Shown here piece by piece: positions 1 to 64,000 of a stretch of DNA of 64,000 nucleotides (its first letter is position 1; every line of letters starts with the position of its first letter). This DNA comes from Babesia bigemina. Taxonomy: Eukaryota. Below the pieces are notes generated by a model. The model saw only the letters and a program-made list of their open reading frames with translations. It was not told the origin of the DNA and did no database searches. The DNA lies in assembly GCF_000981445.1 (NCBI RefSeq), contig NC_027218.1, forward strand, positions 992,001-1,056,000. Reading direction: 5' to 3'. The translations under genes were made by a program, and so were the position numbers.

Positions 1-304
1 GAATAGACACTCAAGCAAGGTTCCAGATGTGTGACGCTCGGATAACCGATGAAGTACTAGAATCCTGGACCAGGTTGTGTACATATGCGATTCAAGATTT
101 TGATAAAACGTGCCCATTCGGCGCATACAGCTGACTTCATATACCTAAAAACTATTCATTAATATACTACGTCGTGGCCAAAACCACACTGGCGCTAAAT
201 GACGCCTGTTAGCCTTATAACAAAGGGCGGCACTCCACGGTGATGGGAGCGTACACATACGACTTTGACCGTACACAGTTTATTTATATAGCCTTGCTGA
301 GTTA

Positions 305-3027
305 TTAGTGTTGTTTAATTTGTATGTGTGTGGACTCCGCGACGTTTTCCGCCTGCAACCGTGTTTCCGGAACCACGATTACGCGGATCCCCCTCATTCG
401 AAGTAGATCGCAGAAAAGCCACATCTTGCTCTTCAGATGCACACCTCGGTGACAAGCTGCACAATTTAGTCCGTTTATATACTAAACGTACCGTAGTAGT
501 CCTGTCTTTTAATAACTTGCACTGCCGTACGAAGGCCAGGGTAGTAGAAGTCGACGACCAGGTTATCGATTTTATGGAATTCGACATACTCGTGCCCATT
601 ATCGTGCTTATCAATCCACTGCTTCAATACGTGATGACTTTTGCCTCCGGTTGCTTGAGGTAGTCTCAAATCTCGTGCCAGCGCCTCAACGTCAGTGCCC
701 ATAATAGGGGTGTGTTCAACCACTCCTCCTAGCCTGTCTGGGACATCGTATGGCGCAGGCTGCATCATCTCCATATATGCTGTGTAGAAGTCAGGCCGTC
801 TGTATTTCTGGTAGTCCAGCACTTCCATGAGGGTGGTAGTGGGCTTCCTCAGGCAGAATTCGAACAGCGGTTGTGACAACTTTGTTGCATAGTCCCCGTG
901 ATTCGTGAATTCTATGAACTGTAATATCGTGGCGGCGCATTCTAGATCATCCAATAGATCGGGGCAGTTGTATACACGGTCGAGTATCACATCCGCTAAT
1001 TCAGCGCATACTATCCGCGACTCCGTTAGCTGCTTCAACACTGCGGTTAGGTCCACCATACTGACCGTGCTGTTGTATTTCACCTTTTGTAGTATGGAAG
1101 TCTGTATGAGGCTGGCTATTGGCTGAACATGGGATATATCCAGTTCAACTTTAGTTAAGCACTCCAAAAGTTTGATAAGGCCGCGGAGTGGAATGTCTTT
1201 TGCGACACTGCCCGACTTTGCTATGTAAAGTAGATCGGTATCCTTTTTAACTGCCATTTTATTATCCGTACGCAAGGTTCCTTCGTGATGTGCCGGGGTA
1301 GAAACTGAGGATGGGTCGCAACAATCATTGACCATGACACCCTCACCCGTGGCGCCAAGCCCTTCACATTGCCCAGCCGACAAGTGCCCCAGAACCTCCT
1401 CTGCCACTTTATCGGTTACTACTTCGGCGCTTCCACATTGTATTTGAGTTACGTTGATCTGATTTCGCGGGTTCAGGTGCGGAAAGAGTAGGGAGAATCC
1501 AGACTCTAATACATTGGCGTTGATGCGTTGCATGTTGAGTGTCACATACAGATGTAAACAATCTATTATAGCCGCCACATCAGACTTGTTCTTTTCCAGA
1601 GCATCCTGCACAAGCGGTATGAGGTACTTCCTATGCCTCTTTGCAGATATCTGCGCCAGGCTCTTGAACGCCTGTAGCAGTTCTGGACCTGTGCCACCGG
1701 CCAATTTGCCACGTGCCATCTTCGAAAGCAAGCGCGAAACATCCACGTACGAACTATTGATGTGCAGAGTATTACAGCACGCCAACAGTTTCAAGAACGT
1801 TTTTCCATCGACAGCCGCCACCATGGGTTTTTGAATGTTCTTCAACAGCAGTTTTCTTACCACGCCACTCTGCTTGAACATGAGTGATATGGCCAGGCAA
1901 AATGTGATCATTTCTTCAAATGGCATGTACTCGATCTTGTGTTCGAATTCCTTCCTGAGGGCGGCGTTGAGCATTTGGCACTCTTCGCTGTACACGTTCG
2001 TTGCGATGTTTGGAGTCAGGAGGAGGCACATGTGTTTCAAGAATGGCAACATTAATAAGAGCGTGCTCTTCTCTTCAGACGTCATCAGGTCGAAATTGTA
2101 CAGTAGCGCCTCCATGGCAGAGGTGTAGAGGGCATCGTCTGCGTATGCAGTCCTGTACATGAACTGGAGCACATTAAGCAGCGCAGCGGGTTCCAGCGCG
2201 TATATATGGCGCTTTAATTCGCCAATGTAGATCGTCGTAAGTTCTTGCAGCTGCTTGTCCTCAGGGTAATGCTCACGCATTATATGCAGCACCGACAACG
2301 CAGCACCCAAGGCGTCAATGTCGATGCCTGCGATTATAACCTTGAAGATCACGCTGGTTACCAAATCGTATATCTCATTGGTGTCAACACGACCTCCAGT
2401 ATTCTGCAGAAGTAGCAACAGGTTGTTGCAGTGTTTCAGGCACAATGTCTCCGTGTCGGGCATTTTATGGAGGGCGCCTAAAAGCATGAACAGCACGTCA
2501 CGAACATCCGGTGACTCCAGGACCACGAGAAAATCGAGTGCCTCTGTTAGGATTTCCTTCGTGAGCAGGTGCTGGTTTTTCACGGTCATGGCAACAACGT
2601 ACCGCACGAACTCGTTGCCCATGACGTACGTCTGCTTGAATTCCGGGGTACACTGGCTTATGAGGGGCAGCATTTGCTTCAGTATGCCGAACTTACGCAT
2701 CATGTATTGGGTTATTTCATCGTTCGATGCGTTTCCCGGACACCGCTTGAGATTGGACAGCGCCGCAAGTTTGTTTGCAAGTGAAACGTCTGTCTCGGTG
2801 ACGACAGCTTTCTTGGCATTCGCCGAATCTTTTAGCCAAACCAGGTTTTCCTGAAGCCGCATAACCGTCCGATTTTTGTTTCTACTTTCTGTAGGCCCGG
2901 TTGACACTCTCGCTTGTGCGGCTGACTGGATGAACTTGCGTGCCATAGACATCCCGCGGAACGGGTACTCAGCCGCCAGGCGCCTTATCATTAAAGCCAT
3001 CATCGCCAGGCACTCTCTATCGCTCAA
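305..3027 (-). CDS. RAP-domain protein (helical repeat region plus C-terminal RAP domain); 5' end uncertain
   Basis: 850-aa ORF 475..3027. Removing a short GT-AG intron (~457-491) joins LVVDFYYPGLRTAVQVIKRQDYY to ACHRGVHLKSKMWLFCDLLRMRGIRVIVVPE, a RAP-like pattern. Stop at 305-307. RAP proteins are expanded in Apicomplexa. Confidence 0.6.
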
Positions 3028-3298
3028 ACTACATGTCGGTCGGATACCTCGTTTAGTTCGATCACATTATCCACGTATATCCGCTGATTGACGGTAATGA
3101 ATTCTGCCTGCGTATCGTGATTACGCAGAATCTCGAGCCAGTTCGTAATGATGACTCTAATTGTACACTCAAAGTGCAAGCATTCGAATTTGATATTGCG
3201 ATAGTATGACACCTGTATGCTCGTTCATCACTGGCCGCATAACCGTCAGTCATGTCAGCACCCTGTTTACGCAGTGCCCGGCCGAGTCACAATTGTGT

Positions 3299-3712
3299 TC
3301 AGTGCCGGTCATACTTGAAGCATATCCAATGCGCCGACAATTGCTGCTCTATAGCCTCTATGGCCTGCTTGTTGGAGAGTGAGCGCACAAATGAGTCTTC
3401 GAGCAGAAGCTCGAGGATGCGAATGCAGTACGGGTACTTGATGAACTTGACGTATTCAGGACGCCTGAAATACTGAAGGTATACGATATAAGCACGGAAT
3501 CTTTGGTCCTCAAAGTACCCCGCCTTGGCAAGATAGTGCAGGTAGTGCGGATTCGCCAGGCATTGCACGAACTCTAGTTCTGCCTCGAATCTTAGTTGAT
3601 CATCGTTTTCCGCTGATAGGTGTAAGACGATCTAACGCTGCCACCTACCTGCGATCATAGCAGATGTCTTGACGTCCTGTGGCGTCGTTGGAGAGTCTAT
3701 TAGCTCATCCAT
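3299..3712 (-). CDS. MED31: Mediator subunit 31 (SOH1), one intron
   Basis: Spliced translation contains RFEAELEFVQCLANPHYLHYLA...YLQYFRRPEYVKFIKYPYC, the SOH1 signature. ATG at 3712. Confidence 0.9.
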
Positions 3713-3915
3713 TGGTACGCAGCGCCGGGTGGAAAGCTCGGACGTCGGCCCGACGCTGTCTACCGTGGTTGCCGATGGGGGTACAACCCTGTGGAAGTCA
3801 CTTCTAAATTAGTGGAAATACATCGAAGTTATCATATCTGAGAAGTGGCTGCTGTTTTGTGAGGATATTGAACGTCTGCGTTGCGCCCCTCGTTCCCTCT
3901 GCTCCATGGACGAAA

Positions 3916-4243
3916 ATGGCTCAGGTGAGCGTCGTTATTTTTGGCATTAAACCGCCGTGTAAAATGCTATACATCGTGCTCTAGATGATTGAGGTGATTT
4001 TGAACGACCGTCTGGGTCGCAAGATTCGGGTCAAGTGCAACAGCGACGACACTATCCTGGACCTTAAGAAGCTAGTGGCTGCGCAAACAGGTTTGCCGCA
4101 CGTCTGCGACCGCTATGGCTATTTCAGGTACGCGTTACGACAAAATTAGGATCCAGAAGTGGTACACTATCTACAAGGATCACATTACCCTCGAGGATTA
4201 CGAGATCAAGGACGGCATGGGCCTCGAGCTCTTTTACAATTGA
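3916..4243 (+). CDS. UBL5: Ubiquitin-like protein 5 / Hub1
   Basis: Exons 3985-4090 and 4128-4243 give [74 protein letters not shown] possible 9-nt first exon (MAQ, 3916-3924) splices in frame. Missed by the ORF track. Confidence 0.92.
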
Positions 4244-4823
4244 ATAGGGAGGCAAATGTAACGCGCATACGCGTTTTTGCCGGTAGACACAGACCCGGCC
4301 TGTTTTACCACGGCAGCGCAGAAAATCTGGCCCAGCGAAAAGCACTTCTCACACATCCGCTCGACCGTGGTCGGCAGAAACAGATTGTGCAAAATGTTGT
4401 TATAAATCGATTATGTAATTTTATTTTGGTTGTTTGGTGTGCGTTCCAGGATCGGCCTTACGCATACTCGCGTGGCATCGCAAATTAAATTTTTTTATGT
4501 TATCGACTGTCTATATACGATAGTCGTGTGTGTATAATAATACGCATTAGCATATGTAGCATTAGATATAAATTCCTCGTACACATCGACGACTTCGGTG
4601 GCGGTGGCTTCAGACAGCTTCTGCGCTGCCGGCCTCACGGCGGCTGGAGGACGACACATCGCCGTCTGCAGGCCGTTCGGGCCGAAACATAGGCCGAATG
4701 GTTGTACAGGGCGCTGCGGCGATGAATCTTAAGGTCTTTTGTGGTAAAAGAGGGGAGAAATCCATAAGGGAGGACGGATAAAGCTGGACTCGCCACTCTA
4801 CTGGGATTTCCCGCGGCCGGAAG

Positions 4824-5879
4824 ATGTCCTGCAGCGTCTCTCGTCGTGTGACGAAGGTATTGGTATCGTGTGGTACCTTGTCCGCAATCACGCTGCCGGT
4901 GATTTGGTTCTGCGCTTACCAGTGGAAGTACCATGTAGAGCGCATGAGTTACCTCCCCCCGGTTATCAACCTGGTTTTGTACGTCCTGCTGATTCTGGAG
5001 TTCCTTGTCATGACGTTGAGCAACCCGGGCGTTTTGAAGAAGAAACATTTCCCCGCCCAAACGTATAACCACATGACTGGGACCTATCGGCGAGTGGCAC
5101 CGCAGCGGTTTCTGGAGATACAGATCAACGGGCAGATCATCACCACAAAGTATTGCGTGACCTGCCACATATACCGGCCTCCCAGGACCGTCCACTGCTC
5201 GAGCTGCGGAGGGTGCGTGCTGCGGTATGACCACCACTGCCCCTACATCGGCAACTGCATCGGTTTCAACAACTACAGGAGGTTCTACTGCTTCGTCATG
5301 ACCTGCTGCCTCTACTTCTTGGCCATGCTGATATCGTCCGTCTATCGTTTCGTCGGTTTCTTCCCGAGACCGTGGGAGAGCTTCGAGAAGGAGGCCGCCG
5401 TGTCTATTTGGACGTTTGTGTCGATCATCTGGAACGTGCTGGTGTTTTGGCTGGTTCTGGGCCTGTGCTGCTTCCACATCCTCATAATTTTGAAGGGGCA
5501 GAGCACGTACGATCGCATCAAGGGCAACTACATGGGCTTCAACCCGTTCTACCGCGGCTGCAAGCGGAGCCTCGTCGACATGCTTTTCGTGAGGCATCGG
5601 CTCATGGAGTTCGTCAACCCATGGAGCCCCAAACACAGCGCCCAGTATATGTTCAGCCCGGGCGCCATGTTCACCTCCCAGGAGCAGTGCGAGGAGATGC
5701 GCCAGCAAAACGAGGAGTTCGAGGACTCTGCAACCGTCCCGATGTTGAACACGCACGAGAAGAACACGCTGCAGTACATCAAGGTCTTCGGAAACGCAGA
5801 GTTCACTTTTCTCAACCAGTCATCAATAGACTACGATATAGTCAGCGATGCCAGTGTGCGCACTCCCACCGAAGTTTAA
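4824..5879 (+). CDS. DHHC palmitoyltransferase
   Basis: KYCVTCHIYRPPRTVHCSSCGGCVLRYDHHCPYIGNCIGFNNYRRF (DHHC cysteine-rich domain) and several hydrophobic segments. The 5' end may extend upstream. Confidence 0.93.
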   Translation: MSCSVSRRVTKVLVSCGTLSAITLPVIWFCAYQWKYHVERMSYLPPVINLVLYVLLILEFLVMTLSNPGVLKKKHFPAQTYNHMTGTYRRVAPQRFLEIQINGQIITTKYCVTCHIYRPPRTVHCSSCGGCVLRYDHHCPYIGNCIGFNNYRRFYCFVMTCCLYFLAMLISSVYRFVGFFPRPWESFEKEAAVSIWTFVSIIWNVLVFWLVLGLCCFHILIILKGQSTYDRIKGNYMGFNPFYRGCKRSLVDMLFVRHRLMEFVNPWSPKHSAQYMFSPGAMFTSQEQCEEMRQQNEEFEDSATVPMLNTHEKNTLQYIKVFGNAEFTFLNQSSIDYDIVSDASVRTPTEV

Positions 5880-6155
5880 GGCTTAAGGCGCTCTTCAGTA
5901 CCTTCGCTAAAACAGAGCGATAATATGCCAGTTTGTTGCCTTAACTCATTACACGAAAGTTTTGCGTGACTCATCCACGTTGTTGGACTTTATAGTCACG
6001 GGTTAGGGGGCCGACGGATGGCCTTGTGCAGTCATCCGTGACCCACTGATGCCACCGCAGTCGCAACCGGCCCCTTTTAACGTTGGCTGATCGCCATATT
6101 GGGAGTCCCTTACGTCGGTTCGGCTGACAGCCACCTCCAACACATCCCAGGTCTA

Positions 6156-7181
6156 TCATATAAAGCTTGGTTCGGCACTTGCCGTTTTCTCAGCGGTCTT
6201 CGGCGTTGTGTCCTTGTTCTTCGCCGCCGCGGCTTCGTCGCGCATCTCCTGCAAACCCGGGCGGATCTGAACTCTGTGCAGCTGGGGCAGCTCCATCTGG
6301 AGCAGCACGTTCTGCCGTGCCAGCCGTTCATTCGGGTTGCCCTGCGCGTCGACACGGTAGTTCAACTCATTCGGCTCGGGGTCGTTGAGCTTGAACGCCG
6401 CAGGCAGCAGGGGGAAGTGCTTGTGCGCGAAGCGAGGGCGTGACGCCACGATTTTCTGATACGCCTCGTCCGACTTGAGGGAGTAGGTATCGCGCGCCGC
6501 GCTTGTTATGAAGTACTCCAGGTCCACAGCCGCCTCGTCCTTGTTCACGGAGAGCGCAGCTTGGGATGGTTTCGAGAGGCTGTTGTAAACAGGCTCCTCG
6601 CTCGCGACGCCCCCCTCCATGGAGTCGCCAGGGGTGTTGATCTCCGACAGGTGCGATGACGCGTTCACCATGCACTCGAAATAGAGCGAGCTCGGTTGCG
6701 CGAGAACTGCCGGCTGTATGAAAGAGGTGTGCGAGAGCGCCACCACCTGCTTGGGCAGCTGCTTTGCGGCGGACACAACCTTCTCCTTGAAGATCATGTT
6801 GTAGAGGGAGGGGTTCATGGACTCCAGGGCGCTGACCACATCGACGAAGTTGCTGCTGTCGCAACCCCTGGTGCGGCTGAGCGTCGCCGCCTTGCGTCCG
6901 ATGCGCCGGATCTCGTTGGCAACGAAGTTCGCCAGGAACTCTATCGAGTAGCAGTCCAGGCGCCTGATTCCATGGGTGTACGCGATCCACGCGACGCACT
7001 TCTGCAGCCACTCATCGTAGTACTCCCCACGATCCGTTTCCAGCGGCTCCTGGTAGACCACGTTCGAGCTCCGGGCCGAGCGATGCGCCTGCGCGAGCGA
7101 AATGATCACGCTGTCCCTGTTGACCTTAAACGTGCTGTCGGCCGCCGCATCCCCCAAGGAAGGGTCGCATTCGGGGTCCAT
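6156..7181 (-). CDS. TAF8-like protein (bromodomain-associated histone fold)
   Basis: WLQKCVAWIAYTHGI...IEFLANFVANEIRRIG...SNFVDVVSALESM resembles the Bromo_TP histone fold. RPRFAHKHFPLLP resembles the TAF8 C-terminal motif. Confidence 0.6.
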   Translation of the reverse strand: MDPECDPSLGDAAADSTFKVNRDSVIISLAQAHRSARSSNVVYQEPLETDRGEYYDEWLQKCVAWIAYTHGIRRLDCYSIEFLANFVANEIRRIGRKAATLSRTRGCDSSNFVDVVSALESMNPSLYNMIFKEKVVSAAKQLPKQVVALSHTSFIQPAVLAQPSSLYFECMVNASSHLSEINTPGDSMEGGVASEEPVYNSLSKPSQAALSVNKDEAAVDLEYFITSAARDTYSLKSDEAYQKIVASRPRFAHKHFPLLPAAFKLNDPEPNELNYRVDAQGNPNERLARQNVLLQMELPQLHRVQIRPGLQEMRDEAAAAKNKDTTPKTAEKTASAEPSFI

Positions 7182-7735
7182 CCTAACGTCTACTTGATCT
7201 TCTACAAGGTTGAATGGTGGAACGACATGGCAGCTTCCACGCCGTTATCCACTACAACGAGCGTTAGGCTTCCGTACGGCGGCGATATGATCCCGTAACA
7301 CAGGGAATGTATTGCGATATTGCCCCTCGCTGCTCGTTAAGCGCTTTCAGCAGTCGAAGGGTGCTCGTGGCGCGCGTTCGACACCAATTTCTAGGCTCGT
7401 TAAGGCCTCAACGCACTCCGAACGGTGTTTATGGTACAGGTTTAATTATTTTTCTCGATTTTACAGGTGTGTAAGTCGGGGAAGGATCGTGATAGGGTTT
7501 GAATCCGTCGCGATTCCGTTGAGGTGGCCAGACACTATCGACTCGCAGCATACGGTAGAATCGGGGTTTCCGGTATATGGCGATCACCGCTCCTCTAGGT
7601 GAGGCATAGAAGGCTAAGAGTCGTGGCGGGATTAGTCTGGTCTATCGTCAAGGGTGTAGAAGGCGCAGCTCCTCCTTGGCCTTTGTCGCTTTGTTATGCG
7701 AGGCTGCAGGCCGAGGCTACCTGGATCCTCCGCAA

Positions 7736-9914
7736 ATGGACACAGATGCGGGCGACTTCGACTACTACGACATCCTGAATGTCCCTCGTGACAGCTCAGT
7801 CGACGATATCAAGGCAAGCTACCATAGGCTCATACGCCAATGGCACCCCGACAAAAATTTCATGCCGGTGTCGGACCCATCGCAGCCCCTTTCCGTGACT
7901 GATCGCACCGCAGACGCTTATGAAATCCCACAGGAGTTGCAGAGGGACTCGGCGTTCACCAAGATCCAGCTGGCCTACTCGGTTTTGTCCGACCCCGCTC
8001 GGCGTCGTGTCTACGGTACGTTCGTCAGGCGGCTAGCTCACGTTTGCAGACAAGTACGGCAGTGAGGGAGTTCAACTGAAGATGCTGCTGCAAAAACAGC
8101 TCGACAGCGAGCGCGTGGAATCGCGCACAATCCCCGAGTCGCTCGAGGATGAGGCCACGCTGCAGAAATCGTGGGAGCTCCGCCGGGCGGCCGACGAGGT
8201 CGAGATTGAGCGCCGGATCCACGTGCTCCTTCAGAAGCGCCGTTGGGACAAGTTTCGCGACTTCCCAGTGCAGGTGGTGAGCCACTGCACGTTTGGCGGC
8301 GTGACCAACTTCTTCGACGACCAGATCGCAACGGTGATGCGGCGGCGCATGTTCCAGATCCGGGAGACCTGCATCACAAATTCCGTGGAGGTGCTACTGA
8401 GCAGACACACGCGAGCCGGGTACACCTATTACAGCTCGGCCACACGAGGCACTTTCGGCAAGTGCCGGGGCGGCGTCCGTCTGTCCTCGGAGTTGACGGA
8501 CACCGTCGAGTCCACAGTCAGCGTTGAATGGGGCGACTACCTGAGCTACCGTTCAACCGCCCTGTCTATCAAGAAAATGTTCTCGGAGAACTTCTGGGCG
8601 ACGTCCATCTTTGCGCTGGACCGGTACCTCACCCCCGCCATGCGGTGCGTGGTGCACAAGAGCTGGGGGGAACATCATGCCGTCGAGCTCACCGCGCTCC
8701 CCGACTACGCCATGACGTACGGCTACAATCGCACCTTCGCGGGAGACCTCAAGTCCAACCTGCAGATAGCCGCCTCTCAGGACGACTTGGGGGCGCTGGT
8801 GCGTGTGAAGGCGCGCTCGGGCACCGGATCCGTGATCGGCACCATCTGCAGGTTCTCCGTGCTCGGAGGGTTGTTTGTGGAGGGATACGTCCGGCACCGC
8901 TTCGACACCGAGCTGCTGGCGAGGTTGAAGCTTGAGTGCCGGCTGCGCTACTCCCGGAGCTCGCTGTTCGTCATATTCAAGATAGTGCTGAACAACAATC
9001 GCATCGACCTGCCCATCGAGCTGTACAGCGGAAGCGTGGACCACTGCATCTTCTTGGGAACGGCGGCATCTTGCCTGCTGATGTTGTTGCCGGCAGTTGC
9101 AGAGGTGGCGATGAAGCTGGTGTCACCCGCAGAGCCGGAACCGTGCTACGGTTTAGAGGGACCCAGCCTGCGGCGCAGTTTCTACTCCCAGTTCCCCGCC
9201 TTCTCGTACTTCGGACTCTGCGGGGTTGACGCCCGCTACCACGAAAGGTACGTGAGCGACAGCAGCCGTCAGGGGCCACTGTTGAGCCGCGCTCTGCAGT
9301 GGTCAGAGGAGGGACTAGAGGCCATAGTGGTTCGCGAGCTGCATCTAGCACGCCAGGAGGGCGCGGCGTTGCGCAACTCCGCAGTGGCCGCCTACCAGCG
9401 CGAGCTGGAGTCTGACGGCCTGTGCGTGCTCTTTGCCGTCTACGGCCACCCTGAAGCCCTGCGCACGCTGGTGGAATTCGTCACGATGGACCTGTTCGAA
9501 AACCTTGGCGGCATAACCGACAGCGCAGACTCCCCGGCACCGAGGTCCCAGCCGATCGGCAGCGCCAGGCGGTTCGTCTTCGGCAGCGTCACGGTGACCT
9601 CCATCCTCAAGCAGAACGACCAGATGCGCCTCCAACGGCTGTTCGACCGGTACCTGCTGGAGGTCACCAACGTGCTCATGTCCCGAGTCACGGATTCGCG
9701 GCTGCAGCTTTCCGTCAACACCAAGGGGCAGCTCATCGGCTTCGCCGACCCCTGCGCCAACCTGCCGAAAGTGGAGCCCAAGCTTTACGTGTGGTGAGTT
9801 TTAGCGAGTATTATCCTCACAGTTTTCAGCTACCGCTACAAAAAGCGTGTATATGCCGCCACTTTCGGCGATGGAGATCCCGTGCGCCTTCCCGATGGGT
9901 GCGAAGCAGCGTAG
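7736..9914 (+). CDS. DNAJC11: DnaJ C11-like protein (J domain plus DUF3395-like C-terminus), two introns
   Basis: J domain DYYDILNV...WHPDKN...IQLAYSVLSDPARRRVY. Intron ~8016-8049 joins it to ORF 8082..9797. C-terminal GFADPC..PKLYV|CYRYK..FGDGDPVRLP follows an intron at ~9794-9829. Confidence 0.75.
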
Positions 9915-9935
9915 CGTTAGGCCGCAGTCACAGCG

Positions 9936-11301
9936 TTAACTGGTGCTAGCAACGGCCTGATTTACGTTTTGTCTGCCTGCATCCATGCTCTCGCAAAGGG
10001 CTATCAGCCCCTCGATACCTTTGATCATGCTCGACGGTCCGGGAAGCTGCGCCTGATGTCGCGCCGCCGCACGCCACCTACCACAGGGAACCGAGAGTGT
10101 CTTATGCTCTCGACATGGGTGAAGTCGACCCACTTCACTCGGCACCGCGTGGGCGCGCTCTGGTCGTACGTGATCAGCAGCGAGGTGGCGGCGAAGGACA
10201 GCAGGTCCTGCATCGCCACCCAATCGCGGATGCCGATGAGCGCATCGATGACCCGCTGCCGCACCTCCGGTATGGAGCCTAGTGCCCTGCTCAGCATGTC
10301 AACATGTTTTGTGACCACATACATGTGTAGTATGTTTGTTGTGTCTTCTGTAGTCAGCAGTTTCGCTTGCGAGGCCGACACCTCGAGCATCCCATCCTGC
10401 AGCAGCGTTTAGTTACCACCGCGTGCTACCCACGTCTTTTGCGATGCAGATGGAGCAAATTCGGAAACCGAGCTCGTCTTCTGGGGTCTGCGACGCCACC
10501 AGTTTCTGGCGCCATGATTTTAGCAGAGAGTGAAACTCCGTCGGTTCCATGTCGGTAAACGGCGCACCCAGCCCTAGGTCTTCAGCGCTGATGTTCTGAA
10601 CGGTTTTAGCTGAGTCGTGTGCCCACGTACGTATAGCCGTTTGGTGCTGCTGGTTGACGTGTGCCCCAGCTTGTAACTGGTTTTGAGGTCTTGCCAGCGC
10701 TTGACACATGCAGCACGGGTGGCTAAGTCGACCCCTCCATAGGGCTCTGCATGCGCTTATTTGCCGCATGAACGCCACCCACCGTTGTCCAGCTTGTTGT
10801 GGATGCCAAGCTTTATGTCTATCACGGCCGGTTTTTCGTAGCCGTGCAGAAGGTTCTCCAGCTTTATGGATGTGAACACGGTTTTCTGTACCCCAGGGAT
10901 GCCTTCTCCCTCGAAGTACTTCACAACTGCGGCTATAAGTGCGACAGTGCTGCAAACCCACTACTGCAATGATCGTTCGCATCCTCGTTTTCGGACGCGT
11001 CATACTCCTCCTCGACTACCTTCACCACCCCGCTGAACGCAGGCAAGACGCCCATCTGCGCCAGTCTGCCCGGTGACTTGAGCGCTCCTTTCAGACACTC
11101 GTACAGCACGGTATTCCCGTGCGCGGGGTACCCGTTGATCAGACAGTAGAAGGTCGCCTCAGAGGTCGTGTACTCCGGTATGATTTTGTACACAAATCGG
11201 TAGTCGTGGTCACACAGCACGAGCGATGTGCCGCTGAGCTTCTTGTGTCTGCGGTCAAACAGCTCCAGCTCGTGCCGGTCGGTATTTTGCGGGTTCTCCA
11301 T
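9936..11301 (-). CDS. Inositol polyphosphate kinase family protein (multi-exon; boundaries approximate)
   Basis: Minus-strand pieces carry IPK-type motifs in the right order: SEATFY, ELGFRICSI, SLLITYD, VKWVDFTHV, IKGIEGLIAL. Confidence 0.65.
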
Positions 11302-11512
11302 GCTCACTTTTCGCGATGCACATGGTTCCGCCGGTCAGGAATAACTGCGATTTACGGAAATATTCGTGGCTTCATTTCCGCCAGGTGTGTGTAGACTGGC
11401 GTCTAACACATCCCCTCATTTTCGCGCCATTGTGTTTGTGTAGTGGTGCGTGCGTCGCCACGGATGTGCTCGAGAGGATTCGGTTTGGCGTTCCGTTGCA
11501 GCCCGGACAGAA

Positions 11513-12368
11513 ATGGATCAGCAGGAATGTATGCGTCGTGCGGTATGTGTTTTCCTGGCGTGTGTTACCTGGTTCGCTCAGGCCGAGCAGGCTGTAGACA
11601 GCTATGTGCGTGACGGCATGGTGGTTGGCCTGGGAACTGGTCGCACTGCTAGCTATGCCGTGCGACACCTGGCCAAGCTTCTAGCCGCTGGCACGCTGCG
11701 GGACGTAGTTGGAGTAGCGACCAGCGTTGCCACTCAACGTCTGGTTGGTTACCGCGCACAATCCGTTCATGAGCTCCCGGCAGATGCACGAAGTCGGCAT
11801 CCCGTCCCGTGACTTAGACGCCGACACACACATCGACGTGGCGATAGACGGCGCTGACGCTTTCGACGGCGACTTCAACCTCATCAAGGGCGGCGGCGGC
11901 GCGCTGTTCCGCGAGAAGCTGGTGGAGTTGGCGGCGGAGAAGCTCGTAATAGTACGCGACATTGCGCACACGTGACGATTATCAGGTCGTGGATGCGAGC
12001 AAGCGCGCGATGGGCCACCTTCTGGAGGCGTTCCGGGTCCCGGTCGAGGTCGTGAAGTTCGGGCACAGCGCAACCATGCAGCGCGTCGTGAAGCGCCTGC
12101 AGCCGCTCATCCGTTCGTGGAGTCAACGGCGTAACGCGGACGGGTCGCTCTACGAAACGGACAACTCGAATGTCATCATGGACATCGAGTTCTCCGCGAC
12201 GGACCTCGGAAGGCTGGAGGCGGAGCTGCGTTCAGTGGGTTGCAACTGCGTCGCTGAGCGTCAAATAATATCCAGGTGCACGGCGTCGTATGCACGGGTC
12301 TCTTCCTCGGGATGGCTTCTGCCGTGGTGGTCGCACACCCTAACGGCGTGGTGGAGGTCCTCACATAG
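11513..12368 (+). CDS. RPIA: Ribose-5-phosphate isomerase A (multi-exon)
   Basis: [52 protein letters not shown] and GVVCTGLF across short introns. Stop 12366-12368. Confidence 0.92.
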
Positions 12369-12486
12369 TCGCCTTCCACAACGCGCGACACCATCTTCGC
12401 CGTTGCTCATGTTTAGCGCTTCTAGTTTAATGTTTGTTGGCTGAATCCTTGGCTGCGCGACATCGTCACGGTCTCTTGTGTGTGCG

Positions 12487-13152
12487 ATGTCGAGGCTGCC
12501 GCCGCGGCGTCCCGACGCGCCTTCCTTCTACGGCGAGTGGCGCGTGGTGGACGAACACGAGTTCATGAGCCCGACCGTTGCCGACGTGCGCACCGAGTCG
12601 GAGTATTCGCAGGCGGTCGACGAGGGCGGGCTGCTGCAGAAGGAACTTCATGACCTGCGGTCGACGCTGACGTCGCCCCAAAATGACTTCACCAATCGCT
12701 TGGAAGAGATCAACCGTGAGACTGCCGGTAGGTCAAAGCAGTTTGTATATGGTGCACACGTTGTTTTAGAACAGCTAGACAGGGCTCGCCAGAAGTTCCT
12801 TGCCATCGAGACCACATGGCGCAAAAACAACTTCCAGCGCTACCTGGACGACGAGCTGCTCAACTCCGGCCAACACTTGAGCCACGTCGACCGGAAGCTG
12901 GCGCAGGCGGTGCGTGAAGTGGTCGAGATGAAGCGCGATGCCGAAACGGCGCTGATAGAGCTGACCAAGTCGGTGGCCAGCGTGGACTCTTTAATCGGCA
13001 AGACAAACCGTCTTAATCGCAGCAGCCGCGCGTTCATGCAGAAGGCGAACGCCGAGAAGAACGCAACTTCGTTATCGCTGAAGGCGCAGCTGTTTATTGC
13101 AGCGCTGCTTTCCTTCGCCGGGTACACGCTGATGAAGTACCTGGGCTGGTAG
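12487..13152 (+). CDS. Tail-anchored coiled-coil protein, possibly a divergent R-SNARE
   Basis: Heptad region VDSLIGKTNRLNRSSRAFMQKA followed by a C-terminal TM (LFIAALLSFAGYTLM). The zero-layer residue is not canonical. Confidence 0.4.
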   Translation: MSRLPPRRPDAPSFYGEWRVVDEHEFMSPTVADVRTESEYSQAVDEGGLLQKELHDLRSTLTSPQNDFTNRLEEINRETAGRSKQFVYGAHVVLEQLDRARQKFLAIETTWRKNNFQRYLDDELLNSGQHLSHVDRKLAQAVREVVEMKRDAETALIELTKSVASVDSLIGKTNRLNRSSRAFMQKANAEKNATSLSLKAQLFIAALLSFAGYTLMKYLGW

Positions 13153-13506
13153 AGGACACATCTGCAGTGACCTCTCGTTAAACCAGTAATATACCCTGAA
13201 TCCCAGTAACTGAACTAATATGTATGTTATGTGCTTGTGTTATTGGCAATACGGTTCATTAATCGCCTTAAATCAACTGGTGGTAGGCTCGGCCATGATG
13301 GCCGATGGCGGTGCGGTACATACACTTGGTAATTAACACCTTGCCTGCATTACCGGGCCATAGATATATTCTAATATATGTCTCGGCAATTATGCTCGGG
13401 ATTCCTTCACTGGTGGCCTGATTTCCTGTTGCCGACTCACCTCTGTCTACAACTGAAAGAGACCACACACATTCGCCTGTCCCGCGTCCATTAGGCTACC
13501 AGTGCC

Positions 13507-15515
13507 ATGCCGTCCATAGCTGAGCTGCGCAGCCGCCTGGCTCGCGCGCAGACGAAGGTTGCGGCGGCACGTCTGAGCAGTTCGCAGTGCATCGACCTCG
13601 TGCTGAAGGTCTGCCAGAAGCGCAACATCACACTGATTCCCACGCTCGACGGCGAGGAGCTGCTGACGCTGCAGCAGCTGGAGCTGGATCTGGTGGCGGC
13701 GATCGAATCGAGAGGCGGCCGAGCTGCGGTCTCTGAGCTTGCCGCAGTCGTCGGAGTGCAGCAGAACTATGTTGACAGGACGGTTGAAAAGTTGCTGAAG
13801 GAGCACCCGAATCGTTACATGCGCCTGCAAGACACGCTTATCACGACCGCTTACACCGATTGGCTGACTGACACGGCCAGCCGTCGCCTGCAGGAATGTG
13901 GCGTGCTGAACGTTTGCGACTTCGCGAGCGAATTCGAGCTGCCATTCGATCTGATAAAACTGCTTATCACGAACTCAAAGGTTATTAAAGGGCGGTTGAA
14001 CGGCACGCTGCTGGAGTCGAGGGGGTACGAGGCATGCAAGGAGAGGTGTATCTTGTCCGCGTTGGCTGCCACCACGGTGCCCACTGCCACGATGCACCTG
14101 GCGAAAGTCACACGTATAGACATCAACCTCGTGAACGACGTGGTTGGGCGCCTGGTCAACGAGGGCAAAGTGAGCGGGACTTTTAAGGGCGGTGTCTACA
14201 CCCCCAAGGTGTACACCGACCACCGCCATGAGCTGCTGGCCGCCTTCTACAGCGCCAACGGCTACATCGAGCGCAGCAAAATCGCCGGATCCGGCAAGTC
14301 GAACAAGGACAACTCATACAAGATGTTTCCAGATGCGCTGTTGTTGGATACAGTGCTGATCAATCGCAACGTCCTTGAGCCGGTGTCGGTGCTCGTGAAC
14401 GAGGCCATCGCGACTGCTGGTTGGCGTGACATCAGCATCATGCTGCCCGCATCATTGACACCAACGGACTACGTTGCACTTTTGGAACAGATAAAGGGCG
14501 CCAGCAAGAACGGTTACGTGGTCGCAGGTCTCTACGTTTCTCTGGCCTTCGAGGAGTCGCTGGTGAAGCACATCGTTGAGGCTCTGAAGGACCGTATGGG
14601 TGCGAAGAAACTTTTGGACACCGCTTCGGACGCTGTAGAGACGCTTATAGACGAGGCTAGTGCCCTCATGGACGACGATTCCACGTCGGCGTTTGCCGAG
14701 TGTTGGGCGATAGCGTCCACTGAGCTGTATGAGCGCATAGAACCGTCAATGGTAGCCCTCATCCGCAAAGTATGCGTGGTGGATCGTCCAACACATGGAC
14801 ATAGCGGATTTGATGTGGAGGCTGCCACGGAGAAGTTGAAGGAGCACCACCTGAAATTCGACTGCACGTTGAAGGTGATGGAGAAGCTCGGTGGCGGCAC
14901 CGTCGACGGCGCTCACCTTATCATGAAGACTTTGGCAAAGGAGCTGCTCCCTGTGGACTGCCACTTGTTGTTGCAGGTGTACGCGACTCAGAATTTCGTC
15001 GAAATTCCGGGGGAGGGGGGCGAGATAAACGCCGGCAACCGCGCTGCGGTGGTCGAGGCCATAAAGGACAAGGAGGTGAAGGCTGACTTCAGCGCATACT
15101 TCGAAGCTATAAAGCAGAAGGATGCCCTCAAGGGCATTGAGGCCTCGCGTTCGCTGAAGGCCGCTATGTACATCGCATGCAACGTTAAGAAGGAGCGGAA
15201 GCGTTTTCTCAAAGTTCAGTCGACTCACTACGAACAACTATTGGCCTCTCTGGGCTGCGACGATGCGCTCAAAGCCGCATACTGCGCCCTCATGCTGGGG
15301 CTGCTGCGCAACGGGCATTACGTGTTCCTGGTGGACAAGGACTGGTGTCTGCGTGGGTGCGTCGAGAGCCTCGCGGAGTTCGTGGGCAAGGCCGACGTTA
15401 TCGAGGCAGTACAACGCTGCGTGGAAGGCAAAGGTGAGTTATTTATGTGTCTCAACCCGATAATGAATGTGCAGACACGAGCGCGGTAGAAACATGTCAA
15501 AAATTAATGCTGTGA
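13507..15515 (+). CDS. UFL1: E3 UFM1-protein ligase 1
   Basis: N-terminus RLSSSQCIDLVLKV...LIPTLDGEELLT...GGRAAVSELAAVVGV matches the UFL1 N-terminal family pattern. Probable last intron ~15434-15474. Confidence 0.85.
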
Positions 15516-15554
15516 CGTTGCTGGCATTCGCTTGCATTTGTCCGCGTTGCTCAT

Positions 15555-16187
15555 CTACGTTCGCTGCTTGTACAGGCCGTGCTGTGTAATGTAGTCCATA
15601 ATTTCTGGATGCAACGTGCCGACCTCGTCGCACTTCACGTTTGCGGCCAGCTGACTGCGCACAAGCGTGGAGGAGGTGCTGGAGGCTTCCATGGACCGGC
15701 CCTTGCACCGCAGCAGATCGGACAGCAGCTTGTACTGCTTCAGAGTATCGAGGTCTTCCTGCAGGATGGGGTAACCCTCCCTGTATGCGATGAGGAACTT
15801 GGTTATCTTCACGAGCTCGTCACCGTAGGGCCACTTTACGATCTGCGGGAGCAGATCCGACCCTACGAAGAAGTAGAAATCGTAGTCCGGATACGTTTCC
15901 TGGAAGTAACGCATCGTAAAGTAGCTGTCGATGTTTTCCCCCTTTTTGATTTCGTAGTCGCAAACTTCGACATCGGGATGGATTCCCTCCAACTGCCCGG
16001 CTGCGATTTCGCACTGCCTGAATCGCACTTCGTCACTGGCGGTGAATACTTTGTCCGTACGCTTGCCGCTGGGGAGGATCCATATCTTGTCGAAGAACTC
16101 GGTTTCGGCCGCCTGGCGGAGCATCAGCAGATGCGCGGCCGTGATCGGATCGAAGGTGCCAGCGAAGAGCAGCACCTTCAAACTCAT
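15555..16187 (-). CDS. Nicotinate/nicotinamide-nucleotide adenylyltransferase (NadD/NMNAT)
   Basis: LLFAGTFDPITAAH, FYFFVGSDLL..W, SSTLVR, IMDYITQHGLY. Confidence 0.9.
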   Translation of the reverse strand: MSLKVLLFAGTFDPITAAHLLMLRQAAETEFFDKIWILPSGKRTDKVFTASDEVRFRQCEIAAGQLEGIHPDVEVCDYEIKKGENIDSYFTMRYFQETYPDYDFYFFVGSDLLPQIVKWPYGDELVKITKFLIAYREGYPILQEDLDTLKQYKLLSDLLRCKGRSMEASSTSSTLVRSQLAANVKCDEVGTLHPEIMDYITQHGLYKQRT

Positions 16188-17093
16188 TTCGAAAGGCGCC
16201 TGTGAGATGTGTGGACAAGTTTCTTACAGCCTTTCGTTAGGGGCAGATGGCAGCTGCGATGTGTTTCCCGTTCACAATGGACTGTAACTGTGAAACACAG
16301 GATAAAGGCGACCTCGACGTACGTTGACAGTTAAATAACAATTCCCGGCTCCTTTTCGCGCCGCAGATATAACTAATGAATTGATTTCACGTGGTTTCGG
16401 TGTGATCTGCGTAGAAGGTTTCGTAGAAGAACAGCGATGGGTCTTTGCCTCTTGTCTTCCGATGTTCAGGCGGATATTGTAGCCCTCGCCCATACAATAT
16501 TCGTATCAACAATTAAATATAATAATACCACCAACATTTATATGAACTTAATCCGACTAAAATCAACTCCCCGGGGCTATACGGGCGCGGCTCCACAGGA
16601 TTGGGTCCCGATGCGGCTTCTACGTAGGGCATGTATAGCAAGCACACCTCTAGTCGTACAACGCAAGTATTTCCGTGGCATTCGACAAGGGTGTGTTCGA
16701 GTTCACGGGTTCCGGCGAGTTTTGTTTAGTTGGAAGTTTTAGTGCCTTCTGCTGTGCAGTGGACAGCCTTTCTCTATAGCAGCGAGTTGTGCAGTTTATG
16801 TTGTCGTACAACACCTGGGTCTACCGGTGCCATGCGCCGTGGTCACGTTGCTAACAGAGCCTGAGGTACCAGGTTGTTTCACCTGTTACACATCGCACAA
16901 ATAGCCACTTTAGAGCCACAATTTTGGGCTTACATCACCGTATAATCGGCTACATTCGCCTTGCATCCGAAACGATATCTCATCGTTGCTAGATGGTGTT
17001 GTGTGAGAGACGCGTCCTCTGGCGACTGGAAAATTTATGCAGTTATTATCCTTGTAATACGGTACTAGTGGTGCGATAAGAAGCTCTCCCGTG

Positions 17094-17167
17094 GCCCTCT
17101 TAGCTCAGTCGGATAGAGCGCCAGACTCTTAATCTGGTGGTCGGGGGTTCGAGTCCCTCAGGGGGCT
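17094..17167 (+). tRNA. tRNA-Lys (anticodon CTT)
   Basis: Acceptor stem GCCCTCT/AGGGGGC, D arm TAGCTCAGTCGGATAGAGC, anticodon arm CCAGA-CTCTTAA-TCTGG, T loop GTTCGAGT. A T-run (Pol III terminator) follows at ~17171. Confidence 0.95.
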
Positions 17168-17682
17168 TACCTTTTTTCATTGTATTCAGTTTACACGGCG
17201 ACATCCAATGATGAAACACACATCTATTGGCTTTAGCCATTTTTCCAAGTTCGGTAGTGACCGCTAATTTGTATCATTGTCACTTTAATGTGGAACTTTA
17301 CGTTTGTTCCGAGCGATGGTATTTCCCTCAGAGCTATAAGTTGCTCCATCAATTCATCGCGTATTTTTGAAACTAGGTCATGAATAACGCGTAAATCGTT
17401 TGTTTTAGACCGTCTACATTGGGTCATCCGTGCCCTCGTACCGGGTGTCGGATGCCCATGCTTTCATTTTTCGGCCCACAAGAGACCATCAAATCTGCAA
17501 CTTATGCGCACTATACGACAGCTGTGTAACTCAAAATAGTACTACACTCGTTCTGAAAAGTTTTAGTCACGAGTTGGGTGGAACGGCGCTAGTATTATGC
17601 TTCCCAACATCCTGGGTCCCAACTAGGGGACATGACACTAGATCTTATTGACAGGCCACACGTGGTGGGTACGCAGTTTGTG

Positions 17683-19861
17683 CTATACTCCAGCGGCGCA
17701 CAGCTCGTCGATGATGGCGCTGTACTTCTTTTTCGCGTTGTGGCGGCGGAGCTTGTTGGTCGTGGTGAGCATGTCGTTGCCGATGGAGAAGGGCTCCGGC
17801 TCGACGTAAATGTGCTTGCACCGCTCGAATCCCTTGACGCCGGATTCGTCGTACGCCTTGTTCATTTGCTGCGAATGCATGTAAGGGGAGCGGTGTGGCT
17901 GTGAGCCTACCTTCATTATGGCCTCCTTGAACTCCGGCAGCTTGCAAATTTCCTGCAGCGATAGCTCGGAGTGGCCGTTGTCCTTGGCCCAGAATTGCAC
18001 CTCGACTTCGTCTGGCACGACAATGGCGACGGGGTAAATCTGATGACATGATGTAAGCACGAACAAGGCGGCGCCTACCTCGGTCGACTTTCCGGTGACG
18101 AACGCCTGACTGAGCAGAGTGCAGCCGATGAGCACCGCCTCCAATTTTTCGGGCATGATGTACTCGCCCTGCACCAGCTTGAAAATGTGTTTCCTGCGGT
18201 CGATGATTTTGATCGCGCCGTTCGGCAGCAGCTCGGCAATGTCGCCAGTGAGCAGCCACCCGTCCTGGATGGCTTCAGCGGTAGCATCAGGGTTCCTGAA
18301 ATAACCGCATGTCACGTGACTACCCCTCAACATGAGCTCGCCTCTTGGGTTAGGGTCCTTGACGGAGTATTCCAAGTCGGGCAGCGACTTGAGCCTGAAC
18401 TCCAGCGAGGGGATGATTCCTCCAACGTGTGTCGTGTCCGTCTCTCCAGCCATATTGACGACAGCTCCTGCGGCGGTTTCGGTGAGGCCGTAGCCGGCGA
18501 GCAGCTGTGTTCCGAAGATCGCTCTCATCCTGTCGTACGTCAGGGGGGACAGCGGCGCTGACCCCGTCATCATCCACTCGACATTCCCGCCAAACAACGC
18601 GGGGAACTTCTTGAAAACGAATCTGTCCCAGAAGGCGTGCTTGCAGTTTCCTGTGGTCCTAATCCGCCTCAACTTGGCCTTGAGCGCCATGTTGAAGATG
18701 GCCTGGATGATCCAGTGCTTCCTCGAGACGTTTGAAAAGACCTTGTCGTGGATCCTAAAATACAGCCTCGGTACGCTGACGAACACTGTGGGCTTGAGCG
18801 TCTCCAGGTCCTCCAGGATGTTGCGCACGTCACCGCTGTAGAGTCCGATCTTGCCTCCCACGATGAGGCACGAGTTAATGTACAGGCGCTCGTACATGTG
18901 GGCAAGAGGAAGGTAGCTGAGGTAGCATTTGACGGCCTCGGGCGACACCTTGCCGGTCAAGCTTATCGTCTGGTTCACCACGGTGATGAGCGACGCAATC
19001 TGCCCCTGGGTCAGGATGACGCCCTTAGGGATACCCGAGGTGCCGGAGGTGTAGGAGATGGTGTTCACCTGCTCCGGCTTCGCAGGGCTGAATGGGATCA
19101 GGTTGGCATCCCCCCTGGCCAAAACTTCGTCGAAAAGAAGCACCTCCACATCGTTGCCCTCCGGGGCCACTTTTTCCGTGCCAATCACAATCACAGCCTT
19201 GATGGTGTGCGCATGCGCCTTCGGCATCGCCCGCATGAGTTTCTGCGCGCACCCGTAGTCGCACACGACCACGTTGATGTCCGAGTTCTGCAGGATGTGG
19301 AGGATCGACTCCTCGCCGATGGTGTCGTAAATGGGCACGATGGTGTACCCGAAGGCGTTTGCTGTCTGCTCGCATATTAGCCACTCGACGCTGTTTGGGG
19401 CGTATATTCCGATCATCATGGCTTCCACGGGTTCAGGGGCGTTCACCTCCACCTTTTCTATTCCGGCAATCGTCTGGAGTCCACTGCCGAAACGCTGAAC
19501 CAGCGCCTCCACCTCGCGGTAGCTCTTGAAAGCGTACTCTCCGAGCGCGCCGTCATCCTTCCTGACTCTTGTGCCGAGGCATGGCGCATCCGGGTCTTGC
19601 TTCAGACCGTGCTGGAAGATGTCCCATCTGCATGTTTGTTGACGGACGGTATCGCAGCGCGCAAAGCGCAGACCGACACTCACCCTGTAGCAATATTTCC
19701 ATCGAAGTAGTCTTTGTACGACAGGACTTTGTCGACGCTCAGCGGGCATCTGTACACTGCGGAGAAACCTGCGTCTTATGAGCGTGCGCCGGCGGCTACC
19801 CACCTTCCTCCTCGGTCCCTGGGACCGGCAACGAATACATGTGTTTCGCGTGGCTTACCAT
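17683..19861 (-). CDS. Long-chain acyl-CoA synthetase (multi-exon)
   Basis: ISYTSGTSGIPKGV AMP-binding motif, YLPLAHMYER, GYGLTET, GWLLTGDI, IIDRRKHIFKLVQGEYI. Spliced N-terminus MVSHAKHMYSLPVPGTEEEGFSAVYR starts at 19861. Confidence 0.93.
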
Positions 19862-20607
19862 CACTTACTATCCTGTTTAAAGGGAGTATACACCGTCTCT
19901 ACACGTGAGACGCGTTGCCTCAGTTGTGCAGTTGACGACGGTGTGTCGCACTGCTAAATTTCGCGGTCGCAGATTCCACACACCGGTGTATCTGCATCAT
20001 ACGGCGAGACACACAGCTTATCGCTTGAGTCTCGGCTCATAACATCGTAATTTAAAGTAAATCAAGCCCCATCTTCCGACGTCAACGCGCGGTTGTCGCT
20101 CCCACATGCGTACGCGCACCTCATATTTGAATCATACGTCGCCTAGCTGTATAGTATGATATTACGTGTGAGTGTGTACCGCGTCGCAGTGTCTATGGGC
20201 GGGTCTGCCGACGGGACGACGATACCTAGGCTCATTTGACGAATTAACCGTTAATGTGTACGTCTATGGCTCTAGCTGTGAGCAGTTGAGCCACAGTTAT
20301 GCAACGATATTATGTTGTCGCAAATTTATATGCCCCTGGTGAGAGCATATTTCTCGATCTCACGCCTTGGCCGTGGCACACTTTGCATCGCCCATACACT
20401 TAGTATGGCCGTTACGGCTTCACTCAGCCTAGTCACGAATTTTTAGTAGTGCGAGGAAGGCTTTGTATGGCATGTTTGTAGCCGGGGAGGGGGCGATGCC
20501 GTCGTGTCTATCTCCACGTCATTCTCAGTTCAGTCCCACACGTCGCTCCCTCCAGTTGTTTCCACACGCATAAACTGTTCAATTCGAAATTTCGCGCATA
20601 TGACACA

Positions 20608-22458
<1,851 letters not shown>

Positions 22459-22671
22459 TCACGTGCAATATGCACCATATGGTCAAAGTATATCTATATC
22501 GCAACATTACGTGTTAATATTTGCGATGACCTCGTGTCTTTTGTTATATTACGTGTACTGTTGTGTAGCACCAGAAACCTTACACCAAAATATACGGCGG
22601 AATCGGTTGATTACGTGACCTTCCACTCGCACACATTGTATGCTATTAAATAACATATTGAGGGGATAACA

Positions 22672-23642
22672 ATGGCGAGCTCCGACGCAGTGGCCGACAA
22701 CGTCCTGTTGATGCTTACCGAGAAGTGCTCCGGTATCGATGGACTGCTGGACACATTCTTCTCCTTCCTGGGCCGACGCACCGACTTTTACACTCCACCT
22801 GGTGGTGAAGATCCCAATGGTCATTTAGAGTACTGCGTGAAGCTGGTTTCGCAACGTTGCCGCCAGGCTGGCGCTGCGGCCATAGAAGCCAAACGCAGGG
22901 AGGCAGACTCAAAGCGTCAAAAGGAAGCTGCTAAACACGTAGTTCAGGCCGATAATTCAGTTATAGATGTCACTTCTGGAGACCCAGAATCGGTTATAGA
23001 GATTCCCCGGAATCAGGAACCCCCAGAGGAGGTTGAAGAGCACTCCGAGGGAGAGACCGACGAAACTCCTCCGCCTGGCAACGGAGGAACCACTGAATGG
23101 TATGTCAACATTTCACGTGTGGCATTACGTACTATTATACGAATTTAACACCTCTCAGGTATGTCTGGACCCAGACACTGGCGGGTGTCGAAGTCTCTGC
23201 ACCAGTTCCTGCCGGCACTAAGAGTCGCAACATCAAGGTCGACATTACTACGAATAGGCTTACAGCATATCTGAACGGATCTCTGCTATTTGGCGGGGAT
23301 TTGCATGAGACTGTCAGAAGTGACGACTGTTTCTGGACACTGGTTGACGGGAAGACCCTGCAGATAACTCTGGAAAAGCGCAACCAGATACAATGGTGGC
23401 CGTGTGTTATCAAGGGCCACCCAGAGATTGACGTTAAGAAAATCGTACCCGAGAATTCCAAGCTAAGTGACTTGGACCCTGAGACTCGGCACACCGTGGA
23501 GAAGATGATGTTTGACCAGCGCCAAAAGGCCGCAGGCCTGCCAACGAGTGCACAGGCGTCGCAGTTCGAGGCCCTGGAGAGGTTCAAAAAGGCTCACCCT
23601 GAGCTAGACTTCTCAAAAGCAAAGATAAACTTTGCCAGTTGA
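22672..23642 (+). CDS. NUDC: Nuclear movement protein NudC, one intron
   Basis: LLDTFFSFLGRRTDFY, GNGG..|YVWTQTL, WWPCVIKGHPEID..PENSKLSDLDPETRHTVEKMMFDQRQKAAGLPTS..HPELDFSKAK. Confidence 0.93.
23511..23640 (+). repeat. Direct repeat copy A (last 130 bp of NudC CDS)
   Basis: Matches 62041-62170 with 8 mismatches in 130 bp by manual alignment. Weaker similarity extends ~17 bp further 5'. Confidence 0.9.
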
Positions 23643-24443
23643 ATGCCATTTGCATGATTGGGTTGCCGATATTTCACTTAATCCGCAGTTGTCAGAATTA
23701 TCGGTTATCTGTGGACTTATACCCTATCCAGTTACTTGTGATTTTCAGTGGCCGCATTTATAGTAATTTGTGGCATGTTGCAACGATCATGTTTGCAATT
23801 TTAATGGCTATACATGGTACAATATATGCTATAGATAGTGAGGCCCAGGTATAAAGGTATAATGAATGCAGACCTGCCTATACGGTCTCTCATTATGACG
23901 CATTAATGTTTGGTTTTGTCTGGTCATTTTTAATGTGCCTTAATTTTTGCACTACATCACCACGGCAAATTGTATCTTAAAATGACGTAGTAAACTGTGA
24001 GGTGACTGAGAATATTGCACATTTTGGGTTTGGTATGCTAGCCGGTGGCATCAAAATGGTGATCATACCCATCAGTACAGCTGCAGGTGCGATATATTGC
24101 TGATTTTGCAAACAAGCGACTCGCAGTGGATAGCAGCGATTGTTCTGAGATGCGGAGGCTTGAAGGTTACCAGTGGTGCGAGCGGACGTAGAGCGTATCA
24201 AGGCAGCCGACAAGGACGTATGATAGGCCACTATGGTTAAGCCAGTTCAATTTGACAGTCTGCATTCGATGCTATGTTTGGATGTAATTCGTGAACGTCT
24301 CTCCGGGTACCTTCCGATGCACGATTATCGAACATATAATAATATATGATTAGACAAGCATTGTGCATCCGTTGTATGCAACGCTGCGATAAGTGCGATA
24401 AGGCAAACTGTTGGAGTTTGTTTAAGAATGCGATGCAAAACGT

Positions 24444-24788
24444 TCATTTGCGGGTAAAACAATCGCGGACTTTGTGGAACGGCCGTATGCGAAAGACGCT
24501 CATGACGCAGATGACTATGAGCATGATTAGTATGACGGGAGTTATGACGACGACAGGGCGTATGACATTGCTTTTACAACATGGGCAGTCACAAGGGTCA
24601 CCGTATCTAAAGCCACATTTCCCACAAATATCAGGATTACAGATGTTGTAGCCTGCTCTCGTCACAATACACGCTTTGCAACGGTTGCTTCCGGTACATC
24701 CTATACAACACCATGAACAACACCTACATGTGCGGTTACTACACTCTCCGCCCCTAGTACCACAATCACACGGTGTCCCTTCATCCAT
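24444..24788 (-). CDS. Small 18-Cys protein with C-terminal TM (family copy 1, divergent from the retroelement)
   Basis: CxC..C..CxCCxWCCxxC..CxxC..C..CxxC..CxCxCC followed by VILIMLIVICVMSVFRIRPF. Three paralogues in this window keep the same 18 Cys. Confidence 0.7.
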   Translation of the reverse strand: MDEGTPCDCGTRGGECSNRTCRCCSWCCIGCTGSNRCKACIVTRAGYNICNPDICGKCGFRYGDPCDCPCCKSNVIRPVVVITPVILIMLIVICVMSVFRIRPFHKVRDCFTRK

Positions 24789-25132
24789 CTTACCCTTCCT
24801 CCGTTCACAACAACCTGCAAACTACGCAACAGGCAGCTCAACCTACGACACTCCCTTCCCATCTATACGCACTAACGTGAAACACGTACCCGGGCCGCAG
24901 ACCGGTGAAACCGCCAGCCCGTCTCCCCTCACCGTTTCCGCAATCTTCGGTCACCGATAGCCATGCTTCTGCCGGGTAATCCACAGCCACGCGTTTTCCA
25001 CTACAGAGATACCACACCTAATGGGATATATGTGGATTCGTTATATTACCCCATCAGTCTGGGAAAATGTCTTGAAGGTTGCACATGTAGCCTTGAATCA
25101 ATGCATCATAGTGGTTATCAACCCACAAGGAG

Positions 25133-27715
25133 GTGGAGCAGATGGCAAGACAGGTAGTCGCCAAAGCAGCGCGGAGCCAACCGACGGACGTTGGAGAAAT
25201 AGCATCGCTGCACGACGTCGACTCATACAACGCCCTGCAGGAGGATTTCGACCGGATCATGGCACAGAGGTTGAGGGAGCCAGGTGTTATTAGGACAGTA
25301 AAGAACAAAAGACACACCATGGACTCCCTCGACTTCTCGGCGATTAGGTCGCTGGATCTAGTGGTCCACAACTACGTGAAGCACAACCCAGTCACTGATA
25401 TGGGGATGCTAGCCATCTTGTATCAGACGGCACAGGACTGCTACGACAAGTACAGCGCGAAACCATCGTCGTCCTCGGGAAAGAAGGAGGCAGCAGAGAG
25501 GAGGATCAAGGAGCTGGAGGAGATAGGAGCACTACTTCTGAAATACAAGCAGAAGGTCCCCCTGGAGAAGGAGGATAGGAAACGCGTTTATCGCCAAATG
25601 GACAAGTACAACATGATCGCGGACAAGCCGCAGGAACTGTCATACGTGATCAGCAGGACTCAAGAGGAACTCCAAAAGGAGCAGGACAAACTCAAGAACG
25701 CCAAGTTCAAGCAGGAGTTGTACAACCATAACCGCATGTTCGAGCTTTACACGGGACACTTCTACAGGACACTGGAGAAACAGCAGGACGCGGATGAGTC
25801 GGCGATAAACGAGGGGATGATGATAGAGTACTGGGCGCAAATGTGGGTGAAGCCAAACGCACCGCACAACGGTGAAGGATACCTGGTCGAAAGACCACCG
25901 GCAGAGAACATGGCAGGCTTTCCCACATACGAGGAATTCGTCACGATCGTCAAGAAATTGCGAGACTGGAAGTCGCCCGGTGCGGATGGGATCTACAACT
26001 ACTACATTAAATGGCTCACGTCCCTTCACAGAGTCATTTATAGGCTAGTAGAGGAGGCATGCACGCAAGGCAAAGTGCAGGACGACTGGTTCTACTGTGG
26101 GATCACGTACCTACTACCGAAGAACAAGAAACCAAAGTCCGCCGCACAATACAGGCCTATCACGTGCATGTCCAACCTATACAAGCTAACTACCCGTTGT
26201 GCAACGGAGACGCTTAAGCGAGAAGTCGATGGCAGGGGACTACGGTCCGAGAACCAGATGGGCACGAGGAGCAACGTACAGGGTGCAAAGGAGCACGCGT
26301 TAGCTAACATCGCGCTCAACGAGAAGCACAAGGGGAAGTTACTTGCAACGTGGGTCGACGTCATGAAGGCGTACGACTCAATCCACCACGCGTACCTGGC
26401 AAGGGTTATCGACAGCCTTAACCTACCAGGGTGGTTATCAAACTTCATCAAGCAGACGACCAAGAGGTGGAATATAGAGATACGGTGGAACAAGAACACA
26501 ATCATGCACAAGAAAGTAGAGAGGGGCATTCTCCAAGGCGACAGCCTGTCGCCCCTTCTCTTCGTGCTGTGCTTGGACCCGCTGAGCAGGCACCTGACTC
26601 GCATCTTCCCCAAGGTGGAGCTAAGCGTGCCTGGCGGCAGGATCTTCGCCACAAACCACTTTCTCTATATTGACGACCTCAAGTTCTTCGCCCACGAGGA
26701 AAGTACGATGAGAGGAATGGGCCGAGAAGTGGAGAAGTTCTTCAACGACATAGGACTCAGGATCAACCGCGACAAGTCGGCAACCAACACGGAGGCGTGC
26801 GTGAGCATCGCCAAGCAGATGGAAGGCCCGGAGACGTACAAGTACTTGGGAGTCACAGAGACTTCAAACTCACTTACAAGCGACGGAATGTTCGACATAA
26901 TACTACAGGAGATATGCAGGAGAACGGAGCTACTGGCTGCGTCAAAGCTGTCGGGGAAAAACCTCTCGATGGCCATCAACCAGTACGCCCTCAGCGTCAT
27001 CAACTACTACATCGGCGTGATCCCCATGGACATCACGCATTTCGACAAGATCGACCTGGCAGTACGGAGAATAATTAACGCGAAGCACGGACACAAGAAG
27101 TGGGCGAACACACAGAGGCTCTACCTCCCCCGGAAAGAGATGGGGAGAGGGCTCCACAGCATGGTATTCAGAGCGGAAGCCATGCTGCTACGACTGTGGT
27201 TGACGTTTTCAGCAGACGAGGTGACGTCAACCAGGAGGGCTGCGATCATGCAGCATTTTCGCGACACATACGCGCACATATCTCATATCAAGATGCACCT
27301 GGAAGGGAGATATGGAATGGAATTCGGAGTGGAGGACACGACGGACAAGAGCCTCAGGGACCTCAGGGTGGCCCAAAACAAATGGCTGTACAACAGAATG
27401 CACGTAAAATCAACTCATAAGGTTCTGTATGCCAAGCGTGAGGACCCCAAGCTGGACATCGAGGCGTCGTCATTGTACCTGACGTGTGGAATACTCACCC
27501 CGGAAGAAGCAGCGAAGGTAGCAGAAGTCCAGGACAGGAATCTGCAATGGATGACTTCGTCCAAGAAATGCTCAAGATGCAACAACGGCAGGAACGTAAA
27601 CCACCTCGAGTCAACGGGCCTGAAAATTCTACTAAGAATATACGAAGAATCACATAGAGGCAACCGAAATAGTCCACTCATTACTCGGGAGGCAAATAGG
27701 ACCACCCAAGGATAA
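25133..27715 (+). CDS. Reverse transcriptase ORF (860 aa, uninterrupted)
   Basis: Non-LTR RT motifs in order: KSPGADGI, YRPITCMSNLYKL, ENQMG, WVDVMKAYDSIHH, RGILQGDSLSPLLF, LYIDDLK, GLRINRDKS, YKYLG, LYLPRKEMGRGL, CSRC-x7-H. First ATG is at 25142. Confidence 0.93.
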   Translation: MEQMARQVVAKAARSQPTDVGEIASLHDVDSYNALQEDFDRIMAQRLREPGVIRTVKNKRHTMDSLDFSAIRSLDLVVHNYVKHNPVTDMGMLAILYQTAQDCYDKYSAKPSSSSGKKEAAERRIKELEEIGALLLKYKQKVPLEKEDRKRVYRQMDKYNMIADKPQELSYVISRTQEELQKEQDKLKNAKFKQELYNHNRMFELYTGHFYRTLEKQQDADESAINEGMMIEYWAQMWVKPNAPHNGEGYLVERPPAENMAGFPTYEEFVTIVKKLRDWKSPGADGIYNYYIKWLTSLHRVIYRLVEEACTQGKVQDDWFYCGITYLLPKNKKPKSAAQYRPITCMSNLYKLTTRCATETLKREVDGRGLRSENQMGTRSNVQGAKEHALANIALNEKHKGKLLATWVDVMKAYDSIHHAYLARVIDSLNLPGWLSNFIKQTTKRWNIEIRWNKNTIMHKKVERGILQGDSLSPLLFVLCLDPLSRHLTRIFPKVELSVPGGRIFATNHFLYIDDLKFFAHEESTMRGMGREVEKFFNDIGLRINRDKSATNTEACVSIAKQMEGPETYKYLGVTETSNSLTSDGMFDIILQEICRRTELLAASKLSGKNLSMAINQYALSVINYYIGVIPMDITHFDKIDLAVRRIINAKHGHKKWANTQRLYLPRKEMGRGLHSMVFRAEAMLLRLWLTFSADEVTSTRRAAIMQHFRDTYAHISHIKMHLEGRYGMEFGVEDTTDKSLRDLRVAQNKWLYNRMHVKSTHKVLYAKREDPKLDIEASSLYLTCGILTPEEAAKVAEVQDRNLQWMTSSKKCSRCNNGRNVNHLESTGLKILLRIYEESHRGNRNSPLITREANRTTQG

Positions 27716-28256
27716 GATAGACGCCCACAAGATCGAGAGTGAAGTGCATGGAAAATACGGATGGATCGCGTACGACAAGACGGTCAAGACTCAGAAGACT
27801 AAGGAATACAACAGGCCAGACATCATCCTGGCGGATCGGCGGAGGAACACCATAACCATCGTGGAGATAGGAATCACCAATCAAGACAACCTAGTGGATA
27901 CGGAGAAGTTCAAGAAGCAGAAGTATGAAGACCTTATCGAGGACCTCAAGGCGCGACAGTTTAACCAGCAAACCAAGATCAGGGTTATCCCCTACGTTAT
28001 GACGTGGGAGGGAATAGTGACAAAGGAGCACAGCAAGTACAGACGGGACCTGGGCATATCGGATCGCATGGAAGCTCACATATAACGGGTAGTGATCCAA
28101 GAAACACATAAAATAGTGATGAGGGACATGAAACCGAAAGAAGACTACGACTCCGTAGAAGACCCTCAAGCCCTAACTGGATGGATGTCCACATGGATGG
28201 CACCAGTGACTATCTGCAACAAACCGACGTGGATTCCGCAACTAGTACCAGCGTGA
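27636..28256 (+). pseudogene. Frameshifted REL endonuclease/C-terminal part of the retroelement ORF
   Basis: The +1 frame relative to the RT ORF opens at 27636 (EYTKNHIEATEIVHSLLG...WIAYDKTVKT..NRPDIILAD..IVEIGIT..KYEDL..VIPYVMTWEGIVT). There is an in-frame TAA at 28083-28085, and the frame then continues to TGA 28254-28256. A stop at that last position is also present in all three relic copies. Confidence 0.8.
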
Positions 28257-29199
28257 GGCGGTGGCCCCGCAAACACGAAAACCGGCCCAAGGCACGTAGC
28301 CACATAGCACACTATAAGATGAGATAACTTAATTTAAGGTTATCAACTATATGAGATAACGTTTTGATAGGGGCGCTCCGATGTTCCTGGACACTTTTCA
28401 CGTTACTTCCCCACGTGGTAATTGTCTCGTGGCGTCCACCCCTCTTCTGCCAACCACCTACCTCTAGCATTTGAATTATATTATCCCTTATATAAATCCC
28501 ATGTCTCGTGTATTCGTGGTGTTCACACAGGACCACGCAGTTTGGCATTTCCTCGCATCTCAACCGTTGAGACAGAAATCCATTGAGCTGTGTTGAGCCG
28601 AATATGGTTCAGTCACATGTAATTGACTCCACATCCCACAGATTCATCACCACAACAGCGCTCAAGATGATGCTATGAAGCAGTGGCTTGTTCGTTCCCA
28701 TCCCTCCCATAATGCTAAGTCATTTGTCTGAATTAAGTTGGACCTTGAAAATTGAGGTTCGCAGTCGCAAATATGATTCACTCTAGCATTACAGGACATA
28801 TTATGTAGCACTCTATGAACACAAAAACGCATGAAACCATCTCAGTACTCATTCCCACCATTTAGCTGTCGTGGCCAGGCACTCGCATGGTAATGGCTTG
28901 TAAATAATAGTGGAGATACTGAACTACGGTGAGAGGTGCCATACAATGTCCATCTTTGAATGTTAAGTGTATTGGCGGTGTTTTAACATCTGAGGAGATC
29001 GTAGGACGTACATCTCCCACCTTCCCCACTTTATCAGTTAAGGCGTACGCAAAACAGACAGTGGCATTTAATTCATCGTAATTGCGTTGACGAGAAGTAC
29101 TGCCACTTCTATGCATTATGAAACGTTGTGATAACTAAAAGTAGTGCTGACATGACAATAACTGTAATCGTAGATGAGGTTGCGTCTGTTTCCTGCCAT

Positions 29200-29640
29200 A
29201 ATATCTGCTATTTGGCTACATTCGTCAGGCAACGCCTTTCGTGTCTCTTCATGACTTATGACACGGACTACGCTGGCTTAAGACTCGGAACCCACGTCGT
29301 ACTGTTGGTGATAGTAACTGGTGACATCCATGCTGTTTGGGTGAGAGTGTCATTTAGAGAGCCATATAATTCGTTGAGTTTTATACACCTCATCGGATAA
29401 ACTATAGCCTTCAACATATCATCTGGCGTATCTATCCCCCTTTGGGCTCCCTTACTACGTCTTCACACCTCCTCTTGTATGTCTAAGTATCGACATGGAG
29501 GCATTGGTTGGTAGCCCCGGCTTCCACTATGATTATCGCATTCGTTTGCCTATTCTGAGAGAGGTCAAATTAATAATGCTCCTTGGCCTTCTCCGTGTTG
29601 AGGCTCATGTCTTAGGCTCTCCATTGTTACCGTGGTCATG
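29200..29640 (-). mobile_element. Decayed retroelement 3' relic (endonuclease region plus 3' end) upstream of ves #1
   Basis: Minus strand translates to WRA*DMSLNTEKAKEH and NRQTNAIIIVEAGATNQ, versus element WIAYDKTVKTQKTKEY and DRRRNTITIVEIGITNQ. Nucleotide similarity to 28190-28305. Confidence 0.75.
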
Positions 29641-29939
29641 CGCCTACTCCTCACTGCCGTTCTGCCAGTATACTAGTTTACAGTTCCTTTTATCTTCACT
29701 GTGCTTCAACGTTACACTTCGAATACTCCATAGTGATGTCACATTCGCAGGCATCTCGCATAGAAGACTCCGCTCCTTTTGGAGGCATCAAAGGAAGCCA
29801 TTTTACCAGGAGATGTTTCGCCTGGGTTTTACAACATGATCTTATTCACATGACTGACGTGCATCATTCCATTTAAGGTTTCGTGAATGTATCCTCTCCT
29901 GTATTACTGGTAGATGGAGGTAATGGGGTGGAACACTAA

Positions 29940-30317
29940 TTGCAAAGGAGTGGGAGAGAAACCGATACGAATATTAATGAGCACTTCATACAGCTTTCAA
30001 CTATTGCATTGAGGCTTTGAAAGTTGGACTGTAGTTTGGGGGTCTGAAGTCACTTCCTAAGTGGACTAGAATTTGGAGCTGTCTGGGCACTGACGGTTGG
30101 GATTAGGTGAGCAAGGCGGGTGCCAGTTTTGCCGTGAATTCTAAATGCGCCCGCAATTGAGCAGACGCTTAAGTAATGTAGTTTAGAGCACTACATTACA
30201 GTTTGCCAGTCGTCCAGCGCTTATCGCATTTTTAAAACGGAGTAGGTGATCTGCAACCTCTAATTGTTGGTGGGTATATTGAAGTTGCGCATACAGTTTG
30301 TCGCTTGTTTCTGAAAT
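29940..30317 (+). promoter_or_regulatory. Conserved ves 5' flank (putative promoter/5' UTR), copy 1
   Basis: Colinear similarity with 43505-43881 and reverse complement of 60821-61200, e.g. cgaatattaa and tgttggtggg(t/c)atattga(a/g)gttgcgcatac. Function is inferred from position only. Confidence 0.5.
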
Positions 30318-33300
30318 ATGGCGCCGCAATTCAAGAAGCTGACGGACTGCCCTGAAAATTTAAGGGAGGCCATCGACTGGCTCATACAGATCAGGCATGG
30401 AGGTGATGGTCAAGGTCTTGGGAAGTTGGCGAAGGCTTTGAAAAAGTTGATTGAAAAAGTAACTGATGATGCTCTAAGAAGTCTTAGTGATGAGCAAGAT
30501 GCAAATAATAAATCTTCGGATTCAGATGCTTCTACCGAGTCGCCGTCTTCTTCGTCGTATCAGAGTCCCTCCAATCTGCTTGATGAAATTGATAAGCGCC
30601 TTGTAAAAGTTAAAGACAATATTGAAGCTGAGAAAGAAAAACTTAAGAACCATGACATGCCGGAAACTCGTCAGGCTATAAAGCATCTTGAGGCTAAGTC
30701 AGAGTCCTTGGAAATTGTAAAACAATTTGCAAAATTTTCCGAAAAACATTTGATACCTGAAGGCACTGGTAATATGCTTAATAAGTTTTGTGCTGGTTTA
30801 GAGCATTTATTAGGTTACAACTCCGGGATGTATACTGGGGATGGCATAGTGTACGGCGATTGTGACCGCCTCCGGGATGCCGTTTTGATGTTCTTTCACG
30901 GTTTGTTGGAGAGTGTGACGAATGATGATAATGTTACAACGTATGATGGTTACATTGGTGAACCTAATAAGCTTTGTAATGTCATTCGGAATCTATACTC
31001 TTCCATAGGTCGGGGTTCTGAGGAGTTTGGAAAGCAAGTTGACAGTGTGAGTGGCTGGCTTAACAAATATAACGAGCAAGTCGTCACATTAACTAATAAA
31101 GTAAAGGAGGAAATATATGATGTAAGGAATTTAATTGATATTGAAATTTCGTATATATCATCGCTTAAATCTAGTAATCTTAGAAAGATTCAGAATATTT
31201 ATGGTAATCACGTTGATGCGGCTGTTAGCCGAATGAAAAGTCTTAAAGGAAATAAAAATGGTTTTGCAGGGCTTGACAACGCATTGAGAGATATGCTGAA
31301 TGTATGTTTGGGCAAGATCGAAACGGCGGTAGAAGTTTTAACAAATTCTTCGAAGAATGAGGCATTTATTAAGTCTCTGCAAACTCTGCAGAATACTTTT
31401 AAGACCTTACCTGAGGACTTAGAGAGCTTTATAATTACGAATTTTAATGTCACTGTAAAAGATCACAAAAATAAAGTGGAGGTGTTCAAGGGAGGCATTG
31501 AGTCTACTATAAATGCTCTTCGTGATACATTTATGAAGGAACGTCTTAAGGTGGCTTTGACGGATTTGAAAAATGCTGTTATCTGCGCGAATACCAACGC
31601 TTTAAACATAGGAGGTTTAAATAATAACGTGATAAGAACGGCGATTAGCGCAATTGAACAAAGGTTGAAGACAGCAGATGATGTTGAGGATAGTGCGGCT
31701 TTGTTAGGATTGAAAACTGGAATTATTCAGACGCAGACGAATCTAATCGCAAAAGAGCTTAATGGTGCGGCACATGAAAACACTAAGGAGTTAAAAGATC
31801 TGGGAGCGTCGTTTGAAGGCCCTGATACTATGATTCGAGAGCATGAAACTGAGTTGAGTAAATTAGTTCATCAAGCAAAAGAGAATTTGTTACAGGCCGT
31901 CGCCTGCGCTAAAGATAACGCCAGTAACTTGGGTGGCTTGAAGAATAAGACGGTTGCAGCGGCGATTGATGCTATTCAAAAAAAGTTGAAGGATATTAAT
32001 GAGGGAGCGCAGGAAATCAAAACCTTTCAAGATCTTAAAAACCTCAGAAGCCACATTATTGATGGGCAGATTGCGAAGATTGCTGGAGCGCTTAATCCGG
32101 ATACCAGGGCATTGGGTGTTAAAAGTGGTTTGCAGCAATTGGCTACATCGATTGAAGCGCCTGAAAAGACATTTAATAGACTTCATCAAGTTAGTTTGAA
32201 AGAATTGACTGAAGCAGCCCAACAGTCTTTGGAAAACATTATTGCGAAAGCTCATGAATGCATTACGACTCATGGGGGGATAAATAATAAAACTGTTAAG
32301 AAGGCTATTGAGAAAATTCAGGACAAGTTGGCTAAAGAAACCGATAGTGTCGTTACTATGAAGGCTCTTACGGAGTTGAAAACCAGTTTTATGGATGATG
32401 AAATAAAGAGTATTACGATGATCCTTAATAAGAGCGCTTTGACTTCGAATGTTATAAGTGGTTTAGCAGGTAATACAACGTCGATTAAAGCTCCCGAAAA
32501 AATATTTAGTGATACGCATAAAACTACATTGGACAATTTGGCTAGTAATTCCCAGGACGATTTACAGAACGCCATAGACAACGCCATAAAATATGTTGAG
32601 TCATCGCAAGGTTCTTTGCAGAAGAAGATTGACAAGGCTTTCGAACAAGTTATTAAGTCAACGGATAGGAAAACCCAGGCTAAAGAGTTGGCACAGAGGA
32701 TGGCAGCTTCGCTGAAGGATGTAAAGAATGGGATTAATGAAAGTTACAGCGAAAGCAGCCATATTGAAGGCAAATTTACAAAATTGGACAATTATATCGA
32801 AAACATGAAGGGTGGTTATGAAGCTAAACTTCAAACAGATTCCACCAACGATGATTCCGAAATTAAACGCTGGGCAACAAGTACAATCTCTCTTATTATC
32901 ACCAACTCCCTAACAGAGGCCAACGACACGATCACCAAGGCAGACAAGGATTATATGACGGCAGTGAAAGCGCAGCTTGTGCAGATTAAATCAAAAATTA
33001 GCCAATTTAAAAAAAACGCTGATATCAATCAGCTTGTAGATGCCACCTCTAATATTGTCACTCACTTTGCCTCCATACAATCCGCCATCAAAACAAAATC
33101 CGTATATGAGGCAGACAAAATCGACCGCGAAACCTATTTCAACAACCTAATGCGGCAAACTACCGACACAGTTTCCATCCTAAAAGCTGCTTTTCAGAAG
33201 GCCTACCAGAGCTCGGCGAAAGCTTATCTCAGTGGAGCTATTAAGGAAATTAAGGAGAAGATTGTGACAGCTGAAGGTCTATACCAGCAGGCGGTTTTAG

Positions 33301-36300
33301 AACTAATTCAAAAGATTGAATCTACGGTTAGTGCGATGGAGGATAAAGCAGATCGTGATATGCTTGGAGACTTTCACACATCACTGAAACACTTTGAGGA
33401 TATACAATCCGCCATCACCACTAAGTCAGTTTTCTCCGAAGACATCATCGAACGCCAACACTTTTTCGTAAACCTCAAATCTCAAATTACAAACACAGTT
33501 TCAACTCTGCATGAGGCCTACAAAAATGCGTACAAGAGTTCAGCCAAGTCCTATCTGAGCGGAGCGATTAGGGCGATCAGGGAAAAGGTGGATGAGGCGG
33601 AGGAAGTTTATATTAGAGTGATTGATGTGCAATTGGGGCAGGTTACGTTTACTCAACTTGACGAAACCAGTTTCAAAGCTAAAAGTGCAAGGGATGATAT
33701 AAGTGCAAATCTCGTTAAACCTTTCAATAAGTTGCAAGACGCTGTACAAGCAAATTCTGCATTCGAAGATGATTACCGTGAACGTAAAAGATGTTTCAAC
33801 AATGTCAAAAAATTGATTGAAATCACAGTTACCTCTCTCTCCATCGCCTATAAGGAGGCATATCAAAAATCGGCCAAGAGTTATCTCAGCAATGCTATTA
33901 AAGAAATTAAAGACAAAGTTAAAAAGGCGGAGCAAACATATCAAAAACGCGTTGAAGAAGAAGTTCAGAAGGTTTTTGCCAGGTTTAAAGAAGTTAACGA
34001 TTCTAATTTCAAAGATAATGATGCGAGAGAGGGATTAAAACGATTTTTCGACGATGAATTCAATAATCTGTATAACGCTATTCAGAATAATTCCGCTTTC
34101 AAAAAAGATAACGCCAGTCGTATGAGCTGTTTTGAAAATCTCAAAAAAATAGCAGATAATTCAGTAAGAACTCTCGTAAGTGTCAGTGAGAAGTTTGAGA
34201 TATGCGTAGCATCGGCAAAGGCGTATCTTGATAAAGCCTTTACTGACGCCGAAAGTGGGATAAAAGAGCTGGGTATAACCATTAGAACTGAAGTAAATAG
34301 CGCATTCGAACAAATTATTGCTGAAGTCTACAGTATGTTTGCTGACGAACGCAAAGCGAGCCTAAAAGCTGTAAAATCTTTAGTTGACAAACAGTCGATG
34401 AAGGTGGGGAGCATAATCGAAAAGGACAGAATAACCGGTATTAAAGGCTTACTGCGCTGGATAAGTGATAAAATTGTAAATCTAAAAAAGGATGATTTCA
34501 AAGAGATTGTTTCCACCATCCAAGCGTTCCACAAGGAGATTTATAGGTATTTCAAATACCAAATTGATGGTTTTGATGATGAGCAAGATGAAGACGATTC
34601 TGGATCGCAAAGGCATCCTCAAAGTCAAGATGAACGTTCCAAAAACGGACTGCCTGCGCGACCTGCTCCACCTACAGTGCTAAGGCAGAACGGAGATCCA
34701 GTCCCAGGCCGTGTTGGTATGACACGTCCGACCTCGGCCAGAGGCCAAACTTTCACTTCTGTTTCTAGCCCAAAGTGTCCTATTGAGCATTATATTGACG
34801 GAGTTGAGTATCACTCTGCGCGAATGTTTACTGCATTATCAGTCGGCAGGTTCACCCATCAGTCGAGAACTATCTGCAATGATTTCATGAAATTCCTTGA
34901 ATCAATGCGTCCGTTGAACTTCGGCGGAAATTCCGATCCTTTGCTAGACATCGTGAAGTCCGGAATTCAGTCTTTCCTTACAGAGCTTAAGAGAGCGTAC
35001 ATTTCGGCGTACTGTGGATCGGCGCATGATTTCAAGTGGGAGATTGATGGTGACAATTGCGCTAAAATTTTTCTTACTAGTATCCCTGATATGCAACTTC
35101 ATTTAGATGAATTGAAGAACAAATGTAATCCACAGGTTAAGCGTTGGAGTGAAAACCAAATTAACCTAATGACAGACCCGGGAAAATTCTTTGCCTATCA
35201 CGGCTATATTGTCTCTGAACGCCACAAGCAGAATGGGGAGTTGCAAAATAAATGCGGCTTCTGGGGCAAAACCATTTATGAACGCCTCGTCGGTGAAGGT
35301 GATAAGCATGTTTACAGCAGTAATCCAAACAACCTCGAAAGGCTCTACACCTTCGTCGATAGGTACAGAAGAGTGTGTCATCTTAAATGTACTGAATCAC
35401 CTAAGCCTCCAACTACCATAAACCAGATGCTCCATTGGCTGTGTGGCCTATTTTACACTCCCATGTTTAATAAATTGAATAAGTACTTTGAGACATTGTT
35501 CGATGAAACAACGGGTAAGGAATTCAAAGTCACATTTCCGGCGAGGACTGGCATGAATATTATCCAGAAAGTAAACGCTGCATATTTAACTGGCATGTTC
35601 AACAATGTTGCCCTTGCCTCATATAAGATCCTTGTTGCCATCCTTGGGTACGGCGACGCCGACGGCCGGTACGCCTGCGACTTTTATACTAACCCACATG
35701 ATCTCGAATATCCCACCAACACAGATAAATGCTTCGACTTGCTTGTAGAAATATTGCTAAGACTGAACCATCAAATACGTTTCCTATTTAAGCAGTGCCA
35801 CAATGGCTCCACGGCGTATGGTTGGCGTGATTGTCTCTACGGCAAGGGCGTCGGCGGGTCACGTTGGCAGTGCAATGACCTTCAATGCACGGAGTGTGTT
35901 AGCGGTAAAGGGTGCAAAACCCATCCCACTTGTGGTATAAAATCGCCCCTGCAATCCTTCTTAGAGGACGGGTTACCTGGGTTCTTGCCGCATAAGTTCG
36001 AAAAGCCTGATTGTAAGATAACATGTTCTCTTGCCAACCACAACGGAATCCCGTGTAAGACGCCGATGGGTTTCCGGGACCTGAGTATAACTGCGTCTCA
36101 TATACGGACCGGTCAGCGTATTAAGGATGTGCTTGAGGGCTTTTGCGGTAAAACGCATGAATCGTTGAACCTACTTTGCGCCTATTTGCTGTGTCTACTG
36201 CGCCGACCACCGCAGACGCTGGGTGACATGTTCGCATTTTACCATAACTTCCTCGAACACTGGAAGGGCGACTCTGGTTACAGAGACCACGCACAAGTCA

Positions 36301-37181
36301 AGCAGCATAAGCATGATGCTTTCGACGAGGCCGTCAAAAGAGCCAACTTCGGAATAACCGACACAACGTTGGAAATTACTAGCATACAATACACCAAAGT
36401 TCATGACCCTAAGAATTCCGACCAGAAAAGTTCCCATCCTGAAGGCGATCTGTTCAGCCTTTTAGCTTGCGATGCTAATTCAACACCAGCTCTCCCTTGT
36501 GGCCGATATGTACAGCCTCTTTCTCTAGACGTCCGCTGCATTTTTTCCAAAACTTATGCTGACCTGTACCTATCCTGGGTCGTATACACAACGGAGGCAT
36601 TCTATAAATTACTTGAAAAATTATGGAAGGAATGTTGTGGAAACTGCAATACGCCGGGAAACAGATGTTTTGATAAAAGCTGCATTAAAACATGCCCAGT
36701 CAAGTACACCAATGAAACTGGGATTTCCATCACTCCACCTCCTAACACCAAACACGAAGCGTTATGCAACTCAATTGTCAACTGCCAAGACAGCCATCAG
36801 ACACTGTTTAAATATGGTTTCACGTTCGGGAGCCCTTATGACTTAAGTGGCGCGAATGACGGATTGGAAAAGAAACGAACGTGCCAAGATTTTTGCAACG
36901 CGCTGGCCAAAGTATGCGATGGTAAATCAGTCTTAGCCGAACTAGTCCGAATCAAAATTCCAGCATTTTTATGGGCAATCAGAGAGAAATTCTTTTACAC
37001 CCTCGTCGCCCTCTGGCTCCTCTCTTTGTTGTACCTGCTCCACATCATGGTCATCCGCCTCGACCTGCTCCACATCAAATCGCATTTACATTCACCATCA
37101 TCACATCGCATCGCCGCGCAATCACTACTCGCCGCTGCACGTGTTGGCAAACTTGCCAAGCTCACCTACCTGCAACCTTGA
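30318..37181 (+). CDS. ves: Variant erythrocyte surface antigen (VESA)-family protein #1, 2287 aa, single ORF
   Basis: N-terminal LTDCPENLREAIDWL, YTGDGIVY, long coiled-coil region, Cys-rich region with SPLQSFLED/PMGF, then TM plus RLDLLHIKSHLHSPSSHRI tail typical of Babesia VESA1-related proteins. Confidence 0.85.
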   Translation: MAPQFKKLTDCPENLREAIDWLIQIRHGGDGQGLGKLAKALKKLIEKVTDDALRSLSDEQDANNKSSDSDASTESPSSSSYQSPSNLLDEIDKRLVKVKDNIEAEKEKLKNHDMPETRQAIKHLEAKSESLEIVKQFAKFSEKHLIPEGTGNMLNKFCAGLEHLLGYNSGMYTGDGIVYGDCDRLRDAVLMFFHGLLESVTNDDNVTTYDGYIGEPNKLCNVIRNLYSSIGRGSEEFGKQVDSVSGWLNKYNEQVVTLTNKVKEEIYDVRNLIDIEISYISSLKSSNLRKIQNIYGNHVDAAVSRMKSLKGNKNGFAGLDNALRDMLNVCLGKIETAVEVLTNSSKNEAFIKSLQTLQNTFKTLPEDLESFIITNFNVTVKDHKNKVEVFKGGIESTINALRDTFMKERLKVALTDLKNAVICANTNALNIGGLNNNVIRTAISAIEQRLKTADDVEDSAALLGLKTGIIQTQTNLIAKELNGAAHENTKELKDLGASFEGPDTMIREHETELSKLVHQAKENLLQAVACAKDNASNLGGLKNKTVAAAIDAIQKKLKDINEGAQEIKTFQDLKNLRSHIIDGQIAKIAGALNPDTRALGVKSGLQQLATSIEAPEKTFNRLHQVSLKELTEAAQQSLENIIAKAHECITTHGGINNKTVKKAIEKIQDKLAKETDSVVTMKALTELKTSFMDDEIKSITMILNKSALTSNVISGLAGNTTSIKAPEKIFSDTHKTTLDNLASNSQDDLQNAIDNAIKYVESSQGSLQKKIDKAFEQVIKSTDRKTQAKELAQRMAASLKDVKNGINESYSESSHIEGKFTKLDNYIENMKGGYEAKLQTDSTNDDSEIKRWATSTISLIITNSLTEANDTITKADKDYMTAVKAQLVQIKSKISQFKKNADINQLVDATSNIVTHFASIQSAIKTKSVYEADKIDRETYFNNLMRQTTDTVSILKAAFQKAYQSSAKAYLSGAIKEIKEKIVTAEGLYQQAVLELIQKIESTVSAMEDKADRDMLGDFHTSLKHFEDIQSAITTKSVFSEDIIERQHFFVNLKSQITNTVSTLHEAYKNAYKSSAKSYLSGAIRAIREKVDEAEEVYIRVIDVQLGQVTFTQLDETSFKAKSARDDISANLVKPFNKLQDAVQANSAFEDDYRERKRCFNNVKKLIEITVTSLSIAYKEAYQKSAKSYLSNAIKEIKDKVKKAEQTYQKRVEEEVQKVFARFKEVNDSNFKDNDAREGLKRFFDDEFNNLYNAIQNNSAFKKDNASRMSCFENLKKIADNSVRTLVSVSEKFEICVASAKAYLDKAFTDAESGIKELGITIRTEVNSAFEQIIAEVYSMFADERKASLKAVKSLVDKQSMKVGSIIEKDRITGIKGLLRWISDKIVNLKKDDFKEIVSTIQAFHKEIYRYFKYQIDGFDDEQDEDDSGSQRHPQSQDERSKNGLPARPAPPTVLRQNGDPVPGRVGMTRPTSARGQTFTSVSSPKCPIEHYIDGVEYHSARMFTALSVGRFTHQSRTICNDFMKFLESMRPLNFGGNSDPLLDIVKSGIQSFLTELKRAYISAYCGSAHDFKWEIDGDNCAKIFLTSIPDMQLHLDELKNKCNPQVKRWSENQINLMTDPGKFFAYHGYIVSERHKQNGELQNKCGFWGKTIYERLVGEGDKHVYSSNPNNLERLYTFVDRYRRVCHLKCTESPKPPTTINQMLHWLCGLFYTPMFNKLNKYFETLFDETTGKEFKVTFPARTGMNIIQKVNAAYLTGMFNNVALASYKILVAILGYGDADGRYACDFYTNPHDLEYPTNTDKCFDLLVEILLRLNHQIRFLFKQCHNGSTAYGWRDCLYGKGVGGSRWQCNDLQCTECVSGKGCKTHPTCGIKSPLQSFLEDGLPGFLPHKFEKPDCKITCSLANHNGIPCKTPMGFRDLSITASHIRTGQRIKDVLEGFCGKTHESLNLLCAYLLCLLRRPPQTLGDMFAFYHNFLEHWKGDSGYRDHAQVKQHKHDAFDEAVKRANFGITDTTLEITSIQYTKVHDPKNSDQKSSHPEGDLFSLLACDANSTPALPCGRYVQPLSLDVRCIFSKTYADLYLSWVVYTTEAFYKLLEKLWKECCGNCNTPGNRCFDKSCIKTCPVKYTNETGISITPPPNTKHEALCNSIVNCQDSHQTLFKYGFTFGSPYDLSGANDGLEKKRTCQDFCNALAKVCDGKSVLAELVRIKIPAFLWAIREKFFYTLVALWLLSLLYLLHIMVIRLDLLHIKSHLHSPSSHRIAAQSLLAAARVGKLAKLTYLQP

Positions 37182-37894
37182 TGAATCACCTCACCACCGC
37201 TCACCTAACTCACTACCTAGCAACCCACCGCCTAACCTAACACAAGAACACATATCTGACCTAACACTTACTCAGCAATCTGGCAGTCGATGTAGTTCAT
37301 TCATTGATATGTTCGTTGTTTGGGATGTCGAGTTGTGAATTACCCGTTAAACTTGCCTACGACCTCCCATGGTTCTAGTGGGCAGTGAGGCTGGGTGATT
37401 GGCCACCAACGTACGCTGCTGAAGCCTACTGTGATATGCGAGAGTGCGTTGTATGCAATGTGATTGTTTGGCGTGATGGCTATCATGTTTGTTGCTAGGC
37501 AATTTCACCGGGACTGAGGTGATGGTCAGTGGACGGCGTGGCTACGTGGCATTGATGGTAACAGAGTAAATGATAAACGTATTAACCGAGCAACATGGCT
37601 TACATATGCTTTCATTAGTTCACAACTGTGATGACATTTATAAGCGGTATTGGCAACTTCGGTCTATGATGGGTGGAGTTGACTGCTCAACTGGTACCGG
37701 TTCACCTGCATGCCACGGACAGGACACCAGCCACATGCGTTAACTAAGCACAACTTCAATTGTGATATCTGCATAGTTGTGATGTGACTGGCGGTGCGGT
37801 GGATGGCGGTTGTATGGTTCGTTGGGGCCCAGATGGGAGACGGCCAGTGTTCCTGCTCAGGTGAGTGGTTAATGGTCTGTAGGTTGAGGGGGAG
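37182..37894 (+). repeat. Conserved ves 3' flank linking ves to the 18-Cys ORF, copy 1
   Basis: Colinear with 49201-49953 and reverse complement of 53135-54007 (ctcacctaac.cactacctagcaacccaccgccta; gtttgggatgtcgagttgt; ctcccatgg; cctgcatg.ca). Confidence 0.85.
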
Positions 37895-38263
37895 ATGGAG
37901 GAATCGAAGTGTACGTGCAGTCTAAGTCGCGGAAGATGTGACGAAGCAGTATGTATATGCTGTCTCTTGTGTTGTGATGGGTGTAAAACTGGTGTAGAGC
38001 TGTGTTCAGTATGTCCAGATATCGCATCTCTCAGAGATACTAATAACTGTGAACATACGTACTGTAAGATCGTATGTAGATTCAATTGTGAATGCGGATG
38101 TTGTAAAAAGAAACGTATACTCCGTCTCGTCGGTTCCATCATCATCGCCATCATCGCCCTCATCCTTCTCTTCGATCTGCTCATCTTTCACATTTTGCCT
38201 TTCCCCCAAGTCCGCGAATACATCGTCCGAAAATTACCGTTTTGCATCGCATTTTATAATTAA
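37895..38263 (+). CDS. Small 18-Cys protein with C-terminal TM (copy 2, downstream of ves #1)
   Basis: Same 18-Cys spacing, then TM IIIAIIALILLFDLLIFHILPF. Confidence 0.7.
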   Translation: MEESKCTCSLSRGRCDEAVCICCLLCCDGCKTGVELCSVCPDIASLRDTNNCEHTYCKIVCRFNCECGCCKKKRILRLVGSIIIAIIALILLFDLLIFHILPFPQVREYIVRKLPFCIAFYN

Positions 38264-39349
38264 ATCCATCACTTTGTATTATCGCAATTCATTAAATGAT
38301 TCAAACATCAAGGCCATAAATCTTGTCTAATAATGTATTATCAAATGTTTCGTAATACAGCATAGACGTCCAACCAGAGACACTCACGAATTATATCGGC
38401 ACATAGCATTGGATGCACATTGGCAATTCAATGGAATTAAGTTAATTCGCCTGTAACACGTATTACCATGACGTCATAACATGTTTTTGCATCCGATGCC
38501 ACAAAATACGGTAGACCCACGTGCAATCTTCATCGCCATATTATTGTCACTTAACACCTTGATGACGCCACTGATTGCTCACCCAACAAACGTAACCCGC
38601 AACTCACCAGTGAATGCAGTAGACCTACTCGTGGCCTGGGTGTTTTTATATTGGCGCTAATTAATATTTCGTTAGTAGATTTCGTAGCTATGGCTATACT
38701 GAACAAAAATCCTCTTCTATAATATTAAATTACCCAAAGCCTGTAACTCCATGAATCTGATGGCTTCAACCAGTGTAAAATATCTTTGTATCGGTATCAT
38801 CCAGCGGCAATATACTGGCATCGTTCACGAAGAAAAGCTGGCAACTGCAGACGTTGTGGGTGGCATCACAACATCATAAATTCTACACGTAGTAGTTCTA
38901 GACCCTAGGCTGCAGATTGTGCACATTTTTGCACGTTGGACGTTTGCTTGTTGACTAAATCCACGGAAGATTACTTTCATGTATTGCCGCGGTTTGCGTT
39001 TATTTCACTAGTTGGACGATACATTAGATGGGGCGATAACACAGATTGCATCTGCATAGCTTTAAGATTGGAAGTAGCGACGGTGGTTGCCTCCATGAGA
39101 AGCAACGCTACAATATAACACATTTGTGACTTTTCGTCATTTGGTTGTATATCAAGGCGTTGTTAGGTCTGTCATTTAATAACTAAGTAGCATTTCAGGA
39201 GATTGCCAATATGTATCGCAGTTCAGCTCCCAAAGTAAAGTGTGACGTAATTTAGGGGCGATCACGTAACCGTTTCATGAAATGACTCGATCGGAACGCA
39301 TGATCGATGTAGTGGCAGTTACTGAAACTATTTTGGTCTTCTTTGCTTC

Positions 39350-40557
39350 TCATAACTGAAGTGGATCGCATATGTTCAGCATCTGCCCAATATAAGTGAT
39401 TATGAGTGAACGCATACGTCAACATACGTGTGTTATATGTTCCTTGTCACGCAGAACTTCGCGCTTCAATGTAAGAAGTGCAGGTGTGGTTTCGCTACGT
39501 GAATCAATAGCCGCAACGGAGCACGCGGCTAGGTCGCCAAGACCTACAGCGCTTGTAATTCAAATGTACCAACCTACACCCATGAATACAGGAATCTAGA
39601 TGCAAGCATCCGTTATGCTTCCTATCTAACATTGTGTACGTCGCCACCAAATACTGCGATAGGCTCTCGTTCCACGGCGACGCCAGCATCCGCCGTAGGT
39701 CAGATACATAGGCCTGTACATGTGTCGTGTCCTCCAACATATGCCCATAATTGTTGAGTAGAAACGATTTGTACACCCATGCGGTGTTGTTGTATACATC
39801 ACTGTCTAGCAGGAATGCCACGAACTCGAGCTCTTTGTGTAGCTTATCCCGATCCATATCAAAATGAGTCATCAACCATGTTCTGCAAATAAGTTATGTT
39901 AGGATCAAAACGATTTACATGTGAGACCACGCACAGTGATTCTTGGGCGACGATGCTATCTCTAGTTTGACATACTCAGGCTCGTTGTAAGGGTCATCAT
40001 GCAGCTCGCACAGGCGCCTCCGGTATTGCCACGCCTGCATTCTTTAAATCGGTAATGATCAAACTTACCTGGTATGATTTGGGCGACTCGTACGCAATCT
40101 TCCGAGCAAAATCTGCTTCTTATAAGTTTCCAGGTTGAATCCATACCCATTTCGTCAGCCAGCGACAACTGCAGCGTTTCTGCGCATTCCATGCGATACG
40201 CCCACGCAGTATAGTTTGCAGGGTTGTGCTTTATAGCAATAGATGCTACATATATTCCTCGAGAACTATGTTCGCCACGTTCCATGAGATGCGATAGGTA
40301 GAGCGAAAGCTGGCGATCTGCAACTGTATGGCAGAATCACTAATAGAAATACCTGTGCGGTCAGACTTAATCTCGAATAATTCGTCATCTGCTGTGGCAC
40401 CCTGCTCGAGCTCGCTTTCGATATCTTCCCAACAATTGGCATCATGCAGAAGCTCGTAGTCTGGAATAAATCGATCGCACGGGTAACCTAGATTCTCCGA
40501 CAGAACGGCGTGTACTACACCTTCGTTCTCGAGAATCTGCGGTATATTATCATCCAT
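39350..40557 (-). CDS. FNTA: Protein farnesyl/geranylgeranyltransferase alpha subunit (PPTA repeats), multi-exon
   Basis: Repeats NPANYTAWAYR, PKSYQ|AWQYRR, PKNHCAWSH, DVYNNTAWVYK and PWNESLSQY across exons. The 3' end is approximate. Confidence 0.8.
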
Positions 40558-41046
40558 AGCCAGTAATTAATGCTGTTGCCGATGTCTAAGGGACCTTCTG
40601 CCGAAATGTGTGGACATGTACTGCCGCATAGGTGGCCTACCACCATCTTTGGATAGGGATTGCTATTTAACCGGATGTAAGCAGAAATACTGCAACAGTT
40701 GTCAATAATAACGACACGCTTTTCTCGTTGCGATTGTGTGTATCTTTAAAAGCGAGTATTACGCTGTCGCGTCTACCGTGAGGTTGAAAGCCAACTTCAT
40801 GTAACCTAATGACACGATGTCCTTGAAAGTACGCTTATAAAACAAAACGGTATATATTACTATAACGTTTCACGTGCTAAGAGATCTCGGTTCCCGGTGT
40901 CTTCCCAATGGCTTGCTCTAGAACGCTTCTCAGACACTTGAAAAGGGTCAATACATATATGTATAGAGAAAACGCCCACTCATGGTGGTGTGTAATGTAT
41001 TATGTGCTGTTGCGATGTTAAAACTTGGTCATTTCAACGCGGTACT

Positions 41047-41743
41047 CTACTTCTTGCGGGGTGCTGAGCTTGCGATTGTGCCCGAGGCGAGGTCAAGGTC
41101 ATATCGCCGTATCTCTGCATAAAGTTAGTCATACAAAGTGCGAAAAATATCACATACCGGCTTCTTCACGTTTTTCGGCCTCCTCTTTGTAATACTGCTC
41201 CAACGCGTATGCAGCGTTCTCGTTGTAGACGCTGTTTGCTTCGCGGAACCAATCGGTGTGTAGGTCGTGTACCTTCAGAGCTTCATTTGAGAAACCAGAG
41301 TCCAGAGTTAATAACCTTTTGCGCAATTCCATGGCTGCAAACGATGATTGGGTACGGCGCAGAGCTCACCCTGCTGGAATTCAGGGTCTTCTGCGTGTTC
41401 CTTGGGAACTTTATGGAGCTCAGATGCACAGAATACGTGAGTTCCGCAGTGAAAACAAGAGCCTTCGCCTTCATTGACACAGAGGATTCGCCCACATCCC
41501 ATACAGTTGCTGAAACACTTGTGTAAGCTCCCCGCGCAACCGCACGCCTTCCGCTCTGGAATCTTATACACATCTAACCAACAGGTACTTACCTTTAGTT
41601 ACACCAGGTTTATCAGCTGCCTTTTGTTTTGAACCTTCGGCCTTGACTTCCTTTTTCGACGGTTTGCGAGCGACGCTGTAAAAGCCGTCGTCGGTCAGCT
41701 CCTTCTTGCGATATACTACTAGACCTTTTGGTGTGGCTTCCAT
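41047..41743 (-). CDS. C2HC5 zinc-finger protein (ASC-1/TRIP4/Rqt4-like), multi-exon
   Basis: CGCAGSLHKCFSNCMGCGRILCVNEGEGSCFHCG (C2HC5 pattern), followed by AMELRKRLL..D..KVHDLHTDWF. Confidence 0.8.
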
Positions 41744-42759
41744 GACAACTTAATGAGCGTTGTATGATTCACGTGCAATTTGTGTAGGTGTGTGAACCGC
41801 ACCTTAGACAAGCACGCGAAGGAGCGCCCTTTGAACACAACACACATGAAGGCAAAGTATGTACGATGCAATGCACACATAATGATGAATTAAAAACACA
41901 AGATCATGATAGAATATTTTGCTACTTATGACGGTGTGCAATTCGGTAGACACTACGGATACTTGCGTGAATGAGAAAGGCAGGATTTGGCTATGTTCGA
42001 CTCCCCTGTAGAAGATCAAACATGTAATCTCGAACGTACCTTCTATAGTTGTTTATTAAGTCGAAAGTGCGAGATTGCTTATGGTAAAGTACCATACGGC
42101 AATAAACGGTATCACCTACAATCAGTCATGACACGTATAAAAACAATGATTATGTTAATACGGACATAATCAAGAATCCTATATGGTGACTATGTATAAA
42201 TATACATTGTTTTCATTTGATTGGGCTGTTACTTGGTGCCCATTCTTTCTCGGACCGCCTCGCACGTATCTCAACATTGTTGTTGTCTAGTAAAAGACGT
42301 CGGACATAAGCGCGGAGTAGAATTTTAGATATATTGTCCGTAATCTGGTTAATGATTTGATTCCCGATAACGCCGTTTCACTATGGCAGTATTTCTTACG
42401 TTAACACCCCGTTTCTAGGTACCTGCCAAGGCACCTTATCCCCTCATATGAGCATAATATATAAAACTCGAGCTCATTATTAGTTTGATATTATCATGCC
42501 ATGTTGTCATATATATAAGCTCCATGCTAGTGTTTTAGAGAATGGCTGTTTCATACTATGGACGTCTATGTAATAGCATCGGACTATAGGGGTCCCATTG
42601 CTTTTTAGTTGTCCGGAGGATATTCACGCATCTAGTTTGGGAAAAATATAAATAACAATAGCATCAATGACATGTTTAGACATGATAAATGATTATTATA
42701 TTACGTTATCAACGATGTCGTTCCAGTGGGTACATGAACACCATTATTATTATGTTCAT

Positions 42760-43210
42760 TTTATAGTGTGCTGTGTGGCTACGTGCCTAGGGCCGGTTTT
42801 CGATTGTGCGTTGCTACCACCTCACGCTGAAATCGGTTGCGGGATCCACGTCGTACTGTTGGTGATCGTCACTGGTGCCATTAATGCGGGCATCCATCCA
42901 GTTTGGGCCTGAGGGTCTTCTACAGAGTGGTAGTATTTTCTGAATCACAAGTCGTTAATTAGTTGGGCCATCGCCTCTAGAATATCATGACGTATCTCTT
43001 CCCCATTTGGGCTCCCTTACTACGTCTTCACACCTCCTCTTGTATGTCTAAGTATCGACATGGAGGCATTGGTTGGTAGCCCCGGCTTCCACTATGGTCG
43101 TCGCATTCTGCTTCCTATTCGGAGGGAAGCCAAATTAATAATGCTCCTCTAGGCCCTCCGTGTTGAGCGTCTCGTCCTCGGCAATCCATTGTTACCGTCA
43201 TCATTCACCT
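42760..43210 (-). mobile_element. Decayed retroelement 3' relic upstream of ves #2
   Basis: Reverse complement of 42760-42935 aligns closely with element 28140-28308. Further in, it translates to WIAEDETLNTEGLEEH and NRKQNATTIVEAGATNQCLHVDT*TYKRRCEDVVREPK, homologous to the endonuclease region. Confidence 0.85.
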
Positions 43211-43504
43211 ACTCCTCACTACCGTTCTGCCAGTATAGTCTTTTGCAGTTCGTTTTACTTTCACTGCTCTTTGATGTGACACTCCGAATACATCATATTG
43301 GTGTCGCATTCGCATATATCACGCACCGAAGACTCCGTTCCTTTTAACGGCAGCAATAGGAGTCATTGTACCAGGAGTTCTTTCACATCGTTTTTACAAC
43401 ATGCTGCTATTCAGATGACTGCACTCGATCATTCTATTTCAAGTTATGTGAACATATCCTCTCTTGTACTGCTGCAGTATAGTAGTAATGGGGCTGACCA
43501 GTAG

Positions 43505-43881
43505 TTGAGGAGAAGCAGCAAACAAATCGATGCGAATATTAACTAGCACCTTGCATGACATCTGACTGTTACTATTGACGGTTGAACATTGGGGTGTGTT
43601 TGGGAGGTTTCAGGGCGCCTACGAAGTGAGCTAGAATTTCGAGCTATCTGGGTACTGGCGGTTAGGGTGAGGTGAGCAAGGCGGATGCCAGTTTTTCATG
43701 AATATCAAATACGCCATCAATCGGGTATATGAGCAAGTAATGTAGTTTGGAGCACTGAGAGAAGAGTTTGCCAGTCTTCCAGTGCTAATCGCATTTTCAG
43801 AGCGTGGTACAGGATCTGCAGCTTCAATTTGTTGGTGGGCATATTGAGGTTGCGCATACATTAAACGTTCGCTTGTGAGCA
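43505..43881 (+). promoter_or_regulatory. Conserved ves 5' flank, copy 2
   Basis: Colinear with 29940-30317. Confidence 0.5.
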
Positions 43882-46800
43882 ATGGCGCCCAAGAAGCTGA
43901 CGGATTGCCCGGAAAATCTCAGGGAGGCCATCGACTGGCTCATACAGGTGAGGCATGGGAGTGGTAGCAGTGATGGTCTTGGCAATTTGTCCAAAGCTTT
44001 AAAAAAGTTGATTGACGAGGCTATAGCTACTGCTTTTACCAGCAATGTAGACCCACTCCTGAAGCTTATTAATCCTTCTTGCGGAAAGTCAGACAATTGT
44101 ACGTCTACATTTGAGGAAATTCAGAAGCTTAAGAAACAAGTTAATGAATCTGGAAACGTTGAAGCTGATCGATTTAGAACACTGTTACGGCTAATTGAAG
44201 AACATAAGATAGAATATGAAAAGTATCATTATGCTGAGTCATCTAGGGAGAAGGCTTTAGAAGGTGTGAAATGCAAGCTGTCGGAGATTGATAAACTTAG
44301 GGAAAATCTTGAAACATTCAATAAAAATCCCAATGATATATTAACTAACCTCTGCACTGGCCTCGAGACTTTCCTCGGCTTCAACCCTGACTCCAAAGGC
44401 TACACTGGCACTGGGATTGTTTACTCTGACCTGGATAGGCTGTGTGACGCGGTGATGGCGTTTTTGCACGGGGTGTTTGACACTATTAAAAGCGAGGACG
44501 CTGTGGATAATTACAACAAATATCTGCCCGATTATAACAAAATAAACAAAGTTATTCAAACGCTAGAGAAACAAATTGGCCAAGGTCGTAATGGGATTCC
44601 GAACTCAGTCGGCCAGGTGAAAGCGTGGTTGGAGGGATATGAAAGTGTTGTTAAAACTAATACACAAGCGGTGAAAGATGAATTACGTAGGCTAATTGAT
44701 GACTTAGAGGGTAATCATAAAATGACCATTAATGAGAATTCATCCCTTGAGGCACAGCTGTCGGATTGGAAGTCGGTGCTTCACAAAATTGAGGTACATG
44801 TCACTCAGACACAAACTAAGCACATTAGCCGATTAGACCGTAGATTGGAAGAAGCAATTGCGAATGAGATAAAGCCAATAAAAGATGTCGTCCAGCAATT
44901 GAAAAGTGTGACGTATAATGCGTTCGAGACTCAAGTGAAGGCAGTAGATACAAAATTTGAGACGTTGCCTGTAGAACTCAATAATCAAATCGAAAAAGAA
45001 GCAAAACGTTTTAAGGATATCTTGGATGGAAATTTTAATGAAATAGGTGGAAAAGTTGAAAGCTTTAGAACCGGACAATTGCAAAACCTTATGAAATCTA
45101 AGGATGCGCTTAGCGCCGCTCTGCATAAGATTAATGGGGAAGAGATCGGTGATAAAAAGTCTGGGGTCCACAAAAAGATTCTTGCGTTATTAGAGAAATT
45201 GAGAGTAGATATAAGTAACGTCCACAAGACGTTGGAAGAGAAGAAAAAGGAACTTGATCAATTAGTAATTACTGCGCAGATGCAATTTGCAACCATATCC
45301 AGAGGGGTTAAAGAAGGCTCTGGCTATACAATGCAGGCGGATTTAAGTATAGAAAAACATTGGAAGGATCTCTACACTATGATTGAGACTATTGTTGGAG
45401 ATGTGACCAACGCAGGCAAAAAAAATCCTGCTTCCCTTCAGGATATTGTGGAAGCAGTGCAAAAATATGCTGAAACTTATGGTCAGGATTTTGGAGGTAC
45501 AGTGAAAAAGTGGGTGCCACAAATGGTCGGGTTGGAACCGATGAAAGGCTTTCTTAATAAGTATGTCGTGGAAAATGATGGAGCCTCTCTATTCTCGGGT
45601 AGTTTAAAAGGTCAGGTGCATCTTCTCAATGAGGAATTGGCTAGAGTGGTTCAGGGGAAAATCATAATTGATCTTGATAATATCACTGTTGGTACACAAC
45701 CCGGAAGCAAGACAGGCGTGGATGGAAAATTGTCGGAAATTGTACAGTATCTTAGAAGCTACGCTAAGGAAGTAGTAGGTAAGCACACTAAAATCGTCTC
45801 CGATATTGAAGTCGCTCTAACAGGAAATGATAAGTTTACTTTGCAACCTTCCCCACACAAATCGTATCTCGAATCTGCCGTAAAAGCCACCCTTGCCGCA
45901 GTGAAATATGCAGCCGAAGGTGCTGCAGAAGAAATTGAGACATTTATACAAAAATCCAACATAGTCAACCTGACGCAGTCTATATCCAAAGTAAAATTAA
46001 TCGGTACCAATATTAATCCCAGTTCTGGTGTTGGATTTCCCGGCGGTACGATTGACGTGGCATTAACTACCGTGAAGGGCGCAATCGATCAGCTCAATCC
46101 AATACTGCAGAGGGCACGCGGCACGCTGAAAATCGGTGTCGATAAGCTTCAGTCAGAAGTTCTTGCAGAGCTTGAGAATTTTAAGAAGGAAGGTGTCACT
46201 GGTCGCATTTCTAGTAAACTAAAGGTGGTAACGGAAACCTTAGAAGATCTTAAAGCGAAAATAGACAGAGAGATTAATGTAGTCGTTCAACAGATAACTG
46301 ATATCGAAGAAGACGTGGAGACGTGGATAAATCAAACCAAAGAAATGATTAAAAGTGCCCGTCAGACCGCAAAGTCGGAGGTCAGCAATTTCAACGCCAA
46401 AAAGCAAATGTTTATTAGAGATGCATTCGAACAGGCAAAATCCACTGTCATGTCCATGCTTGCGAAGCGGCATCAGGCCTACTCGGATTCGCTAAAGAAA
46501 TTAGTCGTGAAGCAGAAATATAGAATTGAAGGGTTTATTCAAAATGACAGAACCCACGGTTTGAAGGGGTTCTTGAGAGTCTTGTATGGTGGCGATTATC
46601 TAAGTTCTAATTGTAAAGGATCATCAGATAATTTGCTTTGTAAGCTAACAGAAGAAATTGCCCAAAAAAGTGCAACAATAAGCAACGCATCGCCAAAGGT
46701 AAATCAATATTTTAATGCACTGTTGATGTATGTTTATGAGGATATCAAAAACCTGTTCACAACTCCACCTCAATACCCGTACTCATCCCAGATTATGAAG

Positions 46801-49200
46801 GTCCGCAACAAACTTGAGATAGTGCTTGAACGCATGGAAAAACATAGTTATGATTTCAGATTTGTAGAATTGCTGGTTCAGTTGAACGAATCCCTTGCCG
46901 AGTTAAATCCTAAGAATTTCGGCGAGGTGTCCTATCCTGCTTTGGATGTCGTCAAAGCCGGTTTGAACAAATTCACAGAGGAGTTGGATAATGTATATGT
47001 GAATAAATACTCCGGAGCAGGTGATATTACTTGGGAAGAGACCAGCGGACGCGGAAAGAAAACTAATCTAACAGTTGATGGAAGAAATTGCTCTAAGGTC
47101 TGCTTGACGCTTATTTCCATCTTGAACGTTAGTCTAGGCAGATTGAAACTAAAATGTAATAGAGGTTGGAAACATTTCCAAATTCATCAAGACACCGTCG
47201 CCACTGTTGACACGAATAGTGGTAAACCATTGCAAATGAACAACCCTCTGGGTCCCTTCTTTATGAGGTGCGGCTACAATGTGTCAGTTTTTGCCGGCAA
47301 GCAAAAGGGTGAATTACGAAATGAGAAAGAATGTAACGGCATGGGAGTTCATGGTATTCTCGTTGGTACCGATTATAAACATGTTTACAACACCGATGAA
47401 GACTTTGAATATCCACTGCAAAAACTCTACGACTGCCTCCAGGACTACTACACTGTCGGTCACTATGCCTCCTCATTCGCCAAAAAGCAGCCGTGTTCCG
47501 TGTACGAAATGCTTGGCTGGATGTGCGGATTGAAGTATAACCCTGTTCAATCGAATCTACTACACAGCATTAGCGACATGCTAGAGGAGCCAGCAACGCC
47601 AGTAGGTGGCGACGGTGACCTTGTCACCTTTGACTTGCAATCCTTCTACATTAACACGTATCCTAATAAAGCAACGTATAAGCAGTTAGACGAGGTTATT
47701 AATCACATTATGTCAAAATCTGCCTCCATCCTCACCACCGTGCTTGGCTATGGCGACGAGCACACCACGTACGCCTGTGACTTCTATGACAACTCTTTGA
47801 AATTGTACTACCCCAAGAGTGGCGAGGAGTGCTTGGATATGTTGCTCGACATTTTGCGACGGATGTTGCCGCCGCTCAGATTTCTGTTTATGCAGTGCCG
47901 ACTTGACCAATCGCATTACGGTTGGGCCGACTGCTACTACGGTGAAGACGTCTATCCGTTGAATTGGCAGTGCAAGGACCACGAGGATGAGAAGGCCAAT
48001 TGCCGTCCCAGGTCAGCGCTTCAGTCGTACCTATCCGACAGTCTCGTCGGCTGTATGCCTCACCAGCTCAGTGCCATCGGCTGCAAAGCGACGTGTTCGA
48101 CGTGCCCCAAGGGACTACCCGGGATGCCATGTCTAACGCCACTTGGATTCAGAGGTTTCTCTGGAAGCAAGCGCAGAGGTGCGGACCTAAGCAACGTGCT
48201 GGGCAACCTGTTCGGTAACCCACTACTTGCGTCGCTGTTTGCCCTTGCACCCAAAGCGCCTAGTACGTTGCCGGAACACTTCCAGTTTGCCTTGTCGCTT
48301 GTTTATGACTGGCAAAAGAATTGTAGTCATCCAATTGAAAATGGCATTAAAGCCGCTATCACGGACCGTTCCATTGCGCTTTACGAGCAAACCAGTGACC
48401 TAACTAACGCGCTGAGTAATGCATATGGCAGCAGCCAGGGTGGTAACCACGCCGCTAAGCATACTACTAGACCTGTTGACGGCGGTGAAAATGAGGTCAA
48501 AAAAGGTGACCTCTGCAGTCTCGCAATGTCTACCGCCTGCCGCGATCAGCTCTGTGCCCCGTACCTGTATGCCTTATGCACCGACCAATACACTTACCTC
48601 GCCAAAAAGCAATGTAAAACATACTTATCGTGGGCAGTATATCTGCCATGGACGCTGTGGAATTATCTCAATTCCTTGTACAACGCGTTCAAGGATATCT
48701 ATTGCCAAGATTGGGGCTGTCGTACCTGTCTGCGTGCCGACACGTGTAGGCGTGGCCAGCATGGTCTCGCCAACGACAAAACAAAGGTTGGTAATTGCCA
48801 CTGCTCCAGTATTGTAGAGTGCAAGGGTGCCATGCCTACGTTGTATAAGTACGGTTTTACGTTTGGTGCTCCAGCAGCGTTGAACGGGCAAGGCGGCAGG
48901 AAGACGTGTACCAATTTCATGGACCAGTTGAACAACGTGCTGCAGTCCAAGTATTTCCAGACGTTGTTCGACAGATGTGATGACATCTTATGGCAGATCA
49001 GACAACCATTCACATGGACAGTTATCGCCCTCTGGCTCCTCTCACTTCTGTACCTCCTCCACATCATGGTCATCCGCCTCGACCTGCTCCACATCAAATC
49101 TCACTTGCACTCACCCTCATCACATCGTATAGCCGCCCAGTCACTACTCGCCGCCGCACGTGTTAAAGCACTCAACAAAGTGCTGTACCTGCAACCTTGA
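43882..49200 (+). CDS. ves: VESA-family protein #2, 1772 aa, single ORF
   Basis: MAPKKLTDCPENLREAIDWL, GYTGTGIVYSDLDRLCD, Cys-rich C-terminal region, same TM and RLDLLHIKSHLHSPSSHRIAAQ tail. The central region differs from #1 and #3. Confidence 0.85.
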   Translation: MAPKKLTDCPENLREAIDWLIQVRHGSGSSDGLGNLSKALKKLIDEAIATAFTSNVDPLLKLINPSCGKSDNCTSTFEEIQKLKKQVNESGNVEADRFRTLLRLIEEHKIEYEKYHYAESSREKALEGVKCKLSEIDKLRENLETFNKNPNDILTNLCTGLETFLGFNPDSKGYTGTGIVYSDLDRLCDAVMAFLHGVFDTIKSEDAVDNYNKYLPDYNKINKVIQTLEKQIGQGRNGIPNSVGQVKAWLEGYESVVKTNTQAVKDELRRLIDDLEGNHKMTINENSSLEAQLSDWKSVLHKIEVHVTQTQTKHISRLDRRLEEAIANEIKPIKDVVQQLKSVTYNAFETQVKAVDTKFETLPVELNNQIEKEAKRFKDILDGNFNEIGGKVESFRTGQLQNLMKSKDALSAALHKINGEEIGDKKSGVHKKILALLEKLRVDISNVHKTLEEKKKELDQLVITAQMQFATISRGVKEGSGYTMQADLSIEKHWKDLYTMIETIVGDVTNAGKKNPASLQDIVEAVQKYAETYGQDFGGTVKKWVPQMVGLEPMKGFLNKYVVENDGASLFSGSLKGQVHLLNEELARVVQGKIIIDLDNITVGTQPGSKTGVDGKLSEIVQYLRSYAKEVVGKHTKIVSDIEVALTGNDKFTLQPSPHKSYLESAVKATLAAVKYAAEGAAEEIETFIQKSNIVNLTQSISKVKLIGTNINPSSGVGFPGGTIDVALTTVKGAIDQLNPILQRARGTLKIGVDKLQSEVLAELENFKKEGVTGRISSKLKVVTETLEDLKAKIDREINVVVQQITDIEEDVETWINQTKEMIKSARQTAKSEVSNFNAKKQMFIRDAFEQAKSTVMSMLAKRHQAYSDSLKKLVVKQKYRIEGFIQNDRTHGLKGFLRVLYGGDYLSSNCKGSSDNLLCKLTEEIAQKSATISNASPKVNQYFNALLMYVYEDIKNLFTTPPQYPYSSQIMKVRNKLEIVLERMEKHSYDFRFVELLVQLNESLAELNPKNFGEVSYPALDVVKAGLNKFTEELDNVYVNKYSGAGDITWEETSGRGKKTNLTVDGRNCSKVCLTLISILNVSLGRLKLKCNRGWKHFQIHQDTVATVDTNSGKPLQMNNPLGPFFMRCGYNVSVFAGKQKGELRNEKECNGMGVHGILVGTDYKHVYNTDEDFEYPLQKLYDCLQDYYTVGHYASSFAKKQPCSVYEMLGWMCGLKYNPVQSNLLHSISDMLEEPATPVGGDGDLVTFDLQSFYINTYPNKATYKQLDEVINHIMSKSASILTTVLGYGDEHTTYACDFYDNSLKLYYPKSGEECLDMLLDILRRMLPPLRFLFMQCRLDQSHYGWADCYYGEDVYPLNWQCKDHEDEKANCRPRSALQSYLSDSLVGCMPHQLSAIGCKATCSTCPKGLPGMPCLTPLGFRGFSGSKRRGADLSNVLGNLFGNPLLASLFALAPKAPSTLPEHFQFALSLVYDWQKNCSHPIENGIKAAITDRSIALYEQTSDLTNALSNAYGSSQGGNHAAKHTTRPVDGGENEVKKGDLCSLAMSTACRDQLCAPYLYALCTDQYTYLAKKQCKTYLSWAVYLPWTLWNYLNSLYNAFKDIYCQDWGCRTCLRADTCRRGQHGLANDKTKVGNCHCSSIVECKGAMPTLYKYGFTFGAPAALNGQGGRKTCTNFMDQLNNVLQSKYFQTLFDRCDDILWQIRQPFTWTVIALWLLSLLYLLHIMVIRLDLLHIKSHLHSPSSHRIAAQSLLAAARVKALNKVLYLQP

Positions 49201-49953
49201 TACATCACCTCACCACCGCTCACCTAACCCACTACCTAGCAACCCACCGCCTAGCCTAACACTCACCCGAATATATTACCTAATGCCTACTCTGCAATTC
49301 GGTAGTCACTGTAGTTTACCCATTGACAGGTTCGTGGTTTGGGATGTCGAGTTGTCAGCTACCGCTGAAACGTGCCCACGCCCTCCCATGGCTTTAGTGG
49401 GCAGCGATGTTGGGTGATAGGCCAACAATGTAGGACGCTGAAAAGTGCTGTGATATGTAAAAGAGAGTCGTATGCAACGTGACTGTTTGGCGTGATAGCT
49501 GCAATGTGCGTCGCTAGGCAATGAACGTCGACGGGGCAGTGACGTGATGACCAGTGCACGGCATCGTTATGGCGGTGATGGTAGCGGTATAGATGAGAAA
49601 TGTAATCAGAAAGCAACCCATCTCAAATAGGCAGTCATTAGAACACAAATGTGATGGTATTTACAAGCGGCGTTGGCACCTTTGTACTGTCCATGATAAG
49701 TGATGTTGACTGCTCCACTGGCACCGTCTGACCTGCATGTCACGGTAGGGATACCACAACCATGCGTTGACACTGTTATATGTCCTTTGTAAGATCTGCA
49801 TCGTAGTTATGTGACTGGCGGACCGGTGGATGGGAGTAGCCCTGTTGGTAGTGAAGCCGATGGGAGGTCAGTGTCCTTGCCGAGGTTCGTGTTCATGAGT
49901 GGTTGGCGAGTGCTTGCATAGGTGCGTGTTTATGTGGTAGGTTGAGTGAGAAG
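49201..49953 (+). repeat. Conserved ves 3' flank, copy 2
   Basis: Colinear with 37182-37894. Confidence 0.85.
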
Positions 49954-50517
49954 ATGTCGTATGATTGGTTTCTCGAGTGTACGTGTGGCAAAAGTTGTAC
50001 GACACGTGAGTGTTATTGCTGTCACTGGTGTTGTAAAGTTTGTGAAACAAAGTGTCTTCGATGTCGCAATTTGTCTCAATCGCGCAGAAGTGGATTTGCG
50101 AAATGCCATGATTCAATATGTAAACACTGTAACAGAGACACATGTCCATGTCAGTGTTGTAATGCGAGACGCCCTGTCGTCTTTACTCGTTCCCTGTCAT
50201 CTACTACTCAACAGCGTGGCGCTTCTTCCTCCAGTGGCGTCTCTGCCCCCTGTTCCCCCGGTCACACCACTCTCCCCCCTTTAGCACAGCAAACCGGTCG
50301 ACACTCTACCACCAATTCCCCCTCCGTCCTCCCCATCATCATCGCCGTCGTCGTCCTCATCATCCTCGTCACCATTTTCATATCGATTGTCGGATTGTGG
50401 CTTATGCGTCTTACAGACACACAGAGGATGGTGCTTGAAATAAGGCGTTTGAGCACGGATGCAAAACCTGCGCCTCACGCACCGCCTATCTCTCCACTGC
50501 AGCACGGCCTCAACTAA
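49954..50517 (+). CDS. Small 18-Cys protein with Ser/Pro linker and TM (copy 3, downstream of ves #2)
   Basis: ATG at 49954 (MSYDWFLECTC...), 18 Cys, TM LPIIIAVVVLIILVTIFISIVGLW. Confidence 0.7.
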   Translation: MSYDWFLECTCGKSCTTRECYCCHWCCKVCETKCLRCRNLSQSRRSGFAKCHDSICKHCNRDTCPCQCCNARRPVVFTRSLSSTTQQRGASSSSGVSAPCSPGHTTLPPLAQQTGRHSTTNSPSVLPIIIAVVVLIILVTIFISIVGLWLMRLTDTQRMVLEIRRLSTDAKPAPHAPPISPLQHGLN

Positions 50518-51095
50518 CCTGCAGGGTTTTAGGTAATGAAAGTCTACCGACAGTGTCTCACTAGCTTATGTGTTTGACTAGGCTTCTCTCTTTTAGTAGT
50601 ATGTGGAACTGATCTGGTGGTAGTTCAGTACGTCACATGATGAGTGATGCACCATGTGACGTGCTGGACCATCTGTTAGGTTGGCAAGTGGCATGTGGTT
50701 GAGAGGTGCTGTATAGTGGCGTGCCCAGCGGCAGCACTGTGCCGATCTGGAACATTAAGCACGCAATTCAGGTCAGCTAGTGATGTATCAGAATGACCAG
50801 TGTAGAACAGAGCAGATGTCCGGCAGACTTGGCGCTTCTCTTGGGCACTACATTGTTGGTTGCTGTTTTACTATATCACTATCAAGACATGTCTTATGAA
50901 TGCATGCGGGAGGGTATGATAATGGCGTGTCAGCGTTGTGAGGTCTAGATATACGGTTGCCCCAGCAAAAGGCGTATGATAGGATACATACATGATCACA
51001 GACATTGTGTATCGTAAGTTGACTGAGGATATAAGTAGACCGAGAAGCGTGAAGCATTACTGTGCAGAGTTGTTTGTCAAGGAAGTTAGGGGAAG

Positions 51096-51299
51096 ATGGT
51101 GAAACTGTGTAATAATTCTTGTTCTAAAGGAGACTGCGCTACATGTGTGGGCGGTAGTATTGCCATCGGCGTTGTTGCATTTCCAGCCCTCGCTATATTG
51201 GTACTGTACATCCTCGGTATATTCTACAACAAAAGTCTTGGTACAATTTTCGCCGAAATACGTGATGGTTTCCGTGGTACCAAGCCTTCACTCCACTAA
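51096..51299 (+). CDS. Possible 67-aa single-TM microprotein
   Basis: Four N-terminal Cys, a hydrophobic stretch (IAIGVVAFPALAILVLYILGIF), and a purine-rich ggaagATG start context like the 18-Cys ORFs. Confidence 0.3.
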   Translation: MVKLCNNSCSKGDCATCVGGSIAIGVVAFPALAILVLYILGIFYNKSLGTIFAEIRDGFRGTKPSLH

Positions 51300-51563
51300 A
51301 ATCATAGCATCATCCAGTCCACATAGCCTCCTTTTAGCCATGTCACATCCGATCTCAATTTTATGACTTTAACCGATGCATACTATGGCTATTATAGATT
51401 TCCGCTGACAGCACGCTAGGTAACCAGTGGTCGTACTAGGCTGTTATAGCAGCTTCAGTTCCGAAGGTGACCATGGCACTGTAAGCTATACCCAAATACA
51501 CCTAATAACCACTGTACCACAATCTTACACAAGATAACATATTATCACTCACGCCTATAATTG

Positions 51564-52217
51564 CTAATTTGCACCGCGTATCGCATCATGGTCCTCACCG
51601 CCGCAGCTGGGAGTGAGGATGGAGGAAATGACACTTCCCGGTTGCCATATCTTAGGCAAATCCACTTTCTTAAATCCCATCCTGACTCTGCTCTTGAGGC
51701 AGATGTTACATGGGTCGAAGAGGTGAGTGTCGAAGGTGGAGTCCCAGCTGTCAGTCAGGAACGCCTGGAGGGGGGAGTTGGAAGAAGTGATATCGCTGCC
51801 GTAGTGGCAATCCTGCCAACCACCAAGGGATTTGTCCCGATTACACTGCGACTTCAGGAACGCCAACTGGTGGCAGCAGGCGTACACGTAGTCACGCAGA
51901 TGGCAGAGGAGGGCGCAGCAATCAGGCTCGTCAGATTGGGTGGAAGAGTTAGGGTTCACGATTCTTGATGACACGTTTGCCTTCCACTTAGGCGCAATGG
52001 ATGTAAGCACCGAACCTGCGAACATGGTGGTAAGCTGGAGTATGTCGAAGACATCTTTGGGTCTGATGTGAGATCCGTTGACAGAAAGAGCAAGCTGTGA
52101 GGGGTCTTTATGCAAGCCACTAAATGCCTTTTTAATACACTGTTTTAGAGTCTCATGATGCTGTTTGTTCTTAAGCCCTGCCAGCCACTGAAGCATATCC
52201 CGGACAGTGCGTGGCAC
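51564..52217 (-). pseudogene. Internal fragment of a ves-family gene of a different subtype
   Basis: PRTVRDMLQWLAGL, HQLAFLKSQC..GGWQDCHYG, SPLQAFLTD and RMGF match the Cys-rich region of the full ves genes in order. There is no ves N-terminus and no TM/tail. Confidence 0.7.
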
Positions 52218-52675
52218 CTCGGCGGGGAACAGCTCTGTGTTGGGGATGTCGGTGGAGTCATCCGCGGGTTTTGAGGTAGCCCAGGGAGCAAGGCATAATT
52301 CAATGTCCGGTTGTTTGATAGTTTTTGGTCAAAGTCTTCGGTAATTGAATGAGGAGCAGCGTCAAACGGTTCTATGTTGAGATCGATGGCGGAAGTGGGC
52401 GGGCTTATTACGTCGAGTGGCTGGACGCTTGGGTGGTGGTGGTGGTGGATGATCGTATCCCATGTCTATGTCAGACATTAAATAATGTATTAAGTTCTGC
52501 ATTTAATCAGTCACTAACGCAGCCACTTGGTCACTCAATATGTCATGTACTAGGTCAGTTGCTTGCTCACCACTTTGGTCAGGTGGTTGATCACCTCACT
52601 GCTCATGCGATTGGTCATCAACGCAATCATTACTGTCTGTAACATTGGGTGTAGTTGCCATTTAGGTTATTGTGA

Positions 52676-53134
52676 TTAGCTGCGCAGCAGATACCGCACC
52701 CTGTGGAACGGCCGGATGCGGAAGTAGATCATGACGCAGATGACGAGGATGATGAGGGCGACGACGGCGATGATGTAAGGGGCGGGGGAGGGAGATGAAT
52801 TAGAGGCGCCGGTTGAAGCCTCTTGATCGGCGGCTTGAGGCTGAGAATGGAGGATCTGAGGCAGAACGCCGGGGGCAGGGGCAGTAAACCGTTGACCGGT
52901 AGATGAAAGGACATAGACAGCAGGGCGTTTTGCCACACAACATGGACATGGGCACTTGGTTTCACATTTTGTACATCTCGAATGATCGCACTGCCACTGT
53001 CCACTCATGCGCGAAATTCGGAAACTCGCACATCGAACACAAAATCGTTCGCATCCTTTACAACACCATGAACAGCAATAACAATCAGATATCGTACAGT
53101 GTTTATTACAATAACACGGGGGAGTGTAGCTCAT
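52676..53134 (-). CDS. Small 18-Cys protein with linker and TM (copy 4, downstream of ves #3)
   Basis: ATG at 53134 (MSYTPPCYC...), 18 Cys, TM YIIAVVALIILVICVMIYFRIRPFHRVR, with a tail nearly the same as copy 1. Confidence 0.72.
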   Translation of the reverse strand: MSYTPPCYCNKHCTISDCYCCSWCCKGCERFCVRCASFRISRMSGQWQCDHSRCTKCETKCPCPCCVAKRPAVYVLSSTGQRFTAPAPGVLPQILHSQPQAADQEASTGASNSSPSPAPYIIAVVALIILVICVMIYFRIRPFHRVRYLLRS

Positions 53135-54007
53135 CTTCCCTTCCCCTCCCAGTCCTCTCAACCTGCAGACATATCAATCACCTAGCAACGCACTCACCAA
53201 CTGCAACGCGTACCACTGCCGCTCCCAGTCCCCTCAACCTGCAAACATATCAAGCACTCAAGCAGCACTCACCAACTGCAACACGAACACGCACCTCAGC
53301 AGCGACACTGACCGTATCACATCGGCGTCACGGTAGCAGCCAGATGAACTCCATCCACATCACAGCCGATTACATCACTACTATGCAGCTAACAAAACTG
53401 AAGTAGTTCCCAGTCAAGGCATGTGAACGGTATCCTGGTCATGGCATGCAGGCCAATCGGTGTCAGTCGTGGAGTCAACTCCATCCATCACAGAAAATCC
53501 GACGTTGCGACTGCGGATTATTCATGTCATCACATTTTCGTCATAATAAGTGCCTAAGCGAGCCATATTGCTTGATTAACATGCATATTATTTACACTGC
53601 TACCATCAACGTCACAACCCCGCCGTCCACTGGCCATCACATCACTGCCCCGGCGACGTTCATTGCCTAACAACGCACATGATAGCTAACGTGCCAAACA
53701 GTCACGCTCCCTACTACGCGCTTTCACTTATGACAACACGCTTCAGCAGCGTCCATTGGTGGCTTATCACTCAACATCACTGCCCACGAAAACCATGGGA
53801 GGGCGTGGGCACTTTTCACAGGTAACTCACAACTCGACATCCCAAACAACGAACATATCAATGAATGAACTACATCGACTGCCAGATTGCTGAGTGGATA
53901 TTAAGTTAGATATGTGGTTTGGTATTAGGTAATATGCTTGGGTGAGTAATAGGTTAGGCGGTGGGTTGCTAGGTAGTGAGTTAGGTGAGTGGTGGTGAGG
54001 TGGTCTA
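53135..54007 (-). repeat. Conserved ves 3' flank, copy 3 (contains a ~76-bp tandem duplication at 53146-53290)
   Basis: Reverse complement is colinear with 37182-37894. The unit ctcccagtcc.ctcaacctgca.acatatcaa...gcactcaccaactgcaac starts at 53146 and again at 53222. Confidence 0.85.
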
Positions 54008-57000
54008 TCAAGGTTGCAGATATGATATCTTCCCCAGTTTACTGACACGTCCAGCAGCAAGTAGTGATTGGGCGGCGATGCGGTGAGATGAGGGACTATG
54101 TAGATGCGATTTGATGTGGAGCAGGTCGAGGCGGATGACCATGATGTGGAGCAGGTAGAGGAGAGAAAGGAGCCATAGGGCTACGGTGGTCCAGAAGAAG
54201 GGCTCTCTGATCACCCATAGATATTCTGGAATTATATCAAATACCAACTTGGCAAGTGGAGCTTCAACATGCTTTTCTTTGTTAAGCACGTTGTCCAATG
54301 CGCGGCAGAAATCTTGGCACGTGCGTTTTTTCTCCATCTTGTTATTTCCACCGCTAAGGTCGAATGGACTGCCAAACGTAAATCCGTATGTATACAATAT
54401 TGAGTGTGTATTAGAGCAATTTACAATGGAATTGCACTCATCATTGTGCTTTTTGCCATCGAGTGCCTTTAAGTCTTCTTTATTGTCAGTTGATTTATTG
54501 GCTTTATAAACTGATGCTACATGACAATCTTTGGCACAGCGTGTACCATAGCATATTGACCCTGGGGACGTGCAGCTTTTGCAACATCTATCAGATAGGT
54601 CTTTAAGTAAATTATAGAATGTTTCTGCCTGGTATATAATCCATGAAAGATATAGACCAGCGTGCTCTCCATAGTACAGCAGTCGGATGTCGTCGCCGAT
54701 AGATTGTAAGTATCGGCCGCATGGCATTGTTGGCGAATCCTCAGGATTACAAGATAGGAGGCTGAATAAGTCACCTTTCTCATGGGTTGGTTTCCCGTCG
54801 GTTGGATTATGTTTGCTAGTACACAATATGGTACTTGGGTTTAAGGCATCGAAAGGACATCCGAGATTGGCTCTAGTGACGGCATCGTTAAATGCTAGTC
54901 GCCTGTGCTCTTTTTGCGTTGACCGGTCATCATCATAGTGGTCAAGGAAGTTGTAATAAAACGCAAACATGTCGCACAAAGTTTGCGGAGGACGGCGCAG
55001 CAGCAGTAAGAAATAGGAGCAAAGCAAGTTCAGCGATTCGTTTTCTGTGCCACAGAACCAATCGAGCACCTTTTTGATACGTTCACCTTTTTGCTGATGA
55101 GACGCCCGTATACTTAGGTCCCGGAAACCCATCGGCGTCTTACACGGGATGCCGTTGTGGTTGGGCAGCGAACATGTTATCTTACAATCAGGCTTCTCGA
55201 ATGGATGCGGCAGGAACCCCGGCAAACCATCTTCCAGGAACAATTGCAGGGGTGATTTTACGCCGCAGGAGTAATATTGCCTGCACTTTTGGTCACACTC
55301 TTGGTTGGAGCATTGCAGCTCATTGCACTGCCAACGAGACCCGCCTACACCCTTGCCGTATAGGCAGTCACGCCACCCACCGCACTCAGGACCGTTGTGG
55401 CACTGCTTAAATAGGAAACGAATCTGATGATTCACCCGCAACGATATCTCCACGAGCAAATCGAGACATTTATCTGGGTTGCTTGGATACAACAAATCAT
55501 CCGGATTTGTGAGGAAGTCACAGGCGTACCGTCCGTCCTCTTGACCATGACCGAGTATGGCGATCAGCATCTTATTTGCGCGAATTGTTGAGTTGTTGAA
55601 CACGTATATTAATTCCTTGCGAGTCAGTGTTCTAGTCATGCTAACGCTTCTCCTATAAGGCAGAGCGACTTTTAGCTTATCAGTTTCAACTTTGTTTTCC
55701 CTTTCGACATCTTCCAACAATTTTTTAAGGCTCTCCTGCAGAGGAACGAACACAGGGTTGTACCAGAGCCCACCGAGCCAATGCAACATTTCGTATATTG
55801 TGGTCGGTGCCCTGGCGTCCGGGATGTCTCGGCGGTGACATACTTCGTAGTATTTCTCAAGGTGGTAGTGGAGATCCTGCAGCGCGCCATCCGTTTTGTC
55901 TGGCCCAGCGTATATTTTGTCGTTTACTCTCGTGCCATCGCCAACCAGTCGAGTGATTATGTCTGCGCCCGTCTTGATCCTGCTCAACTCGCCGTTTTGG
56001 GTGTCCTTATCAACAGACACTGTAAAACCGCGATGCTGGAACCAAGCGCCCAGGTGATTATCAGTTTTCTCACTATTAGCGATATTATATAAACGAATGT
56101 GTTTATCATTCCACTCGCCTTTAGTCTTTACCTTATTACGCAATCCATCGAGATCATGGAACAGTATCTCTAGCATGGTAAGGCAGACCTTGGCGCATTT
56201 ATCACCATTAATTTCCCACTTAAAAACATAAGCCGCTCCGCAGTACGTGGAGATATATGCCCTGCCGAGTTCCCTAAGGAAAGACTGAAGACCTGACTTG
56301 AGGATGTAGAGCAAAGGATCGCAGTGCCTGCCGAACTTAAACGGGCTCATTGGTTCAAGGAACCGTACGAATTCCTCGAGTTTCGATGCGAATGACTTAT
56401 TGAAGTACCCAGACGATAGCGTGCCGAAAAGTCCTCGAGTGTGATGATCAAGCCTATCAAAGTAATCTGAAATGGGATCTTTAATGGGCTGTGCAGATAA
56501 AAACTGTTGCCCTGTGGACGTCCTGCGCATTTCACCTGAGTAACCTGCACGTCCAGCAGGTTGGGGTGCATTCGGGTCCTTTGATGATACAGATAGCATG
56601 GCCGGCCTCGCTCTGTAACCGCCACCCGAAATGGGTGGCGGGGCTGGTCGCGATACGGGATTGTCATCGGTATCGCTATCGCCCTCCACTTCCATGCCGT
56701 CGTATAGAAACTTCACGTACTTGTGAAGAATATCGTAGAGGCCTTTAAACTTTGCAGCCACCGAACCCATAGTTTCCGCATTTGTTAGTTCCGCATTTTT
56801 CATATTAAACCATGTTTTCAGCAACTGTAGTAAACCTTTGATACCGGTGAGTCTATCTTCCTCAATTATTTTCCCCACATTTATTTGTTGCCTTTCAACC
56901 AACGATTGTAAGGCTCTTATGTTGGCTATGCGATCCTTGGCGTACATCGTGCGAACTTCAGCAGTGATTTTGTCGAACGCTTCTTTAACTCGAACTTTAA

Positions 57001-60000
57001 CGCTTGACCCAAGCATATTAAACCTGTGATCAGCATCCTTGAAAGATTCATTAAGGTAATGATCAGAAAGAGTAACACATATGTCGAATGTTTCACTAGA
57101 TTTAGCAATAGTGTCCGTCGTATTTTTTATTAAAGTTTGGAGTTGAGTGAAACGGTCCCTACGAGCATTCAAATCTGTACGGAAGGCCGAATTTTCTTCC
57201 ACAGTTTTCTGCAGCTCTTTGAAAATCTCGGTAAACGATTCTCCTAATTGCTTTCTTTTTAGCATTTCCTTAGGCTCTTTTTTTTTCGACTTATCATCTT
57301 TAAAAATGTCATCCTGAAGCGCAGTAATTTTTCCTTTCAGTTTCTCAATTTCTCTACTAACGGCCGCCGTGTATTGCAATTCAGCTGTATTTACCTTTTG
57401 TCGAATCGCATAAATTGCGTTACTAAGATACGTCTTCGCGGAACTTTGGTAGGCCTTTTTATAGGCAGCAGAGAGGGTGGCAAGTGTGCCTGTAATTAAT
57501 TTCTGAAGTTGGTTGAAGCATTCTTTACGTTCAGTGAAATCAGCTATGAATATTGAGTTTTTTTCTACTTGCTGTAGAAACTCTGTGAATGGTACAGTGA
57601 GCGTTCCAGTTAATGGGGCTCTCGTTGCCTGTTTTGTAAACACTTCATGATTAATCCCAGATAAATCGACATCTAGTTTAACCTTAGTCACATAAGTATG
57701 TTGTACCTTATTAACTGCGCCTTTTATTGCACTGATCGCTCCATTGAGATAAGCCTTAGCCGCGCTCTTGTATGCATTTTGGTAAGCGGTGTCAAGAGTA
57801 TGCACATTATTAGTAATAAGGTCTCTCAGATTGTCGAAATACGTTTCTCGATCGGCGATGTCACTCTGAAAGACGGATTTTTGTTTGATTGCTTCGGTTA
57901 TCTGCTTGAGGGGTGCGTCAATGTTAGAGATGACTTCGCCAAGTTTATCTTGTCTTGCCTTCTCCATAAGATGCACAATCTCCGATGCAATCCGAGAAGT
58001 TAAGCCATTGATAGACATTTGATATTGCACCTCAGCTGCTTTCACTTCCGCATTTATCTTGCTAATCGCCCCGCTGAGGTACGATTTGGCAGCGCTCTTA
58101 TATGCATTTTTGTAGGCAACAGACAGTGTGGAAATCGTATCGTTGAATAGTTGCATGAGGTTAGAAAAGTACTTCTCACGCGCTTTTTTGTCATCATCGT
58201 AAACAGAATGATCGGTGACGGCCGATTGAATAGTGGAGAAATGTCTTTCATATCCGCCGAGAAAACCTTCAAGTTGGTCATTCTGAGCATTCGTTTTAAG
58301 AGTTTGTATATGTACCTTAATCAGCTGAAGTGCAGCCTTAACCGATTTTCGATACGCCTGGTCGGATTTTATAACATCGGCGTTGGCTTCTTTAAGTGTA
58401 TAATCCAAAAGAGATGAGGTGACATCATAAATCCAAGCAATAATGTCAGTGTCGTTATCTCCGTTGGATCGAAGTTTGGCTTCAATTCGGCTCTCTATGG
58501 TACTAATGTAACTTGGCAGTTTAGTGAATGTATTATTTATGTCACCCCTATAAGATGAATTAAAATCTTTGTTAAGGGCATTAAGTTTTGCAACAACTTG
58601 TTTAGCCAAATTTTTGGCTTCGCCCGTCCTGTTCTTAGACTCAGTCTTCAATACATGCCCGAACGCATCCATAATTTTTTTTTTCAATCCAAAGTCTGTG
58701 CATAATACATATACATCAGCCTGCACTAAGGCCTCCACTAAATCCTTTTCTGCCTGCTCGGCCAAGCTTTCCAATGACCTTTTATACCCCGCAAATACTT
58801 TATCAGTATTGGCAAATTTATCTTCTAAGTTTTTTAAATTCTTGGTAATTTGTTCCGCATCTTTATTAAGCAAAAGTTTAATCGCTTGTGTCTGATTTCC
58901 AACAGGCTCCTTTTCTAATCTCTTTAACGCGTCCATACTATCAAGTCTATCAGTTTCCACAGTATCCAACTTCTCCTGAATCTTCTGAATAGCATTTTTA
59001 AACGAAACGTTATTTAACCCTCCGTGCGCCATAATGCAGTCTTGAGCCTTCCCAATAATATTATCCAAATTCGTCTGAGCTTTTCGGGCCAAACCACTTA
59101 ATTTCGATTTATGCTTATTAAATGCATCATCAGGGCCATCAATATTACCTTGCAAACTAGTAACATGAATCTCAACAGCGCTTCCACCTGGATTTTTCGC
59201 ATCCGTAATATGCCCAATATGCACTCCGACAGGGTCTTGTGCCAACTCCTGAAGCGTTTTCAGACTATTAACGTGTGTATCAACAGTATTCAATCTTTCT
59301 TCAATTTGATTTAGAGCCACCTCAACCGTTTTATTCTTCAACCCTCCTAAGTTCTTGGCGTGTTCGTTGGCGCAATGAAGAGCTTTTGTTAGATCATTTC
59401 TGGCTTGCTCAACGAGACTTATCAACTCATCTTGATGCTTATTTTTAAATGTTTCGGTAGGTTCTTCAATCGTAGTATTTAATGTTTTTAATGCATTAGT
59501 CATGTTCGTTGCGCCCTCACTCAACTCCTGTCTAATCGCTTCGATCTGCGGCCCCACAGTCACAGCCTTTAAATCAAGTAATGCCTTTTGGTCTTCAACA
59601 GTATCCGCGCTATTCAACATTTTTTCAATAATCTCAATCGCACTTTTAACTACTCCATTCCTTAACCCTCCCAAGTTAGAAGCGTTGCTGTTTGCACGTT
59701 CCACCGCATGCTGCAAATCTTTTTGTGCCAGGGCGAGGCGTTTATTTATGAAATCGTCACGTAAAGCGACAATATCATTTTTAACTTTCTGTTTGATCTT
59801 TTTAATTGCTTTTTCATACTCACCAATTGTAATCGTAACATTATCGGATATGAATTTATAAAGTTCGGCAGGCAATTTATTAAAAGTCGACTCGATAACT
59901 TTCACTGCTCTCGATAAATCTTCGTCATGTAAAGCATGCTGCAGCATTTCTATTCCCTCATCAATTTTTTCTAGCGGCACATTCAATTTATCTTTTAAGC

Positions 60001-60820
60001 CAGTATCAAGGCCATTAAATCCTTCATCATTTTTCCTAATGCCAGTCAAAAATGCTTTGAGTTTAACTATAGACTGCATTAATGAAGTATTTATCGCTGT
60101 ACAACCATTGTCTTTCACAGCTTCAATATTCTGCGAATACTTATTTATATGCTTATCCTTCAACTCACCTAATTGACCCTTAACCTCGTTAGTCCGCTGT
60201 GTAAACATGTTATTCCACATAGACAATGTGGACTCCACACTGCTTATTGCAGAAATAAATCCCGCATGTCCATTACCAATTTTCTTATTGAGAAACTTTA
60301 TGATCTCATCAACATTAACGACGTATTTCCCTACCGCATCATCACTTTTAATACTGTCAAACACTCCATTTAAGAACATTGTAACGGCGTCTCGCAGGCG
60401 GTCACAATCGCCGTAAACTATGCCCTCCCCAGTATAATTTCCAGAATTGTAGCCTATAAAGGTTTCTAAGCCGGCACATAATTGCGTTAAAAAGTTTTTT
60501 TCGGGATATTTCGAAGTCAGTTGTAGGTTCTCTAATAATGGGGTGAGGCTCTCCTGAAGTTTATCGAAGGATTTCTCCTGCTCGCCAAGTTTGTTAAGCA
60601 TAGATCGCTTCGCTGCGATATCATATATTTTTTCGACCTTTTCCTTTCGGCTATTAATACCATCTTGAGTAACCCAGATAGCATCTGTAATGAACTTTTG
60701 CAAAGCCTCTGACAAGTTCTTAATACCATCCGTTTTCCCGTTCTTAATCTGTATCAGCCAATCGATGGCCTCGCGGAGGTTTTCCGGGCAGTCAGTGAGC
60801 TTCTTAAATTGAGGGGCCAT
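54008..60820 (-). CDS. ves: VESA-family protein #3, 2270 aa, single ORF, close paralogue of #1
   Basis: Identical start MAPQFKKLTDCPENLREAIDWLIQI, same internal repeats, same Cys-rich region and tail as #1. Confidence 0.85.
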   Translation of the reverse strand: MAPQFKKLTDCPENLREAIDWLIQIKNGKTDGIKNLSEALQKFITDAIWVTQDGINSRKEKVEKIYDIAAKRSMLNKLGEQEKSFDKLQESLTPLLENLQLTSKYPEKNFLTQLCAGLETFIGYNSGNYTGEGIVYGDCDRLRDAVTMFLNGVFDSIKSDDAVGKYVVNVDEIIKFLNKKIGNGHAGFISAISSVESTLSMWNNMFTQRTNEVKGQLGELKDKHINKYSQNIEAVKDNGCTAINTSLMQSIVKLKAFLTGIRKNDEGFNGLDTGLKDKLNVPLEKIDEGIEMLQHALHDEDLSRAVKVIESTFNKLPAELYKFISDNVTITIGEYEKAIKKIKQKVKNDIVALRDDFINKRLALAQKDLQHAVERANSNASNLGGLRNGVVKSAIEIIEKMLNSADTVEDQKALLDLKAVTVGPQIEAIRQELSEGATNMTNALKTLNTTIEEPTETFKNKHQDELISLVEQARNDLTKALHCANEHAKNLGGLKNKTVEVALNQIEERLNTVDTHVNSLKTLQELAQDPVGVHIGHITDAKNPGGSAVEIHVTSLQGNIDGPDDAFNKHKSKLSGLARKAQTNLDNIIGKAQDCIMAHGGLNNVSFKNAIQKIQEKLDTVETDRLDSMDALKRLEKEPVGNQTQAIKLLLNKDAEQITKNLKNLEDKFANTDKVFAGYKRSLESLAEQAEKDLVEALVQADVYVLCTDFGLKKKIMDAFGHVLKTESKNRTGEAKNLAKQVVAKLNALNKDFNSSYRGDINNTFTKLPSYISTIESRIEAKLRSNGDNDTDIIAWIYDVTSSLLDYTLKEANADVIKSDQAYRKSVKAALQLIKVHIQTLKTNAQNDQLEGFLGGYERHFSTIQSAVTDHSVYDDDKKAREKYFSNLMQLFNDTISTLSVAYKNAYKSAAKSYLSGAISKINAEVKAAEVQYQMSINGLTSRIASEIVHLMEKARQDKLGEVISNIDAPLKQITEAIKQKSVFQSDIADRETYFDNLRDLITNNVHTLDTAYQNAYKSAAKAYLNGAISAIKGAVNKVQHTYVTKVKLDVDLSGINHEVFTKQATRAPLTGTLTVPFTEFLQQVEKNSIFIADFTERKECFNQLQKLITGTLATLSAAYKKAYQSSAKTYLSNAIYAIRQKVNTAELQYTAAVSREIEKLKGKITALQDDIFKDDKSKKKEPKEMLKRKQLGESFTEIFKELQKTVEENSAFRTDLNARRDRFTQLQTLIKNTTDTIAKSSETFDICVTLSDHYLNESFKDADHRFNMLGSSVKVRVKEAFDKITAEVRTMYAKDRIANIRALQSLVERQQINVGKIIEEDRLTGIKGLLQLLKTWFNMKNAELTNAETMGSVAAKFKGLYDILHKYVKFLYDGMEVEGDSDTDDNPVSRPAPPPISGGGYRARPAMLSVSSKDPNAPQPAGRAGYSGEMRRTSTGQQFLSAQPIKDPISDYFDRLDHHTRGLFGTLSSGYFNKSFASKLEEFVRFLEPMSPFKFGRHCDPLLYILKSGLQSFLRELGRAYISTYCGAAYVFKWEINGDKCAKVCLTMLEILFHDLDGLRNKVKTKGEWNDKHIRLYNIANSEKTDNHLGAWFQHRGFTVSVDKDTQNGELSRIKTGADIITRLVGDGTRVNDKIYAGPDKTDGALQDLHYHLEKYYEVCHRRDIPDARAPTTIYEMLHWLGGLWYNPVFVPLQESLKKLLEDVERENKVETDKLKVALPYRRSVSMTRTLTRKELIYVFNNSTIRANKMLIAILGHGQEDGRYACDFLTNPDDLLYPSNPDKCLDLLVEISLRVNHQIRFLFKQCHNGPECGGWRDCLYGKGVGGSRWQCNELQCSNQECDQKCRQYYSCGVKSPLQLFLEDGLPGFLPHPFEKPDCKITCSLPNHNGIPCKTPMGFRDLSIRASHQQKGERIKKVLDWFCGTENESLNLLCSYFLLLLRRPPQTLCDMFAFYYNFLDHYDDDRSTQKEHRRLAFNDAVTRANLGCPFDALNPSTILCTSKHNPTDGKPTHEKGDLFSLLSCNPEDSPTMPCGRYLQSIGDDIRLLYYGEHAGLYLSWIIYQAETFYNLLKDLSDRCCKSCTSPGSICYGTRCAKDCHVASVYKANKSTDNKEDLKALDGKKHNDECNSIVNCSNTHSILYTYGFTFGSPFDLSGGNNKMEKKRTCQDFCRALDNVLNKEKHVEAPLAKLVFDIIPEYLWVIREPFFWTTVALWLLSLLYLLHIMVIRLDLLHIKSHLHSPSSHRIAAQSLLAAGRVSKLGKISYLQP

Positions 60821-61200
60821 CGTTCAAAAACTAAAGTTCAACGTATGCGCAACTTCAATATGCCCACCAACAATTTGAGGTTGCAGATTCCGAGTCCACT
60901 GCAGAAATGCGATAAGCACTGGACGGCTGACAAACTGTTCCTTCAGTGCTATAAACTACATTACTTAAGTAAATACACGATTGATGGCGTATTTGAAATT
61001 CACGACAAAACTAGCAGCCGCCTCGCTCATCTAATTGCAACCACCAGTACCCAGACAGCTCGAAATTCTAATCCACTTCGGAGGTGACGTCAGACCTCCA
61101 AAATACAGCCCTATGTTTAGCTTCCTTAAGAAACAGCTAGAGGTGATGCAAGCGGCGCATTAATATTCGCATCGGTTTCTCTCCCACTCCTTTGCAATAA
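60821..61200 (-). promoter_or_regulatory. Conserved ves 5' flank, copy 3
   Basis: Reverse complement is colinear with 29940-30317, e.g. ttgcaaaggagtgggagagaaaccgat.cgaatattaatg. Confidence 0.5.
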
Positions 61201-61499
61201 ATGGTACGCCCCACTGCCACTGCACGGTGTTAACATAATACTAATACGGCATTCCCAAATGTGACTCGGGTACCTGGGCGGAGATTACACGAATACAAGC
61301 ATGCCGTAATCGATAAGCGGAAAGTGCAATGGCGTTTCACCCCTCCGTATCGTTTACAGGGAAAGGAATCCTCGACGCATGATGTCTGCGAATGTGACGT
61401 CAGTGTGGAAGATTACTGATGTAACTGTGAAGCACAGTTAAGATATACTTGCCTGAAAGGCGATCGTATGAGTGAATAGCGGTAAGGGCAAGTGGATGA

Positions 61500-61945
61500 C
61501 TGTAGTAATGATGGAAAATGCCATGCCAAACTCAGGAGTCTCACAAGGGCTAAGAGCATACTCTACCAGAAGACAGCATAGTAGATAGTATAAAGAAAGC
61601 CTTCACAACCGTGGATAACGGGACTGTCAGCGAAGACAACCTGGTGTAGACGGGGCATAAAAGAAGAGGACATACAGAGACGTGGTTGAGGATATGAAGC
61701 GGAGAGCTTTCATCTAGCAGAATAATTTCATGGTTATATGTTATACGATGAGGAACCTGTAATTCAGAAAAGATTACTACTCTGTAGGGGACCCTCTCCC
61801 CCAAACTGGATGGATGGCCGCATGGATGGCACCAGTCACGATCGGTAACGGACCGACGTGGAACCAGCAACTAGTACCAGCGTGAGGCGGTAGCCCCGCA
61901 AAATCAAAAACCGGCCCAAGGCACGTAGACACATAGCACACTATG
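61500..61945 (+). mobile_element. Decayed retroelement 3' relic upstream of ves #3
   Basis: 61770-61945 aligns closely with element 28135-28305. Upstream it translates to VDSIKKAFTTVDNGTVSEDNLV* and YRDVVEDMKRRAFI*QNNFMVICYTM, versus ADRRRNTITIVEIGITNQDNLVD and YEDLIEDLKARQFNQQTKIRVIPYVM. Confidence 0.88.
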
Positions 61946-62040
61946 TAATACCAAAACAAATATAAACACGTAATCTTGCGCTAATGACAGCTGGTTGAGT
62001 AAAGTTAAGGGAATGTAATACTGCCGTGAAGACAATGGCG

Positions 62041-62170
62041 TTTGACCAGCGCCAAAAGGCTGCAGGTTTGCCAACGAGTGCACAGGCGTCGCAGTTCGAG
62101 GCCCTGGAGAGGTTCAAAAAGGCCCACCCTGAGCTCGACCTCTCCAAAGCAAAAATAAACTTTGCCAGTT
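62041..62170 (+). repeat. Direct repeat copy B (orphan NudC 3' fragment)
   Basis: FDQRQKAAGLPTSAQASQFEALERFKKAHPELDLSKAKINFAS with no NudC 5' part upstream. Confidence 0.9.
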
Positions 62171-62285
62171 CAACATCAGATCCATGCGATTATGTTGCGT
62201 TGCAAGCGTGATTCATGATTTACAGTGACATTACGTATAGTCAAACTACGTACGCAGTTGCGACTACGAATTACTTGGTCAATGT

Positions 62286-64000
62286 TCACTCCCTCCTGAA
62301 TTTCTTGAAACACTCACGATGCGGGTCCATAAACGTGTCCAAAACCTCGTCCGTAACTTGTTCCCGTCGGCACTGCACAGCATAACTCAGTTGTGTCTAA
62401 AGCTTACCCTGTAGTCATGCACTATGTTGCAGACGATCTCAACAAGTTTGTCCTTAACTGCAGAAGACATTATCTCTCCTGCCTTGTATTTAGTCGCGAT
62501 GTCGTTGAGCTCCTCGTCGTCTTCAAGGAAAAATCTCAAATAATGATACGCCACGTCCACATCTAGGTTAGCGCCAAGCCTGCGGTGCTCCTCAGCAGTG
62601 TCTCGGCCACCTAAAAAGTGATGACTCAGCTAAGATGTGCAGCTTACCGCTAAATGCGTATTTGTGTATCTTGCTGCGGATCACTGCCGGGATGTCGGTG
62701 ACAAATATTGCTGACCCCTCGACGCTGGAGCTCATTTTGCAATTAACTCCCAGCAGCGAAGGTATGAACTTCGAATGGATAGATATAGGTTTCAGGAACC
62801 CCAATCTAGGCGCTAAATCACGTGTCATCCTGAAGAATGGGTCCTGATCAATTCCCTGCGGAACCAGGCATAACATGTCGTTGCGGTGCCCAAAGAGCTT
62901 AGGGTAGGCCTGGCAGAACGCAGCCGCACCTTCTATAGCGGGATATGCGATGCTACCAATGTTTGACGACATTCCGAATCCGAAAATGCCTTTAACTTGG
63001 TTGAACGTGGTTTTCTTCTGCATCTTAAGCGATATGCCATAGAGGTCCCCGATGAAGTCGGTGTTGCGGTATATGAACGTTAGGTTCGGGTCGAATCCAC
63101 ATGCGATAATGTCACGAGCATTTTCTTTTGCCATCTCCCTGACCTTATCGTACTCCAGCTCTTCCCTGAATAGGAACTTTTCGTCGTCCGAGAGCATAAT
63201 CACCACTGGAACCTGGAAGACCTCTTGCAGCCACTGCGTAAACAAAAACGGTACAAGATGGCCCAAATGCAAAGTGTCGCTTGAGGGTCCACGGCCGGTG
63301 TATATGAAGAACGGAATGCCCTTTTCGTATGCATCCAGGAGATGGTCAAGTCCACGGTGAGAAAAGAACAGCCCCCGCTTGAGATAAGGATGTACCGGTC
63401 TTTTAATGAGCTTCTCTATGCGATCGAGCTGTTTCTGTGTGATTTTTTCACAACCAAACTCTCGAATAAGCTTGTCATAGTCAATTTCGTTTGCTGGCTT
63501 TGCGGCGTTGGAACTGCGCTCGAGGCCGAATAGCTCGATGAACGTGTCATTTTCCATATCCACTTCTCCAGGTGGGAGCACCATTGACTTGGGAGGGCAT
63601 TCTGCCGGCGACCCAATGGTTTCTGTTTCAGTGAGTATGTCAGGCGTGTCGGATCCCGGCTGCACAACGAAGCTGATGAGCAGCGTCTGGCTCTCTCCCT
63701 TGTACGTTAGCTTATTGATGTCGATTTGGCCAACTTGGCCCGTAGTTTTCACGACATCGCGCATGCTTGCGTTGACGTTCCACTCCTCCAGAGCAACGAG
63801 TCGCAACCTAGTAATTGTATCACACTATGGCATGCAACTCACTTGTTCACGTTGGCCGGAACTACCCTCTCGTCATAGATACTGTCGCCGTATACAGCTT
63901 CCGCCACCGGACGGTCTATGAGCATGGCCCTGAATTTACCATTCTCACTGATCTGCAACACATTAGTAATGGCGACTTGCGTATATAATACATAACACCG
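62286..64000 (-). CDS. WARS1: Cytosolic tryptophanyl-tRNA synthetase with N-terminal AlaX-like region; 5' end beyond window
   Basis: IDYDKLIREFG, YTGRGPSSDTLHLGH, CLVPQGIDQDPFFRMTRD, KMSSS, KYAFSG|GRDT. Further exons end at stop 62286-62288. Confidence 0.93.

What the first reader, a model, noticed from the sequence alone, without database searches (positions are those of the whole stretch)
24444..61945. Candidate system: ves variant-antigen cassettes appear to be built on a non-LTR retrotransposon scaffold
Seen in sequence: four units share the same two ends in the same relative orientation. Unit 0 is [18-Cys ORF <- | RT-REL element ->] at 24444-28310. Units 1-3 are [18-Cys ORF <- ves <- promoter | REL-3' relic ->] at 29200-38263 and 42760-50517 (both inverted relative to unit 0) and 52676-61945. 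Relative to unit 0, ves and its flanks occupy the interval where the RT-coding part sits. Inference: either ves cassettes are non-autonomous cargo-carrying derivatives of the element, or one ancestral ves/element chimera was amplified by recombination. A third possibility is that unit 0 arose by loss of ves from a cassette. Each reading links expansion of a Babesia antigenic-variation family to a retroelement, which I do not know to have been described.
Basis: partly seen in the sequence, partly recalled or inferred. Interest (0 to 1): 0.92.

Follow-up and report, generated by a model that had tools for sequence, protein, structure and literature searches.

The report
Retrotransposon tail upstream of ves1b genes
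Three surface-antigen (ves1b) genes of the cattle parasite Babesia bigemina each carry the same decayed tail of a LINE retrotransposon about 690 bases upstream, and this tail likely marks, and may anchor, the edge of the DNA block that gets copied when these antigen genes spread.

Summary
Partly confirmed. All three ves genes (likely ves1b, Babesia bigemina) carry, about 690 nt upstream and divergently, the last ~590 nt of an RT-REL non-LTR retrotransposon. The three relics share one 5' edge and one ~120-nt deletion, so they likely have one origin. Homology between cassettes stops at the element's 3' end. In two of three the last 200 nt stay 79-82% like the young element, against 52-57% just upstream.

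The 'scaffold' reading fails. Unit 0 is a separate 5'-truncated insertion with a 10-nt target duplication that excludes the Cys ORF. The 18-Cys membrane gene is a general ves companion (12 of 15 homologues near ves, mostly ves1a; 1 near an RT). No target duplication brackets any cassette.

Best reading (0.5): an old LINE tail was captured upstream of a ves1b ancestor and spread by DNA recombination, the tail serving as homology anchor with young copies. Rival (0.25): cassettes are retrotransposed in trans. Babesia LINEs are published; I found no paper linking them to ves. Earlier scan notes held nothing similar. No whole genome was available, so the genome-wide frequency of the relic is untested.

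The parts
22654..23642 (+). NudC gene (two coding exons); its 3' end 23494-23643 is duplicated at 62024-62173
   Evidence: Pfam Nudc_N and CS; intron joint 23098-23158; duplicate 90.7% over 150 nt
24444..24788 (-). Cys0: 18-Cys plus membrane-segment ORF (114 aa from the first Met); outside the unit-0 insertion. ORF plus ~200 nt of 3' flank is 66% like Cys1
25113..25122 (+). left copy of the 10-nt target-site duplication of the unit-0 element
   Evidence: junction placed (other copies diverge before 25121)
25121..28340 (+). 5'-truncated, broken RT-REL non-LTR retrotransposon (lacks the first 302 codons; frameshift near 27630; early stop near 28083); 96% protein identity to full-length B. bigemina copies
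28338..28347 (+). right copy of the target-site duplication
29180..29630 (-). U1 relic: element 3' end with the shared ~120-nt deletion; tip decayed (61% to unit 0)
29630..30317 (.). U1 ves 5' flank (~690 nt), shared among U1-U3 (71-76% near the ATG), no homology to the element
30318..37181 (+). ves1 ORF of U1 (2287 aa), likely ves1b
37895..38263 (+). Cys1: 18-Cys membrane ORF, ~700 nt downstream of ves
39255..41749 (-). two housekeeping genes between U1 and U2: prenyltransferase alpha (PPTA repeats) and a C2HC5 zinc-finger gene
42740..43190 (-). U2 relic; REL part like U1, tip 79% like unit 0; switch at the deletion junction
43882..49200 (+). ves1 ORF of U2 (1772 aa), likely ves1b
   Evidence: shared flanks and C-terminus with U1 and U3
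49954..50517 (+). Cys2: 18-Cys membrane ORF
52676..53134 (-). Cys3: 18-Cys membrane ORF
54008..60820 (-). ves1 ORF of U3 (2270 aa), likely ves1b
61510..61970 (+). U3 relic; tip 82% like unit 0, followed by an A-rich tail
62024..62173 (+). duplicated NudC 3' end, 79 nt beyond the U3 tip motif; a W/Y tRNA-synthetase gene (TrpRS) follows on the minus strand

Best explanation
Each of the three ves genes carries the same decayed 3' end of a LINE retrotransposon about 690 nt upstream, likely captured once by a ves1b ancestor and then spread by DNA recombination, with the tail likely acting as the homology anchor and edge of the copied block. Steps: (1) a 5'-truncated copy (~590 nt) of an RT-REL element inserted head-to-head upstream of an ancestral ves1b and lost 120 nt (shared edge and deletion shown; single origin inferred). 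(2) The block [Cys gene - ves - 5' flank - relic] was duplicated and converted between loci (shared flanks and mosaicism shown). (3) The parent family still has several identical full-length ORFs and sits beside ves loci (shown), so crossovers or conversions between an old tail and a young element end would place a cassette at a new site, end it at the element terminus and refresh its last 200 nt (inferred). Unit 0 is one such young, independent insertion next to a Cys gene.
For: Same 5' edge, same distance to the ATG and same deletion in 3 of 3. Identity beyond the terminus falls to 38-47% in the gapped alignment, the level of non-homologous parts. Tip versus REL identity to unit 0: U2 158/201 vs 126/235, U3 165/201 vs 124/240 (p 4e-8, 2e-11); U1 shows no difference (p 0.49). 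U2 switches from U1-like (78 of 87 sites) to unit-0-like (60 of 78) at the deletion junction, 0 of 300 permutations. No target duplication around U1-U3 (188, 74, 176 of 200 shuffles score as well). RT loci lie beside ves loci: 10 of 10 chromosomal B. bigemina loci within 4 genes (background 12%; one appears to be this window's own element) and 22 of 24 B. caballi loci within 2 genes (background 19%; first 1043 genes only). The ves sites flank a local gene-order change relative to B. bovis, and ebh-labelled (ves-like) fragments occupy both positions in B. ovata. B. bovis lacks the LINE yet has ves loci that vary between strains, so retrotransposition is not required.
Against: An end that coincides with the element terminus, an A-rich tail and a conserved tip are also what target-primed reverse transcription predicts. 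A 10-nt duplication could be erased at 20-30% divergence. Selection on the tip, with decay in U1, can mimic tip replacement: a near-identical U1/U2 tract of ~85 nt inflates their REL similarity. RT/ves co-location may only reflect tolerance of insertions in ves islands; strand and distance were not available. A 150-nt NudC duplication begins 79 nt past the U3 tip, one contig of run X3 joins NudC directly to the TrpRS side, and long duplications are known for the RLE element R9 (126 bp). Only three relics could be read whole.
Confidence: 0.5

Rival explanations
1. The cassettes are non-autonomous retroelements. An antisense transcript running from beyond the Cys gene through ves to the LINE tail is copied by the element's RT in trans, or joined to a LINE 3' end by template switching, and inserted at new sites.
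For: Homology stops at the element terminus in 3 of 3, with A-rich tails; in three other runs several contigs diverge at the same point. Tips are conserved in U2 and U3. Full-length identical ORFs suggest a recently active RT. Cys-side ends vary. The literature reports 28 ves1b loci as anomalous lineage-specific insertions in otherwise collinear chromosome 3 (PMC4066756, passages). The NudC duplication lies next to the U3 tip.
Against: No target duplication for U1-U3, whereas unit 0 has one. It needs 8-9.5-kb antisense RNAs, twice the element length, and none was seen. No conserved fold of the tips (z 0.18, -2.24, 1.25, 0.43 for the long fragments). The NudC-bracketed 38 kb holds two housekeeping genes and both sites appear occupied in B. 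ovata, so it is not a simple fresh insertion. ves1a loci are absent between strains at least as often as ves1b (28-31% vs 16-20%).
Confidence: 0.25
2. The relic is a domesticated part of the ves1b promoter or its divergent-transcription terminator. It hitchhikes passively; tip similarity comes from function or from gene conversion with abundant element ends, with no role in spreading.
For: Fixed spacing of ~690 nt in 3 of 3, with intact long ORFs. ves promoters of B. bovis are bidirectional (stated in PMC4066756). The U3-type flank and relic are covered by several distinct contigs in two other runs.
Against: The REL part differs by 50-56% between U3 and U1/U2, far more than the ATG-proximal 400 nt (24-29%). 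The U1 tip is decayed although its ORF is intact. It does not by itself explain why homology never passes the terminus.
Confidence: 0.2
3. Cys ORF plus RT-REL element is one mobile unit, in which ves replaced the RT part.
For: Same relative orientation of Cys ORF and element end in all four units. One Cys homologue lies two genes from another RT model.
Against: The target duplication excludes Cys0. Other copies continue with element sequence at that junction. 14 of 15 chromosomal Cys homologues lie 19 or more genes from any RT model, and 12 of 15 lie within 3 genes of a ves.
Confidence: 0.04

Closest known systems
LINE-like (R2-class by MGEScan) elements of Babesia bigemina, B. ovata, B. divergens, Theileria equi (PMC9141347, passages read); RT gene cluster 03 of B. 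caballi (PMC10463595, passages and parts of the supplement)
   Same: Unit 0 is a truncated copy of this family (96% to B. bigemina proteins).
   Different: The passages read make no link to ves genes and do not describe relics in ves 5' flanks.
BbigVes1b family and its 28 anomalous chromosome-3 insertions (Jackson et al. 2014, PMC4066756; passages read)
   Same: The closest named paralogues are labelled ves1b (4 of 4 found in the table; 2 of 6 absent from it).
   Different: The paper explains ves transposition by gene conversion; 'reverse transcriptase' occurs 0 times in its main text.
ingi/RIME retroposons in Trypanosoma brucei (PMC2854126, passages read)
   Same: Retroposon sequences recombine, cause rearrangements and mark sites where surface-gene blocks were inserted; this is what the best explanation works like.
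   Different: Here one relic is built into each antigen gene's 5' flank at fixed spacing; different element clade and phylum.
SINEs sharing a 3' tail with a partner LINE, and SVA 5' transduction (recalled; SVA papers seen only as search listings)
   Same: A conserved LINE 3' tail at the end of a non-coding-for-RT unit.
   Different: No target duplications, no transcript shown, cargo 8-9.5 kb and antisense.
smORF genes of B. bovis (PMC4066756 passages)
   Same: Small multi-copy genes beside ves loci, like the 18-Cys membrane family.
   Different: The paper found no smORF homologues in B. bigemina; the Cys family has a membrane segment and no Pfam match at cut-off.

Membership tests
RLE-type non-LTR retrotransposon (unit 0 family) | single long ORF with RT domain (YxDD) | tested here: met
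   1347-aa ORFs; RVT_1; YIDD at 818
RLE-type non-LTR retrotransposon (unit 0 family) | CCHC knuckle then PD-(D/E)xK-type endonuclease after RT | tested here: inconclusive
   CCHC at 1119 in P0002, broken in unit 0. RPD...IVE motif visible in the alignment; my regex missed it and Pfam called no endonuclease
RLE-type non-LTR retrotransposon (unit 0 family) | 5' truncation, fixed 3' end, target-site duplication | tested here: met
   The 10-mer is not unusual by score alone (72 of 200 shuffles); its weight is that it lies on both junctions
R4/Dong/NeSL clade or site-specific subgroup | tree position against reference elements; fixed target | not tested
   no named reference elements at hand; tree holds only search hits
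Non-autonomous retroelement (U1-U3 cassettes) | 3' end shared with the partner LINE | tested here: met
   (conserved in 2 of 3)
Non-autonomous retroelement (U1-U3 cassettes) | target-site duplications around each copy | tested here: not met
   age could have erased them
Non-autonomous retroelement (U1-U3 cassettes) | RNA spanning the unit and ending at the tail | not testable with these tools
   only contigs were served; no RNA holder on record
Non-autonomous retroelement (U1-U3 cassettes) | empty orthologous site | tested here: inconclusive
   B. bovis genes consecutive, B. ovata occupied; one X3 contig joins across but may be a collapse through the duplicate
BbigVes1b | conserved VESA C-terminal domain clustering with ves1b | tested here: met
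   U3 query; paralogues labelled ves1b. U1 and U2 assigned by similarity to U3; no ves1a/ves1b tree built
ves LAT-type locus | divergent pair of ves1 genes | tested here: not met
   the divergent partner is the LINE relic in 3 of 3

The most novel reading that the evidence does not exclude
ves1b cassettes of B. bigemina are giant non-autonomous retroelements: the parasite's own still-intact LINE copies whole variant-antigen genes into new chromosomal sites through the captured tail, which explains the published anomalous ves1b insertions.
Probability: 0.25. Interest if true: 0.88.

Novelty: new variant of a known kind. Interest (0 to 1): 0.62.

Why it matters
How ves1b genes came to be scattered through otherwise collinear B. 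bigemina chromosome 3 was left as an anomaly in 2014. A LINE tail at the exact edge of the copied block gives a concrete marker that can be checked in existing assemblies, and it separates recombination from retrotransposition. Under either mechanism it ties a retroelement to the build of an apicomplexan antigenic-variation family, in a phylum with few transposons, and shows that the ves1b upstream region is partly retroelement-derived. It also brings out an unnamed 18-Cys membrane-protein family that travels with ves genes.

Tried and rejected

A word-indexed homologue search with Cys0 found nothing; the HMMER search with Cys3 found 24 proteins. The protein atlas gave no answer three times.

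A protein profile of 29 element proteins found only the U1 relic, weakly (E 0.012). A permissive nucleotide alignment there was noise and was replaced by strict scoring.

Folding of seven tip fragments gave no shared structure. No RNA holder was listed; X4 is only a guess at RNA, and its lack of cover on the U3 flank is not used.

Rejected: reading the NudC duplicate as the target duplication of one 38-kb insertion. The interval holds two housekeeping genes, the order is shared with B. ovata, and X3 has a second contig over the duplicate, so its joining contig may be a collapse.

Rejected: separate origins of the Babesia and T. equi elements. The free tree splits them but one clade is not rejected (AU p 0.22).

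Eight paper searches were run. sought a ves-retroelement link and showed none in their listings or in the passages read; two searches sought precedents. Subscription journals and the supplements of PMC4066756 and PMC9141347 were not seen and could hold TE coordinates. Three look-ups of earlier scan notes gave nothing relevant.
Full report
Setting. The RT protein is 96% identical to Babesia bigemina proteins, with relatives in B. ovata, B. caballi, B. divergens, Theileria equi and microsporidia. No whole genome is held, so evidence beyond the window comes from protein look-ups, published gene tables and contigs of other runs.

Unit 0. The ORF at 25112-27715 has an RT domain and matches the 1347-aa protein P0002 from residue 303 on; the rest follows in another frame to 28253 with one early stop. 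P0002 carries YIDD and a CCHC knuckle and an RPD...IVE endonuclease-like motif. B. bigemina has several full-length copies, two sets of them identical across three accessions, which suggests recent activity. Contigs from other runs match 25121-28337 and continue upstream with element sequence. A 10-nt direct repeat lies on both junctions. A 10-mer is not rare by score (72 of 200 shuffles), but its position at both ends makes it a likely target duplication. The Cys ORF starts 330 nt outside it, with at most weak similarity to ves 3' flanks in between. Unit 0 is thus an ordinary truncated insertion next to a Cys gene.

The relics. Upstream of each ves, about 690 nt from the ATG and on the opposite strand, lies the last ~590 nt of the element (27756-28342 in unit-0 coordinates; E 1.7e-16 and 3.5e-54). 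All three lack the same ~120 nt and align to each other across that point. The ATG-proximal 400 nt are 71-76% identical among cassettes and unrelated to the element. The REL part is 52-57% identical to unit 0. The last 200 nt are 79% (U2), 82% (U3) and 61% (U1). Beyond the terminus identity drops to background. The tip excess is significant for U2 and U3, not for U1. U2 changes from U1-like to unit-0-like at the deletion junction (0 of 300 permutations); U3 shows a weaker switch (1 of 300). In runs X1 and X3 the U3-type flank and relic are tiled by several distinct contigs at 80% likeness or more (up to 10 showing a variant at relic positions and 18 at the tip in X3). One X3 contig spans the deletion junction, and several contigs in X1, X3 and X4 diverge after the terminal motif into A-rich tails. 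No listed contig spans ATG to tip, so this shows multiplicity, not frequency.

The ves genes and the Cys gene. A search with the U3 C-terminal region returned 262 relatives; the 120 listed are the window's own proteins and B. bigemina and B. ovata proteins. Of six named paralogues looked up, four are in the published table and all four are labelled ves1b. Jackson et al. (PMC4066756, passages) chromosome-3 ves1b loci anomalous lineage-specific insertions. The four small ORFs share an 18-Cys domain and a hydrophobic segment. The family search gave 24 hits; 20 were looked up, all B. bigemina hypothetical proteins. Of the 15 on chromosomes (5 on unplaced contigs left out), 12 lie within three accessions of a listed ves (background 9%), nine of them nearest a ves1a, and only one lies near an RT model. 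The Cys gene is a ves companion, not part of the element.

Element and ves across genomes. Of 25 B. bigemina RT models in the published cluster, 14 on unplaced contigs were left out and 11 were merged into 10 loci. All 10 lie within four accessions of one of 135 listed ves1 genes (background 12%; 0 of 100000 draws; one appears to be this window's own element). In B. caballi, using the first 1043 genes (32 of 141 RT genes, 24 loci), 22 loci lie within two genes of a ves-related gene (background 19%). Two gene models fuse a near-complete or full element to downstream ves sequence on the same strand (P0006, P0241), so young copies have no fixed orientation. Targeting and mere tolerance cannot be told apart here.

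Flanks. No direct repeat above chance brackets U1, U2 or U3. The 3' end of NudC is duplicated 79 nt past the U3 tip motif, and one 684-nt X3 contig runs from NudC into the TrpRS side. I first read this as an empty site. But the interval holds PPTA and C2HC5 genes. B. bovis numbers NudC, TrpRS, C2HC5 and PPTA consecutively, whereas B. ovata has the window's order with ebh-labelled (ves-like) fragments at both positions. A second X3 contig also covers the duplicate. The cassettes thus sit at the ends of an old local rearrangement, and the X3 join is ambiguous.

Mechanism. Shown: one relic type, fixed spacing, homology ending at the element terminus, mosaic tips, young elements next to ves loci, no cassette target duplications. 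Inferred: single capture, then spread by recombination in which the tail pairs with young element ends (0.5). This accounts for the coincident ends, fresher tips and missing duplications together, and resembles ingi/RIME-associated rearrangements in trypanosomes (PMC2854126, passages). Retrotransposition in trans (0.25) predicts the same ends and tips but also target duplications and a long antisense RNA, neither seen; the tips share no predicted fold. A purely regulatory relic (0.2) remains open.

Novelty. Babesia LINEs are in print (PMC9141347; PMC10463595; passages). Six searches and passages of five Babesia or apicomplexan papers showed no link to ves; subscription papers and some supplements were not seen. 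I rate it a new variant of a known kind, interest 0.62.

Noticed in passing
window 24444-24788, 37895-38263, 49954-50517, 52676-53134; P0253-P0275: Unnamed family of small 18-Cys single-membrane-segment proteins, found here only in B. bigemina, that accompanies ves1a and ves1b loci; a possible smORF analogue. Many public gene models appear to use wrong upstream frames.
   Followed up: partly
window 23494-23643 and 62024-62173: The NudC last exon is duplicated; the left gene stops at about the point where the copies diverge, while the right copy reads on about 13 codons, and the X3 contig follows the right copy, so the left NudC may have a shortened C-terminus.
   Followed up: partly
window 51564-52465: A 254-aa minus-strand fragment resembling the ves C-terminal region by eye lies between Cys2 and Cys3, with a short Pro-rich stretch upstream.
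   Followed up: no
window 61800-61944, run X4 records 18-20: The element's last 90-120 nt occur in longer contigs (one of 2809 nt at depth 127) that do not match the U3 relic or flank, so the tip exists in other, possibly transcribed, contexts.
   Followed up: no
P0002, P0003, P0057, P0045, P0059: Babesia elements form one clade with two lineages (B. ovata holds both); nearest relatives are microsporidian and unnamed metagenome proteins. The T. equi element falls apart in the free tree, but one clade is not rejected.
   Followed up: partly
PMC5660447 supplement 2, clusters 8, 13, 15: B. ovata genes labelled 'extracellular matrix-binding ebh' or 'spectrin repeat' are among the top hits of the ves1b query and are probably ves1b genes under a wrong name.
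   Followed up: partly
window 53140-53288: A tandem ~75-nt repeat (85% identical) upstream of Cys3 contains the motif that precedes the Cys ORFs; many homologue models show more copies of it.
   Followed up: no
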